Shown: positions 1-64,000 of the stretch, piece by piece
Position numbering within the stretch: position 1 is the stretch's first letter
Layout: the number at the start of each line of letters is the position of its first letter
Assembly (NCBI GenBank): GCA_947629775.1
Contig: CANRFA010000003.1
Location: forward strand, 48,098-112,097
Direction: 5' to 3'
Origin: an uncultured Oscillospiraceae bacterium
GTDB taxonomy: Bacteria; Bacillota; Clostridia; Oscillospirales; Oscillospiraceae
DNA length: 64,000 bases
Notes under the pieces: generated by a model
What the model was told of the DNA's origin: nothing
Seen by the model: the letters and a program-made list of their open reading frames with translations, nothing else
Databases searched by the model: none
Position numbers and translations under genes: made by a program

Positions 1-459
1 CTGGGCCAGGGCCATGGCGATATAGATCTTCTGTCGCTGCCCGCCGCTGAGAGAGGAAAGGGGCCGCTCGGCCAGGTCTTCCGCTCCCACCCAGGCCAGG
101 GCCTGGCGGACCGCGGCATGGTCCTCCTCCCGGTAGCGTCTGGGGTACGAAAGCCAGGGGAAGCGGCCGTGGAGCACCATCCGCCGGGCGGTGATCTCCG
201 GCACCGGCCGGCTCTGGGGGAGCACCGCGACCTTCCGGGCAATCTCCTTCGGGGTGTACGCGTTCAGGGGCCGCCCGTCCAGCCACACCTCCCCCTTCGT
301 GACCGGCAGCAGACCGTTGGCGGTGTGGAGCAGAGTGCTCTTGCCACAGCCGTTGGGGCCCAGCAGAACCGTCACCTGTCCGGGGACAAAGGAGAGGCTC
401 ACATCCTCCAGCACCGGGCGCCCCGGGTAGCCCGCCGCTATGTTCCGCAGCTCAACCAT
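1..459 (-). CDS. ABC transporter ATP-binding protein (FecE/FhuC type), runs off the window edge
   Basis: Manual translation MVELRNIAAGYPGRPVLEDVSLSFVPGQVTVLLGPNGCGKSTL has Walker A, and LSGGQRQ appears near the edge. Start overlaps the permease stop. Confidence 0.9.
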   Translation of the reverse strand, partial: MVELRNIAAGYPGRPVLEDVSLSFVPGQVTVLLGPNGCGKSTLLHTANGLLPVTKGEVWLDGRPLNAYTPKEIARKVAVLPQSRPVPEITARRMVLHGRFPWLSYPRRYREEDHAAVRQALAWVGAEDLAERPLSSLSGGQRQKIYIAMALAQ

Positions 460-1477
460 GGCTCCGCCCTCCCCGCTGGCGCAGCAGCAGCCACAGGAAG
501 AAGGGACCGCCCACCAGGGCCAGGGTCACGCCCACCGGCAGCTCGAAGGGGCGAAAGAGCATCCGGGACAGAAGGTCCGCCAGGGTGAGAAAGGCCGCGC
601 CTCCCAGGGCCGTAGCCAGCAGCAGGGCGCCGGCGCTCTCCTCCCCCACCAGCCGGCGGGTCATGTGGGGGACGATGAGGCCCACAAAGCCCAGCAGGCC
701 GGCGAAGCTGACGGCAAAGCCCGCCAGCGCCGCCGCGAGGGTCAGAAAGAGAAGACGGCGGGAGGCCACGGGCAGGCCCAGGCTGTGGGCGCTTTCCGCC
801 CCCAGCCGCAGCACATCCATATCTCCGGCCATCCAGAGCAGAACCAGGGAGGCGGCCAGTATCCCCCAGAAGACGCCGCCCAGGCGCTCCATGGAGAGGT
901 TCTGCAGTCCCCCGATCCGAAAGTCCGTATACCCGTTGAGGGCGTCCGGCACGAAGGTGAGGACGGCGTCGATGCCCGCGCTGAACATGCTGGAAATGGC
1001 TACCCCCGCCAGTACCAGGGTCATGCGGGAGGCGCCGGCCCGGCTGGAGATCCCCAGCACCAGCATCACGCCCGCCAGCGCCCCCAGAAAGGCCGCCAGC
1101 GGCACCAGCCCCGCCGTCCGGGTCCCGAAGGCCGCGCACAGGGCCACCCCGAAGCCCGCTCCGGCGTTGACCCCGATGACGTTCGGGGCGGCGAGCGGGT
1201 TATCCAGTACGCTCTGAATCACCGCTCCGGAGACCGCCAGGGCCCAGCCCGCCAGCAGGCAGCCGCAGGTGCGGGGCAGGCGGGCCAGCAGGACGATGCG
1301 GCGGGCGGTCTCGTCGCCGCCGCCCGTCAGAGCCGAAAGCACGGAGGACAGAGAGAGGGACACCGGCCCCAGACAGAGGCTGGCCGCCCCGCAGAGCAGG
1401 ACCGCCGCCCCCAGGGCGAGCAGGATCCCCCGTACCCGCTCAGGTCCCGGGATAGAGGATGTCTGCCAGCTTTTCAT
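452..1477 (-). CDS. FecCD/BtuC-family ABC permease
   Basis: RLPR, DNPLAAPNVIG, GLLGFVGLIVPH and ELPVG motifs; hydrophobic. Start set at MKSW. Confidence 0.9.
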   Translation of the reverse strand: MKSWQTSSIPGPERVRGILLALGAAVLLCGAASLCLGPVSLSLSSVLSALTGGGDETARRIVLLARLPRTCGCLLAGWALAVSGAVIQSVLDNPLAAPNVIGVNAGAGFGVALCAAFGTRTAGLVPLAAFLGALAGVMLVLGISSRAGASRMTLVLAGVAISSMFSAGIDAVLTFVPDALNGYTDFRIGGLQNLSMERLGGVFWGILAASLVLLWMAGDMDVLRLGAESAHSLGLPVASRRLLFLTLAAALAGFAVSFAGLLGFVGLIVPHMTRRLVGEESAGALLLATALGGAAFLTLADLLSRMLFRPFELPVGVTLALVGGPFFLWLLLRQRGGRSHG

Positions 1478-2483
1478 AGGACTCCCCCCAGCGGGCATTC
1501 GGTTTCAGGTTGTAGAGCCGGTGCTCCAGGGTGTAAAAGCGATCCTCCTGAACCGCCCGCAGGGACTGCCAGGCCGGGTTGGAGAGCAGCGTCTTCTCCA
1601 GGGTCTCCTGAGCCCGGGTGGCGTCCGCTCCCTGGAGCACCACAAAGATGTAATCCGGATCCGCCGCCAGAATAGCCTCCAGGCTCAGGTCCTCCAGCAG
1701 GGCCCCGTCCTGGTCCGCCACATTGACGCAGCCCAGATCCGCCAGCATCTCGCCCAGCACAAAGTCCTCGCTGCCCTTCACCTTGCAGCTGCTGCCGGTG
1801 GCGCGCATGCAGAGCACCGTGGGGGCGGACCCGTCCTGGCGGGCGATGGCGGTCTCCACCTGCTTCTGTACCTGAGTTCCATACTGCTCCAGGGCCTCCG
1901 GATGACCCGTCAGCCGCGTACAGATCTCCAGCATGGAACAGTAGTCCTCAAAGGTCTGGATATCAAAGAAGGCCACCGGGATTCCCGCGCTCTCCAGGGT
2001 GGGCAGCAGATCCACGTCCGCCTGGGTGTTCGTGCTGGCCAGCACCAGATCCGGCCGGGCCGCCAGCAGCGTCTCCAGGTCCGGCTCCTTCACCGGCCCC
2101 AGGTCCGCCACCGTATCCCGCAGGGTGAGGTCAAAGGAGGTCCAGGCGTCCGAGGCGGCGGCCACCAGGGTATCCCCGCCTCCCGCCAGATTCCAGACAT
2201 CCGCGAAGCTCCCGATGAGGGCCGCCACCCGTTCCGGGGGCGCGACGCTCACCTCCCGGTCCAGACCGTCCCGGAAGGTAACCAGGCCGGATTCCGGAGC
2301 GGACTCTGAAGCGGAGGAACCGCCGGAGCTCCCGCCGGCAGATGAAGGGGCGGACGAAGCCGGCCCGGAGGAAGAAGCGGACCCCTCCGTCGCGGAACCG
2401 GCGGAACGACCCGACGAGCAGGCGCTCAGCAGCAGGGCAAGCGCCAGGACACATGCGAAGAAACGCGATTTCATGACAGTCAT
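1440..2483 (-). CDS. Iron-siderophore/cobalamin-type ABC substrate-binding lipoprotein
   Basis: Lipobox LLLSAC, Ser-rich linker, and PERVAAL, EPDLETLLAARPDLV, LESILAADPDYI-type motifs. Confidence 0.88.
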   Translation of the reverse strand: MTVMKSRFFACVLALALLLSACSSGRSAGSATEGSASSSGPASSAPSSAGGSSGGSSASESAPESGLVTFRDGLDREVSVAPPERVAALIGSFADVWNLAGGGDTLVAAASDAWTSFDLTLRDTVADLGPVKEPDLETLLAARPDLVLASTNTQADVDLLPTLESAGIPVAFFDIQTFEDYCSMLEICTRLTGHPEALEQYGTQVQKQVETAIARQDGSAPTVLCMRATGSSCKVKGSEDFVLGEMLADLGCVNVADQDGALLEDLSLEAILAADPDYIFVVLQGADATRAQETLEKTLLSNPAWQSLRAVQEDRFYTLEHRLYNLKPNARWGESYEKLADILYPGT

Positions 2484-2648
2484 CCTTTCCCCGCGCCCCT
2501 GTTGGCCCGGGCGCAATCCGGTTGCCGCGCTCCGGCGGCAGAACGCCGGGCCGAAAACTTCCGGAAGGCGCGGGGCGCTTCGTCCCTCCGGAAGGCAATG
2601 GAAAACGGTCCCTGTCCCATGGCATCTGTGGGCACAGGGGCCAAAACG

Positions 2649-3950
2649 TCAGGCGTCCGGACACAGCCCGCCCCGCAGGACGGACCCCTCCGCGCGCGAA
2701 ATCCGGGTCATAAGCAGCCAGTTGTGGAGGTTCTCCCCCTCCGCCGGCACCGTGACCTCCTCGTAGCGGGGGGTATAGCCCCGCCAGAACCCGTCCCGCT
2801 CCTCCTCGAAGAGCACCGGTACGGTCTGTCCCACCCGGCGTTCCAGGAAGGACGCCTCCAGCTCCGCCGCCACGGCGGAGGCCCGACGGGCGCGCTCCTC
2901 CTTGACCGCGTTGCGCACCTGGTCCGGCATGTCCGCCGCCGGAGTCCCGGGACGGCGGGAGTAGGGAAAGATGTGCATGGCCGAAAAGGCGCATCGGCGC
3001 AGGAAGGTCAGGGTCTCTGTAAACTCTTCCTCCGTCTCGCCAGGGAAGCCGACGATCAGGTCCGTGGTGAGGCCGGGGTCGTCAAAGTGCGAGCGCAGCA
3101 GGCGCACGCTCTCCAGATAGCGGGCTGTGTCGTATCTGCGGTTCATGCGCCGCAGCACGGTGTCCGAACCGCTCTGCAGGGACAGATGGAAGTGGGGACA
3201 GAGGTTTTCCAGCCGGGCGACCCGGGCGCAGAAGGCCTCCGTCACCGTCCGGGGCTCCAGGGAGCCCAGACGGATCCGGCAACCCGGAGCGGCGGCGCAG
3301 ACCGCCTCCACCAGATCCTCCAGCGTGGCGTCCCGGCCCAGATCCCTGCCCCAGGAGGAGAGTTCGATGCCGGTGAGCACGATCTCCCGGTAGCCTTCCC
3401 GGGCCAGACCCTCCGCCTGGCGGGCTGCCTCCTCCACGGACAGAGAACGGACCGGTCCCCGGGCATAGGGGATGATGCAGTAGGAGCAGAAGTTGACGCA
3501 GCCGTCCTCCGCCTTGAGCATCGCCCGGGTGCGTCCCTCCAGGCCGCCGGCGGGCAGCACCTCGAAGACCCGGCGGTCAAAGACGTTGTCCAGGGCGGTC
3601 ATGGGCCGGCGCAGGCGCCAGGTCTCCTCCAGGCGGTCCACAAACCCCAGCCGGTCCCCGGTGCCGGCCACCAGGTCCGCCTCCAGGGCGTCCATATCCG
3701 CGGGATGGGTCTGGGCGTAGCAGCCGCAGACCGCCACCACCGCCTCCGGCGCCATCTTCCGGGCCCGGCGGATCATCTGCCGGGACTTTTTGTCGCTGAT
3801 GGCCGTCACGGAGCAGGTGTTGATCACGTAGGCGTCCGCCTCGCCCTCAAAGGGAACCAGGGTATGCCCCCGCTGTACCAGAAGCTGCTCCAGCGCCTGG
3901 GTCTCGTACTGGTTCACCTTGCAGCCCAGGGTACAGAAGGCGACTTTCAT
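2649..3950 (-). CDS. mtaB: tRNA t6A37 methylthiotransferase
   Basis: TLGCKVNQYE, INTCSVT, radical-SAM CVNFCSYC, HLSLQSGS, C-terminal TRAM-like region. Confidence 0.92.
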   Translation of the reverse strand: MKVAFCTLGCKVNQYETQALEQLLVQRGHTLVPFEGEADAYVINTCSVTAISDKKSRQMIRRARKMAPEAVVAVCGCYAQTHPADMDALEADLVAGTGDRLGFVDRLEETWRLRRPMTALDNVFDRRVFEVLPAGGLEGRTRAMLKAEDGCVNFCSYCIIPYARGPVRSLSVEEAARQAEGLAREGYREIVLTGIELSSWGRDLGRDATLEDLVEAVCAAAPGCRIRLGSLEPRTVTEAFCARVARLENLCPHFHLSLQSGSDTVLRRMNRRYDTARYLESVRLLRSHFDDPGLTTDLIVGFPGETEEEFTETLTFLRRCAFSAMHIFPYSRRPGTPAADMPDQVRNAVKEERARRASAVAAELEASFLERRVGQTVPVLFEEERDGFWRGYTPRYEEVTVPAEGENLHNWLLMTRISRAEGSVLRGGLCPDA

Positions 3951-3951
3951 C

Positions 3952-4287
3952 TCAGGCCCCGTGCTCCGGCACGACGGCGAAGAAGACGAGATCCGCCTGG
4001 CTGTCGTTGATCAGGCTGTGGGAGTGGCCCTTGGGGCAGTAGTGGCAGTCTCCGGCGGCCACCGCCTCGTACTCCCCGTCGATGAGGACCTTTCCGGTCC
4101 CGGCGAGGACGTAGATGATCTCGCTGTTCGTCTCGTGGAGATGATAGCCGATCGTGCTGCCCGGTTCCAGACGGCCGTGGAGGATGCGGTTCGTGCCGTC
4201 AAAGAACATCTTCGCCATGAGCGCGCCCTCGCCCCCCTTGAAGTTGGGGTTGGCGGTCTCCGGCATCTCGTTATAGTGGATAACCAT
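3952..4287 (-). CDS. Cupin domain protein
   Basis: HLH...EIIYVLAG and CPKGHSH cupin motifs. Confidence 0.85.
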   Translation of the reverse strand: MVIHYNEMPETANPNFKGGEGALMAKMFFDGTNRILHGRLEPGSTIGYHLHETNSEIIYVLAGTGKVLIDGEYEAVAAGDCHYCPKGHSHSLINDSQADLVFFAVVPEHGA

Positions 4288-4357
4288 TTGGATATACCTC
4301 CTTATCTCTGCGCGGACATGCGGTCTCTTCCCCCGGCCCGGTGCCGGAAGAGGAAGC

Positions 4358-5839
4358 TCAGATGCCCGCCTCTTCCTTTTCGGGTTCTCCCTTCTCCTCC
4401 AGGTCCTCCTTCGTCAGCTCCATGAGCTGCTCCTTCGTGGGGGACTCCAGGAGCGCCACCCGGTCCGCCTGGCGGGCCACCGCCTTCTCGAAGAGGTTGC
4501 GCACCTCCCGGGCGTTGCCGAAGTTCTCGTCCCGGGTGGCGTACAGGAAGGTAAAGCGGTCCTTCGCCCAGGCCTCCGCTTCGGCCGAGAGGCTGTAGCC
4601 GTTGCGGGAACACTGGCTGCGGAAGATCTCCAGCAGCTGGCCCGCGTCGTAGTCCTCGAAGAAGAAGTACTTGTTGAAGCGGGACTCCAGACCGGGGTTG
4701 GCGTGAATGAACTTCTCCATGGGGCCGGTGTAGCCGGCGACGATCACGATCAGGTCGTCCCGGTGGTCCTCCATGTTCTTCAGCAGCACCTCGATGGCCT
4801 CGCCGCCGAAGTCGTTGGCGTTGTCCCGGTTGGCGAGGGCGTAGGCCTCGTCGATGAACAGGACCCCGCCCATGGCCTTCTGGATAACCTCCTGGGTCTT
4901 GGTGGCGGTCTGCCCCACGTAACCTGCCACCAGGCCGGAGCGATCCACCTCCACCAGCTGCCCCTTGGACAGTACCCCGATGGCCCGGTAGATCTTCGCC
5001 AGCAGACGGGCCACCGTAGTCTTGCCGGTGCCCGGGTTGCCCAGGAAGACCAGGTGCAGCGAGAGGGCCGGGGCGGGCAGTCCCGCCTCCTGGCGCAGCC
5101 GGCGCACCTTCACCAGGTTCACCAGACTCCGGACGTCCTTTTTCACCCGCTCCAGGCCGCACAGGGCGTCCAGTTCCGCCAGGACCTCCTCCAGAGTGGG
5201 CTCCGGCTCCGCCGGGGCCGCCTCCGCCTGAGGTTCCTTCGCCGCCGGCGTGGAGGCGGGGGCCACCGGGTCCGGGGTCTTCGGAGGGGCGGACGGCTTC
5301 CCGGAAGGGGCGGCGGACTTCGTAACAAAATCCGCGGCGTTCACGCTGTGGTGGCCGCTGAGGCCGTCTTTGGTGCAGCGCTCCAGCAGCGTATCCGCGC
5401 AGGCGTTCACAAACCCCGCCTCGCTCTCGCTGACCGCCCCGTCCGCCGCCGCGAAGAGCAGCAGGATGAGGGTCAGCTGGTCCGCGAAGCGCCGGGCCAG
5501 GGTGGTTCCGTGGCCGCGGTCATAGCGGATCAGGTCCTCGTAGAAGGCCGGCGGCTGGAAGAGATCGTACTCCGCCACCTTGGCCGCCAGCTCGAAGAGC
5601 AGGGTGGTCTCGCGGGGGTTCTTCGCCGAGTGGATGGCCTCGTAGAACTCCACATGCCGCTCGGACACGGCGCCGGCCCCGTCCGCCTGCCACACCCCCA
5701 GCACGCAGCGGCGCACGAAGGGGTCTATCTGGCGGCTGAACTTCATGCGCAGCGCGCCGTCCGGTATATAGCGGCGGAAGGCCGTCACCATCTCCTCGTA
5801 CTGCTTGTGGGCCTCTCCGGCCGCGAACGTGCCTTTCAT
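4358..5839 (-). CDS. SpoVK/CbxX-family AAA ATPase with a TerB-like N-terminal region
   Basis: HLVFLGNPGTGKTT, GGVLFIDEAY, NPGLESRF and FGNAREVRN; AAADGAVSESE resembles TerB. Confidence 0.85.
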   Translation of the reverse strand: MKGTFAAGEAHKQYEEMVTAFRRYIPDGALRMKFSRQIDPFVRRCVLGVWQADGAGAVSERHVEFYEAIHSAKNPRETTLLFELAAKVAEYDLFQPPAFYEDLIRYDRGHGTTLARRFADQLTLILLLFAAADGAVSESEAGFVNACADTLLERCTKDGLSGHHSVNAADFVTKSAAPSGKPSAPPKTPDPVAPASTPAAKEPQAEAAPAEPEPTLEEVLAELDALCGLERVKKDVRSLVNLVKVRRLRQEAGLPAPALSLHLVFLGNPGTGKTTVARLLAKIYRAIGVLSKGQLVEVDRSGLVAGYVGQTATKTQEVIQKAMGGVLFIDEAYALANRDNANDFGGEAIEVLLKNMEDHRDDLIVIVAGYTGPMEKFIHANPGLESRFNKYFFFEDYDAGQLLEIFRSQCSRNGYSLSAEAEAWAKDRFTFLYATRDENFGNAREVRNLFEKAVARQADRVALLESPTKEQLMELTKEDLEEKGEPEKEEAGI

Positions 5840-5868
5840 GGTATTCCTCCCCGATTTCGTCTCCTCTT

Positions 5869-5897
5869 ATTATAGGGGAAAGGGAGCCCGGGGTCAA
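5869..5897 (-). promoter_or_regulatory. sigma70/sigmaA-type promoter of the AAA ATPase gene
   Basis: TTGACC-N17-TATAAT on the minus strand. Confidence 0.6.
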
Positions 5898-5945
5898 GCG
5901 CAACGCCGAATCTGTGAACTTTTTGCATTTTCGAGTCTTTTCCCG

Positions 5946-5974
5946 TTGACGAAACACGGTTTTCCAGGTACAAT
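5946..5974 (+). promoter_or_regulatory. sigma70/sigmaA-type promoter
   Basis: TTGACG-N17-TACAAT upstream of the gene at 6048. Confidence 0.6.
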
Positions 5975-6047
5975 GAAACTGTATAGGGAATGACAGGTTC
6001 AGTGGCCCGCACGGCCGCTGTTTTATGTGTACAAGCGGAGGTTTATC

Positions 6048-7376
6048 ATGTCTGACTATCCTGACCAAGGCCGGCGTACCGCACCGCCACCCGGCAGTAC
6101 GGATCCGTCCCGCCTCGCTTCTTCCTATGGCTCCCCCGCGCCGGCCAGGCGCCCTTCCGCCTCCGGCGGATCCGGAACCGTCTCCCGCGCCCCGTCCTCT
6201 CCCGGCCGTTCCACCCCCTCCGGCAGTCCCCGGCCCCGGCGCACGGACGTACGCCGCTGCGAAACCTGCGGGGAGGACTACTCCGTGACCTACCGGGACT
6301 GCCCCTTCTGCGAGGAGGACCAGTCCACCCGGAGAGCCGGAGGCCGCCGGGTGATCCAGGCCAACGTCCGTCCGCAGGGCAGCCGAAGTTCCGGCAGTTC
6401 CGGCGGCTCCCGTCCCACCGGCAACCGTCCCCAGGGCGGCAGCCGGACCCAAGGCGGTTCCCGCGCCCAGGGAGGCTCCCGGACGCAGGGCGGTTCCCGT
6501 ACCCAGGGGGGCAGCCGAACCCAGGGAGGTTCCCGGGCCCAGGGCGGGTCCCGCGCCTCCGGCGGCTCCCGGAGCCGCGGCGGGGGCGGCTACTCCGTCA
6601 ACACCTTCCAGGTGGTGGGCGTGGTCGTCATTCTGGCCCTGTTCATCGCCGTCGCCTTTCTCGTGGTCCGCTTTGTCAAACCGATTCTGACTCCCCAGGA
6701 TTCCGCCAGCGGCTCCGGCAGCGTCTCCACCAGCCAGGCCGCCGGCTCGGGCTCCGCGTCCGGAAGCCAGGGCTCCTCGTCCCAGAGCGCGACCCCCGGT
6801 CCCGCCCCCACGGGCATCATCCTGGACCGGCAGGAACTGGAGCTGCGTCCCGGTGAAACCTGGCAGTTCACCGTCAAGGTCTCTCCCGAAGGCGTCACGC
6901 TGCCCATCACCTGGACCAGCAGCGACGCCACCATCGCCACCGTCGACGCCTACGGCACCGTGCGCATGGTCTACTCCGGCACGGACGCCGTCAGCGCCAC
7001 CATCTCCGCCACCTGCGGCACCCAGCGCACCGACTGCATCGTCCGCTGCAACAGCGCCAGCGGCACGGGCACCGGGACCGGTACGGGAACCGGAACGGAT
7101 ACCGGAACCGGTACGGGCACAGGCACGGGGACGGGGACGGGAACCGGCACAGGAACCGGTACCGGCACGGTCGCCAGCGGCTCCAGCGGCCGGATCGTCA
7201 ACGCCAGCGGCGGCCTCAACATCCGCTCCGGCCCCGGCACCACCTACGACATCATCGCCAGCGCCACCAACGGCTCCAGCGTGAAGGTTCTGGAGGAATC
7301 CAACGGCTGGTATAAGATCGACTACGGAAACGGCAAGACCGGCTACGTCTCCAAGGACTTTGTCTCTGTCAGCTGA
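6048..7376 (+). CDS. Membrane-anchored protein with Zn-ribbon-like N-terminus, Ig-like (Big_2) domain and C-terminal SH3b
   Basis: GGAGG RBS; CETC..CPFC, QGGSR(T/A) repeats, one TM helix, ITWTSSDATIATVD, a GT run, and GLNIRSGPG...GWYKI...GYVS. Confidence 0.8.
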   Translation: MSDYPDQGRRTAPPPGSTDPSRLASSYGSPAPARRPSASGGSGTVSRAPSSPGRSTPSGSPRPRRTDVRRCETCGEDYSVTYRDCPFCEEDQSTRRAGGRRVIQANVRPQGSRSSGSSGGSRPTGNRPQGGSRTQGGSRAQGGSRTQGGSRTQGGSRTQGGSRAQGGSRASGGSRSRGGGGYSVNTFQVVGVVVILALFIAVAFLVVRFVKPILTPQDSASGSGSVSTSQAAGSGSASGSQGSSSQSATPGPAPTGIILDRQELELRPGETWQFTVKVSPEGVTLPITWTSSDATIATVDAYGTVRMVYSGTDAVSATISATCGTQRTDCIVRCNSASGTGTGTGTGTGTDTGTGTGTGTGTGTGTGTGTGTGTVASGSSGRIVNASGGLNIRSGPGTTYDIIASATNGSSVKVLEESNGWYKIDYGNGKTGYVSKDFVSVS

Positions 7377-7386
7377 ACAGTTGTCC

Positions 7387-7423
7387 GCGGACCGCCCTCC
7401 CAGGGCGGTCCGCTTTCTTTTTT
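7387..7423 (+). terminator. Intrinsic terminator
   Basis: GCGGACCGCCC/GGGCGGTCCGC stem followed by a T-tract. Confidence 0.8.
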
Positions 7424-7584
7424 CCGCGCTGTGCGGCTTTGAATCCTGCCCCTTCTCAAAAATTTTTCGGGTAAATTTCCCCACAGGAGATTGCATTCTT
7501 CCGGCTGGATGGTATAATGTTGATCGCTGAGGACTGTTTATGGGCGGCGATGCCAAGCGCCGCAGAATTGAAAGGAAGATGGAT

Positions 7585-10227
<2,643 letters not shown>

Positions 10228-10747
10228 TCCCCGCCGGATCCCGACGTAATCATAAAACCTGCCCGGAGCGGCCCTGCGCCGCTCCGGGCAGTTTCTGTCC
10301 CGCTCCGCCCCGGTCCCCCGGAGGCAGGAAAGCGGGAGTGTGGACCGCTTCTCCCTTCCAGGCCGTCCCAGGCCCGAACTCTCCGCTCCCCGGAGCCCGT
10401 AACCGAGAACTGCCGCAGCCTCTGAATCGCAGAAATCACACTTCTGTCCGGACAAACCCTGGCGCAATCCACCTTCCTCCTGCCTGCAGCACTTCTCTGC
10501 ACACGAAAAAGACCTGCCCGAAGGGACAGACGTCCCCGGGCAGGCCTTTTTGCGCTTTCATCCCGGGCCCCGTAAACCGGGTCCCGATTCTGAGCGTAAT
10601 GCGAACGCTTCCCCGCTGATTGGTCACGGTCTCAGCAGGACTCCAGGCAAAAACACGTTTTCCGGACGGCAGTCCTCAGAACCAACGCCAGCCGGGCCGG
10701 GAAGGGAGCGTAAGCCCTACCTCCCTTGCTCTCTTCCGGCAAACGGC

Positions 10748-11692
10748 TCATCCGCCCTGCGTCGTCCGGGTCCGCAGGACTTCGTACATGCGCCGGGATA
10801 CGGGGGCCTCTACGCCCAGGCGTTCCGCTTCCCGTACGATATAGCCGCTGAAGGTCTCCACCTCGGCGGGGCGTCCGGCGTGCATGTCCCGCTGGAGGGA
10901 ACTGCCGGCGTCGTCCCGGTATTCGTGGTAGAAGCGGTCGATCATCTCTGTCCGGTGCTCCGGCAGAACAGGGACACCCTTCGCCCGGGCCACCCGCCAG
11001 GCCTCGTCCACCAGGGCCTCGTACTCCTTCGCCCTCTGTGGGTCGCTGCGCAGAGGTCCTATGGTACAATCGTAGAAGGCGGTCTCTACGTTGTAGGCGC
11101 AGTTGAGGATGTACTTGCGCCAGATCTCCAGCTCGATGTTCTCCGGCACGCTGTGATCGATACCGGCGGCCGTCAGAACGGCGGACACCTCCTCCACCGC
11201 CCGCCGGACCGTCTCGTCTCCGTTCCGGGTTCCGACGCGCAGATTGGCAAACTGCCCCTGCTGGGTGATGGAGTAATCCGCCCCGGCGAAGGCCACAATG
11301 TAGATGAGGGCGTCCACCACGATCCCCTTCCCCAGGCAGGCCCGCACCCGGTCTCCACAGTCCACCCCGTTCATGACCGGCACCACAATGGTGTCCTCCC
11401 TCACGGCGCCCGCCATCTCCCGGCAGACCTCCTCAAGCGAGTAATTCTTGACGCAGACAAAGATCATGTCCTGGGGGCCCAGCTCCGATATGGGCGCCGC
11501 CGTCTCGGGACGGACCCGGATCTCGCCATGGTAATCGCTGTGCAGGAGCAGCCCATGGGTCCGGATGGACTCCATCCGGGCGCCCCGCACCCCCAGGCTC
11601 AGATGGGGAAAGGTCTTCCCCAGCATGCCGGCCAGATAGCCGCCTACGCCGCCCGCACCCAGGACGGCAATTTTCTTCTCCAGAACGCTCAT
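10748..11692 (-). CDS. panE: 2-dehydropantoate 2-reductase
   Basis: GAGGVG Rossmann motif, VCVKNY, WRKYILNC and SSLQRDMHAGRPAE. Confidence 0.88.
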   Translation of the reverse strand: MSVLEKKIAVLGAGGVGGYLAGMLGKTFPHLSLGVRGARMESIRTHGLLLHSDYHGEIRVRPETAAPISELGPQDMIFVCVKNYSLEEVCREMAGAVREDTIVVPVMNGVDCGDRVRACLGKGIVVDALIYIVAFAGADYSITQQGQFANLRVGTRNGDETVRRAVEEVSAVLTAAGIDHSVPENIELEIWRKYILNCAYNVETAFYDCTIGPLRSDPQRAKEYEALVDEAWRVARAKGVPVLPEHRTEMIDRFYHEYRDDAGSSLQRDMHAGRPAEVETFSGYIVREAERLGVEAPVSRRMYEVLRTRTTQGG

Positions 11693-11738
11693 GTTCTCTT
11701 CCTTTCCCTGCCCCGCATATACGCGGGTCTCTGCTTCT

Positions 11739-12317
11739 CTAAAGGGGCCACCGGAAAACCGGTTTGAGGTCCACCGTCAGGTTCTCCAGAACGGAAACCA
11801 GAATCGACTCCTCCGCCCCGTAAGTCCTCTGCTCACGGTAAACGCCTTCCGCAAGAAGGAACACCTCTACCGTCTGCTCCCTGGGGCTGACCAGCCAGTA
11901 CTCCTTCACCCCGGCTCGCTGGTACATGTCCTTCTTCCGGACTCTGTCGTTGTTCTCCGTAGCGGGAGATAGAATCTCCACAACCAGATCCGGAGCGCCG
12001 CAGCATCCATAACGGTCCAGTTTCGCCTCATCGCAGACCACCGTCAGGTCAGGCTCCAGCACATCCGAAATGTCCTCCGGACGGTCCGTCCGCCTGGCAA
12101 AGGGCCGCACCGAAAAGGGAGCGGAATACACCCTGCCGCGCTTCCCCTCCAGATATCCGGCAAACTGCCGCATCAGCTCCCGGCTGATTTCCTGATGAAC
12201 CCGAATGGGCGTTTCCAGCCTCACGGGTTCTCCATGAATGATTTCAATATTTCCCCTGCCCTCCCAGGCCAGGAAATCCGCAAAGGTCCAGAGAGCGGTT
12301 TCCTCTTCCGTATTCAT
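11739..12317 (-). CDS. Uma2-family (PD-(D/E)xK) endonuclease
   Basis: EPDLTVVCD, GAPDLVVEILSP and YQRAGVKEYWLVSP. Confidence 0.9.
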   Translation of the reverse strand: MNTEEETALWTFADFLAWEGRGNIEIIHGEPVRLETPIRVHQEISRELMRQFAGYLEGKRGRVYSAPFSVRPFARRTDRPEDISDVLEPDLTVVCDEAKLDRYGCCGAPDLVVEILSPATENNDRVRKKDMYQRAGVKEYWLVSPREQTVEVFLLAEGVYREQRTYGAEESILVSVLENLTVDLKPVFRWPL

Positions 12318-13114
12318 GCTCCGTCCCTCCCTGACAGATACCTCTCTTCCCGTTGCCGCAGCCAGGCCCAATCCCGGACAAGGCCCTCCACGTCTGCGGC
12401 TTTGTACTCCAACGTCAGAACGGCTTCCGGGGTATGCCGGACCGCTTCCTCCAGGAAGGTCTCCCAGCAGATTCCCCCGGGCACCCTCTCGGATATGGAC
12501 AGGTGGCGGTCCTCCACGCCGTTGTTGTCATGGATGTGGTACTCCAGAATCCGCCCTCCCAGGGTCCGCTGCATATTGGCGAGATCAAAGCCCTCCACAT
12601 GGGCGTGGCCCGTATCCAGCACGCAGCTCAGGTCCGGCTGCGCCTGAAAGAGGGCCGGAAAGTCCTCCGGGCCGAAGAGGGCCAAGCCGCTCATAGGCAC
12701 GTTCTCCACCAGCAGGAGGACTCCCTCCTCCCGGCAGAAGCGGCTGGCCTCCGCCAGGCGACATCCCGCCTGTTCCCGGCGGTGTCTCTGCTCCTCCTCC
12801 GTTCCCCGGGCAGAGGCGGGAACGTTGGTATGGACGATGTACCGGGAAGCTCCAAAGCGATGATACAGACGGAAGGATTCCCGCAGCCGCCGATAGAGAC
12901 TCTCTTCCGTCTCTTCTCCGGCAAAGTCCAGGTCAGATGGCCCGTGGATGCCCAGACTGCCTGTACGCCCTTCCAGAAGTTCCGGCAGCAACGCCGCCCA
13001 GAAGGCCTCGCCGCCCCGCTCGAAGAAGATCTCGATCCCCAGCTCCGGCGGCAGAGTTCCCATCTCCCGCTCCCGGCCTCCGGAAAAGGGCAGCGAACTG
13101 ACCGCAAACTCCAT
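12314..13114 (-). CDS. Sugar-phosphate isomerase/epimerase (xylose-isomerase-like TIM barrel)
   Basis: LLVENVP, LDTGHAH, EYHIHDNNG..DRHL and LTLE. Confidence 0.8.
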   Translation of the reverse strand: MEFAVSSLPFSGGREREMGTLPPELGIEIFFERGGEAFWAALLPELLEGRTGSLGIHGPSDLDFAGEETEESLYRRLRESFRLYHRFGASRYIVHTNVPASARGTEEEQRHRREQAGCRLAEASRFCREEGVLLLVENVPMSGLALFGPEDFPALFQAQPDLSCVLDTGHAHVEGFDLANMQRTLGGRILEYHIHDNNGVEDRHLSISERVPGGICWETFLEEAVRHTPEAVLTLEYKAADVEGLVRDWAWLRQREERYLSGRDGA

Positions 13115-13262
13115 CCGGCACACATCCTTCCCGCCGGCTGGCCGGCGCTCCGGCCCCGGCCGGTAACTTTTCCGCTTCTTCCCGGCTGTCATCCGTCCCA
13201 ATCCCGGACATACTATCCCTGCCCGTCCCATGGACGGAACTGAGGAGAAGGAGCGTGGAGCG

Positions 13263-13430
13263 ATGAACGGCAGGCAGGCCCAGCAGATCCGGGAAGACGC
13301 GGTGGTCCGGACCTACGTGGACATCAGCAAGCGGGTCAACGGTTCCCTGGAGGACACCGTGGCCCTGGTGCAGGAAGACCTTGGCTACGCCCCGGAGGAC
13401 GCCCGGCAGCGGGTAGTCCGCATCTGGTAG
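13263..13430 (+). CDS. Small hypothetical protein
   Basis: GGAG RBS; 55-aa ORF. Confidence 0.45.
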   Translation: MNGRQAQQIREDAVVRTYVDISKRVNGSLEDTVALVQEDLGYAPEDARQRVVRIW

Positions 13431-13789
13431 AATCCCTCATGGCGGGTCAGAGCGTGCTCTGGCCCGCTTTTTCTGTCCTGGACCTGTTCCTCTCCGCCGG
13501 AAACCAGAGAGATCGAACAGACCATCCTCTAGCGCTCCTGTCCACACCCCCGGACATCTCCTGTATTTTACCCGGATCCACAGACCCGCGCAAGCCCTGA
13601 TTCCGGCTCCCGGACCGTTCTTTTCCTGCCGCACAATCCCACCGCTTTTCGTTCCCGGCCGGAATGTACAAAAGGCGCCAGGTTCCGGCCGGACGCCTTC
13701 CGTATTCTCCCGCGGGAGACAGATGTACATCTTTTCCTGGCGGAGGCCCCGGACGCGAGGTCCCCTGTCCGGTCCCTCCGGCACCCTCC

Positions 13790-15370
13790 TCAGCTCTCTT
13801 GAGGGGCCTCCTTCGCCTGCGGACTGCCGGAGAAGCAGCGGCGCAGCAGATACACCGGGGTACAGCTCCAGGCATGGCAGAAGCTGTTGACGATGAGGCC
13901 TCCGTAGGGGGAGCCATCCGGATGGGCGGGATCCCAGGCCTCCCAGAAGGTGTCCGCTCCCGCCTCCAGCATGCCGCCCCAGTAGTCCCGGATCACGGCC
14001 AGGGCCTTCTCCGCCAGACCGGCCTGCAGCAGAGCGGAGACATAGTAGTGGTGCATGTAGGGGGTCTGCATGGGGAAGTTCTCCAGAATGGCGTCCGAGC
14101 GCTCCATCACATCCCGGGCCTCCTCCGGCTTCAGGACCCCCGCCAGGATCATCCACACCTGGCTGGCGATGGAGATCTGCCCGCCGGAGACAAAGAAGCC
14201 CTGCTCCGGATCCCAGAAGGTCTCCCGGGCGCCGTGCTCCAGCCGCTCTGTCAGGACGGTCAGGTCCGCTTCCCGCTCCCGGTCTCCCATGCGCCGGGCC
14301 AGATTCCGGCCATGGCGGGCGGCATAGAGGAGGATCGCCTGGGCGCAGGCCCGCTTGTCCAGGCCGTCGCACCAGTCCACGAAGGTGGCCTCTCCGTCCT
14401 CCGGCCTGGGCAGAATCCCGTCCGTAAAGCGGGCGCGGATCAGATCAATCTGCTCCATGGCCGCGGGATAGAGATCCTCCAGGGTCTCCGGATCGTCCCG
14501 CTCCTCCAGATACTCCTCCAGGGCCACCGGGAAAAAGAGGGAGTAATCCAGCAGCCAGGTGTCGTCCGCCTCGGGCGCGGGCTTCGTAAAGACGCATGCG
14601 CTGATCCGTCCGTCCGGAAAGCGGGTGCCCGCGAAGAGGTACAGGCAGCGGCGCACCAGATCCAGGCTGCGGAAGCTGGCGTAGCTGGCCAGGGCCTGCA
14701 GGCGCAGATCCCCCATCCACAGCCGCTGGTCCCGCTTGGGCCCGTCCTCGAAGATCTCCTGGGTGCAGTCCGCCAGGGTGCGCAGACCGGCCCGGTCGAT
14801 GCGCTCCAGCAGTCCGTCCCCGATGGACAGCGGGGTCACCTGGCTCAGGTCCGCGGAGGACTCCGTCACACAGCGGACCTCCTGCAGAAGGAGGCGGTAC
14901 TTCGGGGAGGTATCCAGCACCTCCAGCTCCAGAAAGCGGAAGGCGCAGCGGCGGGGCAGGTCCACCCGGGCCGGCAGTTCGTCCACCCGCAGTGTTTCCT
15001 CCTGAATCCAGCTGCGGGAAACCCAGCCGTGGTAGGCTTTGGGATCCTCCTCCAGCTCCCGGCGGATCTCCGCCAGGCGCACCTGGAAGAGAGCCGGCGC
15101 GTCCGGATGGCTGCCGGAGCTGCCCAGCGACAGGGTAATCCGCCCCACCATATGGGTCCCGAAATCCAGACAGATCCGGTCTCCAGGTCCCAGAGGCCGC
15201 CGGGGCAGTTCTTCCAGGGAAACGGGACGGTCTCCCGTCTCCTCCCGCACAAAGGCCTCCATGGGGCCCGCCACCCGGTAGTGAAGGACAGGGCGCAGCT
15301 GCTCCGCCTTCCCCAGAAGCCGAGGGTCGTTTTTCGGGGTGAATCCTTCAATCCTCTGAATCAGTTCCAT
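13790..15370 (-). CDS. Alpha-L-rhamnosidase (GH78-type)
   Basis: LDFG, EDGPKRDQRLWMGD, TFWEAW and SFCHAWS. Confidence 0.85.
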   Translation of the reverse strand: MELIQRIEGFTPKNDPRLLGKAEQLRPVLHYRVAGPMEAFVREETGDRPVSLEELPRRPLGPGDRICLDFGTHMVGRITLSLGSSGSHPDAPALFQVRLAEIRRELEEDPKAYHGWVSRSWIQEETLRVDELPARVDLPRRCAFRFLELEVLDTSPKYRLLLQEVRCVTESSADLSQVTPLSIGDGLLERIDRAGLRTLADCTQEIFEDGPKRDQRLWMGDLRLQALASYASFRSLDLVRRCLYLFAGTRFPDGRISACVFTKPAPEADDTWLLDYSLFFPVALEEYLEERDDPETLEDLYPAAMEQIDLIRARFTDGILPRPEDGEATFVDWCDGLDKRACAQAILLYAARHGRNLARRMGDREREADLTVLTERLEHGARETFWDPEQGFFVSGGQISIASQVWMILAGVLKPEEARDVMERSDAILENFPMQTPYMHHYYVSALLQAGLAEKALAVIRDYWGGMLEAGADTFWEAWDPAHPDGSPYGGLIVNSFCHAWSCTPVYLLRRCFSGSPQAKEAPQES

Positions 15371-15415
15371 GTTCGTTTCCTCCTGACTGCAGACAGACAT
15401 ACATTAAGCTGCGAC

Positions 15416-15444
15416 AGTATAGCCTCCCGCCCCGGATCTGTCAA
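15416..15444 (-). promoter_or_regulatory. Promoter of the rhamnosidase gene
   Basis: TTGACA-N17-TATACT. Confidence 0.65.
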
Positions 15445-15526
15445 CCGTTCCCCGGAATCTGTGCGCTCGAAAAGCGGCCCGCCCCACGAAAACCGGGGAC
15501 GGGCCGCCGACGAACGGAACAGAGGC

Positions 15527-15841
15527 TTACATGATCTTGCGGAACAGCGCCTTGAAGTCCTCCACGCTGGCCTCCTTGGGGTTGCCGGGGGCGCAGGCGT
15601 CCGCGGCGGCGGACTGGGCCAGGAACTCCAGATCCTCTTCCTTCAGCTTCTCCAGCTTCGTGGGGATCCCCACGTCCACGGACAGCTGACGGACGGCGTC
15701 GATGGCGGCCTTGCGGTAGGCGGCCTGGTCCATGCCGGTGGTATCCACGCCCATGGCCTCCGCGATATACTTGAACTTGTCGCCGGTGGCATCCTGGTTG
15801 TACTCCATGACGATGGGCAGCATCATGGCGCAGGCGACGCC
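15527..15841 (-). pseudogene. fucO: 3' fragment of an iron-containing alcohol dehydrogenase (lactaldehyde reductase-like), cut off by the prophage
   Basis: GVACAMMLPIVMEYN...DACAPGNP matches the Fe-ADH C-terminus. The codon before Gly (15842-15844) is TAA where the His of the HG motif is expected. Confidence 0.8.
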
Positions 15842-15901
15842 TTATGTTAATTTGTGCAACGTCCGGCCCACTCCAAAACCGGCAGGCCAGCCCTGAGAGG
15901 C

Positions 15902-15930
15902 AGTATATAGCCTGACCGCCCGGATGTCAA
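15902..15930 (-). promoter_or_regulatory. Outward-facing promoter at the prophage end
   Basis: TTGACA-N17-TATACT about 60 bp from the junction. Confidence 0.65.
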
Positions 15931-15948
15931 GAAAGGAGACCACCCACG

Positions 15949-16146
15949 TCAGGCGGTCTCCTTTTGCTTTCCATGTTCAACGGTGAACTCCGCTTTCCCC
16001 AGATACAGCTCGTTCATCAGGGTTACGGCCAACCACTGCCCAAACTCTTTCCGCTCCTCCTCCGTCAGGTCCTCTACTCTGGTGGTCCCTCCATCGGAAG
16101 TCCTGACGTAACGGGAGACGGTGATCTGCTCCTGGCCTCGCTTCAT
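15949..16146 (-). CDS. Phage hypothetical protein
   Basis: ORF track; protein-like composition. Confidence 0.6.
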   Translation of the reverse strand: MKRGQEQITVSRYVRTSDGGTTRVEDLTEEERKEFGQWLAVTLMNELYLGKAEFTVEHGKQKETA

Positions 16147-16202
16147 ACGCCTGCCACCCCCTATACTGACGGGGCTGCGGAGAACCCGCAGCCCCCTCCG
16201 GT

Positions 16203-16391
16203 TTACTCGGCCCTGTCCAGGTCTCCCTTATCCAGCAGCACGCAGGCCCGCTCGATGAGGTCCTGGAGTACGTAGAGCATTCCGGCGGGCATGGGTCCCA
16301 TTTCGGAGATATACGCCTTCAGGGTCGCATCGATCACCGCTTGCGCTTCATTCATGAGGTTCAGAGCCTCTTCCATGGACTCGTTCATCAT
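16203..16391 (-). CDS. Phage hypothetical protein
   Basis: ORF track; GGAG RBS. Confidence 0.6.
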   Translation of the reverse strand: MMNESMEEALNLMNEAQAVIDATLKAYISEMGPMPAGMLYVLQDLIERACVLLDKGDLDRAE

Positions 16392-16714
16392 ATGCCATCG
16401 CTCCGCTCATTCGTAGTATAGGTCGTGTATGCGTTGACGGAAGCACAACGGGCGTCTCTACCTCTGCTCTCCAGATAGTGCCAGCATCTGACGGTTCCCT
16501 GTGTTTGCCGTCTCCTCCCTTGAGGTTTTTGCCTTCCGCTTCCGCACAGTTTATCATATATCTGATGTACCGGCGCAGGAGAAGCGCTGTTGGAAGGACA
16601 CACGGAGCCCAGGCCCGCAGAAGCGGGCACCGCCGTACAATCGCAATACACACGACCTCTTCGCCGTGATAATACAGAGCTGCATGATACGCAGGCCCCA
16701 GCCCGCAGAATCAT
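16388..16714 (-). CDS. Possible Cys-containing hypothetical protein
   Basis: CVSC and CDC; ATGA overlap with the next gene; lies downstream of the promoter at 16759. Confidence 0.35.
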   Translation of the reverse strand: MILRAGACVSCSSVLSRRRGRVYCDCTAVPASAGLGSVCPSNSASPAPVHQIYDKLCGSGRQKPQGRRRQTQGTVRCWHYLESRGRDARCASVNAYTTYTTNERSDGI

Positions 16715-16758
16715 GCCCGCTCTTCCCGGTGGGAAGGTACTTCCCACCCTACGGCAAC

Positions 16759-16787
16759 AGTATAGCTTCGAATTGGCAATTTGTCAA
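16759..16787 (-). promoter_or_regulatory. Promoter with box A operator overlapping the -35
   Basis: TTGACA-N17-TATACT; TTGGCAATTTGTCAA at 16773-16787; perfect TTGGCATTTTGCCAA at 16829-16843. Confidence 0.7.
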
Positions 16788-16887
16788 TCTGTAATATCAC
16801 AGTTTTCACGCCGTTCTCTCCTGCCTGATTGGCATTTTGCCAATACGGAAAGGCAGGTCTCCCCGCCTTTCCGTATTTCTCCCCCGG

Positions 16888-17067
16888 CTAAAAGCGCCCC
16901 TGCTCCCTGCACCAGTCCTGGTACTGCTCCTCCTCCCTGGCCCGGACGAGCTCCTCCAGCTCCGGCTCGTCCAGCCAGTTCATCTCCTCCTCCGTGCAGT
17001 ACATAGCCAGGTACCTGTACCGGCTGATGTACATGTCCAGCTCCATATCCGTCATCCTGAAGTTCAT
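16888..17067 (-). CDS. Small acidic phage protein (59 aa)
   Basis: Manual translation MNFRMTDMELDMYISRY...EQGRF; GAAAGGGG RBS. Confidence 0.65.
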   Translation of the reverse strand: MNFRMTDMELDMYISRYRYLAMYCTEEEMNWLDEPELEELVRAREEEQYQDWCREQGRF

Positions 17068-17103
17068 GTTACCATTCCCCTTTCTTTCAGACCCTGGGGC
17101 TGC

Positions 17104-17256
17104 TTACGCAGCCCCCGCCGGGATGTTGTAGGTCCAGGTGCAGCCCGCCATGAGGAGCGCCTCCTGGTAGTTGTCCAGGCTCTCCTGGTACTCCAGCTCG
17201 TCCCGTTCGCGCCTGTCCTCCAGGGTGGCTTCCAGGGTGTTGTAATCGTAGTTCAT
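17104..17256 (-). CDS. Small acidic cassette protein
   Basis: MNYDYNTLEATLEDRRERDELEY; conserved hairpin-RBS leader. Confidence 0.7.
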   Translation of the reverse strand: MNYDYNTLEATLEDRRERDELEYQESLDNYQEALLMAGCTWTYNIPAGAA

Positions 17257-17316
17257 TGTTACCTTCCTTTCTGCCCCGGTGGGGCGTCCGTGTTTCCTGT
17301 TTCCTTCGATGATGGG

Positions 17317-17345
17317 ATTATAACTCTGACCGCCCTTCCTGTCAA
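17317..17345 (-). promoter_or_regulatory. Cassette promoter
   Basis: GGGG-TTGACA-N17-TATAAT; box A at 17397-17411. Confidence 0.8.
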
Positions 17346-17444
17346 CCCCAAAAAGCAACTTTTTCAAAAAATTTTCAAGCGCTTATCGCCTTTTCAATGG
17401 CAATCCGCCAACCGCAGGGGTGGGTCCTGCCCGCCGGGGGTATG

Positions 17445-17681
17445 TCACAGGCCCGGCTTCAGCGCTACCCGGATCCCGAAGAACTGGAACCCGGCTCCGT
17501 CCATTTCCTCGCCGAACTCCCTGGCAATGGCGGGCAGGTCCGTTCCCGGCGCTACCAGAATCTCCACCAGGTCCCCTTCTGCCCGTACTCCCGTAAACTC
17601 CGTGGCCGGCGCTATCCACTGTATGTTGCGCACGACGTTTCCTGTATCGAGGAGCTTCTGAGCCAGCTCCATGCCGTTCAT
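17445..17681 (-). CDS. Phage hypothetical protein
   Basis: GGGAGG RBS; ORF track. Confidence 0.65.
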   Translation of the reverse strand: MNGMELAQKLLDTGNVVRNIQWIAPATEFTGVRAEGDLVEILVAPGTDLPAIAREFGEEMDGAGFQFFGIRVALKPGL

Positions 17682-17845
17682 ATCCGTTACCTCCCTGTAT
17701 GGCCGTCCGGTCCGCCGACGCCCCCAGGTCCTGGAGGCCCGGCGGTTCCCGTCTATTCAGCTGTCTGCTGTTTTCGGCCTCTTATGTTTCCACCCCTGGT
17801 CATTATGGCGAAGCCCCGTCGCCGTACAGCGACGGGGTGAAATGC

Positions 17846-18025
17846 TCAGACCCAGGAGATCTCCAGGTACGTGTTCTCGCCCACCTGGGTCCTGTAGTTC
17901 TCCTTGCCTTCCTTTTTCATCGCCCGGACGGCAGCCCGGAGAGCAGGGTCGCCCACTTTTTCGATCGCTTCCTTACGGAGGATCCGGCGGGTTTCCCCGT
18001 TCTCTGTCCAATAGTAACGAACCAT
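17846..18025 (-). CDS. Small basic phage protein (59 aa)
   Basis: Manual translation MVRYYWTENGETRRIL...LEISWV; promoter TTGATA-N17-TAGAAT at 18058-18086. Confidence 0.6.
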   Translation of the reverse strand: MVRYYWTENGETRRILRKEAIEKVGDPALRAAVRAMKKEGKENYRTQVGENTYLEISWV

Positions 18026-18169
18026 CTATGTTTCCATCCTTTCTTTTGTGTTCGTACATTCTACTCCGTTGGAGCTGATTTATCAACCCCATTTAAAAAT
18101 ATGTCTTCCGCCGGCCTGCGCAGCCCCCGCTGTTTTCACGCACCAGGGGCTGTCAGCCTGACGAGGCCA

Positions 18170-18394
18170 TTACATCTCCCGGATGGCTCTGGGGGTATGC
18201 ATACCAGCCTGGAGCATGGCCCTGAGTACTCTGTCCTGGTCTTCCGTGCAGAGGCCAAGGGCTGCCAGGTTCTCCCGGACAGAGCAGGAAAAGCAGACCT
18301 CTTCGCCGGTAACCCGGCCTCTGACGGTAGGACCCCAGGTGTAATAGCCACACCTGGGGCACTGCCAGAAGGTGGAGATGCGAGGTTCAGCCAT
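18170..18394 (-). CDS. Small zinc-finger-like phage protein
   Basis: CPRC...CFSC; coupled to the GGCT gene. Confidence 0.65.
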   Translation of the reverse strand: MAEPRISTFWQCPRCGYYTWGPTVRGRVTGEEVCFSCSVRENLAALGLCTEDQDRVLRAMLQAGMHTPRAIREM

Positions 18395-18851
18395 TGACTG
18401 CCACCCCCAGATCTCTTCCTCTTTCCCCCATATGCTTGAAGGAGTGCTCCACGGCCTTCCAGATGGCGTCCGGGTTGAATCCCATGTTGCGATACCCCTC
18501 CAGGCAGACAGCTACGTATCCCCGGCTGGGCGGTGCGATCTCCCGGTCCTCGTGCATGATATAGGCGAAGCAGTGCAGCTTGCCTACCCGGATATCCTGT
18601 TTGTAGTAGAACCGGGGGTAGCCCTCGTACCGGTCCAGGTTCCGCTCATCCTCCTCCGTAACCTGCCAGATGGCGACCGGAACCCGCCCGTCCCGCTGGC
18701 GCTCGATGGTCAGATAGCTGCCCGTCATGCTCCCCCGGAACCGCAGGGTCCAGCCCCGCAGGGTAGCCCCCCGGATCAGCCTCGCCCCCGGGCACCGGTA
18801 GGCCATCTGCTCCAGGTTCAGGTTGCTTCCGTATGCGATATAGTATTTCAT
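18387..18851 (-). CDS. Gamma-glutamylcyclotransferase (AIG2-like) family protein
   Basis: YIAYGSNL, RCPGA and LDRYEGYP motifs. Confidence 0.88.
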   Translation of the reverse strand: MKYYIAYGSNLNLEQMAYRCPGARLIRGATLRGWTLRFRGSMTGSYLTIERQRDGRVPVAIWQVTEEDERNLDRYEGYPRFYYKQDIRVGKLHCFAYIMHEDREIAPPSRGYVAVCLEGYRNMGFNPDAIWKAVEHSFKHMGERGRDLGVAVNG

Positions 18852-18906
18852 TGTTACCTTCCTTTCTCCCCCGCACCGGGGGCGTCCCTTCGTTTTTGAC
18901 GATGTG

Positions 18907-18935
18907 ATTATAACTCCATCAGCGTTATCTGTCAA
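18907..18935 (-). promoter_or_regulatory. Cassette promoter
   Basis: GGGG-TTGACA-N17-TATAAT; box A at 18985-18999. Confidence 0.8.
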
Positions 18936-19035
18936 CCCCGTTTGTGGATTTTTTGAAAAAAGTTTTTTGCCCTTTCCGTTTCCGCTGGCGGATTGCCAAC
19001 CCGGAGGCGTGATGTCTCCGGGTTGGCAGGGTATC

Positions 19036-19371
19036 TCAGAGGTTCCGGATAGAAGCCATGTAGTTCCGGTTCTTTTCCATGAGGAAGTTGTACCGCTCCC
19101 GGAAGGCGGGCGCCAGGGGGTGGTTGATGCGCTCCAGGGTCCGGGTCATCTTGTACTGGGACAGGTACCAGTAGGCGTAGGAGCCTCCCGTGATGAAATC
19201 CGGGATGATCCAGGTGGAGACGAACTCGCCCGCCGGGTCCGCCTTGGCGAGCCTGTAGAAGTCCCGCTGGTATTGGGTGGTCCCCCGGTAGTTCGTGGAG
19301 CCCCAGGGGCCGTCCGGGTACTCCTTCAACTCCTTGCTCCTCATTTCCCGGCTGATGTCGTAGGCCTTCAT
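19036..19371 (-). CDS. Cassette protein, paralogue of 29706-30065
   Basis: Shares the KMT..LE...HPLAPAFR.RYN motif. Confidence 0.75.
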   Translation of the reverse strand: MKAYDISREMRSKELKEYPDGPWGSTNYRGTTQYQRDFYRLAKADPAGEFVSTWIIPDFITGGSYAYWYLSQYKMTRTLERINHPLAPAFRERYNFLMEKNRNYMASIRNL

Positions 19372-19434
19372 ATTGTTACCGTCCTTTCTGCCCCCTTAAG
19401 GGGCGGTCCGTGTTTCCCTTCGTTTGATAATGGG

Positions 19435-19463
19435 ATTATACCTCTGAAGGCTGTTTCTGTCAA
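19435..19463 (-). promoter_or_regulatory. Cassette promoter
   Basis: TTGACA-N17-TATAAT; box B variant at 19484-19502; perfect box A at 19516-19530. Confidence 0.8.
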
Positions 19464-19657
19464 CCCGGTTCCGTAACTTTTTTCTATGAATCTTTTGCAT
19501 AGGTTTCTACCCGCTTTGGCAACTCGCCAACCCCCGAGGAGATCGCAGGCCTGCCCATCCTCCTGGGATTTATCGGAAAACCGTCCGTGACCCTCCGATA
19601 AACTGCCGGGCCTGGGTGTGACTGCCACCAGGTCCGGAACGATCCAGTACTGGGCCC

Positions 19658-19696
19658 CCGGCGTGCCGACGCTTCCAGATGCTCCCAATCCTGACT
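19658..19696 (+). repeat. 39-bp inverted repeat, left copy
   Basis: 34 of 39 bases match the reverse complement of 26165-26203 by manual alignment. Confidence 0.8.
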
Positions 19697-19879
19697 GATA
19701 CGGTCCATCTCCAGTTCCTGGATGGGGGTTACTGGCAGTATCTCCGCAGACACCCAGGGCTGGACCCCGGCGTCGCAGCGCTTCCAGTATTTGTAACTGA
19801 TTGCAGTTAAACCCTTTTTCTCGGGAGAGGGTCCAGGAATGGGTGTTGATGGGTTATTACCAACCAGAACCCATCGATT

Positions 19880-20465
19880 GGTGATACTGGAGGGATTGTA
19901 AGTAGCACCCATATAGCTCTGTTACTGGAGATATTCCATGATAATACCGGTTATGGGTGTACATGGACAATGTATAATATGGCTCCAGTCATGGGTTATC
20001 CTGGCTTTGATAGGTTTTCAACCCTGTTCTGGAGGTTACTGGACCATATGTAAATCAGATTGGAATATGGGTTGAACTGGAGCCATTGTAAATCAGGTCG
20101 CTTTCTGGGTGACACTGGAGAGAATGGAAATTCGGAAAGAATACGGGTTATGCTGGAGTCAATGGAAATCAGGTGACAATATGGGTAGAGCTGGCCTGAA
20201 TGTCATCAGCCTCCGGATTCGTTTTATCCTGGGTATCCTGGTATTCCAACCCATCAACGGGTGTTTACAGCTATCCTGGGTTTATAACCCATTATCGGAC
20301 CTTTATAGCCGTATTGGGCGTAATACCCATTATCGGGTTCTCGACCCATCACCGGGTGATTATAGCCATTTTGGGTTTGTAACCCATCACCGGGTTCCCA
20401 TGGCTGTTTTGGGTCTGCAACCCATTAACGGGTGATTATAGCCATCTTGGGTTGGATACCCATAT
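19880..20465. repeat. Degenerate 38-bp tandem array
   Basis: CTGGAG-like motif at 19887, 19925, 19963 ... 20229 in 38-bp steps, then about five 38-bp units containing TGGGT-N5-ACCCA. Confidence 0.75.
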
Positions 20466-20582
20466 TGAAAGCGGGTTGGGTGGACTGTCAGAAAGGCCCA
20501 TTTTCAGGGGCGATGGGTGTGAGCGGACGAACTGTAAATCGGACCCATCCAAAAGGCGGATGGGTTTATCTGGACAACGTGT

Positions 20583-20610
20583 AAGGGGGACCCAAGCGGG
20601 TCCCCCTTTT
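20583..20610. terminator. Intrinsic terminator downstream of the amidoligase
   Basis: GGGGGACCC/GGGTCCCCC stem flanked by AA and TTTT. Confidence 0.6.
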
Positions 20611-20645
20611 GTCGTTCCTGTTTTGTCCCCCCCTAGGGGGCTTCC

Positions 20646-21584
20646 TTACATGGAAGCCGCCTGGGTCTGCTGGAGGGAAATGGTGGGCAGGTTCCGGGTC
20701 ATGTGGTACATGGCGTTCTTAAAATCCTCCCCTTCGAACCCGTACCGCCGGAGCCACGCCCGCATGGTATCCCGGGGGCGGTTCGTGGTACAGGGGCTGG
20801 GCGTGGTATTGCGGGCGTATACGCTACCGCATACCATAGCAAGGGAAAACAGCACCCACGCCTTTACCATGCCCGCATGGAGCCCGTTTTTCTTGCCGTT
20901 CCCGGGTTCCTCAAAGTTGAACAGCCGGAACTCAATGGTTCCTTTTGTGAAAAGGGCGTGGAGGTTAACCATATGGTAACGGCTGGGATTGTAGTGTGCG
21001 GTCCGGGGCGTGTAGTGGTAGTTGGCGTACCACAAGTCGCTCACTTCTGCCAGGGACTGGGGGAAGTCCTTGTTCATACCCTCCAGGAAGTCCCTGTCCG
21101 CCCGGGCACAGTAGGTCATCCGGCTTTCCGGAATTCCGATGGCAGTAACTAACAGTTCCTCGTGGCACGCCATCGTATTGGAGAGGTTGCGAATGTCAGT
21201 TGGTCCCAGGTTTTTCCCGTCAATGTGAACGTGTACCCCGCAGCCGTTGGAGGCATAGGACTGCGCCCCCGCGCCCCGGAGGGCACGGATGACTTTCTGG
21301 AGGGTATCCATATCCTGGAGGTACAGGGGAGGCGTTGCCATTTCGCAGCCCCCGCTGTAATCGAGGTCGTGGAGGCTTGCGTCAGACATGAAGCTCCACT
21401 CGCGCCCCTGGGGGTCCGTCACCGCCCACCGGTCGTAGCTGGGTCCCGCATAGCGGACGGTCCCGCCCAACACGTCCCGGGCGACGTTTGCAGCCTTGTC
21501 CCGGGCGATGCCCGTCATTTCAATTTCCACGCCATAGGTGCGGTCCAGCATATCACGCTGGATTTTCATGGAGAGGTTCGTCAT
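20646..21584 (-). CDS. Putative amidoligase (Amidoligase_2 / COOH-NH2 ligase type)
   Basis: YGVEIEM, SDASL, CEMATPPL, CGVHVHI and KGTIEFRLF. Confidence 0.88.
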   Translation of the reverse strand: MTNLSMKIQRDMLDRTYGVEIEMTGIARDKAANVARDVLGGTVRYAGPSYDRWAVTDPQGREWSFMSDASLHDLDYSGGCEMATPPLYLQDMDTLQKVIRALRGAGAQSYASNGCGVHVHIDGKNLGPTDIRNLSNTMACHEELLVTAIGIPESRMTYCARADRDFLEGMNKDFPQSLAEVSDLWYANYHYTPRTAHYNPSRYHMVNLHALFTKGTIEFRLFNFEEPGNGKKNGLHAGMVKAWVLFSLAMVCGSVYARNTTPSPCTTNRPRDTMRAWLRRYGFEGEDFKNAMYHMTRNLPTISLQQTQAASM

Positions 21585-21643
21585 TGTTGCCATTCCTTTC
21601 TGCCCCCGTGGGGGGCGGTCCGTGTTCCCTGTTTACGTTGTAC

Positions 21644-21672
21644 ATTGTAACTCCGTCCGGCTTTCTTGTCAA
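21644..21672 (-). promoter_or_regulatory. Cassette promoter (amidoligase)
   Basis: GGGGG-TTGACA-N17-TACAAT. Confidence 0.8.
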
Positions 21673-21763
21673 CCCCCTTTTATAAGTTTTTTCAACTTTT
21701 TTACCGGAACGTTGACGCCCGCCGGGGTCTTGGGGGGCTTGTGTTCCCCCCTTGACTGTCTAC

Positions 21764-21792
21764 ATTCTAACTCGCACCGCCTTTTCTGTCAA
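21764..21792 (-). promoter_or_regulatory. Second cassette promoter with no ORF of its own
   Basis: TTGACA-N17-TAGAAT; box B at 21811-21831. Confidence 0.75.
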
Positions 21793-22137
21793 CCCCAAAT
21801 GATAACTTTTTTCATGCAACTTCTGCATGAATTCGGGGGTTTCTATCGATTCCATGCATATATGAACGCCGGGGCCTGGTCCGGGGCTTAAATTACCATA
21901 AACTTGTAAAAATGGGGGGGCGGGGTCCCGACGCTTCCAGTATCACCCATTTTGGGCATAGTTACCATTTGTCCATCAACACCCATACGGTCCGTTTCCA
22001 CCCAAATGGGTTCTTCTTCCGATTTTCCATGTATCTGACATGGCAGCTATCACCCATGGGCGCTCCACCCATTTTCCATGGAACTGACATGGGTGTTTTC
22101 GGTAATCTCCAGCCCGCTGTCAGTTTTCCGTTATTCT

Positions 22138-22809
22138 CCATTGGGTCTGTTGCCCATGGACCATAACGTTAAACGACCCAGGAACCTCCATTGGGTTTCT
22201 GTCCCATGGATCATACCGTCACTAAACCCAGCTTTGCCCAATGGGTTCATAACCCATGGACCTTACAGTCAGACAACCCATCCTCCTCCAATGGGTTTAC
22301 AACCCATGGAGCATATCGTGAAACGACCCAGGTTTCTCCACTGGGTCTGTTGCCCATGGACCGTACCGTCAGGCAACCCAGGAACCTCCATTGGCTCTAC
22401 AACCCATGGGTCGTATCGGGATTTAACCCATCATCCTCCATTGGATTTACAACCCATGGGTTGTACCGTAAAACGATCCATCCTCCTCCAATGGGTCCCT
22501 GACCCATGGGTCGTGCCGTTAAGTAACCCAGAAACACCCACTGGGCCTCCAACCCATGGGTCGTAGCGGGATTCAACCCAGGTTTGCCCAATGGATTTAC
22601 AACCCATGGACCGTATCGTCAGACAACCCAGGTTTCCCCAATGGGTGCCTGACCCATGGGTTGTACCGTAAAACGACCCAGGAACCTCCATTGGGTCTAC
22701 GACCCATGGACCATAGCGTTAAACAACCCAGCTTTCCCCAATGGGTCTACAACCCATGGAGCGTACCGCCATTCAACCCATCATCCTCCAATGGGTTCCT
22801 GACCCATGG
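22138..22809. repeat. 50-bp tandem array, block 1 (13 full units plus a partial unit)
   Basis: CCAWTGG every 50 bp from 22138 to 22788; unit CCAWTGGGT-N5-ACCCATGG...ACCCA. Confidence 0.95.
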
Positions 22810-23145
22810 ACCTTGAACCCATTTTGCCGAAAACTGACATGGACCAATTATCCATGGGCCTTCCTCCCATTTTCCATCAAACTGACATGGAAAATCGGTC
22901 CATGGGTGATACAGCCAATCTCCAGAGAACTGACATGGCTATATCCCCCATGGGTTGTTAACCCAATCTCCAGGAAAATGACATGGGTATTTCCTCCATG
23001 GACCTTATCCCCAATTTCCATCAAACTGACATGGCGAAACAACCCATGGGTGAACGACCCATTTCCCATCGAACTGACATGTAAGATAAACCCATGGGTT
23101 ATATCGGTAATTCCCATCGAACTGACATGGGTGCAAGGCCCATGG
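22804..23145. repeat. 48-bp tandem array (7 units)
   Basis: CCATGG at 22804, 22852, 22900, 22948, 22996, 23044, 23092 and 23140, with AACTGACATGG between. Confidence 0.95.
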
Positions 23146-23189
23146 AGTTTTTCGGTAATCTCCAGCCCGTTGCCAGTTTTCCAGTATCC

Positions 23190-23558
23190 TACATGGGTCT
23201 ACCGCCCATGGACCGTACCGTCATTCAACCCAGGTTCCTCCAATGGGTTTACAGCCCATGGACCATACAGACACATAACCCAGAAACCCCCATTGGGTTC
23301 ATAACCCATGGAGTGTACCGTCAGACGACCCAGAAAGCTCCATTGGGTCTATCGCCCATGGACCGTACCGTCAAACGGTCCAGGAACACCCATTGGGTTC
23401 ACTGCCCATGGAGCGTAAAGGAATCCATCCCAATACCACCCATTGGGTTTACAACCCATGGCCTGTATCGCCAAGCAACCCAGGAACACCCATTGGGTCT
23501 ATCACCCATGGGTCGGGATCCCATTTACCGAAAATTGTCATGGCCTGATTTTCCATGG
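23190..23558. repeat. 50-bp tandem array, block 2 (6 full units), then one 48-type unit
   Basis: Unit starts at 23190, 23240 ... 23490. Confidence 0.92.
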
Positions 23559-23799
23559 GTTATGGCTCCAGTCGCCCCGTGTTGCGGACCCTGTTTTTTG
23601 TTGGGTCGCATGGACAGTATTTCCTTTTCGGACCTTTTTATCAGACTTTCCACCAACTTACAATCGGTGGAATACGTTAAGCCCCGGCTGGAAAATCCTG
23701 GCCGGGGCGCCACCGCTGGGAATTGCTGGAGGTATTGCCTTTTGGGTCCGGTTCCCGCCCCGGGGGCGTATGCCCCGGGGGCGGGTTCCTGTTTCCGCT

Positions 23800-24048
23800 T
23801 TACCTGTAGTAGGTTCCGTGAATGTCCGCCATTTCTTCCATTAACTCAAAGGAGATGGGGGTATCTCCCAGTCCTGCCGTAAACGCCCATTCGTCCACGG
23901 CGCTGTAGATATCGTCCCTGTCGTATTCGTTTCCATGGATTTCCATCCATTCCAGCCTTTCCAACAGGTTGTTGAAGTCCTTTTCCGTTACGTACTTCTT
24001 TACCATTTTGGCGGCTTTCTTCCCCATTTTGCCCAAGTACTTTTTCAT
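23800..24048 (-). CDS. Cassette protein (VDEWA family)
   Basis: Conserved leader and RBS; ORF track. Confidence 0.7.
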   Translation of the reverse strand: MKKYLGKMGKKAAKMVKKYVTEKDFNNLLERLEWMEIHGNEYDRDDIYSAVDEWAFTAGLGDTPISFELMEEMADIHGTYYR

Positions 24049-24165
24049 TATATTTCATTCCTTTCTGCCCCTATGGGGCGTTCCCGTTACGTTATGGGGC
24101 GTTCCCGTTTCCCGTTTTGCCCCATGCCCGCCCCGGGGCGTATGCCCCGGGGCTATCCGTTTCTT

Positions 24166-24471
24166 TCAGATGTTGCACGGCATACAGCCGTCCCACAGCG
24201 CCCGCTCTTCCCGGTAGTCTTCCATTTCCTGGAGGATATCCCGGTAGGTATCCGTCATGGCGTCCGCCAACGTCCGGGCGATGTCAGTAGCTTCCAGCCC
24301 CATGTCGTCCGCCCATTCGTTCACGATATAGGCGACGTCCTCCTCGTCGTATTCGTGGGGGGCGTTTTCCACGTTGTACAGCCGGCGGTACAGGTACCCG
24401 GCGTTCCCGTTGTCCACGATGTCCCGCACGATAGCCCGCGCCCTGTTCATCATCCTGTTCATGTTCTTCAT
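24166..24471 (-). CDS. Acidic cassette protein (VNEWA family)
   Basis: Conserved leader; D/E-rich. Confidence 0.75.
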   Translation of the reverse strand: MKNMNRMMNRARAIVRDIVDNGNAGYLYRRLYNVENAPHEYDEEDVAYIVNEWADDMGLEATDIARTLADAMTDTYRDILQEMEDYREERALWDGCMPCNI

Positions 24472-24550
24472 TGTTTACCGTCCTTTCTGCCCCCTATGGG
24501 GCGTTCCCCCCGGAAAGGGGGGCGCTGTTTGTTTCCTGTTTACGTTGTAC

Positions 24551-24579
24551 ATTGTAACTCCACCCGGCCATTCTGTCAA
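24551..24579 (-). promoter_or_regulatory. Cassette promoter
   Basis: TTGACA-N17-TACAAT; box B at 24598-24618; box A at 24630-24644. Confidence 0.8.
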
Positions 24580-24687
24580 CCCTAAATGATAACTTTATTC
24601 ATGCAACTTTTTCATGAATTCCATTACCCGTGGCGTTTTGCCAACCCGTGCCCGTAAAGGCACGGGCTGGCATTTCCTGGAGGGGGC

Positions 24688-25077
24688 TTACGCTTCCCAG
24701 TATCTGGAGTCGTCCCCGTCCTCCTTGCTGTAAATTTCGTCCAGGTGCCATTCCAGTTCCTGGGCATCCCGGTTCCACTTCCTGGAAAGGGCGCCATACC
24801 CGGCGGACGCCAGCCACGTCGCCTGGGCATCCGTAAATTCCCAGACGGCTTTCACAAAAGCGGGGTCCCAACTGTCCAGCCCCTCTTCCGTGTAGTTCTG
24901 TCCGTCAAGGGCGCCGGGGTCCGTTTCCGCCATGCGGACGAAAATCCGGGGATACACTTCCCACACGAATTCGTCCTCCCGCCCCCTGTCGTGGAAAAAC
25001 CCGTGGCTGTTTTCCAGTACAGCGCCCCAGTCAATGGGGTCGAGGGCGTTCATGCCGTTCATGTTGATGGCGTTCAT
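24688..25077 (-). CDS. Acidic cassette protein
   Basis: Conserved leader; D/E/W-rich. Confidence 0.75.
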   Translation of the reverse strand: MNAINMNGMNALDPIDWGAVLENSHGFFHDRGREDEFVWEVYPRIFVRMAETDPGALDGQNYTEEGLDSWDPAFVKAVWEFTDAQATWLASAGYGALSRKWNRDAQELEWHLDEIYSKEDGDDSRYWEA

Positions 25078-25143
25078 TGTTTACCGTCCTTTCTGCCCCC
25101 GTGGGGGGCGTCCGTGGGGTTCCTGTTCCTGTTTACGTTGTAC

Positions 25144-25172
25144 ATTCTAACTCCGTCCTGCCATTCTGTCAA
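25144..25172 (-). promoter_or_regulatory. Cassette promoter
   Basis: GGGGG-TTGACA-N17-TAGAAT. Confidence 0.8.
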
Positions 25173-25425
25173 CCCCCTTTGCTAACTTTTTTCAAAAAAA
25201 TTTTCATGCGCATGCCCGTTGCCGTTGCCGGAACGGCAACTGACAAAAGCTGGACCGATAGGATCCGCCCTTCCATCCGCCCGTATTTTCCATTTACTTG
25301 GAATGGGTTCAATCTCCATGGACCGATTTTCCATGCCCTTTCGTTGGAAGCGCCTGCCATATATCCAGTAGCTGCCATGGTCCATCTGTCTGTCAGAATC
25401 GGCAGTTTCTGGAGGTCCATTTTCT

Positions 25426-25740
25426 ACCCATCAGGTCCATCAATTAACAACCCGATTTTCACCCATTAGGTCCAGCTTTTTACAACCCATTTCAGACCCA
25501 TCAGGCCCATCAACTGACATCCCATTTTGGACCCACCAGGTCCATCTATTAACAGTCCATTTTGGACCCGGATGGTCCATTTGCTGACAACCCATTTTCT
25601 ACCCATCCGGTCCATCAACTTACATCCCATTTTCCACCCATTGACTCCAGCTCCTTACAACCCTTTTTCGAGCCATCAGGTCCATCTATTAACAGTCCAT
25701 TTTTGCCCCATCAGGTCCACCTTCTGACAACCCACTTTTC
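25426..25740. repeat. 35-bp tandem array (9 units)
   Basis: Consensus ACCCATCAGGTCCATC..TTAACA.CCCATTTT.. repeated with an exact 35-bp period. Confidence 0.92.
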
Positions 25741-26164
25741 TTCCGAAAATACCATCTGATGTCATCCCAAAAAGGCCTATCTTCTCCAGTACCTGGGTGA
25801 CCCATTTTGGATACAGAATGTCCATCAAGTGGCAAAAGGTCCCTTCGATGGGAAATGCCAGTTCCCACCCCGCACACCCAGTAACCGGAATTTCCTCCGC
25901 CAAACTCCAGCCTCCGATTTTTTGGACATTTTACAATTAACTGACATTTCAGAAGAGCAAGCTGAAAATATCAGTTTCTGACAATCCCTCCGATTTTTAG
26001 CAAATTCCATCCTGCTCGAAAATACTCCAGCCATTTACAATTTCTCCGATTTTCCTCCAGTTTCCATCCATATAGCATCTTCTCCAGCAAGTGCCATTTC
26101 CTCCGCTACGGTCCATTCTCCAGGCCACTTGTAAACGCTCCAGAAACTGGGGGGTCCAGGCTGG

Positions 26165-26203
26165 AGTCATAATTGGAAGCAACTGGAAGCGTCGGTACGC
26201 CGG
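26165..26203 (-). repeat. 39-bp inverted repeat, right copy
   Basis: Reverse-complement match to 19658-19696. Confidence 0.8.
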
Positions 26204-26331
26204 CCCCCCAGAAACTCCAGTCCCTGGCAGCCCTGGAGTACATTTGCCCAGGCCCCGGATTCCGTTGGCGTTCTGCCAATATCTGCCTCGATTCATGCAA
26301 AAGATTCATGAATAAAAGTTGGCTTTTGGGG

Positions 26332-26360
26332 TTGACAGAAAAGCCCCGCAGAGTTAGAAT
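26332..26360 (+). promoter_or_regulatory. Cassette promoter
   Basis: TTTTGGGG-TTGACA-N17-TAGAAT; box A at 26265-26279; box B at 26292-26312. Confidence 0.82.
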
Positions 26361-26448
26361 ACCAACATCGAAAGGGAACACCCCTCCACCACGAACCGCC
26401 CCGCAGGGGCGGGCACGGACGCCCAAAGGGCAGAAAGGAAAGATAACA

Positions 26449-26703
26449 ATGTCCACCATCAACAAGCTCATGAACGCCATCCGCACCGCCACCACCGGCA
26501 TGAACGCCCACGACATCGCCCCCCTGGAGAACTACCTGGGCTACCTCGTGGAGGCTATCCACGGCGGGGACATGGAGCCCTGCGACGCCTACCTCCTGGC
26601 TGCGGAAGCCGTCAACGTGTGGGCGGATGACGTGAACGCCCCCACCGCCACCGTGGATACCATGGTGGACACCCTGGTGGCTACCGCCCTGACGCTTGCC
26701 TGA
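26449..26703 (+). CDS. Cassette protein (VNVWA family)
   Basis: Conserved leader; start MSTINK. Confidence 0.72.
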   Translation: MSTINKLMNAIRTATTGMNAHDIAPLENYLGYLVEAIHGGDMEPCDAYLLAAEAVNVWADDVNAPTATVDTMVDTLVATALTLA

Positions 26704-26865
26704 GCCGGGCAAGCCCCCGGGGGATTCCCCCCGGGGGACCCCTGCCGGGGCTGGCGGAGAATGCCGGAGGAATCTCCAGCATCTGCCAGGCCCGGCACGC
26801 CGGCCGGCAGCTCTTCCATCAAACGGAAGTATCAGCCGTTCTATGACAGAAAGGAAGTAACTGAC

Positions 26866-27162
26866 ATGCGACTTGTGTATTTGGATACCGTCCGGGATAA
26901 GGTATACGCCTGGGGTATCCGCTACCCCATCCCCATTGACGAGCTGGACCGCCTGTGGAAAGATGCCTATGAGCTGATGGATTCCATCGTCAGCAAGACC
27001 AGGAAATGGATCTGTGTGGAATCCCCCTGGGTATACGTTGACGAGGTAATGGGCTGCGTGAATCAATGGGGGCAAAGGAACAGCCTCAACGTAGAAGACA
27101 TTTCCCAGGAACTGGGTGACTATCTGGCAGACGCCCTGAACGCCCTGGAGTTTGTTTCCTGA
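26866..27162 (+). CDS. Cassette protein (VNQW family)
   Basis: AGAAAGGA RBS; start MRLVYLD. Confidence 0.68.
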   Translation: MRLVYLDTVRDKVYAWGIRYPIPIDELDRLWKDAYELMDSIVSKTRKWICVESPWVYVDEVMGCVNQWGQRNSLNVEDISQELGDYLADALNALEFVS

Positions 27163-27270
27163 CAGAATCATCCATCCCGTTGGCGGGTACAGCCCTCCAG
27201 GGATTGCCATCCCGCCATATCCTCCGAGAAGGCGCATGAAAATTTTTTCGAAGAAAGTTGCTTTTTGGGG

Positions 27271-27299
27271 TTGACAGACTAGCCAGTCAGAGTTAGAAT
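27271..27299 (+). promoter_or_regulatory. Cassette promoter
   Basis: TTGACA-N17-TAGAAT. Confidence 0.8.
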
Positions 27300-27357
27300 A
27301 CCATCATCGAAGGGAAAGACAGGGACGCCCCACAGGGGCAGAAAGGTAAGGTAATAT

Positions 27358-27603
27358 ATGGACGTGAATTGCAGGAAGATGTTCGCCTCCGCTGTGGAGA
27401 CCAGCCTGAAGGGGCTGGACGTCCCCAGCCAGGCCGTCAACGAGCTGGTGGATACCATGTACCGGACGGTGGAGATGGGCGAAATGGAGGGCTGGGGGGA
27501 CCTGGAAATGTTCCGGCGGATCCGCTGGAGCGCCAGGGACTGGCAGGAAGGCCAGGGACTGTATATCCCCTGGCTGGAGGATGATATGGCTGCCCTCGTG
27601 TAA
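27358..27603 (+). CDS. Acidic cassette protein
   Basis: Conserved leader. Confidence 0.72.
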   Translation: MDVNCRKMFASAVETSLKGLDVPSQAVNELVDTMYRTVEMGEMEGWGDLEMFRRIRWSARDWQEGQGLYIPWLEDDMAALV

Positions 27604-27714
27604 AGCCCCCCCAAAGCCACCCCCGGTAACGACCCCGGTATACGCCGGGGGTGGCAATCCGCCATCCATGCCTGAAACTTTCTGAAATTTTTCAAAGAAA
27701 GTTACCTTTTGGAG

Positions 27715-27743
27715 TTGACAAAAGCGGAGCCTGGAGCTATAAT
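27715..27743 (+). promoter_or_regulatory. Cassette promoter
   Basis: TTGACA-N17-TATAAT; box A at 27651-27665. Confidence 0.8.
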
Positions 27744-27808
27744 CACCAGCGTAAACAGGAAGGAAACAGACGGACCGCCCCCCTGCGGGGCAGAAAGGAA
27801 CGGTAACA

Positions 27809-28222
27809 ATGAAGAACGAAAACAGACTGGACAGCCTCTTTGAGGAACTGGTACCCGCCAGCGGAAAGGCGGACAGCCTCGCCGGGGAGCTCGTCCGGGC
27901 GACCTCCCGGATTGGGTTCCGTTTCCTGAATGACGGAGACCAGCTGGGGCGGGGCTACGGGCGGGAAACGTGCAACCCCGCCGGGCGCTTTATCCTGGCG
28001 AAGACGCCCCGTGAAATTGGCGACCTCGTAGCTGCCATGTGGTACACGGAGGACGAAAACGCCTACGAGGCGCAGCTGGATACCCTGGTGGGCAAAGTTG
28101 CGGAGTACGTGGAAACGAACCCCGGCCTGCGCAACACGCCCACGGAGGATATGTGGAGCTTCCGGGATACCTGGGAGGACGTGGACGAAGACGAATACGA
28201 GGACGGGGACGAGGACTGGTAA
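27809..28222 (+). CDS. Phage/MGE hypothetical protein with an acidic tail
   Basis: VPASGKADSLAGELVRA..RIGFRFLNDGD; ends DVDEDEYEDGDEDW. Confidence 0.78.
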   Translation: MKNENRLDSLFEELVPASGKADSLAGELVRATSRIGFRFLNDGDQLGRGYGRETCNPAGRFILAKTPREIGDLVAAMWYTEDENAYEAQLDTLVGKVAEYVETNPGLRNTPTEDMWSFRDTWEDVDEDEYEDGDEDW

Positions 28223-28361
28223 GCACTGGATCCCCCGTTCCGTCAGGGAAAGCCCCCTGCCATCCCCGGCACAAGGATACACAGCCCGCCGGGGATGGCA
28301 ATCTGCCAATATCAGCCAGGATCCATGAAAAAGATTCATGAATAAAAGTTAGCGTTTGGGG

Positions 28362-28390
28362 TTGACAGGATTATCCCCCGGAGTTATAAT
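28362..28390 (+). promoter_or_regulatory. Cassette promoter
   Basis: TTGACA-N17-TATAAT; box A at 28295-28309; box B at 28322-28342. Confidence 0.82.
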
Positions 28391-28453
28391 TCCATTGTAA
28401 ACGAAAGGGAAACAAACGGACCGCCCCAACGGGCAGAAAGGCAAGGTAAAACC

Positions 28454-28780
28454 ATGGAGAAGTTCAACAGCTACACGACCAGCCACATCGTCCCCTGCGT
28501 GAAGGAAAACGCCCCCGGCATGGACGGCGACGACCGGCAGCTCCTCTACCACGAACTGGACCGCCTCGTGGAGTACTTCATCGAGAACGACCCCCCGGAG
28601 GATGATATCCGCCCCTGCGTTATCGAAACCTTGAACGAGTGCGTGGACATGAACGACCCGGACGTTATGAACGCCCTGACGGACAAGCTGGAGGATGCCT
28701 TTATGGATATCCTCTACGAGGAGAAAATGTGGCGCCTCGAAGCCCGCCTGTGGCACGGACCCAATCCCTGGGGCATCTGA
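28454..28780 (+). CDS. Acidic cassette protein
   Basis: Conserved leader; D/E-rich. Confidence 0.75.
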   Translation: MEKFNSYTTSHIVPCVKENAPGMDGDDRQLLYHELDRLVEYFIENDPPEDDIRPCVIETLNECVDMNDPDVMNALTDKLEDAFMDILYEEKMWRLEARLWHGPNPWGI

Positions 28781-29018
28781 GAGCCCCTGGGATCCCCCCG
28801 GGAGAACAGCCTCCCGGGGGCGGGAACTGGAGGCTGCTGTGATATGGCCCATTTCCTGCCAGAATCGGCAGCCCGGCCAGGTATTTCCAGCCCCTCCCCC
28901 TGGGACAACGGCAGGATGGTACGAAGCTTCCGAAAATCGGCAGTTCCGGATGCTGCTGTCAATCCGCTCTATCCGCTAACTTCCCGAAAATTTTTTCTGA
29001 AAAAGTTTACTTTTGGGG

Positions 29019-29047
29019 TTGACAGGAAAACGGTTCAGAGTTATAAT
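29019..29047 (+). promoter_or_regulatory. Cassette promoter
   Basis: TTGACA-N17-TATAAT. Confidence 0.82.
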
Positions 29048-29115
29048 CCTATCATCAACAGGGAACAGGAAACACGGACCGCCCCGCAGACGGGGCAGAA
29101 AGGACGGTAACAAAT

Positions 29116-29442
29116 ATGAACATCGCCAATATCAACTGGGACGCCATCTGCACCCCCTCCGCCCTGTACGGCAAGGAGTGGACCTACCTGCGGGGGGAGG
29201 CATGGAAGAAGGACTTCCTGGACGAGGTAGAGAAATACAACAGCATGGGCAAAGCCCCCTACCACGTCACCCCAGTGGACACCGGATTCCGCAGCGACAA
29301 CGTCTTCGTTGTTTCCCGTATCTGGAACCTCGTCCTGAAGCAGGCGGAGCTCCTGTATGAAAACGGATACGACGACCTTGGCGAAATCTGGATGGACGAC
29401 GCCGTAGGGCTGGAGTCCTACATGGATACCTTCGAGGACTGA
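29116..29442 (+). CDS. Acidic cassette protein
   Basis: Conserved leader. Confidence 0.75.
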   Translation: MNIANINWDAICTPSALYGKEWTYLRGEAWKKDFLDEVEKYNSMGKAPYHVTPVDTGFRSDNVFVVSRIWNLVLKQAELLYENGYDDLGEIWMDDAVGLESYMDTFED

Positions 29443-29610
29443 TCGAAGGTATCCCCTTCCAGGGGCCGGGACCCATTTCCTGGGGGGCCAGGGACGCCGG
29501 CCCCCACTCCGGAAAATGGCGGGGCCTGTTGCGGGCCCGGATGTTGCCGTTTTGCCATTCATCCCAGAAACCTATGCAAAAGATTCATGAATGAAAGTTG
29601 CTTTTTGGGG

Positions 29611-29639
29611 TTGACAGAATTAGCCCCCAGAGTTAGAAT
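29611..29639 (+). promoter_or_regulatory. Cassette promoter
   Basis: TTGACA-N17-TAGAAT; box A at 29544-29558; box B at 29571-29591. Confidence 0.82.
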
Positions 29640-29705
29640 AGCACCATCAAAAGAGAGCAGGAAACAAGCGGACCGCCCCACAGGGGCAGAAAGGTAAGGT
29701 AAACA

Positions 29706-30065
29706 ATGGACAGGAACATCTACCCCATCTGGAACGCAATGGCTACCCGCAGTGACGAGACCCAGGGGAACATGTACGGGCGGTACGAAGGGACCCCCCA
29801 GTTCCTGGAGGACTTCCGCCACCTTGCGGAAGTGGACCTCAAGGAGGGCGACGGCTTCTACGTGAAAACGTGGATGCAGCCCGCCATCCCCGGGCTGTGG
29901 ACCCTGGACCAGCTCAAAATGACCCACATCCTGGAGGGCATGGGACACCCCCTCGCCCCCGCCTTCCGGCAGCGCTACAACGAAACCCTGGACCTCCTCC
30001 GGGTCCGGCTCCGGGAATACCGGAGCCTCCTGGAGTCCCGGCGCAGCCGGAAGCACGCAGCCTGA
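29706..30065 (+). CDS. Cassette protein, paralogue of 19036-19371
   Basis: Shared HPLAPAFR.RYN motif. Confidence 0.75.
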   Translation: MDRNIYPIWNAMATRSDETQGNMYGRYEGTPQFLEDFRHLAEVDLKEGDGFYVKTWMQPAIPGLWTLDQLKMTHILEGMGHPLAPAFRQRYNETLDLLRVRLREYRSLLESRRSRKHAA

Positions 30066-30377
30066 GCCAATACCCCCCCGCCCGGCGGAGCCCTGCCGGG
30101 CGGGGTTGCCGTTTTGCCATCGTGGATGCAGATTCATGCAGAAGATTCATGGATTTAATTTACATTCGGGGGATACTCAGCCAGATCCAGGAAGGTGGAG
30201 GATCCTCCGATAATTCCCATCCGCCGGCAGATGGGTTATGTTTCGTGTACTGTTAAATGCTTCCAGCGCTGCGACGCCGGCCCCCCTGGCTCCTGTTTTC
30301 CCCGAAACTGCATGATGGGCTGTCGGGGCGGGCAGGCGGGCATGAAAAAAGGGAGGTGGATGTCCACCTCCCCGTTA

Positions 30378-30638
30378 TCAGACAGCCTCCTGAAGGCTGA
30401 TGGGTCCCCGCTCCTGGTCAGCCCGGAACGCCGGGATGGAGTCAGCCAGGGACTTTTCCACGCCGGGTGGGAGATACTTGGAGATTCTCCCAACCAGGCA
30501 GGGGTAGGAATACGACCGCTTCTCCCCCAAAGCCTCCTGGATGACGTTCAGGCACTCGTCTTTGCTGTACAAGCGGCTGATATCCTCCTCGCTCAGGTAC
30601 ACGTGCAGGTTCAGGGTTACGGAATAGCACTCTTTCAT
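30378..30638 (-). CDS. Phage hypothetical protein
   Basis: ORF track; AAGGAAGG RBS. Confidence 0.55.
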   Translation of the reverse strand: MKECYSVTLNLHVYLSEEDISRLYSKDECLNVIQEALGEKRSYSYPCLVGRISKYLPPGVEKSLADSIPAFRADQERGPISLQEAV

Positions 30639-30674
30639 GTGATACCTTCCTTTCCTCCGCAGTGCGGACCCTGC

Positions 30675-31325
30675 TCAGGTCCGCACGCTGATTGTGTAAT
30701 CCTCCTCGAAGGTGATTCCGGGAATCCGGACAGTGCCCCGGGACTGCCGGATGAGTTTCATGACGGCAGCGGTGTCTACCGGGCGAATCTCGACCCCGTT
30801 CACAGAGGTGGGGACCAGGCTGGGATCCACGGAAACAATACGCCAGGTCTTCGTATGCCGGATCCCTTCCGCCTCCGCCGGACGGACAGCGGTGGGCTGC
30901 ATACCCTCCAGCACCTCCGCCTGCGTTTCCGCCCAGTCTGCGGTAGCGTTATCGCCCCGCTCTCGTGCCATCGCAGCCTCCTGGCGGGCCTTCTCCGCAG
31001 CCTTGAGGGCTTCCATGCGGACCGCCTCCTGGCGGGCCCTGGCAGCCTCCTGGCGGGCCCTGGTAAATGCCCCCATCTTCGCTTTGATGGTCTTCTCCGC
31101 CTCCGCAAACGGACCCATCATCTGCTTCCTGCGCTCCATGACTGCCTGATAAGCCGTCCAGGCAGCGCTGCGCAGGGGCTCCCAGTACTCTTCCGCCTTT
31201 TTCCCCGCTGCCTTTACCTGCCTCGCAAGCTCCCCCGCTGCCCGGTACTCCTCGTCGTTGGTAACCTGCATGGCTCCAACCTGCGCCAGCAGAGCCTCCT
31301 GCGCTCCCATCGTGGCCATCTCCAC
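30675..31325 (-). CDS. Phage coiled-coil protein
   Basis: Ala/Glu/Arg-rich helical sequence; AAGGAGG RBS. Confidence 0.7.
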   Translation of the reverse strand: MEMATMGAQEALLAQVGAMQVTNDEEYRAAGELARQVKAAGKKAEEYWEPLRSAAWTAYQAVMERRKQMMGPFAEAEKTIKAKMGAFTRARQEAARARQEAVRMEALKAAEKARQEAAMARERGDNATADWAETQAEVLEGMQPTAVRPAEAEGIRHTKTWRIVSVDPSLVPTSVNGVEIRPVDTAAVMKLIRQSRGTVRIPGITFEEDYTISVRT

Positions 31326-31378
31326 TGCGGATGCCTCCTTTCAGAATGTGCCCTCGTTACCTCCGGGGCGGGCCGTTC

Positions 31379-31537
31379 TCAGTTGTGGGTGGCGTTGAAG
31401 TTCTCGATCGCCCACCGGTTGCCGGTTGCGTACACCGCCCGGCGGGTCCGCTCATACACGCTCCCCGTTGTCCGTTTCAGCCTCCTGCGCTCCGGCTCCT
31501 CCTGCTCCTTCCGGTCCTTGTCGCTGTACTTCTTCAT
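31379..31537 (-). CDS. Small phage protein (52 aa)
   Basis: Manual translation ...VYERTRRAVYATGNRWAIENFNATHN; promoter TTGACA-N17-TATACT at 31582-31610. Confidence 0.65.
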   Translation of the reverse strand: MKKYSDKDRKEQEEPERRRLKRTTGSVYERTRRAVYATGNRWAIENFNATHN

Positions 31538-31678
31538 ATCAGGGTCCTCCTTTGTCTGTGTCCCCCCTTCAGGGTGATGACAGTATAACTCTGAAGGCCG
31601 TTTGTGTCAACCCCAAATGTAAACTTTTTTATCGGAAATTTTTGTGCGAACTCACAATGATGATGGCATTCTGCCAAT

Positions 31679-31909
31679 CTACACCCAGCACAGCCCGCCC
31701 GTTTGCACAGGCTGGTCCTGGATGACGGGGTCCAGCCTGCGCATCAGGGTATCGAACCGGGCAGCAGCCTGGAGCCGGTACTGGGGCCAGATATACTCCC
31801 CCATGGGGTTGGCTCCCGTGATCTTCACATCGCCCAGGGCGGTACACCGGGCGACAAACAGAGCCTCGTATATGGAGGCAAGTTCTTTTTCGGTAACTTC
31901 AATGGTCAT
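31679..31909 (-). CDS. Phage hypothetical protein
   Basis: ORF track. Confidence 0.5.
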   Translation of the reverse strand: MTIEVTEKELASIYEALFVARCTALGDVKITGANPMGEYIWPQYRLQAAARFDTLMRRLDPVIQDQPVQTGGLCWV

Positions 31910-32029
31910 ACAGATTTCCCTCTCATTCCATTCAGGTGATTCTCCGATTCTGTATCGGGCGGAGAAACAGGCGGTCAGGGTCTGACCGCCTGGCGTGAGC
32001 GCTCCGGGCTCCCATCCAGGAGCGGGGAC

Positions 32030-32230
32030 TTACATCAGTCCTCGGCTCCTCGCTTCATCCTCATAGGCCTGCGCTGCCCGCAGCCCCTGCGCCACCAGCT
32101 CGTCCGGCAGGGTATCCGCTACGAGGCGATAGGCATCACGGGTCCCGGCAGCCATAAAGAGCACCTTTTCGTCATCCGCTTCCATGGCTTCCCGGCGGAA
32201 TTCATTGTAGGTCTTCGTTACCATCTTCAT
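32030..32230 (-). CDS. Phage hypothetical protein
   Basis: ORF track; GAGGGAG RBS. Confidence 0.62.
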   Translation of the reverse strand: MKMVTKTYNEFRREAMEADDEKVLFMAAGTRDAYRLVADTLPDELVAQGLRAAQAYEDEARSRGLM

Positions 32231-32274
32231 TCTCTCCCTCTCCCCGTAAAGCCGGTAGGTCAGCTTTCTGCGTA

Positions 32275-32499
32275 TCAGGCGAGGATGTAGTTCCGCAGGG
32301 TTTCGTCCCTGCAGTCCTTATCCAGCCAGACCTCAAAACCCGCCGGGTTGCGCTCCTCAATGACATCCATCAGCCACGCCCGCATGATGGGAATCTCCGG
32401 GGTGTGCCGGAGCCTGGAGGTTTCCTCCCAGATGTCCAGAAGGCTCTCCGTGCTCCGGCTCTTCAGGATGGCCGGCACCTTCGTTGCGCTGTACTTCAT
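32275..32499 (-). CDS. Cassette protein
   Basis: Conserved leader; TTGACA at 32587-32592. Confidence 0.68.
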   Translation of the reverse strand: MKYSATKVPAILKSRSTESLLDIWEETSRLRHTPEIPIMRAWLMDVIEERNPAGFEVWLDKDCRDETLRNYILA

Positions 32500-32708
32500 T
32501 GTTACCTTTCCTTTCTGCCCTGTTGGGCTCTGTCTTCTGTTGCCTGTCCCTCATTGCCCCTATAGATTACCTCTGATTGTCTTTCTTGTCAACCCCCTTT
32601 TGTAAGTTTATAAGAAAAATTTTTCAGCTCCATCAACGTCACATTGCCGTTCCGCCATCTGCGCATAAAAAAAGGCCCGCAGCCTGTAACAGCTGCGGGC
32701 TTCTGCGT

Positions 32709-33155
32709 CTACGCTTCCCGGTACTGGGCGGTGAAGGCGGTGGCGATCCCACGGGAAACGGGCAGCACCTGCTCCTCGCCTTCCACGAAGAAGTACCGGC
32801 CTTCCCGGTCCAGGTACAGCTCCGTTCCCGGCTCATCGTTGGTCGCAGAGGAGGCCACCAGGGTAGCCTTGCCGGTATCGTAGGTCACTCCACGGACCCG
32901 CTTTTTGATCCGGTTCGCTTCCTCCTTGGGCGTATCCTCTGCGCCGTCCCCGTCTTTCCCGCTGGCTACAGGGACGAGGGCGACCTCGTAGCCAATCTTC
33001 CCAACCGCCCGCACAAAATCGTCAAAGCGGAAGTTGTTTTCCGCCAGCTTCCTGGAGAGCTTCTGAGGCGTCCATCCCAGAATGCAGGCAAAATCCGCAT
33101 ACTTCATGCCCTTGCTTTTCAGCGCAGGCCCCACCAGATCCTTGGCAGTTACCAC
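32709..33155 (-). CDS. XRE-like HTH protein with a C-terminal YDT domain
   Basis: MKYADFACILGWTPQKLSRKL looks like an HTH; GTG start after AGGAG; TTGACA at 33224-33229. Confidence 0.6.
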   Translation of the reverse strand: MVTAKDLVGPALKSKGMKYADFACILGWTPQKLSRKLAENNFRFDDFVRAVGKIGYEVALVPVASGKDGDGAEDTPKEEANRIKKRVRGVTYDTGKATLVASSATNDEPGTELYLDREGRYFFVEGEEQVLPVSRGIATAFTAQYREA

Positions 33156-33286
33156 TTGAACCAGTCTCCTTTCAGTCTTGCTGCCTGATGCATACCGGTA
33201 ATATAGCATGCAGACGCCTATTCTGTCAACCCCCTTTTGATACCATCCGGGGATCTTTTTTCTGGCTGTTGCATCGTGCCAGGCTT

Positions 33287-33556
33287 CTATGTTCGCCTCT
33301 GGACAACATCCCACCGGTATCTGTCCGTTTTCTTCCGCTTGGCCTTGCCGGGCCTCCGTATGGTCAGCCGGGTGCTCCCCAGGGAGTATTCAGTCGAAAT
33401 CTCGCACTCGTCCGGCCACTTCGCCATGGCCTCGTCGATCACCCGCTGGGTTTCGGACCCTACCAGCCCCCACGCATCCCGTTTCCTGTTCAGGCTGGTC
33501 TCCGTTTTCCCGGCGGGGGCAGTTGCGATGACAACGTACATATCATCCACCTCCAC
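33287..33556 (-). CDS. Phage hypothetical protein
   Basis: ORF track. Confidence 0.55.
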   Translation of the reverse strand: MEVDDMYVVIATAPAGKTETSLNRKRDAWGLVGSETQRVIDEAMAKWPDECEISTEYSLGSTRLTIRRPGKAKRKKTDRYRWDVVQRRT

Positions 33557-33839
33557 TCATCTGGCGGAACATCTCCTGGATATCTACGGAGGTGATGGAG
33601 ATGTCGCTGAGGAGAAAGTGATAAAGCTCCGTCTCATCTTTGGAAAACCTGCTCTCCAGGTGGTTGCACATGGCCTGGACCCCGGCCATGATAACCGGCC
33701 AGTCATTCCGGGAGAAGCCGGTAAAGATCGTGAGAGTCCCCTTGGCGCTTTCCGCTGTGGCCTCCGCAATGATTCTGTTCATTCTGTCGAGGTCCCCCTC
33801 GTTGGAGGCCCTGGTCGCATCATTCAGGATATGTTTCAT
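33543..33839 (-). CDS. Phage hypothetical protein
   Basis: Promoter TTGACA-N17-TATAAT at 33897-33925, with box A overlapping the -35. Confidence 0.62.
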   Translation of the reverse strand: MKHILNDATRASNEGDLDRMNRIIAEATAESAKGTLTIFTGFSRNDWPVIMAGVQAMCNHLESRFSKDETELYHFLLSDISITSVDIQEMFRQMSGGG

Positions 33840-33981
33840 TGTTTCCCCTTTCTGAACCCTGAGTGTGAATCCGCCCCAGTTCCGTTTGATGCCATGATTA
33901 TAGCTCTGAATGGGCAATCTGTCAACCCCGGATGATAAAAAGATGAACTTTTTTATCGGAAATATCCTCCGGGCGCTAACT

Positions 33982-34482
33982 TTACTTCCCCAGGAGGCGG
34001 TCCCGCTTTTCCTGAAGGGTGCGGAGCTTTCCGCAGTACTCCTTCACGGACACTTCGCCCCGTCTCTTGGCCCTTCCTAACTGTTTGATCTCGTCATCGA
34101 TATCCGCTATCTTTTCGGCTGTCTCAGACTCGCCCATCCGGGCCAGGGTCAGCTGATCCTGCCACTTTTCCCGCAGGACCAGCGGGAACGGGGTCCAGGA
34201 GATGGCTGGCAGGCTGAAGGACAACCGATCGTGGGGCTTGTCATCCACGTTCAGCTCCGGATGCAGCTTGATAATGTAGTAGATCTCGTAGAGGAACATA
34301 TCCGCTTCCGATGGGAACTCGTGGTATTCGACCTTTGTGATTCTCTCCAGGTCGAGCTTGCGGTGAAATGGTTTCCCGTACACATGGCGTCGTATTCTGT
34401 CCTGGAGCAGCTGCTTTGTACGGCCCACATAGACGATTCTGTCGCCGTAATAGACTCTGTAGACAATGAATCCTTTTACCAT
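33982..34482 (-). CDS. GIY-YIG nuclease domain protein
   Basis: IVY...YVGRT, DRIRRH, YEIYYI and PELN. Confidence 0.8.
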   Translation of the reverse strand: MVKGFIVYRVYYGDRIVYVGRTKQLLQDRIRRHVYGKPFHRKLDLERITKVEYHEFPSEADMFLYEIYYIIKLHPELNVDDKPHDRLSFSLPAISWTPFPLVLREKWQDQLTLARMGESETAEKIADIDDEIKQLGRAKRRGEVSVKEYCGKLRTLQEKRDRLLGK

Positions 34483-34494
34483 ACGAGCCTCCAG

Positions 34495-34767
34495 TTACCA
34501 CAGCAGCCCGTTATTCTGCAGGGTCTCCAGCTGGCTCCTGTCGCATTTACTGCGAAGGAAGAATACGGCGTCGGGGTCCAGAATCCACTTTTCCAGAGGC
34601 TGAAGACCTTCCGGCGAAGGCTCCTCGTGGGACAGATCCAACGAAGGAGCTGCGGGTGTCCCGTATGCCAGCAGGTCCTCCAGTGACAGGTAGAAATCCC
34701 CGGACACTCTCACACGATACAGGGGAACACCCTCCGGGGTTGTATAAACAGGCGCAGGATTGTACAT
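34495..34767 (-). CDS. Phage hypothetical protein
   Basis: AAGGAG RBS; start MYNPAP. Confidence 0.5.
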   Translation of the reverse strand: MYNPAPVYTTPEGVPLYRVRVSGDFYLSLEDLLAYGTPAAPSLDLSHEEPSPEGLQPLEKWILDPDAVFFLRSKCDRSQLETLQNNGLLW

Positions 34768-34784
34768 ACAGAATTTCTCCTTTC

Positions 34785-35402
34785 TCACGGGTCCAGCATG
34801 GTCCGGATACGCCCAAGCCCCTGGCATCTGCCCTGGATCCAGCTGATGGAGGTCCCGAAGGCGCTTGCCAGTTTCTCCAGGTCAACTTTGCCATCCTGCC
34901 CCATTAACGCATTCAGATACCAGTCCAGATCATCCTCCGGGGCCAGGAAGCTGTCTGTAAAAGCCTGCACGGCGTACCAGCTCTCCCCTTTTCCCGCCGG
35001 GATTGAAAAGGCCCCCGTCTCCAGGGCGTCCCACCTGTCCCAGTCCAGCCGGTAGCCCATGCCCAGAAACAGGTGGCCCAGCGCCCTTGCGACATAGACG
35101 GTCTCTTTGGGGGACAGAGGCGCTTCCCGGTCCCTTTTCCGGCTCACGGCATCCACCGGGTAGGCTATTGTAAAGCTCTGGCCGTCTTTCCGTACCAGTT
35201 CGTAGGGATGGATGGGACACAGGTCGCAGAGTTCCAGGATGGATAACGGCTCCAGGGTTCCTCCTATCCGCTCTACGATGGAGCGCATATTGGTCACGGG
35301 TGTCTGTACCCCGTACTCAGAACGGGCCCAGCGGGCTGTATCCTTGCCTCTGTTTATCGCCCGCCTCCAGCTCAGTGGCATATAGGTATAGTAGTAGATC
35401 AT
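34785..35402 (-). CDS. ImmA/IrrE-like protein with a degenerate HExxH motif
   Basis: ARALGHLFLGMGY where AHELGHLFLHMGY is expected; AFTDSFLAP where ANxFAxxLLMP is expected. Confidence 0.7.
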   Translation of the reverse strand: MIYYYTYMPLSWRRAINRGKDTARWARSEYGVQTPVTNMRSIVERIGGTLEPLSILELCDLCPIHPYELVRKDGQSFTIAYPVDAVSRKRDREAPLSPKETVYVARALGHLFLGMGYRLDWDRWDALETGAFSIPAGKGESWYAVQAFTDSFLAPEDDLDWYLNALMGQDGKVDLEKLASAFGTSISWIQGRCQGLGRIRTMLDP

Positions 35403-36034
35403 GAAAGGCTCCCCTTCCAGCGCCCGGCGTTATCAGGGCGATCCGGGTTGAACGCAGTGGTGGCCTGATTCCCCCACATGGTCCAGCCGTCTCTGTCTCC
35501 ACGGGCAAAGAGCTCGATCCTGGGGCCACGGCTGCACTCCTCTATAATGGGGATCAGTTCGTCCGGCTTCCGGCTGTGTTCCCGCTTGGCTGCCCGTATC
35601 AGATTCACCTGAGTCCGGCCCGCCTGCAGGGTCCGGTTATTGGCACTGCCCCTCCGGATCCCGAACAGGATCATCTCGGTTACGTTGCGGAAGTAGAATC
35701 CGGTGCCGGATCCGTCCGGCCTGCCGTCTTTCCGCACCTTTTCCCACACAATGTTCGTCTTATAGTCAAATCCCCAGGCCTTCATGACCTCCAGGCCCTC
35801 CGGCAGCATGGCATTGGGCACCCAGAGATACAGATGGGCTTTGGGATCTGCGATGGAGCTGACCGGCAGCTTTTTGATGGAGTCCAGATCCATGGTTTCA
35901 TACTTGGGGATTCGCTTGTACTCCGGCGAGGCCCTGGTTGTCCGGTTTGAAAACCGCCAGGGCGGGTCGGCATAGATGGTTCCGTACCGGACATCTCCAG
36001 CCCGCTCCAGCAGACTCTCTGCGGTACTGTTCAC
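35399..36034 (-). CDS. MT-A70 family N6-adenine methyltransferase
   Basis: IYADPPW, HLYLWVP, AWGF.YKT, REHSRKP and IELFAR. Confidence 0.88.
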   Translation of the reverse strand: MNSTAESLLERAGDVRYGTIYADPPWRFSNRTTRASPEYKRIPKYETMDLDSIKKLPVSSIADPKAHLYLWVPNAMLPEGLEVMKAWGFDYKTNIVWEKVRKDGRPDGSGTGFYFRNVTEMILFGIRRGSANNRTLQAGRTQVNLIRAAKREHSRKPDELIPIIEECSRGPRIELFARGDRDGWTMWGNQATTAFNPDRPDNAGRWKGSLS

Positions 36035-36039
36035 GCCTC

Positions 36040-36243
36040 TCACCCTCCTGTACCCGGCGTCCGGGTAGCTTCCTCGAACCATGCCAGCCAGTCCATGCGG
36101 GGTTCGCACAGCTTGCTCCCGCAGACAGGGCAGTAAAAGACGGGAGAGCAGCAGCAGGTCTCGTCCCCGTCAATGGTGTACTTCAGCCCTGATACGATCT
36201 TCACCGGGCCTTTCCCCCTCAAACCCTCACAGAATCTGCACAT
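36040..36243 (-). CDS. Small Zn-ribbon protein
   Basis: CRFC...CPVCG. Confidence 0.55.
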   Translation of the reverse strand: MCRFCEGLRGKGPVKIVSGLKYTIDGDETCCCSPVFYCPVCGSKLCEPRMDWLAWFEEATRTPGTGG

Positions 36244-36658
36244 CCGCTTTCTCCCATCTGCCCTTCAGGGCCATCCTGTCGATTTTAGCCAGGGCCTGCT
36301 CCCTGCTGTGTACGCAGTGCATGACAAACATATTGCAGTTGCTTTCACATTTCCGCCGGTCAACCAGGTACTGAATCGTGGGCCGGACAGCCTGGACAAC
36401 GTAGATCTTCCTCTTGGGGGGCCAATCCTCCGGGCAGTCCACGGCTACAGGGCACCCCACGCAACTTTGCCTGGGCAGGTCCATCTCCAGAAAGCGGACG
36501 ATGGTTCCGTCCTGGATCCGATAGTTCGCATCCAGGTAGCGTCCGTCACAGACACCCTCCGCTGCGCTTCCCTCCATCTCCCAGATACAGCTTATGGGCT
36601 CCGGCTCCATGCCAAACAGTTCAGGGTAGGAACATCCCTCGCACGCCTTATTGTCCAT
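36227..36658 (-). CDS. Cys-rich phage protein, tandem paralogue 1
   Basis: DGTIVRFLEMDL and HCVHSREQALAKI. Confidence 0.7.
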   Translation of the reverse strand: MDNKACEGCSYPELFGMEPEPISCIWEMEGSAAEGVCDGRYLDANYRIQDGTIVRFLEMDLPRQSCVGCPVAVDCPEDWPPKRKIYVVQAVRPTIQYLVDRRKCESNCNMFVMHCVHSREQALAKIDRMALKGRWEKADVQIL

Positions 36659-37148
36659 CTGCTTTCCTCCATTCGCCTTTCCTGGCCAGCCGGTCGATCT
36701 TAGCCATCGCCTGTTCCCTGCTCTGCACGCAGTGCATCACATACATGTTGCAGTTGCTGACGCATTTCTCTCCAACATACGTGTACTGCACCGTAGGGCG
36801 AAATTCCTGGACAACATAGATTTTCCTCCTGGGACACCGCTCTGGCTCTGAAGAGTTTGTCACATTGATGTGAGAAATTTCCGATTCTGAAAAGTTTGTC
36901 ACATTTGAAGACCAGGCTTCAAAGCACTCCCCCTCGACAGGGTAGCCTCTGCAGCTCTCCATGGCGAGGTCCATCTCCAGGAAACGTATAAGGGTTCCGT
37001 CTCTGGTCAGATAATCCGCATCCAGGTAGCACCCGTCCCGGACGTCACCTGCGTCGTCTCCTTCCATGTCCCAGATACAGCAACTGGGTCTTGCCGTTAC
37101 CCCCGTCTTTTTGGGGAAGGGGCAGGTCTCGCACGCCTTATTCTCCAT
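36648..37148 (-). CDS. Cys-rich phage protein, tandem paralogue 2
   Basis: DGTLIRFLEMDL and HCVQSREQAMAKI. Confidence 0.7.
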   Translation of the reverse strand: MENKACETCPFPKKTGVTARPSCCIWDMEGDDAGDVRDGCYLDADYLTRDGTLIRFLEMDLAMESCRGYPVEGECFEAWSSNVTNFSESEISHINVTNSSEPERCPRRKIYVVQEFRPTVQYTYVGEKCVSNCNMYVMHCVQSREQAMAKIDRLARKGEWRKADGQ

Positions 37149-37566
37149 AGCCTTCCTCCAATTCGGTCCATTCGTTTGCTGCAGCCAGATTCCGTATCTT
37201 TTCCAGAGCCTGCCCCCGGTTGTGGATACAGTGAATCACGTGCCACTCGCAACCGCTTACGCACTTTGCGTCCCACTTGTACTGGACGGTGGGTTTGTAT
37301 ACCTGCACGGCATACAGATTGCGCTTATACCGCCATTTCAGCCCACACTCCACAGCCAGCGGGCAGGAATGACAGCTGCTCTCCAGCACCTCCATCTCCA
37401 GGAACCTCACAACCGTACCGTCTCTCCTCCTGTAGGACGGATCCAGGAAGAACCCGCTGTATGCATGATCCAGCTCATCCTCTTTCATCTCCAGCAGGCA
37501 CCACTTGGGCTCCCTCTTTCCGTCTACCATATCCGGATAGGGGCAGCTCTCGCATACTTTGTTCAC
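37138..37566 (-). CDS. Cys-rich phage protein, tandem paralogue 3
   Basis: DGTVVRFLEMEV and HCIHNRGQALEKI; GTG start assumed. Confidence 0.68.
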   Translation of the reverse strand: MNKVCESCPYPDMVDGKREPKWCLLEMKEDELDHAYSGFFLDPSYRRRDGTVVRFLEMEVLESSCHSCPLAVECGLKWRYKRNLYAVQVYKPTVQYKWDAKCVSGCEWHVIHCIHNRGQALEKIRNLAAANEWTELEEGYGE

Positions 37567-37612
37567 GGGCGCTCCAACGTCCCCTTTCGGCCACGTGACC
37601 AGGCTTTCGTTG

Positions 37613-37936
37613 TCAGCCCTCACTTTCCTCATCCTCCGGCTTCATGTATTTCTGCGTCACCTCGATGGCCCGGCTCCTGTACAGCTTCTCCAGCTGCTTC
37701 ACGGCCTTATAGTTTCCATACCGCCCAGCCAAGGCGTCCAGGAGGGCGTGGGTGCGGGCCATATGCAAGGTCAATGCGTTCATGGTCTTTCGGACGGGAC
37801 CCTGATTCTGAACCTCCGAAATCCCGCCCAGGCAGGCACGGGCTTCCTTCAGGAATCGCCTGTAGAACTCATCGCCGTCTCCCATAGCCAGAAGCGTGCC
37901 ATAGGTCAGGACCTCTATTTCCTCCTGTTCCGTCAT
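37613..37936 (-). CDS. Phage hypothetical protein
   Basis: ORF track. Confidence 0.6.
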   Translation of the reverse strand: MTEQEEIEVLTYGTLLAMGDGDEFYRRFLKEARACLGGISEVQNQGPVRKTMNALTLHMARTHALLDALAGRYGNYKAVKQLEKLYRSRAIEVTQKYMKPEDEESEG

Positions 37937-37960
37937 CGCTCATTCCCCCCCTTACATCTG

Positions 37961-38347
37961 TCAGCCGTTCTCTTCACGGGTCATTTGCAGCGCCAGCCGG
38001 TCCAGCTTCGCCACCCGGGCCTCCCGCAGAGCCTCCGTATTTCCGTACATGATCTGCAGCTGGTCCAGCATGATCTGGACGTCAGCCATCTCCTCCGTGA
38101 TTCCGTCCGGATACGGTTTCCCACGAAGGTCCTTGCACAGCTCCTTGGTAAGCTCGGACATCTCCTCCATCGCTACATGGAGCTGATTGACCCGGCCATA
38201 GTGTTTGATCGCCCTGCGAAGGATGGCATCTTCCGTGACAGGCCTGTCATCCAGGGGGAAGCCGTGCCCGCATACCCAGCAGAAGCGGGCACCCGCCCGG
38301 TGCTCGATATTGTGGCAGTTTGGACAGATATATTCATGGTACGACAT
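37961..38347 (-). CDS. MazG-like NTP pyrophosphohydrolase with an N-terminal Zn ribbon
   Basis: CPNC..CWVC; AMEEMSEL...EEMADV. Confidence 0.8.
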   Translation of the reverse strand: MSYHEYICPNCHNIEHRAGARFCWVCGHGFPLDDRPVTEDAILRRAIKHYGRVNQLHVAMEEMSELTKELCKDLRGKPYPDGITEEMADVQIMLDQLQIMYGNTEALREARVAKLDRLALQMTREENG

Positions 38348-39032
38348 GTGCGCATACCTCCAGCTCTTTCTCGGTTACGTCCCAGTATGGATCTCGATCA
38401 TACCCCTTGCCAGGGCAGACGGCGTGCCAGTCCGGGTCCAGCACACATTCTTCATCCTTCATAGGGCACCCCTCGCAGGCGTTAAAGCGGGCCTTTCCGG
38501 CTATCTGGTGGAGATGATACAGGGAGTCTCCCTTCCATTCCTCCCACAGTCCATGCGACTTCAGGGCGTCCCGGAAGGTCCCCAGGCCGTATCCTATGGC
38601 GTTACACAGCCGTTGCAGCTCACAGTTCCCGCAGTTACTAATCCTGTCGCACCAACCGGCCAGCTCCTCCAGGGACATCTCCCAGGTACACCGGTCCCAG
38701 TCGCCCCTGCAGAGGTCACAGGCCGGAGAAACGCCAATGGGGCAGATAAACCAGCAGGAGAGAGGCGCAAGCCCATCAAATCTGACCCGCTGATCCTTGG
38801 CCGTCTCATGCAGGAACGCCAGGCCCTTATTCTTCAGGACGTCCCAGGATACCGGACCAGTAACGAGGTGCCGGTCGGCGTTCTCCAGGTCGTCATATAA
38901 AACGCTCAAAGGCACCCCTATTGTCTCACACGCTTCCCGCTGGGGGCAGCTCTCGCAGGGGCGGGATCGAAAATGCATCCGGCAGAAGCCCGCCATATCC
39001 TCCAGCGGGATATGCATCAGACGCTCATTCAT
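38334..39032 (-). CDS. Cys-rich phage protein with internal repeats
   Basis: LEDMAGFC..CESCP and LEELAGWC..CGNC. Confidence 0.62.
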   Translation of the reverse strand: MNERLMHIPLEDMAGFCRMHFRSRPCESCPQREACETIGVPLSVLYDDLENADRHLVTGPVSWDVLKNKGLAFLHETAKDQRVRFDGLAPLSCWFICPIGVSPACDLCRGDWDRCTWEMSLEELAGWCDRISNCGNCELQRLCNAIGYGLGTFRDALKSHGLWEEWKGDSLYHLHQIAGKARFNACEGCPMKDEECVLDPDWHAVCPGKGYDRDPYWDVTEKELEVCAHVVP

Positions 39033-39399
39033 GGTCCTTCGCCCCCGCTTTCTCCCGTTTCAGCCCCCATTGCTCCCAGAGGATATCGCTCAGGCCATCA
39101 ACATTCACCTGTCCGCTCAGGATCGCCGGGCAGGTTTTCGGGTTCCAGCTCATAGGGCAGTCCGGCGTGTACAGTTCGCACATACACGCTCCGTGGAAGA
39201 ATTCGTCAAAAGCGTGCCAGCGCCATGTCATATCACGGTCCGGCGTTTCGGGTTCTGCTCTCTCCGCATAGTACCGGATTTCCTTGGGCACTTCCTCCAG
39301 GGAGCGATACAGGTCATACCTTATGGGCCGTACTCCCGTGTTCCGGGCCATCCAGACGGTCTTCTCTCCGTCCGTCAGGCACCTCACATCCAGACTCAC
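39025..39399 (-). CDS. TDG-family tandem paralogue 1
   Basis: LTDGEKTVWMARNT; AAGGAGG RBS with a GTG start. Confidence 0.62.
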   Translation of the reverse strand: MSLDVRCLTDGEKTVWMARNTGVRPIRYDLYRSLEEVPKEIRYYAERAEPETPDRDMTWRWHAFDEFFHGACMCELYTPDCPMSWNPKTCPAILSGQVNVDGLSDILWEQWGLKREKAGAKDHE

Positions 39400-39404
39400 C
39401 TGTG

Positions 39405-39785
39405 TTACCTCCTTTGCAGCTTCTGGAAGTCTTCCGGAGTCAGACGGCCCTCCAGGTACGGACAGTCCTGCCATGCTGACTCCTTCGCCCTCCAGCACTC
39501 CTCTTGCGAACAGACGTCCGTACTGAAGCACCAGCTGTGATCCTTCCGAAAGAACCCGCAGAATCTGGCCTCCGGATAGAACACGTCCAGCACCTTATAC
39601 AGAATAGCTTCCAGCACGTCCGGGCGACACTTCTGCGCTCCCTCCGCCAGGATTTTGTCTCTGACCGGCATCTCATCCACGGAATCATACCGGCGCAGCT
39701 CGCCCGTGTATTGGTCGTATACCACCCACACGCTGTTCTGGCCGTCCGTAAAGTGCTTCATATCCCAGGGCGAATCACGGCTCAT
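39405..39785 (-). CDS. TDG-family tandem paralogue 2
   Basis: FTDGQNSVWVVYD. Confidence 0.62.
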   Translation of the reverse strand: MSRDSPWDMKHFTDGQNSVWVVYDQYTGELRRYDSVDEMPVRDKILAEGAQKCRPDVLEAILYKVLDVFYPEARFCGFFRKDHSWCFSTDVCSQEECWRAKESAWQDCPYLEGRLTPEDFQKLQRR

Positions 39786-40146
39786 GTATGCGCTCCCCTT
39801 CCTTCGCCAGACTGCGTGGAAAGACAAAGCCCCCCAGGCACGGGCAGACATACCAGGACTGCACCTTGGGGCACTCGTGCTCCTTGCAGACGTCTGAAGG
39901 CCACAGTCCTTCATGATTCCAGTCCCGCAGCTCACAGTACATCAGACCTGGGTAAAAGATATGGGCGCACTGCCACTCGATCGCCAGCTCCAGCGTCACC
40001 GGCGTGGGTTCCTCTACCAGGGCGCTGATCTCAGCGGGCGGGATGTCATCTCCCGCCCACCGCTGATAACTGACAGGCTGGGTGTCCGTGTTTCGGGCCA
40101 CCCACACCGCCTGCTTCCCGTCAGTGAATCGCTTCACACTTACCAT
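39775..40146 (-). CDS. TDG-family tandem paralogue 3
   Basis: FTDGKQAVWVARNTDT. Confidence 0.62.
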   Translation of the reverse strand: MVSVKRFTDGKQAVWVARNTDTQPVSYQRWAGDDIPPAEISALVEEPTPVTLELAIEWQCAHIFYPGLMYCELRDWNHEGLWPSDVCKEHECPKVQSWYVCPCLGGFVFPRSLAKEGERIHEP

Positions 40147-40523
40147 CTGCACCACTCCTCATATTCCTCCGGCGTCAGTACCTTGCCCAGTCTGGGACAG
40201 TTCCGCCAGCCGTTACAGATGGTCTCGCACATGCACTCCTCCTGAATGCATACATGGTGGATACCGAAGGGATTGTTTCCTTCCCTTCCCCGTCCACACC
40301 AATGGAGTTCCGAGTAGAAGATCCCGGTAACACCGTAGGCGTGGGCCAGCTCCACCGTTACCAGCTCCGGAGCGCTCAGGTCCACTTCCTCCATATCCTC
40401 GTCCGGGACCTCCATGTAGTCTGTGTAAACCCGGGAGTTCTTCCATGGATTGCCCTCTGTATCGGTGTCATAGACAATCCACGCTGTCTTACGCCCGTCA
40501 AACAGGCACTTGCAGACTTTCAT
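40140..40523 (-). CDS. TDG-family tandem paralogue 4
   Basis: LFDGRKTAWIVYDTDT. Confidence 0.62.
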   Translation of the reverse strand: MKVCKCLFDGRKTAWIVYDTDTEGNPWKNSRVYTDYMEVPDEDMEEVDLSAPELVTVELAHAYGVTGIFYSELHWCGRGREGNNPFGIHHVCIQEECMCETICNGWRNCPRLGKVLTPEEYEEWCRW

Positions 40524-40595
40524 CAGCTTTCATGCCTCCTTCTCACGCAGCGCTCTGCCCGCCAGGGACAGGAGAATCACCCGGCCCATAGTCTT

Positions 40596-41042
40596 TCACT
40601 CCAGCTCATCTTCCGTGTGCCTCCAGTAGTCAGCCTTCAGGTCCAGCCAGTCTGCCGGGCAGAAGGCGCAATGATCGCCCTCCCCCATAGGGCAGCTCCT
40701 CCAGCAGTTCTCCCGCCCATTCTCTTTCATGGCCTTCACGGCCTCCTGCGTCATCTGGGGCAGCGTCATCTCCGCTGCTGCTGAGTGCCCGTACTTCCTC
40801 AGAGACTCCATGTACCAGTCCAGATCGCCCTCCATGGGCGAACCCAGATGGGAACAGAGCTGCATCAGCGGGCACTCCATGCAGTCTCTCCTGCTGGCTT
40901 TTCTGGTTTTGCAGTACTGGGCCAGCCTCCAGAACGGGAGCTCTGGGATGGGACGTCCGGTCACCCAGACAACCCCCGTCTCCCCATGGCCTACCATATG
41001 AGCCAGTCTGACCACCGTCTCCTTCGTCAGATCCATCCTCAT
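40596..41042 (-). CDS. Cys-rich phage protein
   Basis: LAQYC...CMECPLMQLC. Confidence 0.6.
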   Translation of the reverse strand: MRMDLTKETVVRLAHMVGHGETGVVWVTGRPIPELPFWRLAQYCKTRKASRRDCMECPLMQLCSHLGSPMEGDLDWYMESLRKYGHSAAAEMTLPQMTQEAVKAMKENGRENCWRSCPMGEGDHCAFCPADWLDLKADYWRHTEDELE

Positions 41043-41054
41043 GCTATCCCTCCT

Positions 41055-41246
41055 CTACGGAATCCCTACAAGCAACAGACCGAGGAACACTGCCATAGCG
41101 CAGATGGCGCACCTCCTGAATCCCTGGGCTGCATCTTCATCATTCATCATCCTGGCTTCGTAGCCAAGGTCGATCATCATAGCCAGAATCAGCGTCAGGG
41201 ACGTCAGGAGTATGAATCCCGCTGCCTTCTTTACCTCCCAGGGCAT
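41055..41246 (-). CDS. Small membrane protein (2 TM)
   Basis: Two hydrophobic stretches. Confidence 0.5.
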   Translation of the reverse strand: MPWEVKKAAGFILLTSLTLILAMMIDLGYEARMMNDEDAAQGFRRCAICAMAVFLGLLLVGIP

Positions 41247-41249
41247 GGC

Positions 41250-41564
41250 TTACTCCCCTTTCCAGTAATGGCCCAGACTGCTCCCCATATAGAGATGTTG
41301 AAAATCGGCCCTCTGCGTGATATCCACCGGGTCGTCAAACAGAGAGCACGGATCCAGGGCTATCACGCACTCGTACCTCATGCCATAGGGGCAATCCTCA
41401 AAACGATCATACTCATTCCGCCAGTAGCGGGCCAGGGCGAGGCACAGGACAGGCACATTCCTCGTTTCCCTGCCCCGCCCGCAGACGGCATAGGCGCCCT
41501 TGGGCGCAGGTATGATCATCCTGATCTCCATGCGCTCCATAGGATTGTCCGGTAGCGTTTTCAT
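41250..41564 (-). CDS. Phage hypothetical protein
   Basis: ORF track. Confidence 0.55.
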   Translation of the reverse strand: MKTLPDNPMERMEIRMIIPAPKGAYAVCGRGRETRNVPVLCLALARYWRNEYDRFEDCPYGMRYECVIALDPCSLFDDPVDITQRADFQHLYMGSSLGHYWKGE

Positions 41565-41603
41565 CGTATCATCCTCTCATAAGTCCATATGGCGCATTCC
41601 AGG

Positions 41604-41789
41604 TCAGCTGCGCCTTATTACCTCCGCCTCAAAACAGGCCAGAACCCTCCCGCTTTTTCTGCACTGATCGCACACGTCCCGCTTCTTCCCGCCCGCAGCG
41701 CCTTCCAGATAGCGCTCCAGGCTGATGGAGGTCAGTTTGTACCCCTCCTCCAGCAGCGCCCTGCAACGGGGACACACTCGCACCTTCAT
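41604..41789 (-). CDS. Small Zn-ribbon protein
   Basis: CPRC...CDQC. Confidence 0.6.
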   Translation of the reverse strand: MKVRVCPRCRALLEEGYKLTSISLERYLEGAAGGKKRDVCDQCRKSGRVLACFEAEVIRRS

Positions 41790-41849
41790 TCCGCTTCAAA
41801 CCTCCCATTCAGCAGACTTTACTCGTGGCCTGCAAGCCCAACTGCTCGT

Positions 41850-42035
41850 TTACCTGTTCAGTCTCTTGCTGACAGGAGCCGTCCCATCCCCTGGATTCGC
41901 TTCCAGCAGCTTCGCACGCTTCACCCGAAAGGGATGGTGGCAGTTCCCGCAGTGGAGCCATTCCCACTTTGCCTCCACGTAGGCCTTCATTGGCTGCCCG
42001 CACCAGGGGCAAACAGCGTATCCCGGCTTCTTCAT
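41850..42035 (-). CDS. Small Zn-ribbon protein
   Basis: CPWC...CGNC. Confidence 0.55.
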   Translation of the reverse strand: MKKPGYAVCPWCGQPMKAYVEAKWEWLHCGNCHHPFRVKRAKLLEANPGDGTAPVSKRLNR

Positions 42036-42334
42036 TTGCGATTCTCCTCCCCGGCCCCCACCTCCAGCATCAGCAGCTGGGTTATCTTTTCCTGCACCTG
42101 CACCGTCCTTGTCACAACGGTGTTCAGGCGCTCACACTTCTCCTCTGCACTGCCATCATATTCGTTCAGGCTGCTCTGCAGATCCAGGGTTTCCATTACG
42201 GTCTCGTAGATATCCTCCTGCAGATCCAGCCAGTCATCGTACCGGTTCTTCTTTCTCACCCGGCCCAGATATATGGCACACAGCAGCACAGCGGTTGCTG
42301 CGATGTACATAATACAGGTCCCCAGCTTAATCAC
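42032..42334 (-). CDS. Membrane-anchored coiled-coil protein
   Basis: N-terminal hydrophobic helix; start uncertain. Confidence 0.45.
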   Translation of the reverse strand: MIKLGTCIMYIAATAVLLCAIYLGRVRKKNRYDDWLDLQEDIYETVMETLDLQSSLNEYDGSAEEKCERLNTVVTRTVQVQEKITQLLMLEVGAGEENRK

Positions 42335-42500
42335 CCCAACTGAATATACTTCCGGCTCCGGGCCAGTACCAACGTCAGGAGTATTACTGCTCCCGCAAGG
42401 CCAAGCCAGATCCCCTGCGTGATCCACATGGCCCGTAAGAGCTCCTGCTCGGTCTTTGCCAGACGAGCGCAGGTCTTTTGGTTCATCTGTCATTCCCCCT

Positions 42501-42848
42501 TCAGTCAAATGCAGCGATAACCACGATACAGGGTACCCAGTGGTTCTGATACTCAGCAATCAGCCGGTTCAGTTCCTCCTCGTAGTCATCCACGTCCCGG
42601 CCATACACCTGCTCCTCCATATCCTGCGTGAACTCCCAGGAATGAGTATAGAACCAGCCGGAATCCTCCGGCTGTTCGCAGTCCAGAATCTCGCCATCCT
42701 CCACCATGGTCCAGATGGCGCAGTCATGAAGCTCACAATCCGGGCCTGACATATCGCTGTCCACGTGGAATACCAGGGGCAGCTCGGGATGCCTGATAAT
42801 CAGGTCCCGCAGTTCCCTGGTATCATGAAAGATCCCCTTCATCGTCAT
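42501..42848 (-). CDS. Phage protein, paralogue of 42823-43191
   Basis: ELRDLIIRHPELP...HWVPCIVV. Confidence 0.65.
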   Translation of the reverse strand: MTMKGIFHDTRELRDLIIRHPELPLVFHVDSDMSGPDCELHDCAIWTMVEDGEILDCEQPEDSGWFYTHSWEFTQDMEEQVYGRDVDDYEEELNRLIAEYQNHWVPCIVVIAAFD

Positions 42849-43191
42849 CCTCCAGCCCTTCGCAATATACGATGATGCAGGGCACCCAGTGACCCTCATA
42901 CTCCCGTATGGTTTCCTCCAGCTTCAACTCCCAGCCGTCCAGCCCCTGCTCCTGATACTGTTCACTCAGGTCGCCTGTCAGGTCCGCACGGGAGGTATAG
43001 AAGCAGGTAGACTCCCTGGGCTGCTCACAGTCCAGCACCTCACCCAGCTCCGCCCATACGGCCTTGCAGCAGGTGTGCAGCCCCCAGCACCAGTCCTTGG
43101 GCTCATAGTCCACCCGCAGCACCATGGGGAGATCGGGGTATCTGATAATCAGATCCCGCAGCTCCTTAGCCTCCAGAAATACGCCAGCCAT
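42823..43191 (-). CDS. Phage protein, paralogue of 42501-42848
   Basis: ELRDLIIRYPDLP...HWVPCIIV. Confidence 0.65.
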   Translation of the reverse strand: MAGVFLEAKELRDLIIRYPDLPMVLRVDYEPKDWCWGLHTCCKAVWAELGEVLDCEQPRESTCFYTSRADLTGDLSEQYQEQGLDGWELKLEETIREYEGHWVPCIIVYCEGLEDDDEGDLS

Positions 43192-43657
43192 CCTCCTGCC
43201 CCCTCCAGCCGGTCAGAATCCGGGCGCAACCCTCTATCACGGCCAGCTTTTCTTCCTTATTCTTCGGGTTCATGGCATAACGGAATATCTCCATGGCACG
43301 CACACGGTCCCGCATCTCCGCCGTTTCCAGTACCCGGATATCGGCATGGAGCTTTGCCAGGCGGTTTTGCGTGGCCTCTATGCTCTTCATGTAAGAGTCC
43401 AGCTCCGCCCGTTCCTCTTTCAGGTTCTTCCGTTCCAGCTCCAGGGCCTGTCTGTCCGCTTCAAGCTGTTCCTTCGTCCTCTCCAGGGGGTCCAATACGC
43501 CTTCCTCCAGCAGGCCGGCATCCGTTGCCAGGAGCTTCAGGAGCCGGTAGCCCTGCCATGAATCCAGCACTTCACGGGCTGATCTTTCATCGCAGTCGTA
43601 AAACTCACAGTACCGCTTCAGGAGATCGTCCCCGTATATCCGTATTGGCTTAACCAT
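43166..43657 (-). CDS. Phage coiled-coil protein
   Basis: GGAGGGAG RBS; start MVKPIR. Confidence 0.6.
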   Translation of the reverse strand: MVKPIRIYGDDLLKRYCEFYDCDERSAREVLDSWQGYRLLKLLATDAGLLEEGVLDPLERTKEQLEADRQALELERKNLKEERAELDSYMKSIEATQNRLAKLHADIRVLETAEMRDRVRAMEIFRYAMNPKNKEEKLAVIEGCARILTGWRGQEDGWRISGG

Positions 43658-43854
43658 GCTTCTCCCTCCTCGTTTCACCCTCCAGTGCAGTGTAGGCCAT
43701 CCACGTCCTGTGGTACTCCTGGGGCTCCAGGTAGGTCCATCGCCCGTCCAGCATGGCATACATCCTCCGCTCCTTCACACCCTGCGGATTCGTCTGCATG
43801 CTCCACGCCACATACCCCTCCCCATCCACATACAGAGATGGGGTGTTGACAATG
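43650..43854 (-). pseudogene. 3' part of a phage gene interrupted by the tnpB remnant
   Basis: IVNTPSLYVDGEGY...EYHRTWMAY reads straight from the IS right end and has no start codon of its own. Confidence 0.5.
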
Positions 43855-44490
43855 GTGAATTACCCCGCCCCGGGGTGTCGCAAGCTCCACTTCCAGAAGG
43901 GGCGGGGCTTCCGGCAGTCCCGGTAAGAGGTCAAACTATTCATCGATGCCTATCCTATAAGGATTACCTTTGATTGGTTATGCCGGATTGTCCGGCATTC
44001 TTCTTCCGGCGCCTGCGCTTCAGAGTCCTGCGACCTATGTGTCTGGTCTTCCCCTTGTCATCGGTCCAGGTCAAAGGATGAGTGGCATCGAATTTCTCCT
44101 TCTGCCGCTTGCGGTTTTCGAGGAAGTGTTCCTCGTCCGGGTAATGGATGACGCGACAGTTGTTGAAATCCGGTTCCAGTCCAACCCCCTCGTCGTACAT
44201 CTCGGGGATTGCCTTTCTGCCTGTATTAGCGCTGCCATTCAGGTCAGAATTGATAGTTCTGTCCATTGGCTCGGAGTAGTAGAGGCCACGGAACTGAGGA
44301 TTGGTGGTCTTCCGTTTTCCGGTTGTTCGGTCCAGTTTTTGGACCTTCCGCCTTCCCTTATACACCGTTGGTCCTCTCACGCCGGAGAATTCAGGTTTCG
44401 TATCCCCTTCCTCGCCGTACACAGGAATCGGGTCTCTGTCCAGGAAGGACGCCTTACTGGTATAGGACTCCTCCTGCAGAAAAACGTGAG
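43855..44490 (-). mobile_element. tnpB: 5'-truncated IS200/IS605-type element: tnpB C-terminal remnant with right end and probable omegaRNA region
   Basis: QEESYTSKASFLD, FRGLY and INSDLNGSANTGRK; terminal GAAGCCCCGCCCC...GGGGCGGGG-TAATTCAC. Confidence 0.78.
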
Positions 44491-44555
44491 GGATCCTCTT
44501 TCTTCCACTCCAGATCCTCCAGCTTCAGTGGTCTGCGCTCTCGGAGCCTTGTGAT

Positions 44556-44681
44556 TTAGACCAGCTTCCCCATAAAGGATACGGACCTGCAGAGATCGCA
44601 AACCTCTTTGGGCGGACGCCCTGGGCAGGAAGGGCACCGCTGCTTTTTTGCGTAGATCTCCAGCTGGTCAAAGAAGTTCAT
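44556..44681 (-). CDS. Small Cys-containing ORF (possibly the 5' part of the interrupted gene)
   Basis: MNFFDQLEIY..CPSC..CDLC; the frame continues ITRLRERRPLKLEDL past the stop. Confidence 0.4.
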   Translation of the reverse strand: MNFFDQLEIYAKKQRCPSCPGRPPKEVCDLCRSVSFMGKLV

Positions 44682-44697
44682 GCTCTCAACCCCCTCA

Positions 44698-45129
44698 TCA
44701 TTCGTCATCTTTCGGTGGTCCACGGTCAACGATCCGCTGGCACGCCTCCAGGAGCCAGGTGGCAATGGGGTCCGGTCCCCAGTCACGCTTGCTGTTAATG
44801 GCTTTCAGGAGCTTCCTGGTATTCTCCGTCTCCCCGTCATAGCCCTCGAATACAAGGATCCAATCGTCCGGCTTCACTCGAAATATGGAGGCACACAAGT
44901 AGCTCACAGGACAGCTCTCGCAGTAGCCCCTAATAGGGGCACAGTAAGACCTCAGGTCCCGGAGCGTGATATCCGGCCAGGTTTTCTGGGGCTTTTCCTG
45001 GGGAGCGGGTTCCTGTATTTCGTCCAGGAGTTGCTTCCCGAAGGCCAACAGAAAGCCCAGGCAGGCAATCATGGCAACCAGGATCACGCACAGGGCCATA
45101 ACTTTCAGCATTCCTCCGCCTCCCTCCAC
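44698..45129 (-). CDS. Membrane-anchored Cys-containing phage protein
   Basis: TM helix, then LRSYC..CESCPVSYLC. Confidence 0.55.
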   Translation of the reverse strand: MEGGGGMLKVMALCVILVAMIACLGFLLAFGKQLLDEIQEPAPQEKPQKTWPDITLRDLRSYCAPIRGYCESCPVSYLCASIFRVKPDDWILVFEGYDGETENTRKLLKAINSKRDWGPDPIATWLLEACQRIVDRGPPKDDE

Positions 45130-45217
45130 TCCATAAGGGTCAGGGCCGTTACTTCCAGGAGGCCGGTATCCGTTTCCTCCACGCAGACATACAAGGTTTT
45201 GGTCTCTTCCATAGCAG

Positions 45218-45556
45218 TCACCTCAGTCTCTGTCCGCAGTGCCGGCAATACAGGTCCGACCTGCTGACCGGCATCCGGCACATCTCGCAGTGATAGTGGA
45301 TTCTTCCGCCTATAGACTCCGGGTAAGCCCCGCAGGGGCTGTCCAGGCGCTTGATGTTACGGTAAAGGGCCGTCTCCGGGCAGATTCGCAGCTTCCCATG
45401 GTCAAAAGAGGGTTCAGCGGTAAGACAAGTGATTCCAACAGACGCCCTGGGACCTGTGCTCGGGTCCTTCAGGTCGATTATCAGCTCGGTATCCACGGGG
45501 TAATCCATGCTTACCACGTACAGCGACATGGCGTCAAACATGTCATGTATCGTCAT
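45218..45556 (-). CDS. Phage protein with a C-terminal Zn ribbon
   Basis: CEMC...YCRHCGQRL. Confidence 0.6.
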   Translation of the reverse strand: MTIHDMFDAMSLYVVSMDYPVDTELIIDLKDPSTGPRASVGITCLTAEPSFDHGKLRICPETALYRNIKRLDSPCGAYPESIGGRIHYHCEMCRMPVSRSDLYCRHCGQRLR

Positions 45557-45559
45557 AGC

Positions 45560-46297
45560 TCAATCCTCCAGGGTGATACCCAGGTCAGAGGCCAGGCTCC
45601 ACACATGATCGATTACGGCGAGGGAATACATATCCGGGTGTTTCAGGGCACGGCGAATGGGCCCGGCCACGTCCCGATCCGGGTGTCCGCTGCCCGTGTA
45701 CCTGCACTGACACTTGTCGATAGGCCAGTGACAGGCAGGGCAGATGTCCGGTTTGATAATCCGGTCTCCGTTCCCACGCTCCCCGATGGGTCCCCTGGCG
45801 CAGGGGTACATCTCATAACACCGTCCCGTATAGCCACACATGGGCACCAGCAGCCCCCGAAACTCCGGGCAGGCATCCTCAATAAGGTCGCACATGCGCT
45901 GGACAGCCTGGCGGGTCTCCGGCGCAGCGGTGGAGCACAAACGCTTATTGGCTACGATAAGCAGGCTTTCCCCGTTTAGATCCCAGATCATGTCCACCGG
46001 GGCATCCTGGGGGGCTTTATTCCGGTCATACTCGTCCTGTCGGTCATTCCGCTGGGATTTCACGTACGGCTGGGCGTGTACGTGGCGTGTGAGGTGACCG
46101 GAAAGCCAGTAGGGGATCCCCTCAAACAGGACCGAAAATCTCAGGTAGCGGATAGGGGAGTGACGGGCCATCAGGATCCGGCGCTTCCACTCCATGTCCG
46201 GTGGATTCACGGGGTGCTTGCCAATCGTCACCAAGGCCCGGCGCTTAACCTCCATCCACTCCCGTTCTCCGGGATACTCCAACAGTTCCACATTCAT
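45560..46297 (-). CDS. thyX: ThyX-like flavin-dependent thymidylate synthase
   Basis: RHSPIR, HLTRH-x8-SQR (variant of RHRx7SxR) and KRLC. Confidence 0.72.
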   Translation of the reverse strand: MNVELLEYPGEREWMEVKRRALVTIGKHPVNPPDMEWKRRILMARHSPIRYLRFSVLFEGIPYWLSGHLTRHVHAQPYVKSQRNDRQDEYDRNKAPQDAPVDMIWDLNGESLLIVANKRLCSTAAPETRQAVQRMCDLIEDACPEFRGLLVPMCGYTGRCYEMYPCARGPIGERGNGDRIIKPDICPACHWPIDKCQCRYTGSGHPDRDVAGPIRRALKHPDMYSLAVIDHVWSLASDLGITLED

Positions 46298-46878
46298 TTG
46301 GCATCCCCCTTTTTGGCCCGCTTTCTGGATTCAACCTCAAGGTTATGGATTCCAGCAGCTGCAATTCTCCATTCCTCTGCTGGGGTCAGCTGAAAGAACT
46401 GCGGGTGCCTGGGGCTGTCAATGGGCTTCCCGTCATCATCCAGCATTGCGGTCCAGCTGTCACAGGCAGGCCAGTGGATCCCCTTCAGCTCCGGGTTCTG
46501 GCAGCAGTTGCGCCAGTCCGTCCAGGCGCAGTTTGTGCAGGTGTAGTCCACAGGGAGATCAGCCATAACCCCGTCAGTGGCCCAGGAGGCTACAAACTTG
46601 CCTGGATACTGTGCGTAACATCCGTTGCAGCCCAGGGCAACCAGCTTGCCATCCTCCGTCAGAGCAAAGGAAAGCGGTTCCTCCAGGTCCTTTGCCCAGG
46701 CCTTTCTGGAGAAGTCCATGAAGTCCAGCCATTCCTTCTCTGGAGTGGCAGCTGTGAAAGTCACTTCCCGGCCCTTCAGAACCTGCAAAGCAATCTCCAG
46801 GGCAGTTCTTTTTGTTATGTCAAAGCAGGAGTCGGCCTCTTTCCTCAGCACCGCAATGGCATAGTCCAGATCATTCAT
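46294..46878 (-). CDS. Phage hypothetical protein
   Basis: ORF track; start MNDLDY. Confidence 0.55.
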   Translation of the reverse strand: MNDLDYAIAVLRKEADSCFDITKRTALEIALQVLKGREVTFTAATPEKEWLDFMDFSRKAWAKDLEEPLSFALTEDGKLVALGCNGCYAQYPGKFVASWATDGVMADLPVDYTCTNCAWTDWRNCCQNPELKGIHWPACDSWTAMLDDDGKPIDSPRHPQFFQLTPAEEWRIAAAGIHNLEVESRKRAKKGDAK

Positions 46879-47044
46879 AAGCGCTCTCCCACCTTTCACA
46901 GGTCCACCAGCAGCTTACCTTACCGGCTCCAAAGGGAGTCTCTACCACAGATTCCGGGCTGTCCGGGTTCGTACACTCGCTCCCCAGCCAGAAATACCAC
47001 CGGCATTCATCGCAGATCATGTCGTCCCTGCCGATTTTGTCCAT
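46871..47044 (-). CDS. Cys-rich micro-protein, paralogue A
   Basis: CDECRWY..SECTNPDS..WWTCERWE. Confidence 0.6.
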   Translation of the reverse strand: MDKIGRDDMICDECRWYFWLGSECTNPDSPESVVETPFGAGKVSCWWTCERWESAYE

Positions 47045-47204
47045 CGCTATCCTCCCACTTATCACAGGTCCACCAGAAACACACCTTGCCGGTCCCACAG
47101 GGCGTCTCAGCGCCGGATCTCTGGCTGTCCGGATTCGTACACTCGCTGCCAGGCTGAAAATACCACCTGCACTCCTCACAGATCGTGTCAGCTCTGCCGT
47201 CCAT
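47007..47204 (-). CDS. Cys-rich micro-protein, paralogue B
   Basis: CEECRWY..SECTNPDS..WWTCDKWE. Confidence 0.6.
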   Translation of the reverse strand: MDGRADTICEECRWYFQPGSECTNPDSQRSGAETPCGTGKVCFWWTCDKWEDSDGQNRQGRHDLR

Positions 47205-47361
47205 TCCTGTCCTCCCACTTCCCGCAGGACTCCCAGGCGCTTACCCGGCCCGGCCCCAGAGGGCTGTCCTTGCTGCCAAAATGCCCGCTGTCCGGGTTCA
47301 TACACCGCATGGACCTCCGCTGCCAGTGCCTGCAGTTCCAGCACACTCCTTTACTCTCCAC
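47188..47361 (-). CDS. Cys-rich micro-protein, paralogue C
   Basis: CWNCRHW..CMNPDS..WESCGKWE. Confidence 0.55.
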   Translation of the reverse strand: MESKGVCWNCRHWQRRSMRCMNPDSGHFGSKDSPLGPGRVSAWESCGKWEDRNGRQS

Positions 47362-47734
47362 GTCTGTTCCCCCATTCAAAGCTGACTTTGTAGCGGTCCG
47401 GCGGGCACTTGCATACCTTTCCGCAATCGTCTATCACAATCAGGTCCCCATCCTCGGTTACGGCAAACCGGTCCACTTCAAAGCCGGGCAGCTCATACGC
47501 CCAGTCTTCCATGATGACATCGTCCGGGTACTGCCCTGTTTCCGGGTCCGTCACCGTGAATCCCCGCAGGCTGTCCCAGCACCGGCCCTGACGTTCTCTC
47601 CTCATCTGTTTGTCCATCAGAGCCAGGGCGGTTATAAGGGCCTGTTCAAACTGATCCTTGCCCTCATAAGCTCCCCAGCTCCAGGACTTTCCCAGAGTCC
47701 TGTTCAGCTCTGCCCACGCCGTCTCAAGGCTCAT
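47351..47734 (-). CDS. Phage hypothetical protein
   Basis: ORF track. Confidence 0.6.
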   Translation of the reverse strand: MSLETAWAELNRTLGKSWSWGAYEGKDQFEQALITALALMDKQMRRERQGRCWDSLRGFTVTDPETGQYPDDVIMEDWAYELPGFEVDRFAVTEDGDLIVIDDCGKVCKCPPDRYKVSFEWGNRRGE

Positions 47735-47749
47735 ACGGCATCTCCCCCT

Positions 47750-47962
47750 TCACATGCTGATATCCATGATGGGATCCACGCCCAGCATCCGGCAGATCCG
47801 TCCGGCCAGCTCCTCGCACACATCCGGATCCAGCAGCCAGTTCAGGCCGTCCAGATCGCAGCTTTGGCAGCAGGCGTCTTCCCTGCCTCGGTTCACACAG
47901 GTCCAGCATACATGCCCTATGTTCCGGGCCAGATACCAGCCTGTTTTCTCCTTTGCCGTCAT
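47750..47962 (-). CDS. Small Cys-rich protein
   Basis: CWTC...CCQSC. Confidence 0.55.
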   Translation of the reverse strand: MTAKEKTGWYLARNIGHVCWTCVNRGREDACCQSCDLDGLNWLLDPDVCEELAGRICRMLGVDPIMDISM

Positions 47963-48270
47963 TGAGGATCCCTCCCCAGCCGGGAGTAGTACACCGGCAG
48001 TCCGTCTTTCAGCTCGCCTTCCTTGTGAGTTACGAATCCATGCTGCTGAAAGCGGTAAAGGCGATACAGCTCCCGCATACAGGGCATGGCGCTGGCAAGG
48101 TGGTCCGCAGTCACCGGTTCCTCCGGCCCGTATAAGGTCAGATACCAGTAGGCCAGACAGTCATCTGCCGTATCCCACGCCCTCTGGCTCATGTCACGAT
48201 CAATGTTCTCCAGCAGTTGACCGGCGAAGCTGTCCAGTTTCCTGTCCAGCATCTCAGTTGTGGTATCCAT
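47959..48270 (-). CDS. Phage hypothetical protein
   Basis: ORF track. Confidence 0.55.
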   Translation of the reverse strand: MDTTTEMLDRKLDSFAGQLLENIDRDMSQRAWDTADDCLAYWYLTLYGPEEPVTADHLASAMPCMRELYRLYRFQQHGFVTHKEGELKDGLPVYYSRLGRDPQ

Positions 48271-48478
48271 CTTCGCCGTTCCCCTTTCCGTTGTAATACG
48301 TGTAATCTGAGGGCCGGTTTGTATTCCCCTGGCTCACACGCTTCACGGGCTGATCCGTCTTATGGCTTATCGTCACGCAGACTTCATGCACTGCCCCACG
48401 GATGGCTGCTACAACGAGGATGAAAAGCGCTGCAAACAGCAGCGGATGCTCACCTGCGAAGGCCCACATCCCAGTCAC
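48254..48478 (-). CDS. Small membrane protein
   Basis: One hydrophobic helix. Confidence 0.45.
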   Translation of the reverse strand: MTGMWAFAGEHPLLFAALFILVVAAIRGAVHEVCVTISHKTDQPVKRVSQGNTNRPSDYTYYNGKGNGEDGYHN

Positions 48479-48962
48479 CTCTTTCCACCGTAAAATTCAG
48501 AACCCATACTTCCGGGTCGTTTTCCCGCCTGTAGTCGCTGAATCTGCTCAGTTTCCAGTCCAGCAGAAGGGCTGCCAGCGGGTTTGCCGTCTCCAGCCCG
48601 TCTACCAGACAGTCTCCAAACCCGCAGCTGATTCCATCCTCGACTGTCAACTGCGACATCCTCTTGCGCTTTACCCCGGTAATCCGCAGGCCCAACCGGC
48701 AGGCAGCAGATGGCAGCAGGGTCGCTGCGTGCCATCTGCAATTGCACAGATCGAAGCTGTCCGCATCCGCCTGCCAGCAGATGCGATCCCCTTCGTACCG
48801 AAAGGCCTCCTTGACCAGAATGACATCTCCAGGGAGGTATGGGGTCTTCCCACTCTTCCTGTTCGCCTTGGTTACCGGAAGAATCTCAGCAGTCTTAGTG
48901 CCTGCCAGCAGGGCCTCGACTTTCCGGGCTGACATACAGATCGATCTCCTGGGTGTAACCAT
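48450..48962 (-). CDS. ASCH/PUA-like phage protein
   Basis: GDVILVKEAF, RLGLRITGVK and DPEVWVLNF. Confidence 0.6.
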   Translation of the reverse strand: MVTPRRSICMSARKVEALLAGTKTAEILPVTKANRKSGKTPYLPGDVILVKEAFRYEGDRICWQADADSFDLCNCRWHAATLLPSAACRLGLRITGVKRKRMSQLTVEDGISCGFGDCLVDGLETANPLAALLLDWKLSRFSDYRRENDPEVWVLNFTVERGDWDVGLRR

Positions 48963-49161
48963 CCTCTACCTCGCCTTTCCTCGCCTTCAGACATAACAGG
49001 CCGTCCTTATTCACTGCCCAGTCTCCCTGGCGCAGCCTCCACTTGCGCTGCTTCTCTACCACGTAGTTCCAACCGCAGTGACTGCACTCTCCAGGCAGAC
49101 ACGTTGCTCTCGGATTCACAAAGCCCTTCAGAATGCACTTATCCTTTTCCATACGCTTCAC
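48895..49161 (-). CDS. Small Cys-containing phage protein
   Basis: C..GECSHCGW. Confidence 0.45.
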   Translation of the reverse strand: MKRMEKDKCILKGFVNPRATCLPGECSHCGWNYVVEKQRKWRLRQGDWAVNKDGLLCLKARKGEVEDGYTQEIDLYVSPESRGPAGRH

Positions 49162-49221
49162 CTCCTGTCTCCAGGGGAAGCGCCTCCAGGAGCCAGATTG
49201 ATCCCCGCCCTTTTCAAGTCA

Positions 49222-49674
49222 TTACCCCCTCTTCCAGCTGTCTGAATCAGGCGGGCCAGCCATGCTGCCCGTACTGCCCCAACCGCCACGGTTCGTATTT
49301 CCAAGGCTGTCCACCGGCTGGAAGGTTATGCCCGGGGCCTTCTTCAGCACCTGAAACTGGCAGATCCGGGCCCCCTTGGGGACGTCCGTATCCCGGATGG
49401 CGTAGGCCGGAAACTTCCAGATATCCCCGTCTCCGCAGAAGTCGGATTCGAAGATGCCTATGGAATTAGCCTGCAGCAGCCCCCAGCGCTTGCACGTGGA
49501 GCTGCGTGGAGCCATGATGGCGTAATAGCCGTCCGGTAACTGCATGCTTACTCCAAGGTCGATCATGCAAACCTCGCCCTTGCGCATATGTGCCTCTTCA
49601 GCGGTGCTCAGATCCACCCACTCTCCGTGGCGTTCGGGAAGCGGGTTGCCATGCGTGTTGATTCTCACCTTCAT
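49222..49674 (-). CDS. dut: Trimeric dUTPase
   Basis: APRSS, NSIGIFESDFCG, RICQF and RGGWGSTG. Confidence 0.85.
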   Translation of the reverse strand: MKVRINTHGNPLPERHGEWVDLSTAEEAHMRKGEVCMIDLGVSMQLPDGYYAIMAPRSSTCKRWGLLQANSIGIFESDFCGDGDIWKFPAYAIRDTDVPKGARICQFQVLKKAPGITFQPVDSLGNTNRGGWGSTGSMAGPPDSDSWKRG

Positions 49675-49711
49675 GGCGGACCCCTGCTCATCCTTCGCTC
49701 TGGCGCTCAAC

Positions 49712-50002
49712 TCACTCATTCTGCTTCCCCTCGCTCTTCATTTCGGAAACCAGCTCCCCTCCGCAGGCTGCGTAGCCCGCAAGATCGATAAAGCTGTCCA
49801 GCGTAGCGGTTCCGGACTGGATCCGGCCTATCTTCAGCAGCCCCATCATGACCGCTACATCAACGGGGGTAAACGGTATCCCCTTATAGGCCTCCCACAG
49901 TCTCCCAATCGCCGTAAAGTTGTCTTCCGGCTTCCCGTAATCGGTCTGGCGCTGACCGCAGACGCAGCCATACGCCGTCTCCAGAATTTCCTTTCTCTTC
50001 AT
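49712..50002 (-). CDS. Phage protein (DUF6378-like)
   Basis: RQTDYGKPEDNF, LLKIGR and DSFIDLAGYAACG. Confidence 0.75.
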   Translation of the reverse strand: MKRKEILETAYGCVCGQRQTDYGKPEDNFTAIGRLWEAYKGIPFTPVDVAVMMGLLKIGRIQSGTATLDSFIDLAGYAACGGELVSEMKSEGKQNE

Positions 50003-50364
50003 CCGGGATTCTCCTTTTCATTCCAGCTCAGGCGCACAGCTCGATCGTCCCAGTATTCGTCCGCTCCAACCTTGCGACAGTCTGATCCGAAATACGCTAT
50101 GCGCCAGGCCGGGTTCTCGTTGACTGCCTCGAACTCCAACCCCCAGCTTTGGCAGGCCTCCACGGCCTCCTCCAGCAGATCCCCCTCCCTGCACGTCCAC
50201 AGGACCAGGCAGCTCCCAGCCCGCTGCTCGGCCAGCGCCCTGCGGATGACCGGCCAGTTGGGAGGCCCAACCTCCGGAAACTGCTCCCGGCACAGACACC
50301 CGTCAAAATCAATCGCAATCACCCGTCTCAATCCGTCCATTCCGCCTTTGATGCCTTCGGTCAT
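49999..50364 (-). CDS. HAD-superfamily hydrolase (phage type)
   Basis: IAIDFDGCL, LWTCR and KVGADEYWDD. Confidence 0.75.
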   Translation of the reverse strand: MTEGIKGGMDGLRRVIAIDFDGCLCREQFPEVGPPNWPVIRRALAEQRAGSCLVLWTCREGDLLEEAVEACQSWGLEFEAVNENPAWRIAYFGSDCRKVGADEYWDDRAVRLSWNEKENPG

Positions 50365-51092
50365 TTCTTCCCTCTCCCCTGCTGGTCGTCAAAACAGTAG
50401 GCGTATCCATCCGGCCAGTAGGGATCCGCTACACGCCCCTTGCACCTCCTGCTGATGGATGTGCTGGATGCGTAATTCGCCTTGGCTGCCTCCTTGATCG
50501 AAGGATACCTGGCTACCACGTTATGATCCCTGTCCATCTTCCGCACCGGCCTCCTCCAGGCATTCTTCTTTATCACCGGAGCTGCCTGCGCTTTTGGCCC
50601 TCTCTTTTCCTCGTCGTAGGTGAAGGTGTATCCACTGGGCCAAAAAGGGTCTACAACCTGACCTTTGCATTTCCTCCATACATTGGAAGCTGAAATGCCG
50701 TTGGCGTCCGCAGCTGCCTGAATGGATTTATAGAAGGCGAGGATGTTCCCTTCCCGATCGACTTTCCTCACGGCCCGCCTGTGTCTGTTCATCCATCTGC
50801 ATGGAGTGTTCAGCGGGATCAGCTCCAGGTTCCGCAAGGAGTTGTCGGTGCAGTCCTCGCTCCGGTGTATGATCTTGTAGCCCGGCTTCCGTCCGCCCAG
50901 GTAGGCGTCCGCCATCAGCCCGGCCACGGTCACTCTTACGCTCCCCTTATTGGGCAGCAGCAGATTGACAACCGCCCGCCCGGAATAGACGTGCTGTCCC
51001 AGCGGGATCCACACACCGTCCACCTGTTTCTCCACAGTTCCGGCTGTACTGATCCGGTAAGGAATCCGGTAGCCCGGGATCATTCTGTACAT
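50361..51092 (-). CDS. NUMOD4/HNH-like protein with two NUMOD1-like repeats
   Basis: YRISTAG, HRSEDCTDNSLRNL, FYKSIQAAA and YPSIKEAA. Confidence 0.68.
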   Translation of the reverse strand: MYRMIPGYRIPYRISTAGTVEKQVDGVWIPLGQHVYSGRAVVNLLLPNKGSVRVTVAGLMADAYLGGRKPGYKIIHRSEDCTDNSLRNLELIPLNTPCRWMNRHRRAVRKVDREGNILAFYKSIQAAADANGISASNVWRKCKGQVVDPFWPSGYTFTYDEEKRGPKAQAAPVIKKNAWRRPVRKMDRDHNVVARYPSIKEAAKANYASSTSISRRCKGRVADPYWPDGYAYCFDDQQGRGKK

Positions 51093-51964
51093 TCCGGGGC
51101 CTCCTGAACGAAGGCAAACCACGTTCCGTCCCTGAACGGCTTGGGCTGTGGCAGCTTCGCCCTTTCCGCAATCTCCCTGATCGAATGGTGGGAATCTCTC
51201 CCGGCCTCCGTCAGAGTCCTGTAGACCCTGAGCAGATTCCCGTCCCTGTCGTACTTCGCCACCGGCCTGCAATGTTTCTCCCGGCTTGCCTCCCGTACCT
51301 CGTCTTTTGATGCGAGGCGGAGATTGACCAGTCTGCAGTCTTTCGGATCCCCGTTGATGGGCCAGGCCTGAAACCCTGCCGGGATCTCGCCCCTGTAAGC
51401 CTGATAGATCAGGTTCCTCACCGCAACAGGGCTGGATCGCCCGCTGGAGTCCTGAATGCAGACATACTCGACCGGCGATTCAGACCTCGTAAACCTGTTC
51501 TTGCGCTCCCAGTTCCCTTCCTTATATACCTCCACCTCTCCAGCTTCGTTTACCCTGACGGGATACCTGGTCCCCTGAAGTATATTCCACCCAGGTTCGT
51601 TATCATCTGGAAAAGTGATGTTCACCAGTCTGTGCCTGCGCAGGCCATTGATATGGCCCAGCTCCTGAAAGGTCATGATCTTCAGGTTCTCCAGGCGGTC
51701 GTCCGTTTTGTCCCCGTTCAGGTGAACCGCTACGCACCCTCTGGGGATTCTGCCAAGAAAGGCGGTTGCCACCAGCGAAGATACCGATTTTGCGATCTTC
51801 TCTCCTCCATTGGTATACAGGTGGACGTGCCTGCGCCCCTTGCTGAGATAGTACCGGGCCTGACTCCACTCACCATCTGCCAGCTGTTCCACGTCTCCGG
51901 CGCTGCTTACACGGATGGGAATCCGGAGTCCGTCAATCTGTCTCCATCTGATCTGCATATACAA
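51080..51964 (-). CDS. Double NUMOD4/HNH-like unit plus NUMOD1
   Basis: HLNGDKTDDRLENL, PINGDPKDCRLVNL and YRTLTEAG. Confidence 0.7.
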   Translation of the reverse strand: MYMQIRWRQIDGLRIPIRVSSAGDVEQLADGEWSQARYYLSKGRRHVHLYTNGGEKIAKSVSSLVATAFLGRIPRGCVAVHLNGDKTDDRLENLKIMTFQELGHINGLRRHRLVNITFPDDNEPGWNILQGTRYPVRVNEAGEVEVYKEGNWERKNRFTRSESPVEYVCIQDSSGRSSPVAVRNLIYQAYRGEIPAGFQAWPINGDPKDCRLVNLRLASKDEVREASREKHCRPVAKYDRDGNLLRVYRTLTEAGRDSHHSIREIAERAKLPQPKPFRDGTWFAFVQEAPECTE

Positions 51965-52439
51965 ATCGCTTCCCTTTCAATGATGTGCGCCATTTCCCAG
52001 CGCACCAGCCTGACACGCTTCTTTCATGAACCCCGTAGGCCCTGGCAGCGGATCGGACGGACTCAAACCGCTCTATCGTTCCATCCTCGCTGCACACGCA
52101 CACCGGCCTGGTTGGCCTCCTCCGCCCGCCCGTCCGCCCACACTCGGCGGATACCGCAAACCTGAGATTGCAAAGCCTCTGATCCTCCTTGTTCCCATTG
52201 ACGTGCAGGACATAAGTGGCAGGAGGGATCTTCCCAATGAATCCCTCCATCACCAGCCTGCCACATGGAACAGAAACGCTTTTCCCCCGCTTACCCTTCA
52301 GGGATACGCAAGCCCCTCCGTTTCTGTCCCTGTGGACGGCGGGCCTGCTCCAGGCCCCGTTGATATACCGCTCAATCACACCATCCGCATTCACCCGCAC
52401 CGGATAGGCAAACCGGTTAATCTGCCTCCACGGATCCAA
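51933..52439 (-). CDS. NUMOD4/HNH-like protein plus NUMOD1
   Basis: HVNGNKEDQRLCNL and FESVRSAA; start uncertain. Confidence 0.62.
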   Translation of the reverse strand: MDPWRQINRFAYPVRVNADGVIERYINGAWSRPAVHRDRNGGACVSLKGKRGKSVSVPCGRLVMEGFIGKIPPATYVLHVNGNKEDQRLCNLRFAVSAECGRTGGRRRPTRPVCVCSEDGTIERFESVRSAARAYGVHERSVSGWCAGKWRTSLKGKRFVYADQMETD

Positions 52440-52453
52440 AGCTGCCCGCCCCC

Positions 52454-52609
52454 CTACGCATTGACGAGCAGTCTGTCTGCTTCGAGCAGCTCTACAATCC
52501 GCAGGCAAAGTTCCATGCCAGCCTTCAGGCCCGGACTCAGATTGTGCTGGACCAGCCATGGCTCCACCGCATCCTGATAGATCGCCTGCATAAGGGTGAT
52601 ATCAGACAT
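52454..52609 (-). CDS. Small protein, paralogue of 53194-53382
   Basis: Manual translation ..IYQDAVEPWLVQH..ELCLRIVELLE. Confidence 0.58.
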   Translation of the reverse strand: MSDITLMQAIYQDAVEPWLVQHNLSPGLKAGMELCLRIVELLEADRLLVNA

Positions 52610-52615
52610 GCCCGT

Positions 52616-53197
52616 TCACCGCCGTTCATCCAGGTAGGAGGCCTGCATGTCTGCGATATGGAGGAACAGGGCCAGAGGGAACTCCTCGTACACGTGCCCC
52701 AGGTTGCGGAAGCCTCCCTTGACGGAATCGTCAAAGGCCCCCATGTGCCACCGGATCGCCAGCGCCTCCTCCGCAGACAGGTGGATATACCGTTCAATGA
52801 GCCACAGGGACTTTTCGCCATGCCCCAGAGGGCAGTCGTCCCAGAAGCTCCAGGTCTGTTCCCCATTGACCAGCCTGGGCCGGTATACCCCAACCTTGCA
52901 GACATCGTGGAGCAGCCCGCAGATCGCAAGGCTCTCCCTGCTCACAGCGAATATTCCAGACGGGGCTCCCGCCAGAAGGATCCGCTCCTGGTCAATCAGC
53001 TCCACGAGCCTGTTGTACACGTGCAGGCTGTGTTCGCACAGGCCCCCTTCATAGGCCCCGTGGAATTTCGTACTGGCCGGGGAGGAGAAGAAATCGCTCC
53101 CCTCCAGCCAGCTCAGGAGCCTGTCAGACCCCTCCCTGTGGATGGCGCTGCCGTACGCCTCCACGAAGGCTTCCCTGTTCTCCGCTACGCTTTTCAT
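52616..53197 (-). CDS. HD-domain phosphohydrolase
   Basis: PASTKFHG..GGLCEHS and LLHDVCK. Confidence 0.85.
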   Translation of the reverse strand: MKSVAENREAFVEAYGSAIHREGSDRLLSWLEGSDFFSSPASTKFHGAYEGGLCEHSLHVYNRLVELIDQERILLAGAPSGIFAVSRESLAICGLLHDVCKVGVYRPRLVNGEQTWSFWDDCPLGHGEKSLWLIERYIHLSAEEALAIRWHMGAFDDSVKGGFRNLGHVYEEFPLALFLHIADMQASYLDERR

Positions 53198-53382
53198 ACG
53201 GCCTCCCTTTCTGCTGCGGAACCCGTGCCTCCCGCAGCCAAGGCTTCTTCATCCTCAAGCGCTTCCAGAATCCGGACGCAGAACTCCACTCCGTCCCTCC
53301 TGCTTACCAGCCACTCGTGCTTTTCCAGCCATGGCTCCAGCAGATCCTGATACAGCCTGATGCCTGTCGCCAGATCCGCCAT
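53194..53382 (-). CDS. Small protein, paralogue of 52454-52609
   Basis: LYQDLLEPWLEKH..EFCVRILEALE. Confidence 0.58.
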   Translation of the reverse strand: MADLATGIRLYQDLLEPWLEKHEWLVSRRDGVEFCVRILEALEDEEALAAGGTGSAAEREAV

Positions 53383-53540
53383 TACGCATCCCACTCCTCG
53401 TTGAGAAGGGGCAGGGACTCAAACCAGCGTTCGAGGCCCGGGAACAGAGGAAGGATCCGGTCCATGGCATCCGCTGCCAGCCCCATAGCCAAAAAGACAC
53501 CGTTGATCACAATCACGTATACCAGAAACTCCGCCAGCAT
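53382..53540 (-). CDS. Small single-TM protein (52 aa)
   Basis: Manual translation MLAEFLVYVIVINGVFLAMG...; AAAGGAG RBS. Confidence 0.55.
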   Translation of the reverse strand: MLAEFLVYVIVINGVFLAMGLAADAMDRILPLFPGLERWFESLPLLNEEWDA

Positions 53541-53618
53541 AACCCCGTTCTCCTTTCATCGTTGCCGTTGGCAATCTGCCAACATCGATACCTGGCTCCC
53601 CTCGCCGGGGACAAGTGT

Positions 53619-53647
53619 ATTCTACATCTGATTTGGCAAGCTGTCAA
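53619..53647 (-). promoter_or_regulatory. Promoter with two box A operators
   Basis: TTGACA-N17-TAGAAT; TTGGCAAGCTGTCAA over the -35 and TTGGCAATCTGCCAA at 53568-53582. Confidence 0.72.
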
Positions 53648-53752
53648 CGCTGATTTAGAACTTTCTTCAACTTTTTTCAGAATCTTTCCGTCTGGCGATA
53701 AGTCCCGGTGCAAACGAAAAGCCCGCCCTGACAACCAGAGCGGGCAGTCTGC

Positions 53753-54505
53753 TCAGATATCAAGTTCCATCAGGACGGGGCAGCCGTACACAGCAACGGC
53801 CCCTTCCAGCACCTCCACACTGACGATCCGGGAGGCCAGCGCCTCCGTCACATAGAAGGAGGAGAACCGAAAGCCAAAGTCCTTCTCCTTCATGACCCTG
53901 GTCTTCCAGTAGGTGTAGGCCTTCCCGTGAGGGTGCGTGTACCGGTAGGCATCGACATAGCCCTGCCCCAGCAGGTCCCTCAGCTTCTCCCTCTCCTCCG
54001 GGAGGTATCCGGGTTGCCTGGCGCAGTACCTGGGATCCTCCAGATCGTCATCCTCCAGGCACACCAGCATGGCCCCGCCCATGATCACCGGCTTCTTCCT
54101 CTGCAGGGCAGCTGCGTAATCGTTCAGCTTCGCCATCCAGCGCAGCTTGTCCAGCACCTTGCCCAGCGCCCCGCTGGGGGTGGAGAAGTTCACCAGGTAA
54201 AACTCCTCATACTCCAGGGTCGTGACCCTTACCGTATCCGGCTTCTTCTCCGTCCCCATCCCGTACTGTACGGACAGAGGGGCCTCCCTGACCAGCGTAA
54301 CGGTGTTGCGATACGTACACAGCTCCTCGTCATTTACGTTCCAGTACTGGAGATAGCCATCCCCCAGGAGCTTTTCGGACCTCTCCCGCTTCAGCTTAGG
54401 CTTCTGGAAGAATACGGCGTCGAAGTCCCCCCTGGTGAATACCTCCAGCTCCCCACGCTTCTTCCTGGCGTTCAGCCCGCTCAGGTCCCACGTCATCAGC
54501 TTCAT
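53753..54505 (-). CDS. Exonuclease III/AP endonuclease homologue with degenerate catalytic motifs
   Basis: Overall Xth pattern (..SVQYG, RVTTLEY, GYVDAYRYTHP..YTYW) with the active-site motifs altered. Confidence 0.75.
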   Translation of the reverse strand: MKLMTWDLSGLNARKKRGELEVFTRGDFDAVFFQKPKLKRERSEKLLGDGYLQYWNVNDEELCTYRNTVTLVREAPLSVQYGMGTEKKPDTVRVTTLEYEEFYLVNFSTPSGALGKVLDKLRWMAKLNDYAAALQRKKPVIMGGAMLVCLEDDDLEDPRYCARQPGYLPEEREKLRDLLGQGYVDAYRYTHPHGKAYTYWKTRVMKEKDFGFRFSSFYVTEALASRIVSVEVLEGAVAVYGCPVLMELDI

Positions 54506-54546
54506 GCCTGTTCATCTCTCCTTCACCCACGTGGATGGATACCAGC

Positions 54547-54575
54547 ATGATACTACTGAATTGCCAGTTTGTCAA
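54547..54575 (-). promoter_or_regulatory. Promoter with a box A variant over the -35
   Basis: TTGACA-N17-TATCAT; TTGCCAGTTTGTCAA. Confidence 0.6.
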
Positions 54576-54683
54576 CTGCTCAACCCCATTCAGTAAAAAA
54601 TTTGAACCTTTTTCAAAAAGGGACTTGCATTGTAGCGCCTACTGTGATACAATAGGGGCTACTTAAAGAAGGGGGTATACAAA

Positions 54684-55154
54684 ATGAGGGAGCTGACAGC
54701 TGTAGAGACCGCCAATCTGTCCAGAATGGAGGCCCGGCTCAAGGAGCTGGCTGACTGCGGGCTGCTGGATGTTATGAAGGAAGTATGGCCGGAGCGGGCA
54801 GATCTGGTCCGGGAGGCCTTTGTAGACGAGTTCGCCAGGAGTCCGTCCGTGAAGGCGGAGCTGCGGGGTTCCACGGAAGCAAAGCGAACCAGCGCAGACG
54901 TAGTAGACCGGATCGTCCTGAAGTGGAGGAAGGATATTGTCACCCGGATGATCGAATACTACTCGCTCAACTACGACAGGAACCAGATGCTCGACCTGCT
55001 CAACCAGATGTGGCGGAAGGAACCTACGGCTGGCGGGTTTGATTACCCGTACCGTGGACCCTCCCGTGATATCCAGGACAACCTCTTCGCCAACTGGAAC
55101 GCACGGCACCGGACCCTCCCGCCCATCCAGGAAACCTTTGAGGGTTACTGCTGA
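54684..55154 (+). CDS. Phage hypothetical protein
   Basis: Promoter TTGCAT-N17-TACAAT at 54625-54653; hairpin at 55161-55200. Confidence 0.65.
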   Translation: MRELTAVETANLSRMEARLKELADCGLLDVMKEVWPERADLVREAFVDEFARSPSVKAELRGSTEAKRTSADVVDRIVLKWRKDIVTRMIEYYSLNYDRNQMLDLLNQMWRKEPTAGGFDYPYRGPSRDIQDNLFANWNARHRTLPPIQETFEGYC

Positions 55155-55228
55155 GATCATAAAAAGCCCCCGTCCAGGCTGTTGCCTGAGCGGGGGTTTC
55201 GTTCATAGACTCATATACCTCCAGGATC

Positions 55229-55267
55229 AAAAAAAGCCCCCCACCCGGCTCGTAGCCAGGAGGGGGG
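55229..55267 (-). terminator. Intrinsic terminator, minus strand
   Basis: GC-rich stem followed by a T7 tract on the minus strand. Confidence 0.6.
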
Positions 55268-55637
55268 TATATGCCGTCAGTCTTTCAGCGGGGTATGAGC
55301 GAGGGGGAGCACTCGACACCCCAGGCTGGCGGGCGATAAACGGGTCGGAGGTTAGAACCCGCAGTCGCTGCAGGAAACCGGCGTGACACTATCAATTGTC
55401 GTAAGCCGTATATAAAACTGTCAAGTATACAGCGTGATTTTTCACACATTTATACTTCAGTTATATCAGATTTGAAAGTCATAACAGTAAACATACAGGT
55501 AAAAAGGCCACTAACATGGTTTCTTTCCCCTTCATGTTTATCTGCAAAAGGGGTTGACTTTCTGCGGAGAATGTGTTACCCTGTCAGAGCTGATTTCGGT
55601 CAGCGTCATATATCCTGTTGGGAAAGGAAGGTCAGTT

Positions 55638-55952
55638 ATGGAATATGACTTAACGTGGGAGCCATTCAGCTCTGTCAGGACCGGTGCGGAGGAGCTGTGC
55701 GATCAGTATCTGGAGGAGCGCTACAGCATGATAACCGGCATTTATAAGGGGTATGAAGGAGATGAGATCATCGAGTACATAGAGTCTCTCATCCAGGCCG
55801 ATTTTACAAAGCCTGGGGAGCGCATCCCGTCAGGCACTGTGACATACCACGGTGCTCCAATCCATATTGGGGATGTGTGCGAGGCGTGGCACCGCAGTCC
55901 GCATGGTTTCGGGTGCAGCCTGGCCTTCAGCCGGTCAAGGATGAACGGCTGA
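55638..55952 (+). CDS. Phage hypothetical protein
   Basis: AAAGGAAGG RBS; start MEYDLT. Confidence 0.55.
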   Translation: MEYDLTWEPFSSVRTGAEELCDQYLEERYSMITGIYKGYEGDEIIEYIESLIQADFTKPGERIPSGTVTYHGAPIHIGDVCEAWHRSPHGFGCSLAFSRSRMNG

Positions 55953-55955
55953 AGG

Positions 55956-57041
55956 CTAATCGTATGGCAGGAAGTCTTTGCCGTAGATGTCATTCATCCA
56001 GTCAAAGACCTTCGCCATGCCGTATCCGCCCTTGCTGGGACCCCAGATCTCCTTGGGGTTCCAGCTGCCTGCAGGGGCAGCGGGATCGTAGTCCGGGTTG
56101 GGCGTGAACTCCCCACCGCTCATGCAGTATTCGTACTGGTGCGGGTGGGTGCGCTTCAGCTGCTGGAACCGGCTTTCTCCCTTGCCTATGTGGGCTCCGA
56201 AGGCGCAGAAGATACAGCCCGTTCGCTGGCACCCGGTACAGTGGTGCTTGCCCTTGGCGTCCGTCTCAATCTCCCCGTAGACGGAGCAGATGGGCAGCTG
56301 ATTCCTGCGGATGTACTCCAATACATCCTGATTCGTCCAGAAGCTCATGGGCCTGCTGGCCTCGTTCCCCTTCGTGAAGGCGTTGCAGCCGGTCTGGACC
56401 CATGAGGTTCTCCTGCGCAGACTCTCCTCCGCCATCGTCGCCAGGATGACTTTCCGGCCCGTCTCCTTCTGATACACATGCTGCGGGTTCTTCTTGCTCA
56501 GATCGCAGCACCTGTCGGAGAAACGGACGGGCAGATCGTACATGGGCCTCCACCTCTTGGCGTCCAGAGCGCTGAATCCTCCATCCCTGCGCAGAAACGT
56601 GCCTTCCAGCCTCTGCATCCGGGTGCTGTGCGGGTTCCGCCTGGCCCCCTGCAATACGTCGCAGACCTGCTTGGAGACCACTGGGTATCCATGGGTGGAG
56701 AGAATATCCCGAAAGGTTACCAGGTTGCCCGGAGTTTTCCCAAAGCGGTTCCGCCCCCACCTGGGCCGGATTTCGGTCACGTTCTCATGGGAAAGGGCGA
56801 ATCGCCTCACTTCCGGAAACTCCAGCCCCGTGTTGATGAATACCGCCGGAATCCCGGGAAACATCTTCCTGGCGATATCCAGCAGCACCGTACTGTCCTT
56901 GCCACCGCTGAAGCTGACGTACACCTGCCCATCGTAGTGTTTGTACCACTCGATAAGACGGGTCTGTGTGATCATGATTTTGCGCTCCAGTGGCAGCTTC
57001 TGCAACTCCTTTAATCTGTTCTGGTCATGAACTCCATCCAT
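55956..57041 (-). CDS. PAPS/APS-reductase family protein
   Basis: SFSGGKDS, NTGLE, RCC and RTGCIFC. Confidence 0.85.
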   Translation of the reverse strand: MDGVHDQNRLKELQKLPLERKIMITQTRLIEWYKHYDGQVYVSFSGGKDSTVLLDIARKMFPGIPAVFINTGLEFPEVRRFALSHENVTEIRPRWGRNRFGKTPGNLVTFRDILSTHGYPVVSKQVCDVLQGARRNPHSTRMQRLEGTFLRRDGGFSALDAKRWRPMYDLPVRFSDRCCDLSKKNPQHVYQKETGRKVILATMAEESLRRRTSWVQTGCNAFTKGNEASRPMSFWTNQDVLEYIRRNQLPICSVYGEIETDAKGKHHCTGCQRTGCIFCAFGAHIGKGESRFQQLKRTHPHQYEYCMSGGEFTPNPDYDPAAPAGSWNPKEIWGPSKGGYGMAKVFDWMNDIYGKDFLPYD

Positions 57042-57395
57042 CCTGTAAACCTCCTCAGCTTCATATGGTAATTGACATAAAGAGTCCCCCGTGCTATACT
57101 CTCTGGCGGATGGAGCTTGCCTGGGAAGGTGCAAGACAGTCTGAAGGGCACAGAGCTTTGCGACAGCTCTGTGCCCTTAATTTTTTCTCAGAAAGTTGAA
57201 AAAAAGACTTGCTTTCCGGGCAGGTCTATGGTATCTTTAAGGAGCACTAGAAAAGTGCGGCCATCCCCGCTCTAGGGGGGCCGGGAACTCTCCAGCCCGG
57301 CCCCCTTTTACTCCTCTTTACAGTTAAGAATCCTGCACCCAGAGAGTGATGCGGTCCGTATCCGGGCCAAATCCTCTATGCGGTGCAGGATTTCG

Positions 57396-58751
57396 TCATT
57401 TCAGGTACGTCTTATCGCAGTAGCCGGTCAGATTGCCCGCTACCACGCACAGCCAGACGTGTCCATTCGTCCCGATGTTGTAGTAGCCGTAGCACCGGAC
57501 CTTCGTTCCATTCTTCAGGGTGGTGAGGATCCCTTCGTTGGTGCCAGCGCCCCATCTCAGGTGAAGCCCCGCCTTCGCTGCTACCGTCCACGTTTTATTG
57601 TAGGACTCCGACTTCTTCTGCGCCACCTGATAGGCGGGCTTGGACGTACTGGACGTGCTGGATGTACTGGTACTTACAGAGGGCGTTGCGGTGGCCGTGG
57701 AGGCGCTTGTACCGCCCAGCTTCGCTGCAATGGACTTATAGTCCGGGGTAATGAACCCCCGGATGTACCGCCCATTCTGCTTCATGGACCGGGTTGTCAC
57801 CTTATTGGACTTGTTCCCCTCCGTTACCACAAAGGAGGTGCCGGATACCTTGGTCACAATCCCAATATGGTTAGGCGCTCCCGTATTGTCCCCCTTGCCG
57901 GAGTCTTCCCAGTCGTAGATAATGGCGTCTCCGATTTTGGGCATGTAGGAGTCAGACTCCACCCACGTCCCTTTCGACTTGGCGATCTCGATGAACTTGC
58001 TGCATGAACACTCCGTGCCTGTATAGTCTGCGATCCCGCAGGCAATCCACGTGGCAGACACCGTAGCAGCGCACCAGGCGTCCTTCAGTCCCATCTTATA
58101 GCCTCTCGCCAGGGGCTTGTGGCCGTTGTAGATGTCCAGAATCTTCTGATGCGTTGAGCTGCCCTCTTTAGCGCCCATCCATCCGTTAATGGTGGATACC
58201 ACCTTATTCCTCAGTTCCGTCTCTGTCATTGCGCTTCCTCCTCCCTGATTTGCAACGTACTTCTCGCCGTACCCGGCCCGCTTTGCCTTCGCAGCCTCGC
58301 TCTGGTCAGCCGGGCGCTCGAACTGTAGCAGGAAGGCGTCCGACGCTTCCCGCACCGTCCTGGCACCCTTCAGAGTTTCCAACAGGCCCTTATAGCCCGT
58401 CTTCAGCTCCTGCATCATGAATTCCAGCTGCGTCTCAAGGTCCCCTATGGACTTCCCACGGGTCCTGGCGTAATCCAGCAGAGCCTCTTTCCGGCTCCAA
58501 TACGTCCACTGGCACATCCCGTATCCGGCGCTGTCATGGATGAACCCGGAATAACCCCCGCTGTCCACCGCTGCCGTGTATTCAGCGTCAGACAGCCCCA
58601 GGCGCTTTTCAGCGCTGTTTTGCAGGTTGATGGGGTTCAGCCCGCTTTCCGCATACAGATTGCCCATTACTCCGGCAGCGCCCTCCGGGGTCAGGCCCTG
58701 CCCGGTCAGGAAGTTGCGGATCTTATCCGTATCAGTTGAACCGGTAAGCAT
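57396..58751 (-). CDS. Endolysin: phage-tail-lysozyme + CHAP + SH3b
   Basis: GNLYAESG..GYGMCQWT, WCAATVS...HIGIV, and GLHLRWGAG..GYC. Confidence 0.85.
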   Translation of the reverse strand: MLTGSTDTDKIRNFLTGQGLTPEGAAGVMGNLYAESGLNPINLQNSAEKRLGLSDAEYTAAVDSGGYSGFIHDSAGYGMCQWTYWSRKEALLDYARTRGKSIGDLETQLEFMMQELKTGYKGLLETLKGARTVREASDAFLLQFERPADQSEAAKAKRAGYGEKYVANQGGGSAMTETELRNKVVSTINGWMGAKEGSSTHQKILDIYNGHKPLARGYKMGLKDAWCAATVSATWIACGIADYTGTECSCSKFIEIAKSKGTWVESDSYMPKIGDAIIYDWEDSGKGDNTGAPNHIGIVTKVSGTSFVVTEGNKSNKVTTRSMKQNGRYIRGFITPDYKSIAAKLGGTSASTATATPSVSTSTSSTSSTSKPAYQVAQKKSESYNKTWTVAAKAGLHLRWGAGTNEGILTTLKNGTKVRCYGYYNIGTNGHVWLCVVAGNLTGYCDKTYLK

Positions 58752-58768
58752 ATCCAGCCTTCTTTCTC

Positions 58769-59143
58769 TCAGCCAACGGGTCCATCATCGCCCTTGCCCT
58801 TCATATCCTCCAGCTTCCAGGCCCTGTCCTGTCGCTTGTCCTTATTCGTCTTGATCCAGCCCATGATTCCGCATTCTCCGCCCAGCGTGGCAAACACGCA
58901 GGTAATCAGCGTATCAGGCACTGACAGATAGTTCACAAACATCCAGATACACGCCACCGTAAAGGCCAAAAGGGCAATCCCTACGAGAATCAGAATCAGG
59001 TTCATTACCCCAATTCTCTCTACAAGCCCCTTGCCGGTCTCCTGCCTCTTCCCATGGTTCACCTTTACCACCCGGTTTATCCCGGTAAAGGCTATCACCC
59101 CAAGACAGAAGCTGATGAAGCAGGCTGCTATCAGGTCAGGCAT
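58769..59143 (-). CDS. Holin-like membrane protein
   Basis: Multiple TM helices; adjacent to the endolysin. Confidence 0.6.
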   Translation of the reverse strand: MPDLIAACFISFCLGVIAFTGINRVVKVNHGKRQETGKGLVERIGVMNLILILVGIALLAFTVACIWMFVNYLSVPDTLITCVFATLGGECGIMGWIKTNKDKRQDRAWKLEDMKGKGDDGPVG

Positions 59144-59873
59144 CCGGTTCCACCGGCTTTACCTCAGACTGAGCGCCGTCAGAGGCCGTCTCAGACCCTC
59201 CCGGCTCCTTGGCTGTGTCCTTGCTTTCCTCCGGCTCAACAGGGCCAGCAGGGGCCATATCCGGAACCATAGGCATATCCGACTCTGCGGGTTCTACAGG
59301 GCTTTCAGGAGTCTCCGGATGAACCTCAGTATCCGTATTACCTTCAGGAGCCTCCACAGGAAGCTCAGGATTCTCAGGAGCTTCAGGAAACGTCTCTACC
59401 ACCAGGGGTGTATCTGTATTCCCCTCCGGCTCCATGGGCGCTACAGGGGCTTCAGGAACCATCTCCAGGTACTCGCTGTCCCCGTAATCCGGCTCCACTT
59501 GCACATAATCCGTGTTGCCCGTGGATCCACTGGCAGGGGCCGAGGTATTCTTTCCCTTGGACTTGGGATTGGTAATCGCCTGATTCAGAGCGTACACCTC
59601 ACTCTCCACCATGGCCCGGAGCCGGTCATAGTCGATCGTGAACTTATTGGCCTTCAGCCAGCTCTGCATGGCCTCCATAACGTACTGGAGCTTTTCCGTC
59701 CCCAGGCTCAACAGCTGCTCCGCTGCCTGCACGTACACCTTCACCTGAGTCAGGATATCCTCCGTGTGGGTCTGCTCCACCTGCGCCTTCACAAATGGAA
59801 TCAGAAAGCGGGTAATAATTACAACAGCCCCTGCCATTACGGCAGAGGCTATCGCTGTCAGGTCCAGTCTCAT
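59136..59873 (-). CDS. LL-H-type holin with an acidic Pro/Glu-rich extension
   Basis: TM helix, VQAAEQ..G.EKL and ESEVY, followed by a PE-rich tail. Confidence 0.65.
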   Translation of the reverse strand: MRLDLTAIASAVMAGAVVIITRFLIPFVKAQVEQTHTEDILTQVKVYVQAAEQLLSLGTEKLQYVMEAMQSWLKANKFTIDYDRLRAMVESEVYALNQAITNPKSKGKNTSAPASGSTGNTDYVQVEPDYGDSEYLEMVPEAPVAPMEPEGNTDTPLVVETFPEAPENPELPVEAPEGNTDTEVHPETPESPVEPAESDMPMVPDMAPAGPVEPEESKDTAKEPGGSETASDGAQSEVKPVEPDA

Positions 59874-59891
59874 GACTCTTTCCTCCTGCTC

Positions 59892-60344
59892 TTACAGAAA
59901 ATCGTTCGTAGCCAGTCTCTCCAGATAGACCTCTTCAATCCTCTTGGCCGTCAGCTCCGTAATGTGATTGGGGAACTCCGGATGCTCCCGGCAATAGTCC
60001 GTATACGTATCGATGTCCCGCAGAGTCTGGTCGAAATGGTCCTTTGTCTGTTTCTCCCCATGGAGGATTTCATCTCCGAACCGCAGGATTCTCGCCCTTG
60101 CGTTGATCGCTGCCTGCTCCTCTGCCTCCTTGCGCACAAACTCCAGCTGATCCTGAAGGTGCTGCATCGTACCTTCCATCTCTTTCATTTGCGCTACAAT
60201 ATCACCGTTCAGGGCCCGGCCAAGGCTCTTCGCCAGAAAGCTCCAGGGATTCAGCTTCAGCGGTGCTATCTCCAACAGTGTCAGCAATACGAGGGCGGTC
60301 CCACCTGTCCCTGCCATGATTTCTCCCAGATTCATCTCTTCCAC
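59892..60344 (-). CDS. Lysis-region phage membrane protein
   Basis: EIAPLKLNPWS and RILRFGDE. Confidence 0.65.
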   Translation of the reverse strand: MEEMNLGEIMAGTGGTALVLLTLLEIAPLKLNPWSFLAKSLGRALNGDIVAQMKEMEGTMQHLQDQLEFVRKEAEEQAAINARARILRFGDEILHGEKQTKDHFDQTLRDIDTYTDYCREHPEFPNHITELTAKRIEEVYLERLATNDFL

Positions 60345-60360
60345 CCCCTTACTGGCACAG

Positions 60361-61278
60361 TTATTTTATCTCAGCGTATATCATTCCAGCAAAGTTTGTA
60401 TTTGCAACAATCATCCCGTTCCCACACGCAATGTCAGTTAAACTCGAAAAACGTCCTGCAACTCCTTCACACTTTGCCCAGTTTTCAGCATCATATGAGT
60501 AGTATACCATGCTTGAGTTGGCAGCAAAAAATATACCGTTATAATGTTGTAAACCATATACTTTCTCTATTTGAATTGATTGGCTCCCTCTAGTCCAGTT
60601 TAATCCATCGTAGCTCACATTTATATTATAATTAGTTTTGCCCTGTGCAAAAGCATAATATTTTTTATCGACAGATATGCACAAGAGGTCGCTCGCTTGA
60701 TATTCTGTAGTTGGGTTTGTTGAGAACCATTTGTTTCCATCAAAGCTCACATAGCCCGTTCCTTGGTACAAATGGAATATAGTATTATCGGTTGATATTG
60801 GGTTTGGATAATATAACCAAGGAGGATTAAAATCTTCCTCCTTCCATGTAATCCCGTCATCGCTGCTTGCCATTCTTTTATAATTAGAACTGCCATATCC
60901 GTACATGTAAAACTTCCCGCCCCCATACACAAGCGTTGGGGAACTCAAGGTGAGATTTGTTCCTGTTGTCCATGTAACACCATCGCTACTATAATATAGC
61001 TGGCTCCCAACACTTGCTACAAATACTCCTGACCCAAAAACAACTTTATCTACCCACTTTGGGGTATCTGTGCAAGCAGTCCATTGCTTGCCATCTTTGC
61101 TATAATATATACCTCTGTCACCATAACCAATAAACTTACCATTTTCAAATATTACTGAGCCTAATTGATCCATGTTGCTTTTCTGAGAACCTGACATAGT
61201 GTAGCCTTTCTGAAAGTCTAACGCACCGCTAAACCCGCCTCCAGAAGATTCTCCAGGGCCAATCGAATTGAATACCAT
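60361..61278 (-). CDS. Putative beta-propeller receptor-binding/tail protein
   Basis: Repeated S.DG..W motifs; AT-rich. Confidence 0.6.
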   Translation of the reverse strand: MVFNSIGPGESSGGGFSGALDFQKGYTMSGSQKSNMDQLGSVIFENGKFIGYGDRGIYYSKDGKQWTACTDTPKWVDKVVFGSGVFVASVGSQLYYSSDGVTWTTGTNLTLSSPTLVYGGGKFYMYGYGSSNYKRMASSDDGITWKEEDFNPPWLYYPNPISTDNTIFHLYQGTGYVSFDGNKWFSTNPTTEYQASDLLCISVDKKYYAFAQGKTNYNINVSYDGLNWTRGSQSIQIEKVYGLQHYNGIFFAANSSMVYYSYDAENWAKCEGVAGRFSSLTDIACGNGMIVANTNFAGMIYAEIK

Positions 61279-61328
61279 TTACATCAGCTCCGTTCTATTG
61301 GGCAGTTCTAGAGTGCACTGCAAAAACC

Positions 61329-62342
61329 CTATCTGCCCAAAATCAGTACCTTAATATGTGTTTCATCCAGCCTTGCCATGACCCGGAACGGAGTCCGCTC
61401 TCCAGATCGAACTGCTATTCCTTCCTGGCCTGGCCGAACAAATCCGTTGACTTTCGCTGAACCGTCGTCCACCATGACCAGTTTGCCTACCAGCCCCACT
61501 GCATCCCACTCCGGTCTGTCTTCCCTGGCTACGTACTCTTGGTTGGAATCGTAGTCAGGATTCAGCTTCATATGAGTCTCTACACGCTCAGGACGAATGA
61601 CATTTCCTTCAGAGTCAAGATCAGCAGGGACTGTGTAATCTTCCCATAGAGTCCGACCGAACACATCCGTCATGTACATCCCGGACCATTGATCGCTGTA
61701 CACATCTCCTAGACAGGAAGGGTTCCCGGATACGATACCGATGATATCTTCGATAACGGTATCAGGTCCAGCAAGACTGATCATTTCTCCATCAAGAGTA
61801 ACGAATCTGCCTGCACGGTCTTCGTTGGATGGATTGCCGTCTTCCCATTCAAACATCTCGGCGTAGTCGGCACCGGAAGTGTTGAAGGAACCTGATCCGT
61901 ACACTTTACCATTGTTGGCCACTCGAAATGCATTTGAGCGATAACTATCACTACTTCCATTTCCTATAATAAGAAACGAGGAAGTGTCTGCTTTATTGTA
62001 TTCTCCGATTGCTGTTTGATAATCGCCACTTGCTTCTGTATATTGACCACCAGCATGTGAACTAAATCCTGATGCAACTGTATGATAACCCTCTGCATGG
62101 GCATCTTGTGCGGTCGCTTTTGTACCTGAGCCTTCAGCGTGAGACACAGGGCCTTGTGCGGTCGTATTAGTTCCTTCAGCGTGAGACTCATTACCACTTG
62201 CGGTCGCAAAAGCTCCTTCAGCGTGAGACTCATCACCCTCTGCCGAACATGAATGTCCCTCCGCTGTCGCATTCGCCCCAAGTTTTGTACCTTCTTTTTT
62301 ACCTTGTACGGTGCTTCCACCATCCACTAGATTAAAAATCAT
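61329..62342 (-). CDS. Tail fibre with SHAEG repeats and a Peptidase_G2-like intramolecular chaperone
   Basis: SHAEG repeats; GADYAEMFEW.DGN..EDR.G.FV and EW..VGLVGKL. Confidence 0.78.
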   Translation of the reverse strand: MIFNLVDGGSTVQGKKEGTKLGANATAEGHSCSAEGDESHAEGAFATASGNESHAEGTNTTAQGPVSHAEGSGTKATAQDAHAEGYHTVASGFSSHAGGQYTEASGDYQTAIGEYNKADTSSFLIIGNGSSDSYRSNAFRVANNGKVYGSGSFNTSGADYAEMFEWEDGNPSNEDRAGRFVTLDGEMISLAGPDTVIEDIIGIVSGNPSCLGDVYSDQWSGMYMTDVFGRTLWEDYTVPADLDSEGNVIRPERVETHMKLNPDYDSNQEYVAREDRPEWDAVGLVGKLVMVDDGSAKVNGFVRPGQEGIAVRSGERTPFRVMARLDETHIKVLILGR

Positions 62343-62416
62343 CTTCTACACCACCTTTCACTGGCAACACTCAAGGGTGCTACCCCCCCATTTTAAGACC
62401 ATATTGGTTTCCCCCC

Positions 62417-63790
62417 TTACTTCAAAGGTATGATTACGACATAGACAATCAGAGTTGAGAAAGGCTTGGTGTCGCAGGAAAACGTCAGAGTGCCAGAGCC
62501 CTGAGCGGTGACTTTCACGCCTGACTGAATGTATGCTGTCAGACTGCCCATAGCCGGTGTTGGGATAATCAAAGCATCCGTCTCTGACGCTGTAACTCCG
62601 GCTACTGGCTTCGTGCATGAATTGGATGTCCAGTCGCCAGCAGCAATGGACAGAGTTACCGTACTGGGCTTTTTAGCGTAGTCATGCGTATGGTTTGCAG
62701 CTGCATAGTCAGTACCTTCTACAGCCTTAAGAACTGTCTTCCCGTCACCCTTCAGAATACCGGTAATGTTGGTCGTGGTAGTTGTACTGACGGTATTGGG
62801 TCCGGCATCACCCTTGGCTCCTGCTGCGCCATCTTTACCGGCAGCTCCAGCGGGTCCGGTGGGTCCAGCGGGTCCTGCCGGGCCTGTTGCACCCTTCAGG
62901 TTGGTAAAATTGAAGGTGAATACCTTCTTGGTATCCTCTCCGGTGGCCGTAATGGTACAGCCGGGGGTTCCGGTCCCGGAATCAACGGTTACTTGAGGCG
63001 TTCCAAACCCGGCAGCTGCACCGGCAGCGCCAGCAGGTCCTGTAGCGCCTGCTGAACCAGCGGGACCTGCGGGTCCTGCCGGACCGGTCGCCCCCTGGGG
63101 ACCTTTGATATTCACGCTTTCAGGTGCAGTGCTTGAGGCTGTACCCTTGGCCCAGCTCAACAGACCGGTGCCGTCTACTGAGGGCACCCAGGTTACGCCG
63201 TCAGCGCCCTTAGCGCCAGCTGCACCTGCTGTTCCGGCTGGTCCTGTATCGCCCTTGGCTCCCTTGAGGTTGTCGAAGTTGAACGTGAACACCTTGGCCG
63301 TATCCTCGCCAGAGGCTTCCACCGTAACGGACGGAGTGCCTCCAGTACCGGTCCCAATTGTCGCCACAGGCTTTCCAAATCCGGCTGCTGCGCCCGTATC
63401 GCCCTTGGCTCCCGCTGCTCCATCCTTGCCGGGATTGCCCTGGGGGCCTTTGATGTTCTTCGCTGCCGGAGTACTGGAGGCATTTTTCTCCCAGGTCAGA
63501 TCTCCTGAGTCGCTGACGGTAGGAACCCACGTATCGCCCGTTGCGCCTTGCAGACCCTGCGGACCGGTAGCGCCCTTCAGTTCCCCGTCATCCAGCTTCT
63601 GCTGGAAGGTATCTCCATCCTCGAAGGTCACTTCCTTCGCCTGGTGCGTATGAACTGCATTCGCCTTGGACGTTTTCATTTCCTCCAGCGCTGCTGTGAC
63701 TTTCTGGATTGTCTCCTGCAGGTAGTTCAGCGTGTAGTTCTTCACAGCCTCCAGACCGGATTGCAGATGTTCGATGCCAATTAGCTTCAT
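62417..63790 (-). CDS. Collagen-like tail fibre protein
   Basis: Gly-X-Y runs and a duplicated GFG...KVFTFNF.NLKG module. Confidence 0.8.
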   Translation of the reverse strand: MKLIGIEHLQSGLEAVKNYTLNYLQETIQKVTAALEEMKTSKANAVHTHQAKEVTFEDGDTFQQKLDDGELKGATGPQGLQGATGDTWVPTVSDSGDLTWEKNASSTPAAKNIKGPQGNPGKDGAAGAKGDTGAAAGFGKPVATIGTGTGGTPSVTVEASGEDTAKVFTFNFDNLKGAKGDTGPAGTAGAAGAKGADGVTWVPSVDGTGLLSWAKGTASSTAPESVNIKGPQGATGPAGPAGPAGSAGATGPAGAAGAAAGFGTPQVTVDSGTGTPGCTITATGEDTKKVFTFNFTNLKGATGPAGPAGPTGPAGAAGKDGAAGAKGDAGPNTVSTTTTTNITGILKGDGKTVLKAVEGTDYAAANHTHDYAKKPSTVTLSIAAGDWTSNSCTKPVAGVTASETDALIIPTPAMGSLTAYIQSGVKVTAQGSGTLTFSCDTKPFSTLIVYVVIIPLK

Positions 63791-63834
63791 ATTCTACCTC
63801 CAGTATGGATTGGGCCTTTTCGCCCATTATTAAA

Positions 63835-63865
63835 GAGACCCCACCGGTCAGTCCGGCGGGGTCTC
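63835..63865 (-). terminator. Intrinsic terminator
   Basis: GAGACCCC.CCGG/CCGG.GGGGTCTC stem. Confidence 0.6.
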
Positions 63866-63873
63866 ATTGCTTT

Positions 63874-63999
63874 TCAGTCTTCCTTCGCCAGTTCGAGAAG
63901 CATCTCGTACTCAGACTCAGGGATGATCTCCAGCGCCCACTCACGGGGGACGTAGCACTTCTTGCGCTTCGTCTCCCCCTTCTGGCGGTAGTACTTATT
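63874..63999 (-). CDS. C-terminus of a phage protein (partial)
   Basis: Open frame NKYYRQKG...LELAKED followed by a stop; the start lies outside the window. Confidence 0.5.
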   Translation of the reverse strand, partial: NKYYRQKGETKRKKCYVPREWALEIIPESEYEMLLELAKED

Positions 64000-64000
64000 C

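Follow-up and report, generated by a model that had tools for sequence, protein, structure and literature searches.

The window analysed here, a stretch of 64,000 nucleotides from a gut-type Oscillospiraceae bacterium, corresponds to contig C3:48098-112097 (a window position is the C3 position minus 48097) and contains, on its minus strand, the 3' fragment of a gene for lactaldehyde reductase, fucO, which abuts one end of a prophage (Table 1). The frame of the fragment is intact, with no frameshift and no internal stop, and translation of the minus strand of 15527-15904 gives ...TLHKLT*GVACAMMLPIVMEYN...FRKIM*. The 104 residues from G-V-A-C-A-M-M onward match positions 91-194 of the 194 positions of Pfam ADH_Fe_C (E = 8.6e-22). 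Upstream of them, the first triplet of foreign DNA is an in-frame TAA (TTA on the plus strand, 15842-15844), supplied by the first three bases of an AT-rich 19-mer, TTATGTTAATTTGTGCAAC, at 15842-15860. An earlier, sequence-only reading of this DNA had traced the iron-dependent alcohol dehydrogenase (Fe-ADH) frame back to G-V-A-C-A-M-M, with the TAA and the 19-mer next to it, and the translation confirms this. In blastn, the similarity to 15 of 15 intact fucO genes breaks off at exactly window position 15841, and the GC content, 64% in the host flank, drops at this near junction to the 56.6% of the element.

The gene downstream of fucO, already named as an alpha-L-rhamnosidase in that reading, belongs to family GH78 according to Pfam (Glyco_hydro_78_N, 3e-37; Bac_rhamnosid6H, 1.6e-20). 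A look-up of its exact sequence, which would point to the same species in other samples, returned no record. About 5 kb lie between fucO and ppdk here and hold a ketopantoate-reductase-like gene, a xylose-isomerase-like TIM barrel gene and the GH78 rhamnosidase gene (window 10500-15400); in a genome of the same genus (G018, locus L019), a convergent ppdk comes directly after fucO.

Table 1. Features of the split gene, the attachment sites and the prophage (window positions unless marked C3, which denotes contig coordinates).
Feature	Position	Strand	Remarks
GH78 alpha-L-rhamnosidase gene	13790-15400 (or 13790-15370)	-	downstream of fucO
Promoter of the rhamnosidase gene	15416-15444	-	5' of the GH78 gene
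fucO 3' fragment (lactaldehyde reductase)	15527-15841	-	codons Gly278-Met381 and stop, the last 104 codons
Core GGCGTC (fucO sense), near junction attR	15836-15841		same hexamer at the far junction, C3:167906-167911
P arm (phage side of the attachment site), TTATGTTAATTTGTGCAACGTCCGG	15842-15866		contains the 19-mer
Near-consensus promoter TTGACA-17-TATACT (11/12)	15902-15930	-	at the prophage end, reads out of the element, over attR and into the fucO 3' fragment
Whole prophage	C3:63939-167905		103,967 bp; window part 15842-64000, continues beyond the window end
Early region	window part		small genes, repeat arrays
Amidoligase	20646-21593	-	in the window
PAPS reductase	55956-57134	-	in the window
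Lysis cassette	57396-59873	-	endolysin, small ORF, holin
Endolysin	57396-58751	-	Phage_lysozyme2, CHAP and SH3 domains
Holin	59136-59873	-	part of the lysis cassette
Tail-fibre genes	61329-63790	-	collagen and Peptidase_G2 domains
Packaging and head genes	outside window		large terminase with Hint insert, portal-NUDIX, major head protein
Tail genes	outside window		sheath-like DUF3383, baseplate wedge, 1888-aa tape-measure-like gene
DNA-function genes	outside window		RecT, PD-(D/E)XK nuclease, DnaC-like loader, ParB-like protein
Cro-like HTH gene	C3:165478-165720 (outside window)	-	opposite orientation, after a perfect consensus promoter
cI-like HTH gene	C3:165876-166292 (outside window)	+	same strand as and upstream of the recombinase
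Large serine recombinase, 489 aa	C3:166396-167865 (outside window)	+	ends 40 bp short of the far junction (attL)
P' arm, inverted partner of the P arm	C3:167881-167905 (outside window)		end of the element
fucO codons 255-279	C3:167906-167982 (outside window)	-	final 77 contig bases, ending in GGCGTC

The interrupted gene and the prophage

Judged by comparison with its full-length counterpart, the interrupted gene is a true fucO orthologue. The fragment shares 89% amino-acid identity with the 381-aa orthologue of G018, and it is this full-length protein that was scored against the NCBIfam lactaldehyde reductase equivalogs (NF007911 / TIGR02638), reaching 630.7 bits (cut-off 537) and 576.1 bits (cut-off 523.15). 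In the alignment with E. coli FucO (1RRM; E = 3.4e-134) it is free of gaps through residue 309, and it has the conserved motifs HSMAH and TPHG and the fold of the Group III Fe-ADH enzymes. In the residue numbering used here, His277 is what we take to be an iron ligand. The two other Fe-ADH genes of the window's genome stay far below the equivalog cut-offs, with 296.6 and 117.1 bits, and no second fucO equivalog occurs in the assembly; a second intact fucO had been named in the sequence-only reading as a finding that would speak against it. The gene order in G018 is rhaB (rhamnulokinase), an isomerase gene, rhaD (rhamnulose-1-P aldolase) and fucO, and contig C142 of the window's own genome shows synteny with this rhamnose operon over its kinase and isomerase genes. 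Together with the GH78 rhamnosidase downstream, this places fucO in a deoxy-sugar context.

The element itself is predicted from its gene content to be a single, apparently intact myovirus-like temperate phage. It has the terminase, portal, head, sheath, baseplate, tape-measure, lysis and lysogeny genes of a tailed phage of the contractile type, one strand carries about 80% of its genes, and the frames of the structural, lysis and replication genes scanned are open; the searches with family libraries took in about two thirds of the phage ORFs. Among the large ORFs scanned there was no transposase domain, and in place of the DDE transposase of a Mu-like phage or a transposon the element has a serine integrase.

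Several details of the phage genome were observed in passing. A second PAPS-reductase-like gene lies at C3:158026-158886, and the portal and a NUDIX hydrolase domain form one fusion protein of 850 aa (C3:145929-148481, L017:13929-16481, minus strand). The large terminase (C3:148848-150719, L017:16848-18719, minus strand) has a Hint/Vint-type insert at about residues 124-162 and aligns with phage terminases in two pieces only, and an intein inside the terminase is therefore likely. A radical-SAM protein (C3:111971-113680, window 63874 to beyond its end; L016:1-1680, minus strand) with Hint, PT-HINT and intein-splicing domains is a probable second intein carrier in the same phage. The early region holds non-coding tandem arrays at 20038-20453, 22136-23511 and 25417-25740, with periods of 38, 50, 48 and 35 bp and short palindromic words, which are candidate protein-binding, centromere-like or origin arrays.

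Attachment sites, integrase and the missing 5' half

The sequence-only reading had placed no integrase at the near end, where indeed the four closest ORFs have no Pfam match, and had proposed to look for a recombinase at the far end. Such a gene is present there, only 40 bp from the junction, and encodes a large serine recombinase of 489 aa. The enzyme comprises a Resolvase domain (PF00239, residues 9-159, E = 6.4e-26), a Recombinase domain (PF07508, 6.8e-24) and a zinc ribbon (PF13408, Zn_ribbon_recom, 5.6e-10), the Cys-rich ribbon being visible in the sequence, and it has the catalytic VST motif, AAAYIRVSTEEQ, also read as YIRVSTEEQ. The protein is full length with its catalytic motif and is predicted to be the integrase acting on attP x attB. 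When contig C3 was scanned for PF00239 and PF00589, no other serine recombinase and no tyrosine integrase were found.

A tblastn search of the window's own genome with FucO of G018 located residues 278-381 at the near site and residues 255-281 at the extreme end of C3, 104 kb away on the same strand. The 5' half of the gene, which the sequence-only reading had also proposed to look for, was thus found in part, codons 255-279 standing there in frame but codons 1-254 lying outside the assembly. In fucO sense, the far junction reads ...CCCCAC GGCGTC followed by CCTTGTGTCAATTTGTGCAATGACAGG, the near junction reads ...GGACGTTGCACAAATTAACATAA followed by GGCGTC GCCTGCGCC, and the uninterrupted site of G018 is CCTCAC GGCGTG GCCTGCGCC. 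The identity between the phage site and attB is confined to the 6 bp GGCGTC, which are flanked by imperfect inverted arms of about 25 bp. The P arm and the inverted P' arm are identical at 20 of 25 positions, with a local alignment score of 15 (best of 2000 shuffles, 11). Such imperfect inverted arms around a short core, with little identity to attB beyond it, are of the attP type; the AT-rich 19-mer is part of one of these arms, and from the arm symmetry the central crossover dinucleotide within the core is likely to be GT.

Joining the flanks in silico restores the frame as ...YDTPHGVACAMM..., the same as in 80 orthologues; an open reading frame that is interrupted by a prophage and restored by its precise excision, as in active lysogeny, is thus found at the level of the joined sequence. 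The peptide around the crossover, HSMAHTLGAVYDTPHGVACAMMLPIVME, is invariant in the 80 orthologues, which come from several families, and variation is seen at third codon positions only. Since FucO of G018 aligns with 1RRM without gaps through residue 309, the crossover can be placed after the His277 codon, in the Gly-Val codons GGCGTC that directly follow it. The stop had previously been placed exactly where the His of the HG motif was expected: the break does fall at this motif, but the His277 codon is retained on the 5' fragment at the far junction. With the phage modules, the exact junctions and the equivalog scores of the G018 orthologue, that reading is supported in placing a prophage inside a fucO-like gene.

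The near-consensus promoter at the prophage end would, in the circular phage, read antisense to the integrase gene, and it is possibly a candidate regulator that responds to the state of integration. It resembles the promoter of the rhamnosidase gene (15416-15444), with identical hexamers and a similar GC-rich spacer.

Only 77 bp of the fucO 5' half are assembled. Metagenome binning yielded this genome as 204 contigs, the smallest of which has 2502 bp (2.5-kb cut-off), and contig C142, of 4212 bp, ends about 1.3 kb ahead of the fucO start. The piece in between, the remainder of the isomerase gene together with rhaD and codons 1-254 of fucO, would measure about 2.1 kb, or about 2.2 kb with overlaps. 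The 5' half would lie on a linking contig of about 2.2 kb, which falls below the cut-off of the bin, and its absence, an effect of binning, is therefore not evidence of decay. From this assembly geometry we infer that codons 1-254 are intact; C142 and C3 are presumably linked, as suggested by the synteny with G018.

The end of C3 is informative in itself. Exact 77-bp overlaps occur at 61 contig-end pairs of the assembly, and the final assembly k was therefore 77. C3 ends exactly 77 bases from the point at which the phage and the intact fucO diverge, the last six of these bases being GGCGTC. A contig that stops exactly k bases from the crossover implies a second continuation, that is a second junction form, in the reads of the sample. 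The simplest candidate for it is the empty site, which could stem equally well from excision in the lysogen or from a non-lysogenic strain.

Ordinary insertion or regulated switch

We consider it about 75% probable that the element of approximately 104 kb is a temperate phage that integrated in fucO by its own large serine recombinase and that the disruption of the gene is an ordinary intragenic insertion. Recombination of attP with attB by this recombinase would have led to chromosomal integration, attB lying within the most conserved part of fucO, immediately 3' of the codon for the iron ligand His277. The lysogen would then have a split fucO, with 279 codons on the 5' side that run on into a tail of 11 phage-encoded codons and, on the 3' side, 104 codons devoid of a promoter; excision by the integrase together with a putative phage directionality factor would rebuild the gene exactly. 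Most likely, the gene disruption would be a side effect of the use of a conserved sequence as landing site. As to how excision is controlled, we infer that fucO would be restored on prophage induction or curing only, rather than by a host-controlled switch. This model is supported by both fucO halves at opposite ends of one element, by the common 6-bp core and by the inverted arms. Conserved coding sequence is a common target of large serine integrases, and a Mn-catalase gene harbours the nearest relatives of the one studied here; therefore, the splitting of fucO alone is no evidence of regulation.

An insertion that serves as a regulated switch, in the manner of active lysogeny, appears unlikely to us. 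Here a host cue, for example rhamnose or fucose, would trigger excision without cell death, possibly followed by re-integration, and would thus control 1,2-propanediol formation. Such a function would be in keeping with the intact, fully conserved frame that precise excision would restore, with the lack of a second fucO equivalog in the assembly and with the position of the integrase gene on the same strand and directly downstream of a repressor-like gene, so that it may be made in the lysogen. Both gene fragments are also undecayed, dN/dS being 0.10 for the 3' part in comparison to 0.13 for the neighbouring ppdk, with no amino-acid change across the 25 codons of the far-end piece; a recent insertion, however, would leave the fragments in the same state, and dN/dS was discarded as a discriminator, as recent insertion and maintained function are not separable by it. 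Likewise, the end of C3 at k = 77 from the crossover, with its second continuation after GGCGTC, is what excision would give, but a related non-lysogenic strain would account for this k-mer branch just as well, and 61 other contig-end pairs branch likewise. Precedents exist in comK/phi10403S and spsM/SPbeta (PMC5499854), yet the known cases use terminally differentiating cells or a special control of the lysis genes, neither of which is seen here. In addition, the phage and its integrase occur on one contig only of the protein collection, which gives no sign of a conserved, co-evolved arrangement. The more specific idea that the prophage would act as a reversible switch of deoxy-sugar fermentation, whose outward promoter would reach the integrase gene in antisense in the excised circle only, loosely like lambda sib, is at least as doubtful.

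We attach a similarly low probability to permanent pseudogenisation, by which fucO would have been lost for good in this lineage through a cryptic prophage or a degraded 5' half. Codons 1-254 are missing from the assembly, and fucO is dispensable in some relatives, as seen from an AbiEi insertion in genome G643 and from frameshifted copies in other assemblies. Against this stand the exact att junctions with intact arms, the full-length integrase with its catalytic motif and the open frames of the scanned phage genes, while the C142-C3 gap of about 2.2 kb, shorter than the smallest contig of 2502 bp, explains the missing 5' part. An artefact or a transposition event is far less probable still, even though a mis-join is conceivable in a metagenome bin of 204 contigs and the inverted ends with a short direct repeat look superficially like transposon ends with GGCGTC as target-site duplication. 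Two independent junctions with complementary, in-frame gene halves are not expected of a chimera; inverted arms around a short core are the look of a serine-integrase attP, and a serine integrase is located at the element end, with no transposase domain among the large ORFs scanned.

Under ordinary insertion, fucO is split in two and the dedicated lactaldehyde reductase that ends the rhamnose pathway would therefore be off in the lysogen. The locus would thus illustrate concretely how a gut anaerobe can be deprived by lysogeny of its only dedicated lactaldehyde reductase. When other gut bacteria form 1,2-propanediol from rhamnose or fucose, this product feeds propionate producers, and carriage of the prophage could therefore alter this cross-feeding route. 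If the switch reading were true, excision, perhaps without lysis, would reactivate the conversion of lactaldehyde to 1,2-propanediol in the presence of rhamnose or fucose; meanwhile, the fucO insertion is best taken as an ordinary intragenic serine-integrase insertion. Furthermore, the attP/attL/attR set of a previously unseen large serine integrase is now fully mapped, and its target is conserved across many gut Firmicutes, which may interest builders of integrase toolkits.

Known systems and relatives

Serine-integrase elements are well known to insert into conserved coding sequence, as in comK, spsM, sigK and groEL1, and the fucO case fits this intragenic pattern in every testable feature. 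Phages A118 and phi10403S of Listeria are, like the fucO phage, serine-integrase phages inside a host ORF, comK, which is restored by precise excision, and for the comK prophage excision without lysis during growth in phagosomes has been established experimentally. Where comK is a regulator, the target of the fucO phage is a catabolic enzyme, and the fucO phage has about 2.5 times the size of the Listeria phage. Phages of the type of mycobacteriophage Bxb1 (in groEL1) and of phiC31 use a large serine integrase, a short core, inverted attP arms and an intragenic attB, and the gene is simply inactivated in the lysogens. Although the host phylum and the target differ and the sequences are only distantly similar, we think that this ordinary Bxb1-type model probably applies to the fucO phage by analogy.

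In Bacillus subtilis, SPbeta resides in spsM and uses the integrase SprA and the directionality factor SprB, and the spsM frame is rebuilt upon excision (PMC5499854). With 134 kb and 104 kb, respectively, SPbeta and the fucO phage are both large prophages that occupy a host gene by means of a large serine integrase. However, the excision of SPbeta is tied to sporulation by a mother-cell promoter on sprB, whereas the target of the fucO phage is no sporulation gene; among the fucO-phage ORFs scanned, neither a directionality factor nor a host-controlled promoter was identified. The skin element in sigK, with its recombinase SpoIVCA and its versions in Clostridioides and C. perfringens (phiS63), is removed by a serine recombinase, which reconstitutes the gene (PMC5025042, PMC3442830). 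Although it is likewise a serine-recombinase element that splits a gene, skin of B. subtilis is a defective phage remnant used in development, while the fucO element looks complete and lies in a metabolic gene.

We found no recurrence of the split fucO gene. Exact matches to the att arm were absent from viral_contigs and genome_contigs, and the two matches of a degenerate arm pattern in metagenome_contigs were dismissed as chance hits in AT-rich DNA. At 29 order-level loci whose recombinases are 36-47% identical, no Fe-ADH fragment adjoined the recombinase, and a FucO scan of viral_contigs returned full-length host copies only. In a class-wide scan of 399 genomes for a split fucO, only contig-edge fragments and one unrelated disruption were detected; in the latter, from a member of the Clostridia (G643:C94, L152, 2595-4524), an AbiEi-antitoxin gene stands in place of fucO residues ~67-190, and fucO is therefore dispensable in some lineages. 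A search with the 99-aa FucO ORF yielded many public proteins of exactly 99 aa, which were considered as signs of repeated splitting and rejected, the six contigs inspected containing upstream frameshifts, N runs in scaffolds or contig edges. The excess at this length is an artefact of gene calling: each time, a TGA out of frame was followed by a new start call at the conserved Met283. In one scaffold piece (L145), the sequence behind an N gap opens with precisely ...C GCC TGC, a single case that is not significant.

Among 5.8 billion proteins, the integrase was found on one contig only, to which knowledge of the fucO specificity is so far confined, and its best relatives are about 50-52% identical. 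Three of these (P0023, P0070 and P0113; loci L053, L055 and L058) lie, in several metagenomes, at the end of an element and border directly on a CotJC-like Mn-catalase sequence (...YGGPDGELG...). Like the fucO phage, they are integrated inside a conserved gene, but this gene encodes the Mn-catalase and their att arms are unrelated to those of the fucO phage. The element with P0070 carries a lysogeny module as in the fucO phage, with HTH genes, SLT and the recombinase at the element end, and all three elements are possibly sporulation-gene intervening elements.

Follow-up and report, generated by a model that had tools for sequence, protein, structure and literature searches.

Why should 18.2 kb of a gut-type Clostridia genome hold 19 promoters of near-consensus sequence that lead into small genes? 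The original prediction, made from the 64,000-nucleotide stretch of DNA analyzed here (the window), read this locus as a shufflable array of early phage genes with a repeated regulatory module as the recombination substrate, and as a likely reservoir of anti-defense genes. All 19 listed promoter sites are present. A consensus scan recovered 18 of them at 10 to 12 of 12 matches, and 7 of the 19 have a perfect TTGACA-N17-TATAAT. The 19th site (−35 at 32592, −10 end at 32564) has a weak −10 box, TAATCT, just as had been stated, and was recovered by the module model. Sites with at least 11 of 12 matches occur 17 times in the 18.2-kb array (9.3 per 10 kb). Elsewhere in the prophage their density is 0.47 per 10 kb, and over the remaining 2.9 Mb of the genome it is 0.45 per 10 kb. 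Host DNA contains 18 perfect consensus sites in 2.96 Mb, which indicates that host promoters share this consensus.

A complete 104-kb myovirus prophage, which has split an Fe-ADH gene so that parts of it flank both ends, carries the array at its attL end. Prophage genes include those for a serine integrase, divergent CI and Cro, TerL, portal, sheath, and RecT. GC content in the array region is lower than that of the host (62%). Among the cassettes lie three arrays of tandem repeats. The nearest relative, the syntenic prophage G448, lacks such an array and has only three proteins in common with the variable region (window positions 16 to 57 kb); the proposed comparison of cassette content and order with related prophages therefore showed that gene order varies.

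About 16 copies of one composite regulatory module of ~200 to 230 bp were found, each driving one to three small genes. Read 5′ to 3′, the module consists of a GC hairpin; the phage-specific palindrome TTGGC-N5-GCCAA, whose spacing is constant; an A/T-rich upstream element of one of two types (A or B), followed by AAAGTT-N9-GGGG; a TTGACA-N13-GAGT-TAnAAT core with a −35 to −10 spacer of exactly 17 bp; and a purine-rich leader with a GCCCC/GGGGC hairpin that runs into CAGAAAGGAnGGTAACA-ATG. The leader is 49 to 82 nt long, and GAAAGGA precedes its terminal ATG. Alignment bore out the flanks that had been described as shared, AAAGTT-N9-(T)TTGGGG 5′ of the −35 and RGAGT 5′ of the −10, as well as the common leader ending in CAGAAAGGAnGGTAACA-ATG. 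Sub-elements of the module are nearly exclusive to this locus genome-wide (12 of 13, 14 of 15, and 8 of 9 occurrences). The stems of the leader hairpin are nearly invariant among modules, so covariation cannot support them, and the loops vary freely. No relatives of the module were found in any collection searched, and an Rfam search gave no match. Three details of the expected layout needed revision. The module is shared by 13 listed sites as full copies (61 to 100 bits) and by three as partial copies (31610, 32592, and 21792), but sites 16787, 18086, and 33229 lack it. Each module has two hairpins rather than one: a long GC hairpin precedes the promoter, and the leader contains a second, short hairpin. 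ORFs of 50 to 154 aa fit the predicted sizes, with a 312-aa amidoligase and a 216-aa protein as exceptions. The full modules and their genes are as follows.

17254 to 17412, minus: full module m17345, upstream type A, leader type 1, 95 bits; genes 17104-17256 (50 aa, pI 4.1), then 16888-17067 (59 aa), the latter behind its own AGAAAGGGGAATGGTAAC-ATG leader
18849 to 19002, minus: full module m18935, 75.5 bits; gene 18387-18851 (154 aa, GGACT/AIG2-like gamma-glutamyl cyclotransferase fold; PF06094, 3.4e-12; phrog_2520)
19369 to 19530, minus: full module m19463, type B, leader 1, perfect TTGGCGAGTTGCCAA, 90.9 bits; gene 19036-19371 (111 aa), a paralog of 29706-30065 (41% identity, E value 8e-15)
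21582 to 21734, minus: full module m21672, shortened upstream part, 77 bits; gene 20646-21584 (312 aa, Amidoligase_2; PF12224, 4e-49)
24469 to 24646, minus: full module m24579, type B, leader 2, two leader hairpins, 85.6 bits; genes 24166-24471 (101 aa, pI 4.3), then 23800-24048 (82 aa), with mutually paralogous products
24051 to 24113: promoter-less leader copy ahead of 23800-24048, 18.8 bits
25075 to 25239, minus: full module m25172, type A, leader 2, palindrome GTTGCCGTTCCGGCAAC (a symmetric variant), 98.7 bits; gene 24688-25077 (129 aa, pI 4.2)
26265 to 26451, plus: full module p26332, type B, leader 1, two leader hairpins, perfect TTGGCGTTCTGCCAA, 87.5 bits; genes 26449-26703 (84 aa), then 26866-27162 (98 aa, acidic paralog family)
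27204 to 27360, plus: full module p27271, type A, leader 1, 89 bits; gene 27358-27603 (81 aa, pI 4.3)
27648 to 27811, plus: full module p27715, type A, leader 2; gene 27809-28222 (137 aa, pI 4.2, hyper-acidic tail)
28295 to 28456, plus: full module p28362, type B, leader 2-like, 87 bits; gene 28454-28780 (108 aa, pI 4.2, acidic paralog family)
28952 to 29118, plus: full module p29019, type A, leader 1, degenerate palindrome, 100 bits; gene 29116-29442 (108 aa, pI 4.3)
29544 to 29708, plus: full module p29611, type B, leader 1, 97.9 bits; gene 29706-30065 (119 aa), paralog of 19036-19371
33837 to 33990, minus: full but divergent module m33925, another upstream part and another hairpin at the same leader position, 61.7 bits; genes 33543-33839 (98 aa) and 33287-33541 (84 aa)

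The remaining sites are partial, empty, truncated, or module-less.

21742 to 21860, minus: empty cassette with promoter m21792 (partial module), type B upstream, GGGGGG..CCCCCC leader hairpin, 44.8 bits; the −35 of m21672 follows 91 bp later with no credible ORF in between
30066 to 30172, plus: half-module with long GC hairpin, GTTGCCGTTTTGCCAT, type B element GATTCATGCAGAAGATTCATGG, then ..ACATTCGGGGG
31535 to 31677, minus: partial module m31610, in which the upstream part and the core promoter are complete but the leader is another one, 48.7 bits; genes 31379-31537 (52 aa), 30675-31325 (216 aa, phrog_10477), and 30378-30638 (86 aa); an intrinsic terminator at 30350-30373 closes the unit
32497 to 32660, minus: partial module m32592, weak −10 TAATCT, typical hairpin and SD leader, 49.9 bits; genes 32275-32499 (74 aa), 32030-32230 (66 aa), and 31679-31909 (76 aa)
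32675 to 32700: canonical terminator preceding m32592
33200 to 33229, minus: module-less consensus-like promoter, TTGACA-N18-TATATT with TG, no match to the module model; gene 32709-33155 (148 aa, HTH-like, phrog_38278), a candidate regulator
18058 to 18086, minus: module-less promoter-like site, 10 of 12, no match to the module model; gene 17846-18025 (59 aa, basic)
16759 to 16846, minus: module-less promoter (−35 at 16787), 11 of 12; a perfect ATTGGCAAAATGCCAAT palindrome lies ~48 bp upstream of it, and its spacer contains a half-site

The palindrome is centered ~59.5 bp 5′ of the −35 start in five modules and 56.5 bp in two more, as located by automatic search; its position in the remaining modules was read by eye from the alignment. 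Together with the long GC hairpin, it lies ~95 bp upstream of each predicted start site. All five perfect copies of TTGGC-N5-GCCAA in the 3.07-Mb genome are within the prophage, one of them directly 3′ of the stop codon and hairpin of the cro-like gene, while the CI/Cro intergenic promoter has only a half-site. A position of about −95 is unusual for simple repression. In several modules, the left arm of the palindrome doubles as a stem of the long hairpin, so a structural role in RNA or DNA is possible, and the symmetric (compensatory) variant TTGCC..GGCAA is as compatible with a structural role as with a protein site. Stoperators of Cluster A mycobacteriophages are likewise short, phage-specific, repressor-type sites that are repeated intergenically throughout the genome, behind genes and not at promoters alone (PMC9283540, PMC6550527). 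They are, however, asymmetric 13-mers bound by a monomeric repressor with a demonstrated elongation block, whereas the site here is a putative one with a 15-bp dyad.

The cassette products are mostly ORFans, small, and mostly acidic (pI of ≤4.3 in 8 of 13 first genes). Family and profile searches gave no match to a known defense, named anti-defense, or host-takeover protein. When the translations were read by eye, the small acidic products had no obvious signal peptide or membrane segment. The 137-aa product (27809-28222) has a confidently predicted fold (pLDDT of 89) with a helical domain, for which structure comparison matched no named structure. Its homologs, found in six IMG/VR contigs (45 to 61% identity) and in G448 (38%), are always behind other promoters or within operons.

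PeSLs (promoter-early stem-loops) are mobile regulatory cassettes of T4-type phages (Arbiol et al. 2010, PMC2839356; Comeau et al. 2014, PMC4122927). The proposed analogy with PeSLs and host-takeover regions fits: in both cases many copies of a composite motif of at least ~100 bp, made up of an A/T-rich upstream part, a strong sigma-70-type promoter, G-tract/C-tract stem-loops, an SD, and a start codon, precede ORFans in a hyperplastic (hypervariable) region (cf. PMC2839356). In PeSL regions, as in the array sequence here, there are indels and rearrangements whose junctions fall within the motif. PeSLs belong to T4-like lytic phages, whereas the phage here is a myovirus that is temperate, carries an integrase, and has a Clostridia-type host with 62% GC. 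Its module is longer and more ordered, with two hairpins, a fixed-distance palindrome, two alternative upstream elements, and a conserved leader; the copies are less alike than PeSLs (62%) and unrelated to them in sequence. The array resembles PeSL cassettes, but in a temperate Gram-positive phage and with predicted extra control sites. Bacillus phage SPO1 has a host-takeover module (Stewart et al. 1998, as cited in PMC8208478 and PMC6873191) that is likewise a dense cluster of small early genes read by host sigma-A polymerase in a Gram-positive phage, as predicted here, and very acidic proteins are among the products of both; SPO1 Gp44 is a DNA mimic that inhibits RNA polymerase. SPO1 is strictly lytic and carries the module in its terminal redundancy, whereas the phage here is temperate. 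No protein homology of array products to SPO1 products was found. SAS/ESAS elements of Cluster K mycobacteriophages (PMC3203893) are, like the leader, conserved motifs immediately 5′ of the start codons of many unrelated genes, and in many cases an inverted repeat whose spacer varies lies ahead of the motif (cf. GCCCC-loop-GGGGC plus CAGAAAGGAnGGTAACA), and the promoter-less copy at 24051-24113 extends the comparison. Their sequence and host phylum are different, and the element here is usually fused to a promoter.

On balance, we consider it probable that the array region is the accessory, hyperplastic end of an integrated temperate myovirus, with ~16 single-promoter units under module copies that may serve an early host-takeover or counter-defense role. 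Host sigma-A RNA polymerase would start at each near-consensus TTGACA-N17-TAnAAT core, aided by the A/T-rich UP-like element and a G at −14. The transcribed leader, through its purine tract, GCCCC/GGGGC hairpin, and fixed SD context, would give every unrelated gene the same translation start and, by analogy with Cluster K start-associated sequences, probably also common mRNA stability or a regulator handle. The long GC hairpin and palindrome may form an insulator and a putative site for a regulator (CI-like, Cro-like, or the 148-aa HTH protein) that would silence these strong promoters in the lysogen and allow joint firing early after induction or infection. As the weakest step, the products (acidic helical ORFans, the amidoligase, and the GGACT enzyme) may act on host proteins in takeover or counter-defense.

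It is unlikely that the array instead serves lysogenic conversion through constitutive accessory genes, for example, for superinfection exclusion or host fitness, rather than lytic early genes. Units with their own strong promoter and flanking hairpins have the classical layout of morons, the single accessory genes of lambdoid and other temperate phages that are absent from related phages (PMC2839356); the array adjoins attL at the prophage edge, its GC content is below that of the host, and its absence from G448 is expected for add-on genes. Morons, however, have no common flanking regulatory module, whereas ~16 units share one here, and the presence of the phage-specific palindrome both in the array and on the lytic cro transcript suggests co-regulation with early lytic genes. 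At least 15 maximal-strength promoters would be costly if on in the lysogen, PADLOC gave no defense match among ten larger battery proteins, and the lack of obvious signal peptides or membrane segments is unlike many exclusion morons.

The claim that the array shuffles is supported in part, for past events. The modules are mosaic: upstream types A and B are each paired with both leader types, segment distances between modules are uncorrelated (Mantel r of 0.1 to 0.3, mostly not significant), and nearest-neighbor modules change from segment to segment. Whole-cassette duplication is seen as paralogous cassettes. The half-module at 30066-30172 ends exactly at the GGGG|−35 junction, and this cut where the −35 should begin places a rearrangement breakpoint inside the module. 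Homologs of the 216-aa gene are RecT-adjacent in five places of four related prophages, but the gene itself lies inside the array here. With the empty cassette, these traces support past rearrangement at or around the modules, and the array probably grew by whole-cassette duplication, capture of phage genes from elsewhere, and exchange between modules, all three of which have left traces in the sequence. The modules themselves fared less well as a substrate for ongoing homologous recombination. They are only 62% identical, with exact shared runs of 13 bp (median) and at most 29 bp, and are thus too diverged for frequent RecA-type exchange. Five fragments of the same phage in three other assemblies (99.3 to 99.98% match to the prophage) contain no structural variants, the sole difference being a 13-bp gap in a 2.4x contig.

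These limits are points in favor of plain duplication and divergence, in which one ancestral cassette was amplified long ago and purifying selection on cis elements, with no recombination-handle role, keeps the modules alike. Conservation is concentrated in functional motifs, two paralog families account for 6 or 7 of the cassette genes, and the paralogs starting at 19036 and 29706 carry the modules most alike in their upstream part. We nevertheless judge this account quite improbable, as most cassette genes are mutually unrelated and it fits poorly with the free combination of upstream and leader types, the segment-wise change of nearest neighbors, the breakpoint exactly at the core promoter, the empty cassette, and the captured RecT-module gene. 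A highly improbable reading is that the repeats serve chiefly in processing or antitermination or as structural sites (nut/put-like hairpins on a read-through transcript, or replication/partition sites linked to the neighboring tandem arrays) rather than as promoters: conserved hairpins flank each core, a hairpin and palindrome follow cro as in lambda nutR, and tandem-repeat arrays lie among the cassettes, but the hairpin loops vary, unlike boxB, Rfam gave no match, the −35 and −10 hexamers with their 17-bp spacing are the most invariant alignment columns and the only part common to the non-module promoters, and what follows the modules is in every case an ORF start with a constant distance to the SD.

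A consensus scan identified 31 promoter-like sites between 15.5 and 35 kb of the window, compared to 9.9 ± 2.9 in shuffled sequences. Nineteen of these sites matched the consensus at 10 to 12 of 12 positions, and seven were perfect. The original prediction had described about 19 promoter cassettes, and the description proved accurate: the 19 sites consist of 18 that it named and a further one at 15930, which falls outside its range, and its remaining site, 32564, which combines TTGACA with a weak -10 box (TAATCT), was recovered by the module model introduced below. Sites with at least 11 of 12 matches occur at 9.3 per 10 kb in the array versus 0.47 in the remaining 86 kb of prophage DNA and 0.45 elsewhere in the genome (the other 2.9 Mb). 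Host DNA contains 18 perfect TTGACA-N17-TATAAT sites, indicating that the consensus is the host's own and that the phage sites lie at its optimum. We consider it very likely that these are functional host-type promoters in front of small real genes. The array is a real feature, large and with an unusually high degree of order.

The source genome is a 3.07-Mb draft with 62% GC. GC content drops from 0.65-0.69 to ~0.57 at window ~15.9 kb and stays low up to the end of the contig (CANRFA010000003.1, abbreviated C3). This low-GC part is a complete prophage of ~104 kb that interrupts an Fe-alcohol-dehydrogenase gene (between ..YDTPHGV and ACAMMLPIVMEYN..). The left junction, at window ~15.85 kb, reads ..GVACAMMLPIVMEYN.., and the right junction, in the final 117 bases of the contig, reads ..AHSMAHTLGAVYDTPHGV... 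A TTGCACAAATTRACAYAAGG-like sequence is found at both junctions (window ~15845-15930; C3:167866-167982). The right end of the prophage encodes a large serine integrase and a divergent pair of HTH genes, one CI-like (135 aa; C3:165885-166292) and one Cro-like (77 aa; C3:165478-165711), followed by a RecT recombination module and then by TerL, portal, protease, sheath, and baseplate genes. Window 57-64 kb contains genes for lysis and tail fibres, and MT-A70, ThyX, dUTPase, HNH, and PAPS-reductase genes, together with many small Cys-rich paralogues, lie at window 35-57 kb. Nearly all prophage genes are on the minus strand. The array (15.9-34 kb) forms the far end, adjoining attL. Just within attL, an 11/12 promoter at 15930-15902 (-) points outward into a 99-aa 3' fragment of the Fe-alcohol-dehydrogenase gene.

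Alignments, folds, and geometry measurements resolved most of the promoters into a composite promoter-leader module with alternative sub-blocks. Modules and promoters are named hereafter by the window position of the -35 box.

Elements of the promoter-leader module
(a) Long GC hairpin: just 3' of the previous gene; -22 to -38 kcal/mol; U-tract usually absent
(b) Palindrome TTGGC-N5-GCCAA: centre 56.5-59.5 bp before the -35 start (automatic placement, seven modules); ~-95 from the transcription start
(c) A/T-rich element of two kinds: type A GAAAATTTTTTnGAAAAAG, UP-element-like; type B TTCATGnAAAAGATTCATGAAT
(d) AAAGTT-N9-(T)TTGGGG
(e) Core promoter TTGACA-N13-RGAGT-TA(T/G/C)AAT, which puts G at -14
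(f) Purine-rich initial transcribed region: type 1 CCATCATCGAAGG; type 2 GTACAACGTAAACAGG
(g) Short leader hairpin GCCC(C)-loop-(G)GGGC: loops freely variable; two hairpins in two copies
(h) Start-proximal CAGAAAGGAnGGTAACA-ATG

The base of the long hairpin is GCCAN...NTGGC in five copies. The sub-elements are almost confined to the locus, which holds 12 of 13, 14 of 15, 8 of 9, and 4 of 4 of their occurrences in the genome. An N/boxB-type reading of the leader hairpin was ruled out by the free variation of its loops. A sequence-only covariance model was built from 13 copies of the module, which score 61 to 100 bits against it. This module model detected partial copies at 32592, 31610, and 21792 (45 to 50 bits), a weak copy at 53.6 kb, and a promoter-less leader copy at 24051-24113 ahead of the second gene of one cassette; it found no module at promoters 16787, 18086, and 33229 of the original list. 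A further match, at C3:146502-146609 (-), lies within the 3' end of an 850-aa portal-NUDIX fusion gene. The site in the portal gene is a consensus promoter with a AAAAAACTT..TTGGGGTTGACA upstream part and precedes a 74-aa zinc-ribbon-like ORF.

All modules point towards an ATG that follows GAAAGGA, at a constant distance. ORFs were called with a simple gene caller trained on the phage. The first ORFs behind the 13 full modules encode 50 to 154 aa, with one of 312 aa, and several units include further small ORFs in second or third position. The pI is ≤4.3 for eight of the 13 first-gene products. Most battery products had no match in Pfam, PHROG, PDB, NCBIfam, or PADLOC, and only three had a Pfam/PHROG match with a named function.

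Battery products with a named-function Pfam/PHROG match
20646-21584: Amidoligase_2
18387-18851: GGACT/AIG2 fold
30675-31325 (-): phrog_10477, "exonuclease"

PDB sequence, PADLOC, and NCBIfam searches added nothing further for the battery genes, and the sole match of a 148-aa HTH-like product (32709-33155) was an unnamed PHROG. The GGACT/AIG2-like cyclotransferase and the Amidoligase_2 enzyme are each under their own module; the pairing of these two enzymes has been reported in phage and conjugative-element conflict regions. A peptide-pattern search found no viral relatives of the amidoligase, and a 119-aa cassette protein had no homologue beyond itself. The 137-aa acidic protein (27809-28222) has homologues at 45 to 61% identity in six IMG/VR contigs and a confident predicted fold (pLDDT 89) with a helical domain. 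This fold had no PDB neighbour, and its viral neighbours were solely uncharacterised. The battery genes thus look real. One of the contigs with a homologue, IMGVR_UViG_3300037453_000145, is otherwise unrelated and has a promoter module of its own, TTGACAATTATAAGATAATAGTATATAAT, in three copies (at 2044, 3937, and 4422), with an ATTAT..ATAAT dyad in the spacer. The original prediction saw the cassettes as a likely reservoir of anti-defence genes; we regard a role of the products in host takeover or counter-defence as plausible, with a little less than even confidence.

The palindrome in the module suggests that a phage regulator may act on the cassettes. Perfect TTGGC-N5-GCCAA occurs five times in the 3.07-Mb genome, always within the prophage: three times in the array, once in the leader of the 53.6-kb promoter, and once behind the cro-like gene. 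The relaxed form TGGC-N5-GCCA occurs 118 times in the genome, 9 of them in the 18-kb array. Behind the cro-like gene, the palindrome stands directly past the stop codon and a hairpin, in the hairpin-plus-palindrome order also seen before each cassette promoter. For cro, the promoter reads TTGACA-N17-TATAAT, its upstream region is A/T-rich, and its spacer contains one palindrome half-site. Together, these features of cro and its promoter link the cassettes with the early lytic circuit, and we lean slightly towards the view that the cassettes are coregulated as a lytic-early regulon and stay silent in the lysogen. The chief alternative is an array of morons expressed constitutively. Morons are extra genes with their own promoter and terminator that have entered between genes neighbouring in related phages. 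The layout is indeed moron-like in that every unit has its own promoter and hairpins, and the related prophage in genome G448 (TerL 69%) is too distant to define precise insertion points; given the link to cro, we consider constitutive expression unlikely. For the palindrome itself, a structural role in DNA or RNA would also fit, since one variant, TTGCC..GGCAA, keeps the symmetry and the palindrome overlaps the long stem. A sigma-54 reading of the palindrome was ruled out because its GG and GC are 6 nt apart, not 10.

Searches for the module beyond this phage returned no second array. The pattern GGGGTTGACA-N13-GAGTTAnAAT retrieved only isolated, unrelated promoters, the majority of them in MAGs of Clostridia and Oscillospiraceae, and a promoter-plus-leader pattern retrieved 86 loci from metagenome and viral contigs, none scoring above 34.5 bits versus 61 to 100 for real copies. 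The module model had no match in 50 species of the same genus or in 7 genomes with related prophages, GenBank phages gave no megablast match, and Rfam gave none. At 79 viral loci sharing the neighbouring MT-A70 methylase, there were at most two consensus promoters per 20 kb. Closer relatives with variant content were found neither in the same genus nor in the viral, genome, and metagenome collections or the related prophages, so that the comparison of gene order called for by the original prediction was possible only at long range. The G448 prophage is syntenic with this one, with 40 to 69% identity across immunity, replication, structural, and lysis genes, and its variable region has only three proteins in common with that of this phage and no such array. 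At this long range, gene order is thus not invariant. The G448 variable region contains three copies of a different promoter, TATTGACTTAGGAGGTAGGTAAGTTATAGT (at 105035, 120920, and 138269 of contig C3 of G448), one of them directly upstream of a homologue of the 137-aa gene.

The proposal that genes are shuffled by way of the modules held up in part: several arrangements in the array speak for it, and the divergence of the modules and the lack of structural variants speak against it. Type A and type B upstream elements are combined with type 1 and type 2 leaders in all four ways. Nearest neighbours among the modules differ from segment to segment, and the distance matrices of the segments are barely correlated (Mantel r of -0.06 to 0.32). 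Promoter 21672 begins 91 bp after promoter 21792 without an intervening gene, which leaves an empty cassette at 21792. A half-module at 30066-30172 (hairpin, palindrome, type B element, ...GGGGG) ends exactly at the expected -35 start. At 26.3-30.1 kb, six cassettes run opposite to the minus-strand bulk of the phage. One gene appears to have been relocated: homologues of 30675-31325 lie immediately beside RecT at five places in four related prophages, and in this phage the RecT-adjacent slot is empty (C3:162490-164094, a 12-bp gap between the neighbours) and the gene is found 85 kb away in the array, under module 31610. Paralogous genes show that whole cassettes were duplicated. One family is the pair 19036 and 29706 (41% identity), whose modules are mutual nearest neighbours in the upstream segment; the other is acidic and has four members (23800, 24166, 26866, and 28454). 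On the other side, mean identity among the modules is 62%, with exact shared runs of 13 bp (median) and 29 bp (maximum), and five fragments from three other ENA assemblies match the phage at 99.3 to 99.98% with no structural change. Their sole difference is a 13-bp gap in a contig of 2.4x coverage, which is probably an assembly error. We see even odds between a past role of the modules as points of exchange and duplication alone.

Among known systems, the PeSLs of T4-like phages are the closest functional analogue. Both combine a promoter, its A/T-rich region, a G/C stem-loop, and an SD sequence, and both stand before ORFans in hyperplastic regions (PMC2839356; PMC4122927). The array promoters have the strong sigma-70-type sequence (exact 17-bp spacer) and A/T-rich upstream elements (GAAAATTTTTTnGAAAAAG or TTCATG..CATGAA). 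The stem-loop of PeSLs, often with polyG/polyC tracts, serves as a terminator or attenuator; stem-loops are present here as the 5' hairpins (-22 to -38 kcal/mol), most lacking a U-tract, and as the GCCCC/GGGGC leader hairpin. Most products are matchless, and only three proteins are shared with G448, as for ORFans in a hyperplastic region. Recombination between PeSL copies leads to indels, replacements, and mini-circles (PMC2839356; PMC4122927). In the array, the mosaic modules, the empty cassette, the half-module, and the relocated gene are indirect traces of such exchange. PeSL hosts are T4-type (Tevenvirinae-like) lytic myoviruses, whereas the module described here resides in a temperate prophage that encodes a serine integrase and CI/Cro, and it differs from PeSLs in phage type, host phylum, and sequence. 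Membership in the PeSL sequence family was ruled out, as the module has no relatives outside this phage in the collections searched. The array resembles the SPO1 host-takeover module (PMC8208478) in its dense small genes, which in SPO1 are switched on as infection starts and turn off host functions, and its acidic products; Cluster A mycobacteriophage stoperators (PMC9283540) in having a repeated phage-specific site, which is bound by the immunity repressor in stoperators and at which binding is putative here; and Cluster K SAS/ESAS (PMC3203893) in a conserved start-proximal motif behind an inverted repeat. An integron, in which an IntI tyrosine recombinase and attI go with promoterless attC-flanked cassettes under a single Pc promoter, was ruled out because every cassette has its own promoter and no IntI-like gene was found among the window proteins at 15.9-57 kb.

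A broader reading, which we consider doubtful, is that the module is a dedicated plug-in socket with which a temperate Clostridia phage captures and expresses cassettes without an integrase. One phage regulator would bind the TTGGC-N5-GCCAA dyads at -95 of every promoter and behind cro, and would both insulate and silence the ~16 maximal-strength host-type promoters in the lysogen. The common promoter and leader would serve as a landing pad for genes from elsewhere, such as the RecT-adjacent gene, and captured genes would gain instant, uniform early expression. 

If the promoters act as their sequence predicts, the array is a compact natural library of ~30 small ORFan-type genes under the same strong expression signals. 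The library would then point to high-dose proteins of a gut Clostridia phage, for example, factors for host takeover or counter-defence, a class hardly explored in such phages. The module also offers well-delimited expression parts for use in high-GC Firmicutes, namely a UP element, a consensus core, a leader, and an SD. It would carry the PeSL principle of regulatory repeats as gene-shuffling handles beyond lytic T4-like phages, into a temperate phage of Gram-positive bacteria, with a candidate operator layer as the new component.

Other features lie between the cassettes and upstream of the array. Three non-coding tandem-repeat blocks separate cassettes (20038-20453, 22136-23511, and 25417-25740), with periods of 38, 50/48/50, and 35 bp, respectively, and units with common ACCCA/TGGGT-type cores; no ORFs were called in them. 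The 35-bp repeats lie between the divergent modules 25172(-) and 26332(+). Candidate roles for these blocks are iterons, a centromere-like site, and arrays for regulator binding. Upstream of the array are a 166-aa ORF (33982-34482) with a weak GIY-YIG/UvrC-N-like match (Pfam E value of 4e-4) and, at 34785-35402, a 205-aa ORF that the original prediction described as ImmA-like without HExxH. Downstream of the MT-A70 methylase gene, Cys-rich proteins of 110 to 166 aa form three tandem paralogue families (36227-37623, 39025-40523, and 42501-43191) with 25 to 52% identity and no Pfam match.

Follow-up and report, generated by a model that had tools for sequence, protein, structure and literature searches.

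A phage-specific palindrome, TTGGC-N5-GCCAA, as a candidate operator family of the CI/Cro-like switch proteins of a 104-kb prophage

The inverted repeat TTGGC-N5-GCCAA recurs in the 64,000-nucleotide stretch of DNA analysed here (the window), which raises the question of whether it is a genuine site and, if so, which protein would bind it and with what effect. The prophage concerned is a 104-kb Brigit-like temperate myovirus of a gut bacterium. Perfect copies lie at 16829, 19516, 26265 and 53568, as the initial annotation had it, against 0.11 expected from dinucleotide shuffles; four copies were reached in 0 of 100 shuffles. All the motif coordinates in that annotation proved correct. Allowing one mismatch gives 12 matches in the window (2.2 expected), including 16773, 17397, 18985, 24630, 28295, 31663 and 53633. 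Among the copies previously called near-perfect, 17397, 18985, 24630, 28295 and 31663 fall within this limit, while 27651, 29544 and 30106 have two mismatches, as do 33911 and 54561, copies of the form TTG(G/C)C-N5-GTCAA.

The whole 3.07-Mb genome contains five perfect copies, all five within the prophage part of contig C3, and none in the 2.97 Mb of host DNA. Copies with exactly one mismatch are 18 times denser in the phage (10 in 104 kb) than in the host (16 in 2.97 Mb). When the sites are turned into a position weight matrix (PWM), scores of at least 16 bits occur at 16 phage sites and one host site; because the matrix was trained on the same phage sites, the host count alone is informative. 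No locus in 1.29 Mb of related prophage loci carries a cluster of these sites. When all 5-mer dyads with 0–10-nt gaps are enumerated without bias, TTGGC-N5-GCCAA ranks seventh in the phage (5 observed, 0.10 expected), and the dyads ranked above it belong to satellite arrays and A/T runs. We conclude that the palindrome is real and phage-specific.

The PWM profile is dyad-symmetric, with 1.5–1.7 bits at positions 2, 3 and 5 and at their mirrors 11, 13 and 14, and ∼0.4 bits at each of the three central positions. The full consensus is a 15-bp palindrome, TTGGCAA-t-TTGCCAA, and its half-site centres are 10 bp apart, as expected of a dimeric helix-turn-helix (HTH) protein. G, C or A can each stand at position 4 of the half-site, so that the TTGAC of a −35 hexamer can act as a half-site. 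The string is identical to the eukaryotic and adenoviral NFI site; this is a coincidence of sequence only, NFI being eukaryotic, and implies no bacterial counterpart. About 20 sites were found in total, in three positional classes, and strong sites are absent from the 63–103 kb structural block.

The palindrome might instead act as a nucleic-acid hairpin (part of a terminator or RNA-processing signal, or a cruciform), as its inverted 5-bp arms enclose a 5-nt loop and it always lies beside a larger hairpin. However, full self-complementarity is limited to 6 of 20 copies; pair 4/12 is non-Watson–Crick in 8 of 20, lacking even G–U in 5 of 20, and pair 1/15 is non-Watson–Crick in 10 of 20. Pairs 2/14, 3/13 and 5/11 show no co-variation (one of the three is broken once, the other two never vary), and a double change occurs in one copy only. 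Furthermore, there is no U-tract, and four copies lie in promoter cores, outside any transcript from that promoter. We regard this as the least probable of the readings considered.

Class (i) sites are centred at −28 of four strong promoters, all on the minus strand, with the TTGAC of the −35 box as one half-site; a weaker site resembles them:

16773–16787, candidate operator TTGGCAATTTGTCAA over the −35 and spacer of P16787 (minus; TTGACA-17-TATACT), centre ∼−28, PWM 22.3
33911–33925, candidate operator TGGGCAATCTGTCAA over the −35 and spacer of P33925 (minus; TTGACA-17-TATAAT)
53633–53647, candidate operator TTGGCAAGCTGTCAA over the −35 and spacer of P53647 (minus), head of the 53.5-to-34 kb operon
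54561–54575, candidate operator TTGCCAGTTTGTCAA over the −35 and spacer of P54575 (minus), upstream of the ExoIII-like gene 53753–54505
25158–25172, weak class (i)-like site CTGCCATTCTGTCAA over the −35 of P25172 (minus), PWM 12.1, not previously annotated

All four promoters are near-consensus for sigma-A and read TTGACA-nnn-TG(C/G)C(A/C)A-N8-TA(T/G)(A/C)(A/C)T on the minus strand. The earlier observation that the right half of these sites is the promoter's TTGAC is borne out at 16773, 33911, 53633 and 54561, where it belongs to a minus-strand TTGACA followed by a 17-bp spacer. The sites score 16–22 bits, a level reached by none of 691 host 15-mers at TTGACA. P53647 is the only near-consensus promoter found upstream of the 34–53.5 kb minus-strand operon. 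A dimer bound at P16787, P33925, P53647 or P54575 would span −35 to −21 and keep sigma-A RNA polymerase off the promoter; in a lysogen, such occlusion would leave the 53.5-to-34 kb operon and three shorter units silent.

The initial annotation had proposed that one dimeric repressor silences both the early cassettes and the 34–54 kb operons by occluding the −35. The dyad geometry and the four class (i) promoters, among them P53647 at the head of the 34–54 kb operon, fit this proposal, but the cassettes do not: in 12 small-gene cassettes the site is centred at −92 to −95, with a thirteenth site (16829) at −84. These form class (ii):

16829–16843, perfect site TTGGCATTTTGCCAA, 56 bp upstream of the P16787 operator, centre ∼−84, directly after an 11–14 bp hairpin
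17397–17411, cassette promoter P17345 (minus), centre −94
18985–18999, cassette promoter P18935 (minus), centre −92
19516–19530, perfect site, cassette promoter P19463 (minus), centre −95
24630–24644, cassette promoter P24579 (minus), centre −93
25225–25239, weak site TTGCCGGAACGGCAA, P25172 (minus), first leftward cassette, centre −95, not previously annotated
26265–26279, perfect site, P26332 (plus), first rightward cassette, centre −95
27204–27218, weak site TTGCCATCCCGCCAT, P27271 (plus), centre −95, not previously annotated
27651–27665, P27715 (plus), centre −92
28295–28309, P28362 (plus), centre −95
29544–29558, site TTGCCGTTTTGCCAT, P29611 (plus), centre −95
31663–31677, P31610 (minus), centre −95
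32644–32658, weak site, P32592 (minus; TTGACA-17-TAATCT), centre −94, 16 nt downstream of a canonical terminator, not previously annotated

The layout is a GC-rich hairpin, directly followed by the site, an AT-rich UP-like element and the promoter, and the sites begin 64–67 bp upstream of the −35. In nearly all cassettes the hairpin, which has no U-tract, ends 0–5 nt before the site. The promoters are consensus (TTGACA-17-TATAAT) with UP-like elements, and their −35 regions lack a core operator, scoring a mean PWM of −4.5 against −5.8 at host TTGACA sites, i.e. no better. This architecture is unusual. With the site at −92 to −95, direct promoter occlusion is impossible at the cassettes and, since their promoters lack a core operator, a CI/Cro assignment does not account for how, or whether, the cassettes are silenced. 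Because the cassette copies are homologous repeats of one another, they provide less independent evidence than their number suggests; the site stands as a conserved island at the upstream edge of otherwise diverged upstream regions.

The clear homology of those upstream regions could mean that the palindrome is a functionless relic copied with duplicated cassettes, or else it could be the site of a host transcription factor. Both are highly improbable: the 2.97 Mb of host DNA holds no perfect copy and one high-scoring site, the site has been conserved between diverged flanks, non-cassette copies occur at 53568, 53633, 54561, 33911 and 117342, and relatives carry a different dyad at the homologous position (below).

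A single protein might alternatively repress over the −35 and activate, or anti-silence, from ∼−93/−95, a class-I-like distance, in which case cassettes and long operons would be active in opposite states. Precedents are CRP, an activator at −92.5, and phi29 p4, which acts from different positions as a repressor of A2b and an activator of A3. The sharp separation of two positional classes, −28 and −92 to −95, is consistent with such a dual role. Nevertheless, an activator should be superfluous at cassette promoters that already match consensus and have UP-like elements, the site-to-−35 spacing varies by 3 bp, or ∼100° of helical phase, and the relative FP_Brigit has no such upstream sites; we therefore think a dual role improbable. 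The varying spacing, like the unequal helical phase of the two-site pairs, 56 and 65 bp apart, also counts against a CI/Cro assignment.

Class (iii) comprises sites in transcribed DNA, one of them outside the window and given in window-equivalent coordinates:

53568–53582, perfect site in the transcribed leader of P53647 (minus), before the first ORF, centre ∼+37
30106–30120, orphan site after the last rightward cassette gene, with hairpin, site and AT-rich element kept
117342 (window-equivalent), perfect 7+1+7 palindrome TTGGCAATTTGCCAA between the cro-like and phrog_6499 regulator genes, not previously annotated

At 30106 GATACT stands in place of TTGACA, so there is no promoter. The 53568 site is a candidate roadblock or auxiliary operator, and the three sites of this class probably serve in one of these two ways. 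Extending the roadblock idea to all upstream and intragenic copies, a repressor bound after a hairpin without a U-tract would stop read-through between strong tandem promoters, as at ‘stoperators’, and the cassettes, as separate units, may be morons that remain active in the lysogen. The idea is limited to classes (ii) and (iii) and does not conflict with occlusion at class (i). The hairpin ending 0–5 nt before the site in nearly all cassettes argues for it, as do the sites without a downstream promoter at 30106 and 117342, the site at +37 of P53647, three dyads at +15 to +40 of FP_Brigit promoters and the precedent of the L5/cluster A repressor, which stops elongation at intergenic stoperators (PMC9283540). 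However, the first cassettes of the divergent series, at 25225 and 26265, have the site with no same-strand gene upstream, which indicates that it travels with the promoter module and not with the preceding gene; the palindrome has no orientation, whereas L5 stoperators are orientation-dependent; and a roadblock would leave the next promoter unsilenced. General roadblock or insulator function is possible, though we hold it only tentatively. Under a CI/Cro assignment, the 12–13 cassette sites would presumably be auxiliary or anchoring operators acting through cooperative or looped repressor complexes, or insulators between strong tandem promoters.

The initial annotation had named two candidate sources of the binder, an HTH protein at 32709–33155 and a CI-like gene outside the window. 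The former, 148 aa long, has no Pfam HTH match, and its sole match is a PHROG family of unknown function. The latter was found: CI-like and divergent Cro-like genes of the XRE-HTH type adjoin a large serine integrase at 117.4–119.8 kb.

117779–118195 (window-equivalent), plus strand, CI-like XRE-HTH protein, 138 aa
117381–117623 (window-equivalent), minus strand, Cro-like XRE-HTH protein, 80 aa, divergent from cI

The right end of the prophage encodes, in order, the serine integrase, the CI-like HTH_3 protein, the divergent Cro-like HTH_3 protein, the phrog_6499 regulator, an SLT-domain protein, a PD-(D/E)XK nuclease and RecT. No LexA-like peptidase domain was matched in the CI-like protein. 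The regulator gene (‘transcriptional regulator’, 168 aa) starts 59 bp after the perfect site at 117342.

Faecalibacterium phage FP_Brigit (NC_047909) has a homologous int–cI–cro–regulator–recombination module and myovirus gene order (identities: CI 25%, Cro 40%, regulator 44.5%). Its top-ranked dyad, TTACC-N5-GGTAA (6 observed, 0.03 expected), has the same 5-N5-5 form. It occurs within the spacers of Pcro and four other promoters, a short way downstream of three promoters, and at the 3′ end of cro, where 59 bp separate it from the regulator gene. The Brigit paper (PMC5883640) does not describe these operators. At least 10 further prophages with a homologous module carry a dyad of their own in the Pcro spacer, repeated 60–115 bp before the regulator gene; the dyads of all these phages have a 5-N4/5-5 form, and 117342 occupies the place of the relatives' second copy.

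Dyad sequence co-varies with the recognition helices of CI and Cro and not with that of the regulator, in a sample of ∼12 phages mostly of one specificity (TTACC). All TTACC-type phages have the CI helix T(I/L/V)SRY and the Cro helix xY(x)(K/N)KE; the 104-kb prophage has TLSKI and SYCLKE. We therefore consider, with a probability of roughly two in three, that TTGGC-N5-GCCAA is the operator family of the prophage's own CI-like and Cro-like switch proteins, an assignment made because homologous switch modules carry co-varying dyads. Each protein would presumably bind as a dimer, one HTH per 5–7 bp half-site, with centres one helical turn apart. We infer the binder, and every functional consequence, from the sites, their enrichment and positions, and the homologous modules with their dyads.

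The switch region of the prophage itself departs from that of its relatives in lacking a full site between cI and cro. The Pcro spacer holds the left half-site alone, TTGACA-ATTGGC-GGGACAGCAGC (whole-site PWM 1.6), and the intergenic region has another inverted repeat, TTCAAGAA-N12-TTCTTGAA, like the cassette ‘family B’ element, which could instead be the true CI/Cro operator. Another phage regulator, the phrog_6499 protein or the 148-aa protein, would then bind the palindrome as an early-to-middle switch operator. This would suit the perfect site directly upstream of the regulator gene, here and in all relatives, the identical regulator helices of FP_Brigit and locus L121, both TTACC phages, and the position of the 148-aa gene in the unit downstream of the class (i) promoter P33925. 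However, the regulator helix of locus L133, VSVSSLADYELG, is nearly that of FP_Brigit, ISVSSLADYELG, yet the dyad of L133, TTCTCA-N5-TGAGAA, is unrelated, and L133 also differs in its CI and Cro proteins; in the relatives the Pcro spacer, where CI/Cro operators classically lie, is filled by the dyad; and no HTH family match was found for the 148-aa protein. A different regulator is accordingly unlikely as the binder.

If CI and Cro are the binders, the system resembles the operators of lambda, 434, P22 and TP901-1 (CI with OL, OR and OD; PMC11149083) in its short dyad, dimeric XRE-type HTH proteins and divergent genes beside an integrase, in having copies of varying strength over lytic promoter cores and, like OD of TP901-1 (PMC11149083), an extra copy downstream of the first lytic gene. 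Unlike those phages, with 3–6 sites in the switch, it has ∼20 copies across 37 kb plus one 64 kb away, only a half-site in the switch region, thirteen copies off the core promoters at −84 to −95, and a CI (138 aa) without a LexA-like peptidase match. As in FP_Brigit, the dyad is 15 bp long and occurs within promoter spacers, a short way past promoters, and in the interval from cro to the regulator gene. The half-site is TTGGC here and TTACC there, and the FP_Brigit dyad fills the spacer after TTGAC whereas here TTGAC itself is a half-site; FP_Brigit has neither −95 copies nor a promoter-cassette battery.

In SPbeta, also a large (>100 kb) Firmicute prophage, the 15-bp SPBRE is repeated in ∼10 intergenic or promoter regions and was recognised in silico long before its binder, MrpR, was known (PMC10516654); one repressor could likewise hold many dispersed promoters here. 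MrpR, however, has a tyrosine-recombinase-like fold and not an XRE HTH, and SPBRE differs in sequence and in position relative to promoters. Mycobacteriophage L5 and its cluster A relatives have >20 repressor sites genome-wide; some are at promoters, and many occupy short gaps between genes and halt elongation there (PMC9283540), which offers a possible model for the +37, 30106, 117342 and post-hairpin cassette sites. L5 sites are asymmetric 13-mers that are bound by a monomer and function in a single orientation, whereas those described here are palindromic and mostly linked to promoters from upstream rather than placed within operons. One further match, at 59647, is within a coding frame and probably arose by chance.

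Perfect copies of the dyad TTGGC-N5-GCCAA (here called the A site) occur four times in the window, at 16829, 19516, 26265 and 53568, against 0.11 expected from dinucleotide-preserving shuffles, and matches with at most one mismatch number 12, against 2.2 expected. The initial annotation, which proposed that one dimeric repressor acts through these sites, had placed all of them correctly, as re-scanning confirmed, although three copies that it called near-perfect (27651, 29544 and 30106) carry two mismatches each. Genome-wide (3.07 Mb, 204 contigs, the window being positions 48098–112097 of contig C3) there are five perfect copies, all within one low-G+C region of ∼104 kb, and none in the remaining 2.97 Mb of host DNA; enrichment and host frequency thus both favour the operator family as first proposed, and a host transcription-factor site can be rejected. 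Copies with one mismatch are 18 times as dense in the phage, with 10 in its 104 kb and 16 in the host. The half-site centres lie 10 bp apart, about one helical turn, and the information profile is dyad-symmetric: T2, G3 and C5 hardly vary, nor do their mirror positions, position 4 admits G, C or A, and there is no constraint on the central three. Best of all the copies is TTGGCAATTTGCCAA, a perfect 7+1+7 palindrome at 117342 (positions beyond the right end of the window are numbered as window equivalents). A PWM built from the phage sites found no strong A sites in the structural block at 63–103 kb; because it was trained on those sites, its counts in host DNA and in relatives alone are independent.

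The low-G+C region (∼0.57, against 0.65–0.69 in the host) runs from ∼16 kb in the window to the contig end and is a temperate myovirus prophage. Its main features, in which genes outside the annotated proteins are our own crude ORF calls, are as follows.

Left 16 kb of the window: host DNA, with FecCD, a MiaB-like radical-SAM enzyme, a SpoVK-like AAA protein, PPDK and a GH78 rhamnosidase
15902–15930 (−): near-consensus promoter TTGACA-17-TATACT at the extreme left prophage edge
Prophage within the window: endolysin (Phage_lysozyme2, CHAP and SH3 domains), PAPS-reductase-like protein, MT-A70 methylase, HNH endonuclease, Thy1-like protein, amidoligase
Past the window, structural genes: tail fibre/decoration, baseplate, tape measure, sheath, major head, protease, portal, large terminase
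Far end: RecT, PD-(D/E)XK nuclease and SLT-domain protein
116777–117283 (−), 15874–16380 in L110, the phage's own regulator locus: phrog_6499 ‘transcriptional regulator’, 168 aa
117381–117623 (−): Cro-like HTH_3 protein, 80 aa
117779–118195 (+): divergent CI-like HTH_3 protein, 138 aa, followed by a large serine integrase

Divergent CI- and Cro-type genes adjoin a serine integrase in the same element as the sites. The promoter at the left edge faces a host-side ORF (15527–15826) and could drive its expression. No close DNA relative was found in phage, plasmid, IMG/VR or metagenome collections or in 400 host-family genomes, and megablast of 16–36 kb against plasmids and phages gave no match. 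For neither the amidoligase nor the ExoIII-like protein did protein-based searches of IMG/VR find a close relative; the sole close matches to the latter were four contigs at least 99.8% identical, the next best being cellular ExoIII at 37% identity. Their accession numbers suggest that the four contigs come from one study, and they are uninformative for footprinting. A word-based search with the CI protein returned the self-match alone.

Promoters were aligned on the −35 hexamer and the transcription start was set 7 nt past the −10. The A sites then fall into three classes.

16773, 33911, 53633 and 54561, with a weak copy at 25158: class (i), in the promoter core, centred at −28
17397, 18985, 19516, 24630, 25225, 26265, 27204, 27651, 28295, 29544, 31663 and 32644: class (ii), upstream of cassette promoters, centred at −92 to −95
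16829: grouped with class (ii), centred at −84 of P16787 (promoters are named by position)
53568: class (iii), in transcribed DNA, at +37 of P53647(−) and upstream of the first ORF
30106–30190: class (iii), after the last rightward cassette gene; hairpin, A site and AT-rich element, no promoter
117342: class (iii), perfect copy between the post-cro hairpin and the regulator gene, 59 bp before the gene start

Class (i) sites read, on the minus strand, TTGACA-nnn-TGCCAA followed by 8 nt and the −10, so that the TTGAC of the −35 box is itself one half-site; this dual use, claimed at the outset, holds for 16773, 33911, 53633 and 54561. The four strong sites and the weak one span −35 to −21 of TTGACA-17-TAnnnT promoters. 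PWM scores of the strong class (i) sites are 16–22 bits, and none of 691 host TTGACA 15-mers reaches 16. A CI/Cro dimer lying over −35 to −21 would keep RNA polymerase out, as in ordinary operator logic. For the minus-strand genes running from 53.5 to 34 kb, P53647(−) is the sole upstream promoter found with a near-consensus sequence, and its putative operator and the +37 site resemble a primary plus auxiliary operator pair; a large prophage could hold a 19-kb accessory operon by this single promoter. The mechanism first suggested for cassettes and 34–54 kb operons alike, occlusion of the −35 by a repressor, fits the class (i) promoters, where sites overlap the core, but not the class (ii) cassettes, where the site lies at about −95.

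The protein most likely to bind these sites emerged from comparison with related switch regions. Faecalibacterium phage FP_Brigit (L115) has the same gene order: integrase, cI, cro, regulator, exonucleases, RecT, replication, ParB-like, packaging, head, tail, lysis and then small genes, with identities of 25% for CI, 40% for Cro and 44.5% for the regulator. When all 5-mer dyads were enumerated without bias, TTACC-N5-GGTAA ranked first in this phage (six observed, 0.03 expected), with a 15-bp geometry identical to that of the A site.

FP_Brigit, 2976–2990, 3228–3242, 13027, 38831, 51350, 51387, 52391 and 57568: dyad and site positions

The Brigit dyad lies inside the Pcro spacer (TTGACAT-ATACCATATTGGTAA-GCTATAAT) and again at the 3′ end of cro, 59 bp ahead of the regulator gene. 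It also fills the spacers of four other promoters (13027, 38831, 51350 and 57568), two of which head the small-gene region past the lysis genes, and occurs at +15 to +40 of three promoters. Dyad operators are not described in the FP_Brigit paper.

A regulator-profile scan of one genome per species (185,579 species) yielded 75 Clostridia prophage loci, and metagenome assemblies added four. In at least 12 of these loci, including all the closer ones, Pcro reads TTGACA-dyad-TAnAAT and the identical dyad recurs 60–115 bp upstream of the regulator gene. This Brigit-like rule for the int-cI-cro-phrog_6499 module, whereby the Pcro spacer contains a dyad that is repeated between cro and the conserved regulator gene, is seemingly family-wide; it was seen in Clostridia prophages L115, L121, L124, L126 and L130–L134. 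The dyad itself varies, being mostly TTACC-N4/5-GGTAA, with TTATCC-N4-GGTTAA, TTCTCA-N5-TGAGAA, GCAAAT-N3-ATTTGC and ATTTCC-N4-GGAAAT as the others; such differences from phage to phage predict immunity groups, which would be shared among phages of the commonest TTACC type. No clusters of TTGGC-type sites were found in the related loci, and MT835491 and MT836754, which carry distant regulator homologues, lack an enriched dyad. The regulator, 40–53% identical across these prophages, has invariant C80, E83 and C84 (YCxxECPIG motif) and no solved-structure relative.

All TTACC phages share the CI recognition helix T(I/L/V)SRY, where the phage studied here has TLSKI, and the Cro helix reads xY(x)(K/N)KE in TTACC phages and SYCLKE in this phage. 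The regulator helix is untied to the dyad: that of prophage L133 is almost identical to the Brigit helix, yet L133 has an unrelated dyad and unrelated CI and Cro. Because the CI and Cro helices track the dyad and the regulator helix does not, we assign the A site with moderate confidence to the CI/Cro pair as its putative operator, from a small co-variation sample in which one specificity predominates. In CI, the K-for-R change falls at a position that aligns with Gln33 of 434 repressor, which we take to be a base-contacting residue. By membership, the A sites are a putative CI/Cro-type XRE operator family, at positions homologous to those of Brigit-like switch dyads.

This assignment is weakened because Pcro of the phage has a half-site only and the cI–cro region holds a different inverted repeat. 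Pcro carries the left half-site alone after the −35 (TTGACA-ATTGGC-GGGACAGCAGC), where relatives have the full dyad; the whole-site PWM score there is 1.6, and there is no full A site in the cI–cro intergenic switch region (117623–117779). That region contains instead TTCAAGAA-N12-TTCTTGAA, immediately upstream of the Pcro −35 and overlapping the putative PcI −35. The repeat is similar to the AT-rich ‘family B’ elements (TTCATGAA) upstream of cassette promoters; it could represent a second family of operators, or no more than UP-element-like DNA. The CI/Cro assignment provides a candidate operator and repressor pair that is now testable for one 104-kb prophage.

The region at 16–34 kb, where the class (ii) sites lie, comprises ∼17 cassettes. 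The promoter of each is a near-consensus sigma-A one, GGGGTTGACAG-N12-GAGTTAKAAT, with an AT-rich UP-like element ahead of it; past the promoter comes a conserved 5′ leader that includes a small hairpin and a strong ribosome-binding site. The promoter pattern GGGGTTGACA-N13-GAGTTANAAT gave 14 single matches in IMG/VR and 80 in JGI/ENA metagenomes, which look like chance, none having an upstream A site; it was absent from 400 host-family genomes. No motif-like sequence occurs at the cassette −35 regions (mean PWM −4.5, against −5.8 for host TTGACA sites), and an operator hidden at the cassette −35 or spacer was rejected, scores there being at background. The class (ii) site is the final conserved block at the upstream edge of cassette homology; neither the 12–20 nt from the site to the AT-rich element nor any DNA upstream of the site can be aligned among cassettes. 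In nearly every case a GC-rich hairpin (ΔG −13 to −31 kcal/mol) ends 0–5 nt upstream of the site. No T-run follows the cassette hairpins, TTGGC... standing there instead, and a terminator scan did not call them, so that intrinsic terminators lacking their U-tract were discounted.

Other identities for the motif were likewise rejected. A sigma-54 promoter needs GG-N10-GC (TGGCAC-N5-TTGC) at −24/−12, and the GG-N6-GC found is 4 bp short. An RNA or DNA hairpin element would require self-complementarity, which is full in 6 of 20 copies, without covariation; pair 4/12 is not Watson–Crick in eight of the 20 and not even G–U in five. An integron attC-like site does not suit cassettes that each have their own promoter.

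Several roles for the class (ii) site were considered. Lying between the hairpin and the next promoter, it could block elongation there, as a roadblock or insulator working with the abutting hairpin. It could be an auxiliary operator that raises local repressor concentration or bridges neighbouring sites, which are 0.45–1.6 kb apart. Activation from about −93, by analogy with phi29 p4 or class I CRP sites, would serve promoters that are already consensus and need no activator. The sites might also be relics of duplication. In the first cassette of each divergent series the site has no upstream same-strand gene, which argues that it is part of the promoter module. The spacing of the site from the promoter varies by 3 bp.

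There is a modest chance that this architecture hides a new mode of control. We consider it unlikely, though worth stating, that the −95 copies form a new module with the effects proposed here, in which a GC hairpin without a U-tract abuts a repressor operator at the upstream edge of strong promoter cassettes. Bound repressor would make the weak hairpin a conditional, protein-assisted terminator or insulator; alternatively, a repressor-bridged loop would trap each cassette. If so, one CI would both occlude lytic operons and divide a battery of ∼17 consensus promoters into insulated units with one expression state in lysogeny and another in infection. The fixed −95 operator beside a hairpin in 12–13 cassettes could reveal looping, insulation or dual regulation.

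To our knowledge, there has been essentially no characterisation of how temperate phages that infect the dominant gut Clostridia (Oscillospiraceae, Faecalibacterium and relatives) regulate their switches. The A sites would, by analogy, work like the dispersed-operator regulons of large prophages, such as SPbeta MrpR, whose 15-bp SPBRE recurs in about 10 promoter regions (PMC10516654), and L5 gp71, with operators and elongation-blocking stoperators (PMC9283540). The site between cro and the next gene, kept across the module family, recalls OD of TP901-1 (PMC11149083) and also the elongation-blocking stoperators of mycobacteriophage L5 (PMC9283540). Cluster A stoperators are asymmetric, bound by monomers and oriented with transcription, whereas the A site is a palindrome whose spacer is found in either orientation with respect to the gene. 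Features that appear to be new are the TTGGC specificity, a −35 that doubles as a half-site, the scale of ∼20 sites, and the fixed −95, hairpin-abutting position in 12–13 cassettes.

The cassette genes are small, and 10 of 15 cassette or neighbouring proteins are strongly acidic (pI 4.1–5.0), two more having pI 5.3–5.4. No family matches were found for the small acidic proteins, and such a profile is characteristic of early proteins with anti-defence or host-takeover functions. By visual comparison, 19036–19371 and 29706–30065 are apparent paralogues. A cassette leader, for example at 28391–28453, reads ...ACGGACCGCCCC-N3-5-GGGGCAGAAAGGAAGGTAACA-ATG, with a small GC hairpin just before the ribosome-binding site in most cassettes; this hairpin may be a translational or stability element. 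The cassette head at 30106 has GATACT in place of the expected TTGACA, and this orphan head (30106–30190) would be either a promoter that has decayed or a stop module without a promoter, at the point of convergence between rightward and leftward genes. The ORF that follows (460 aa; 30195–31577, +), with its high content of R, P, L and S, looks spurious, and the genuine genes there probably lie downstream of P31610 on the minus strand. The P16787 leader (region 16388–16752), ∼350 nt without a convincing ORF before a 62-aa gene at 16391–16203, holds a strong hairpin, GGGTGGGAAGTACCTTCCCACC.
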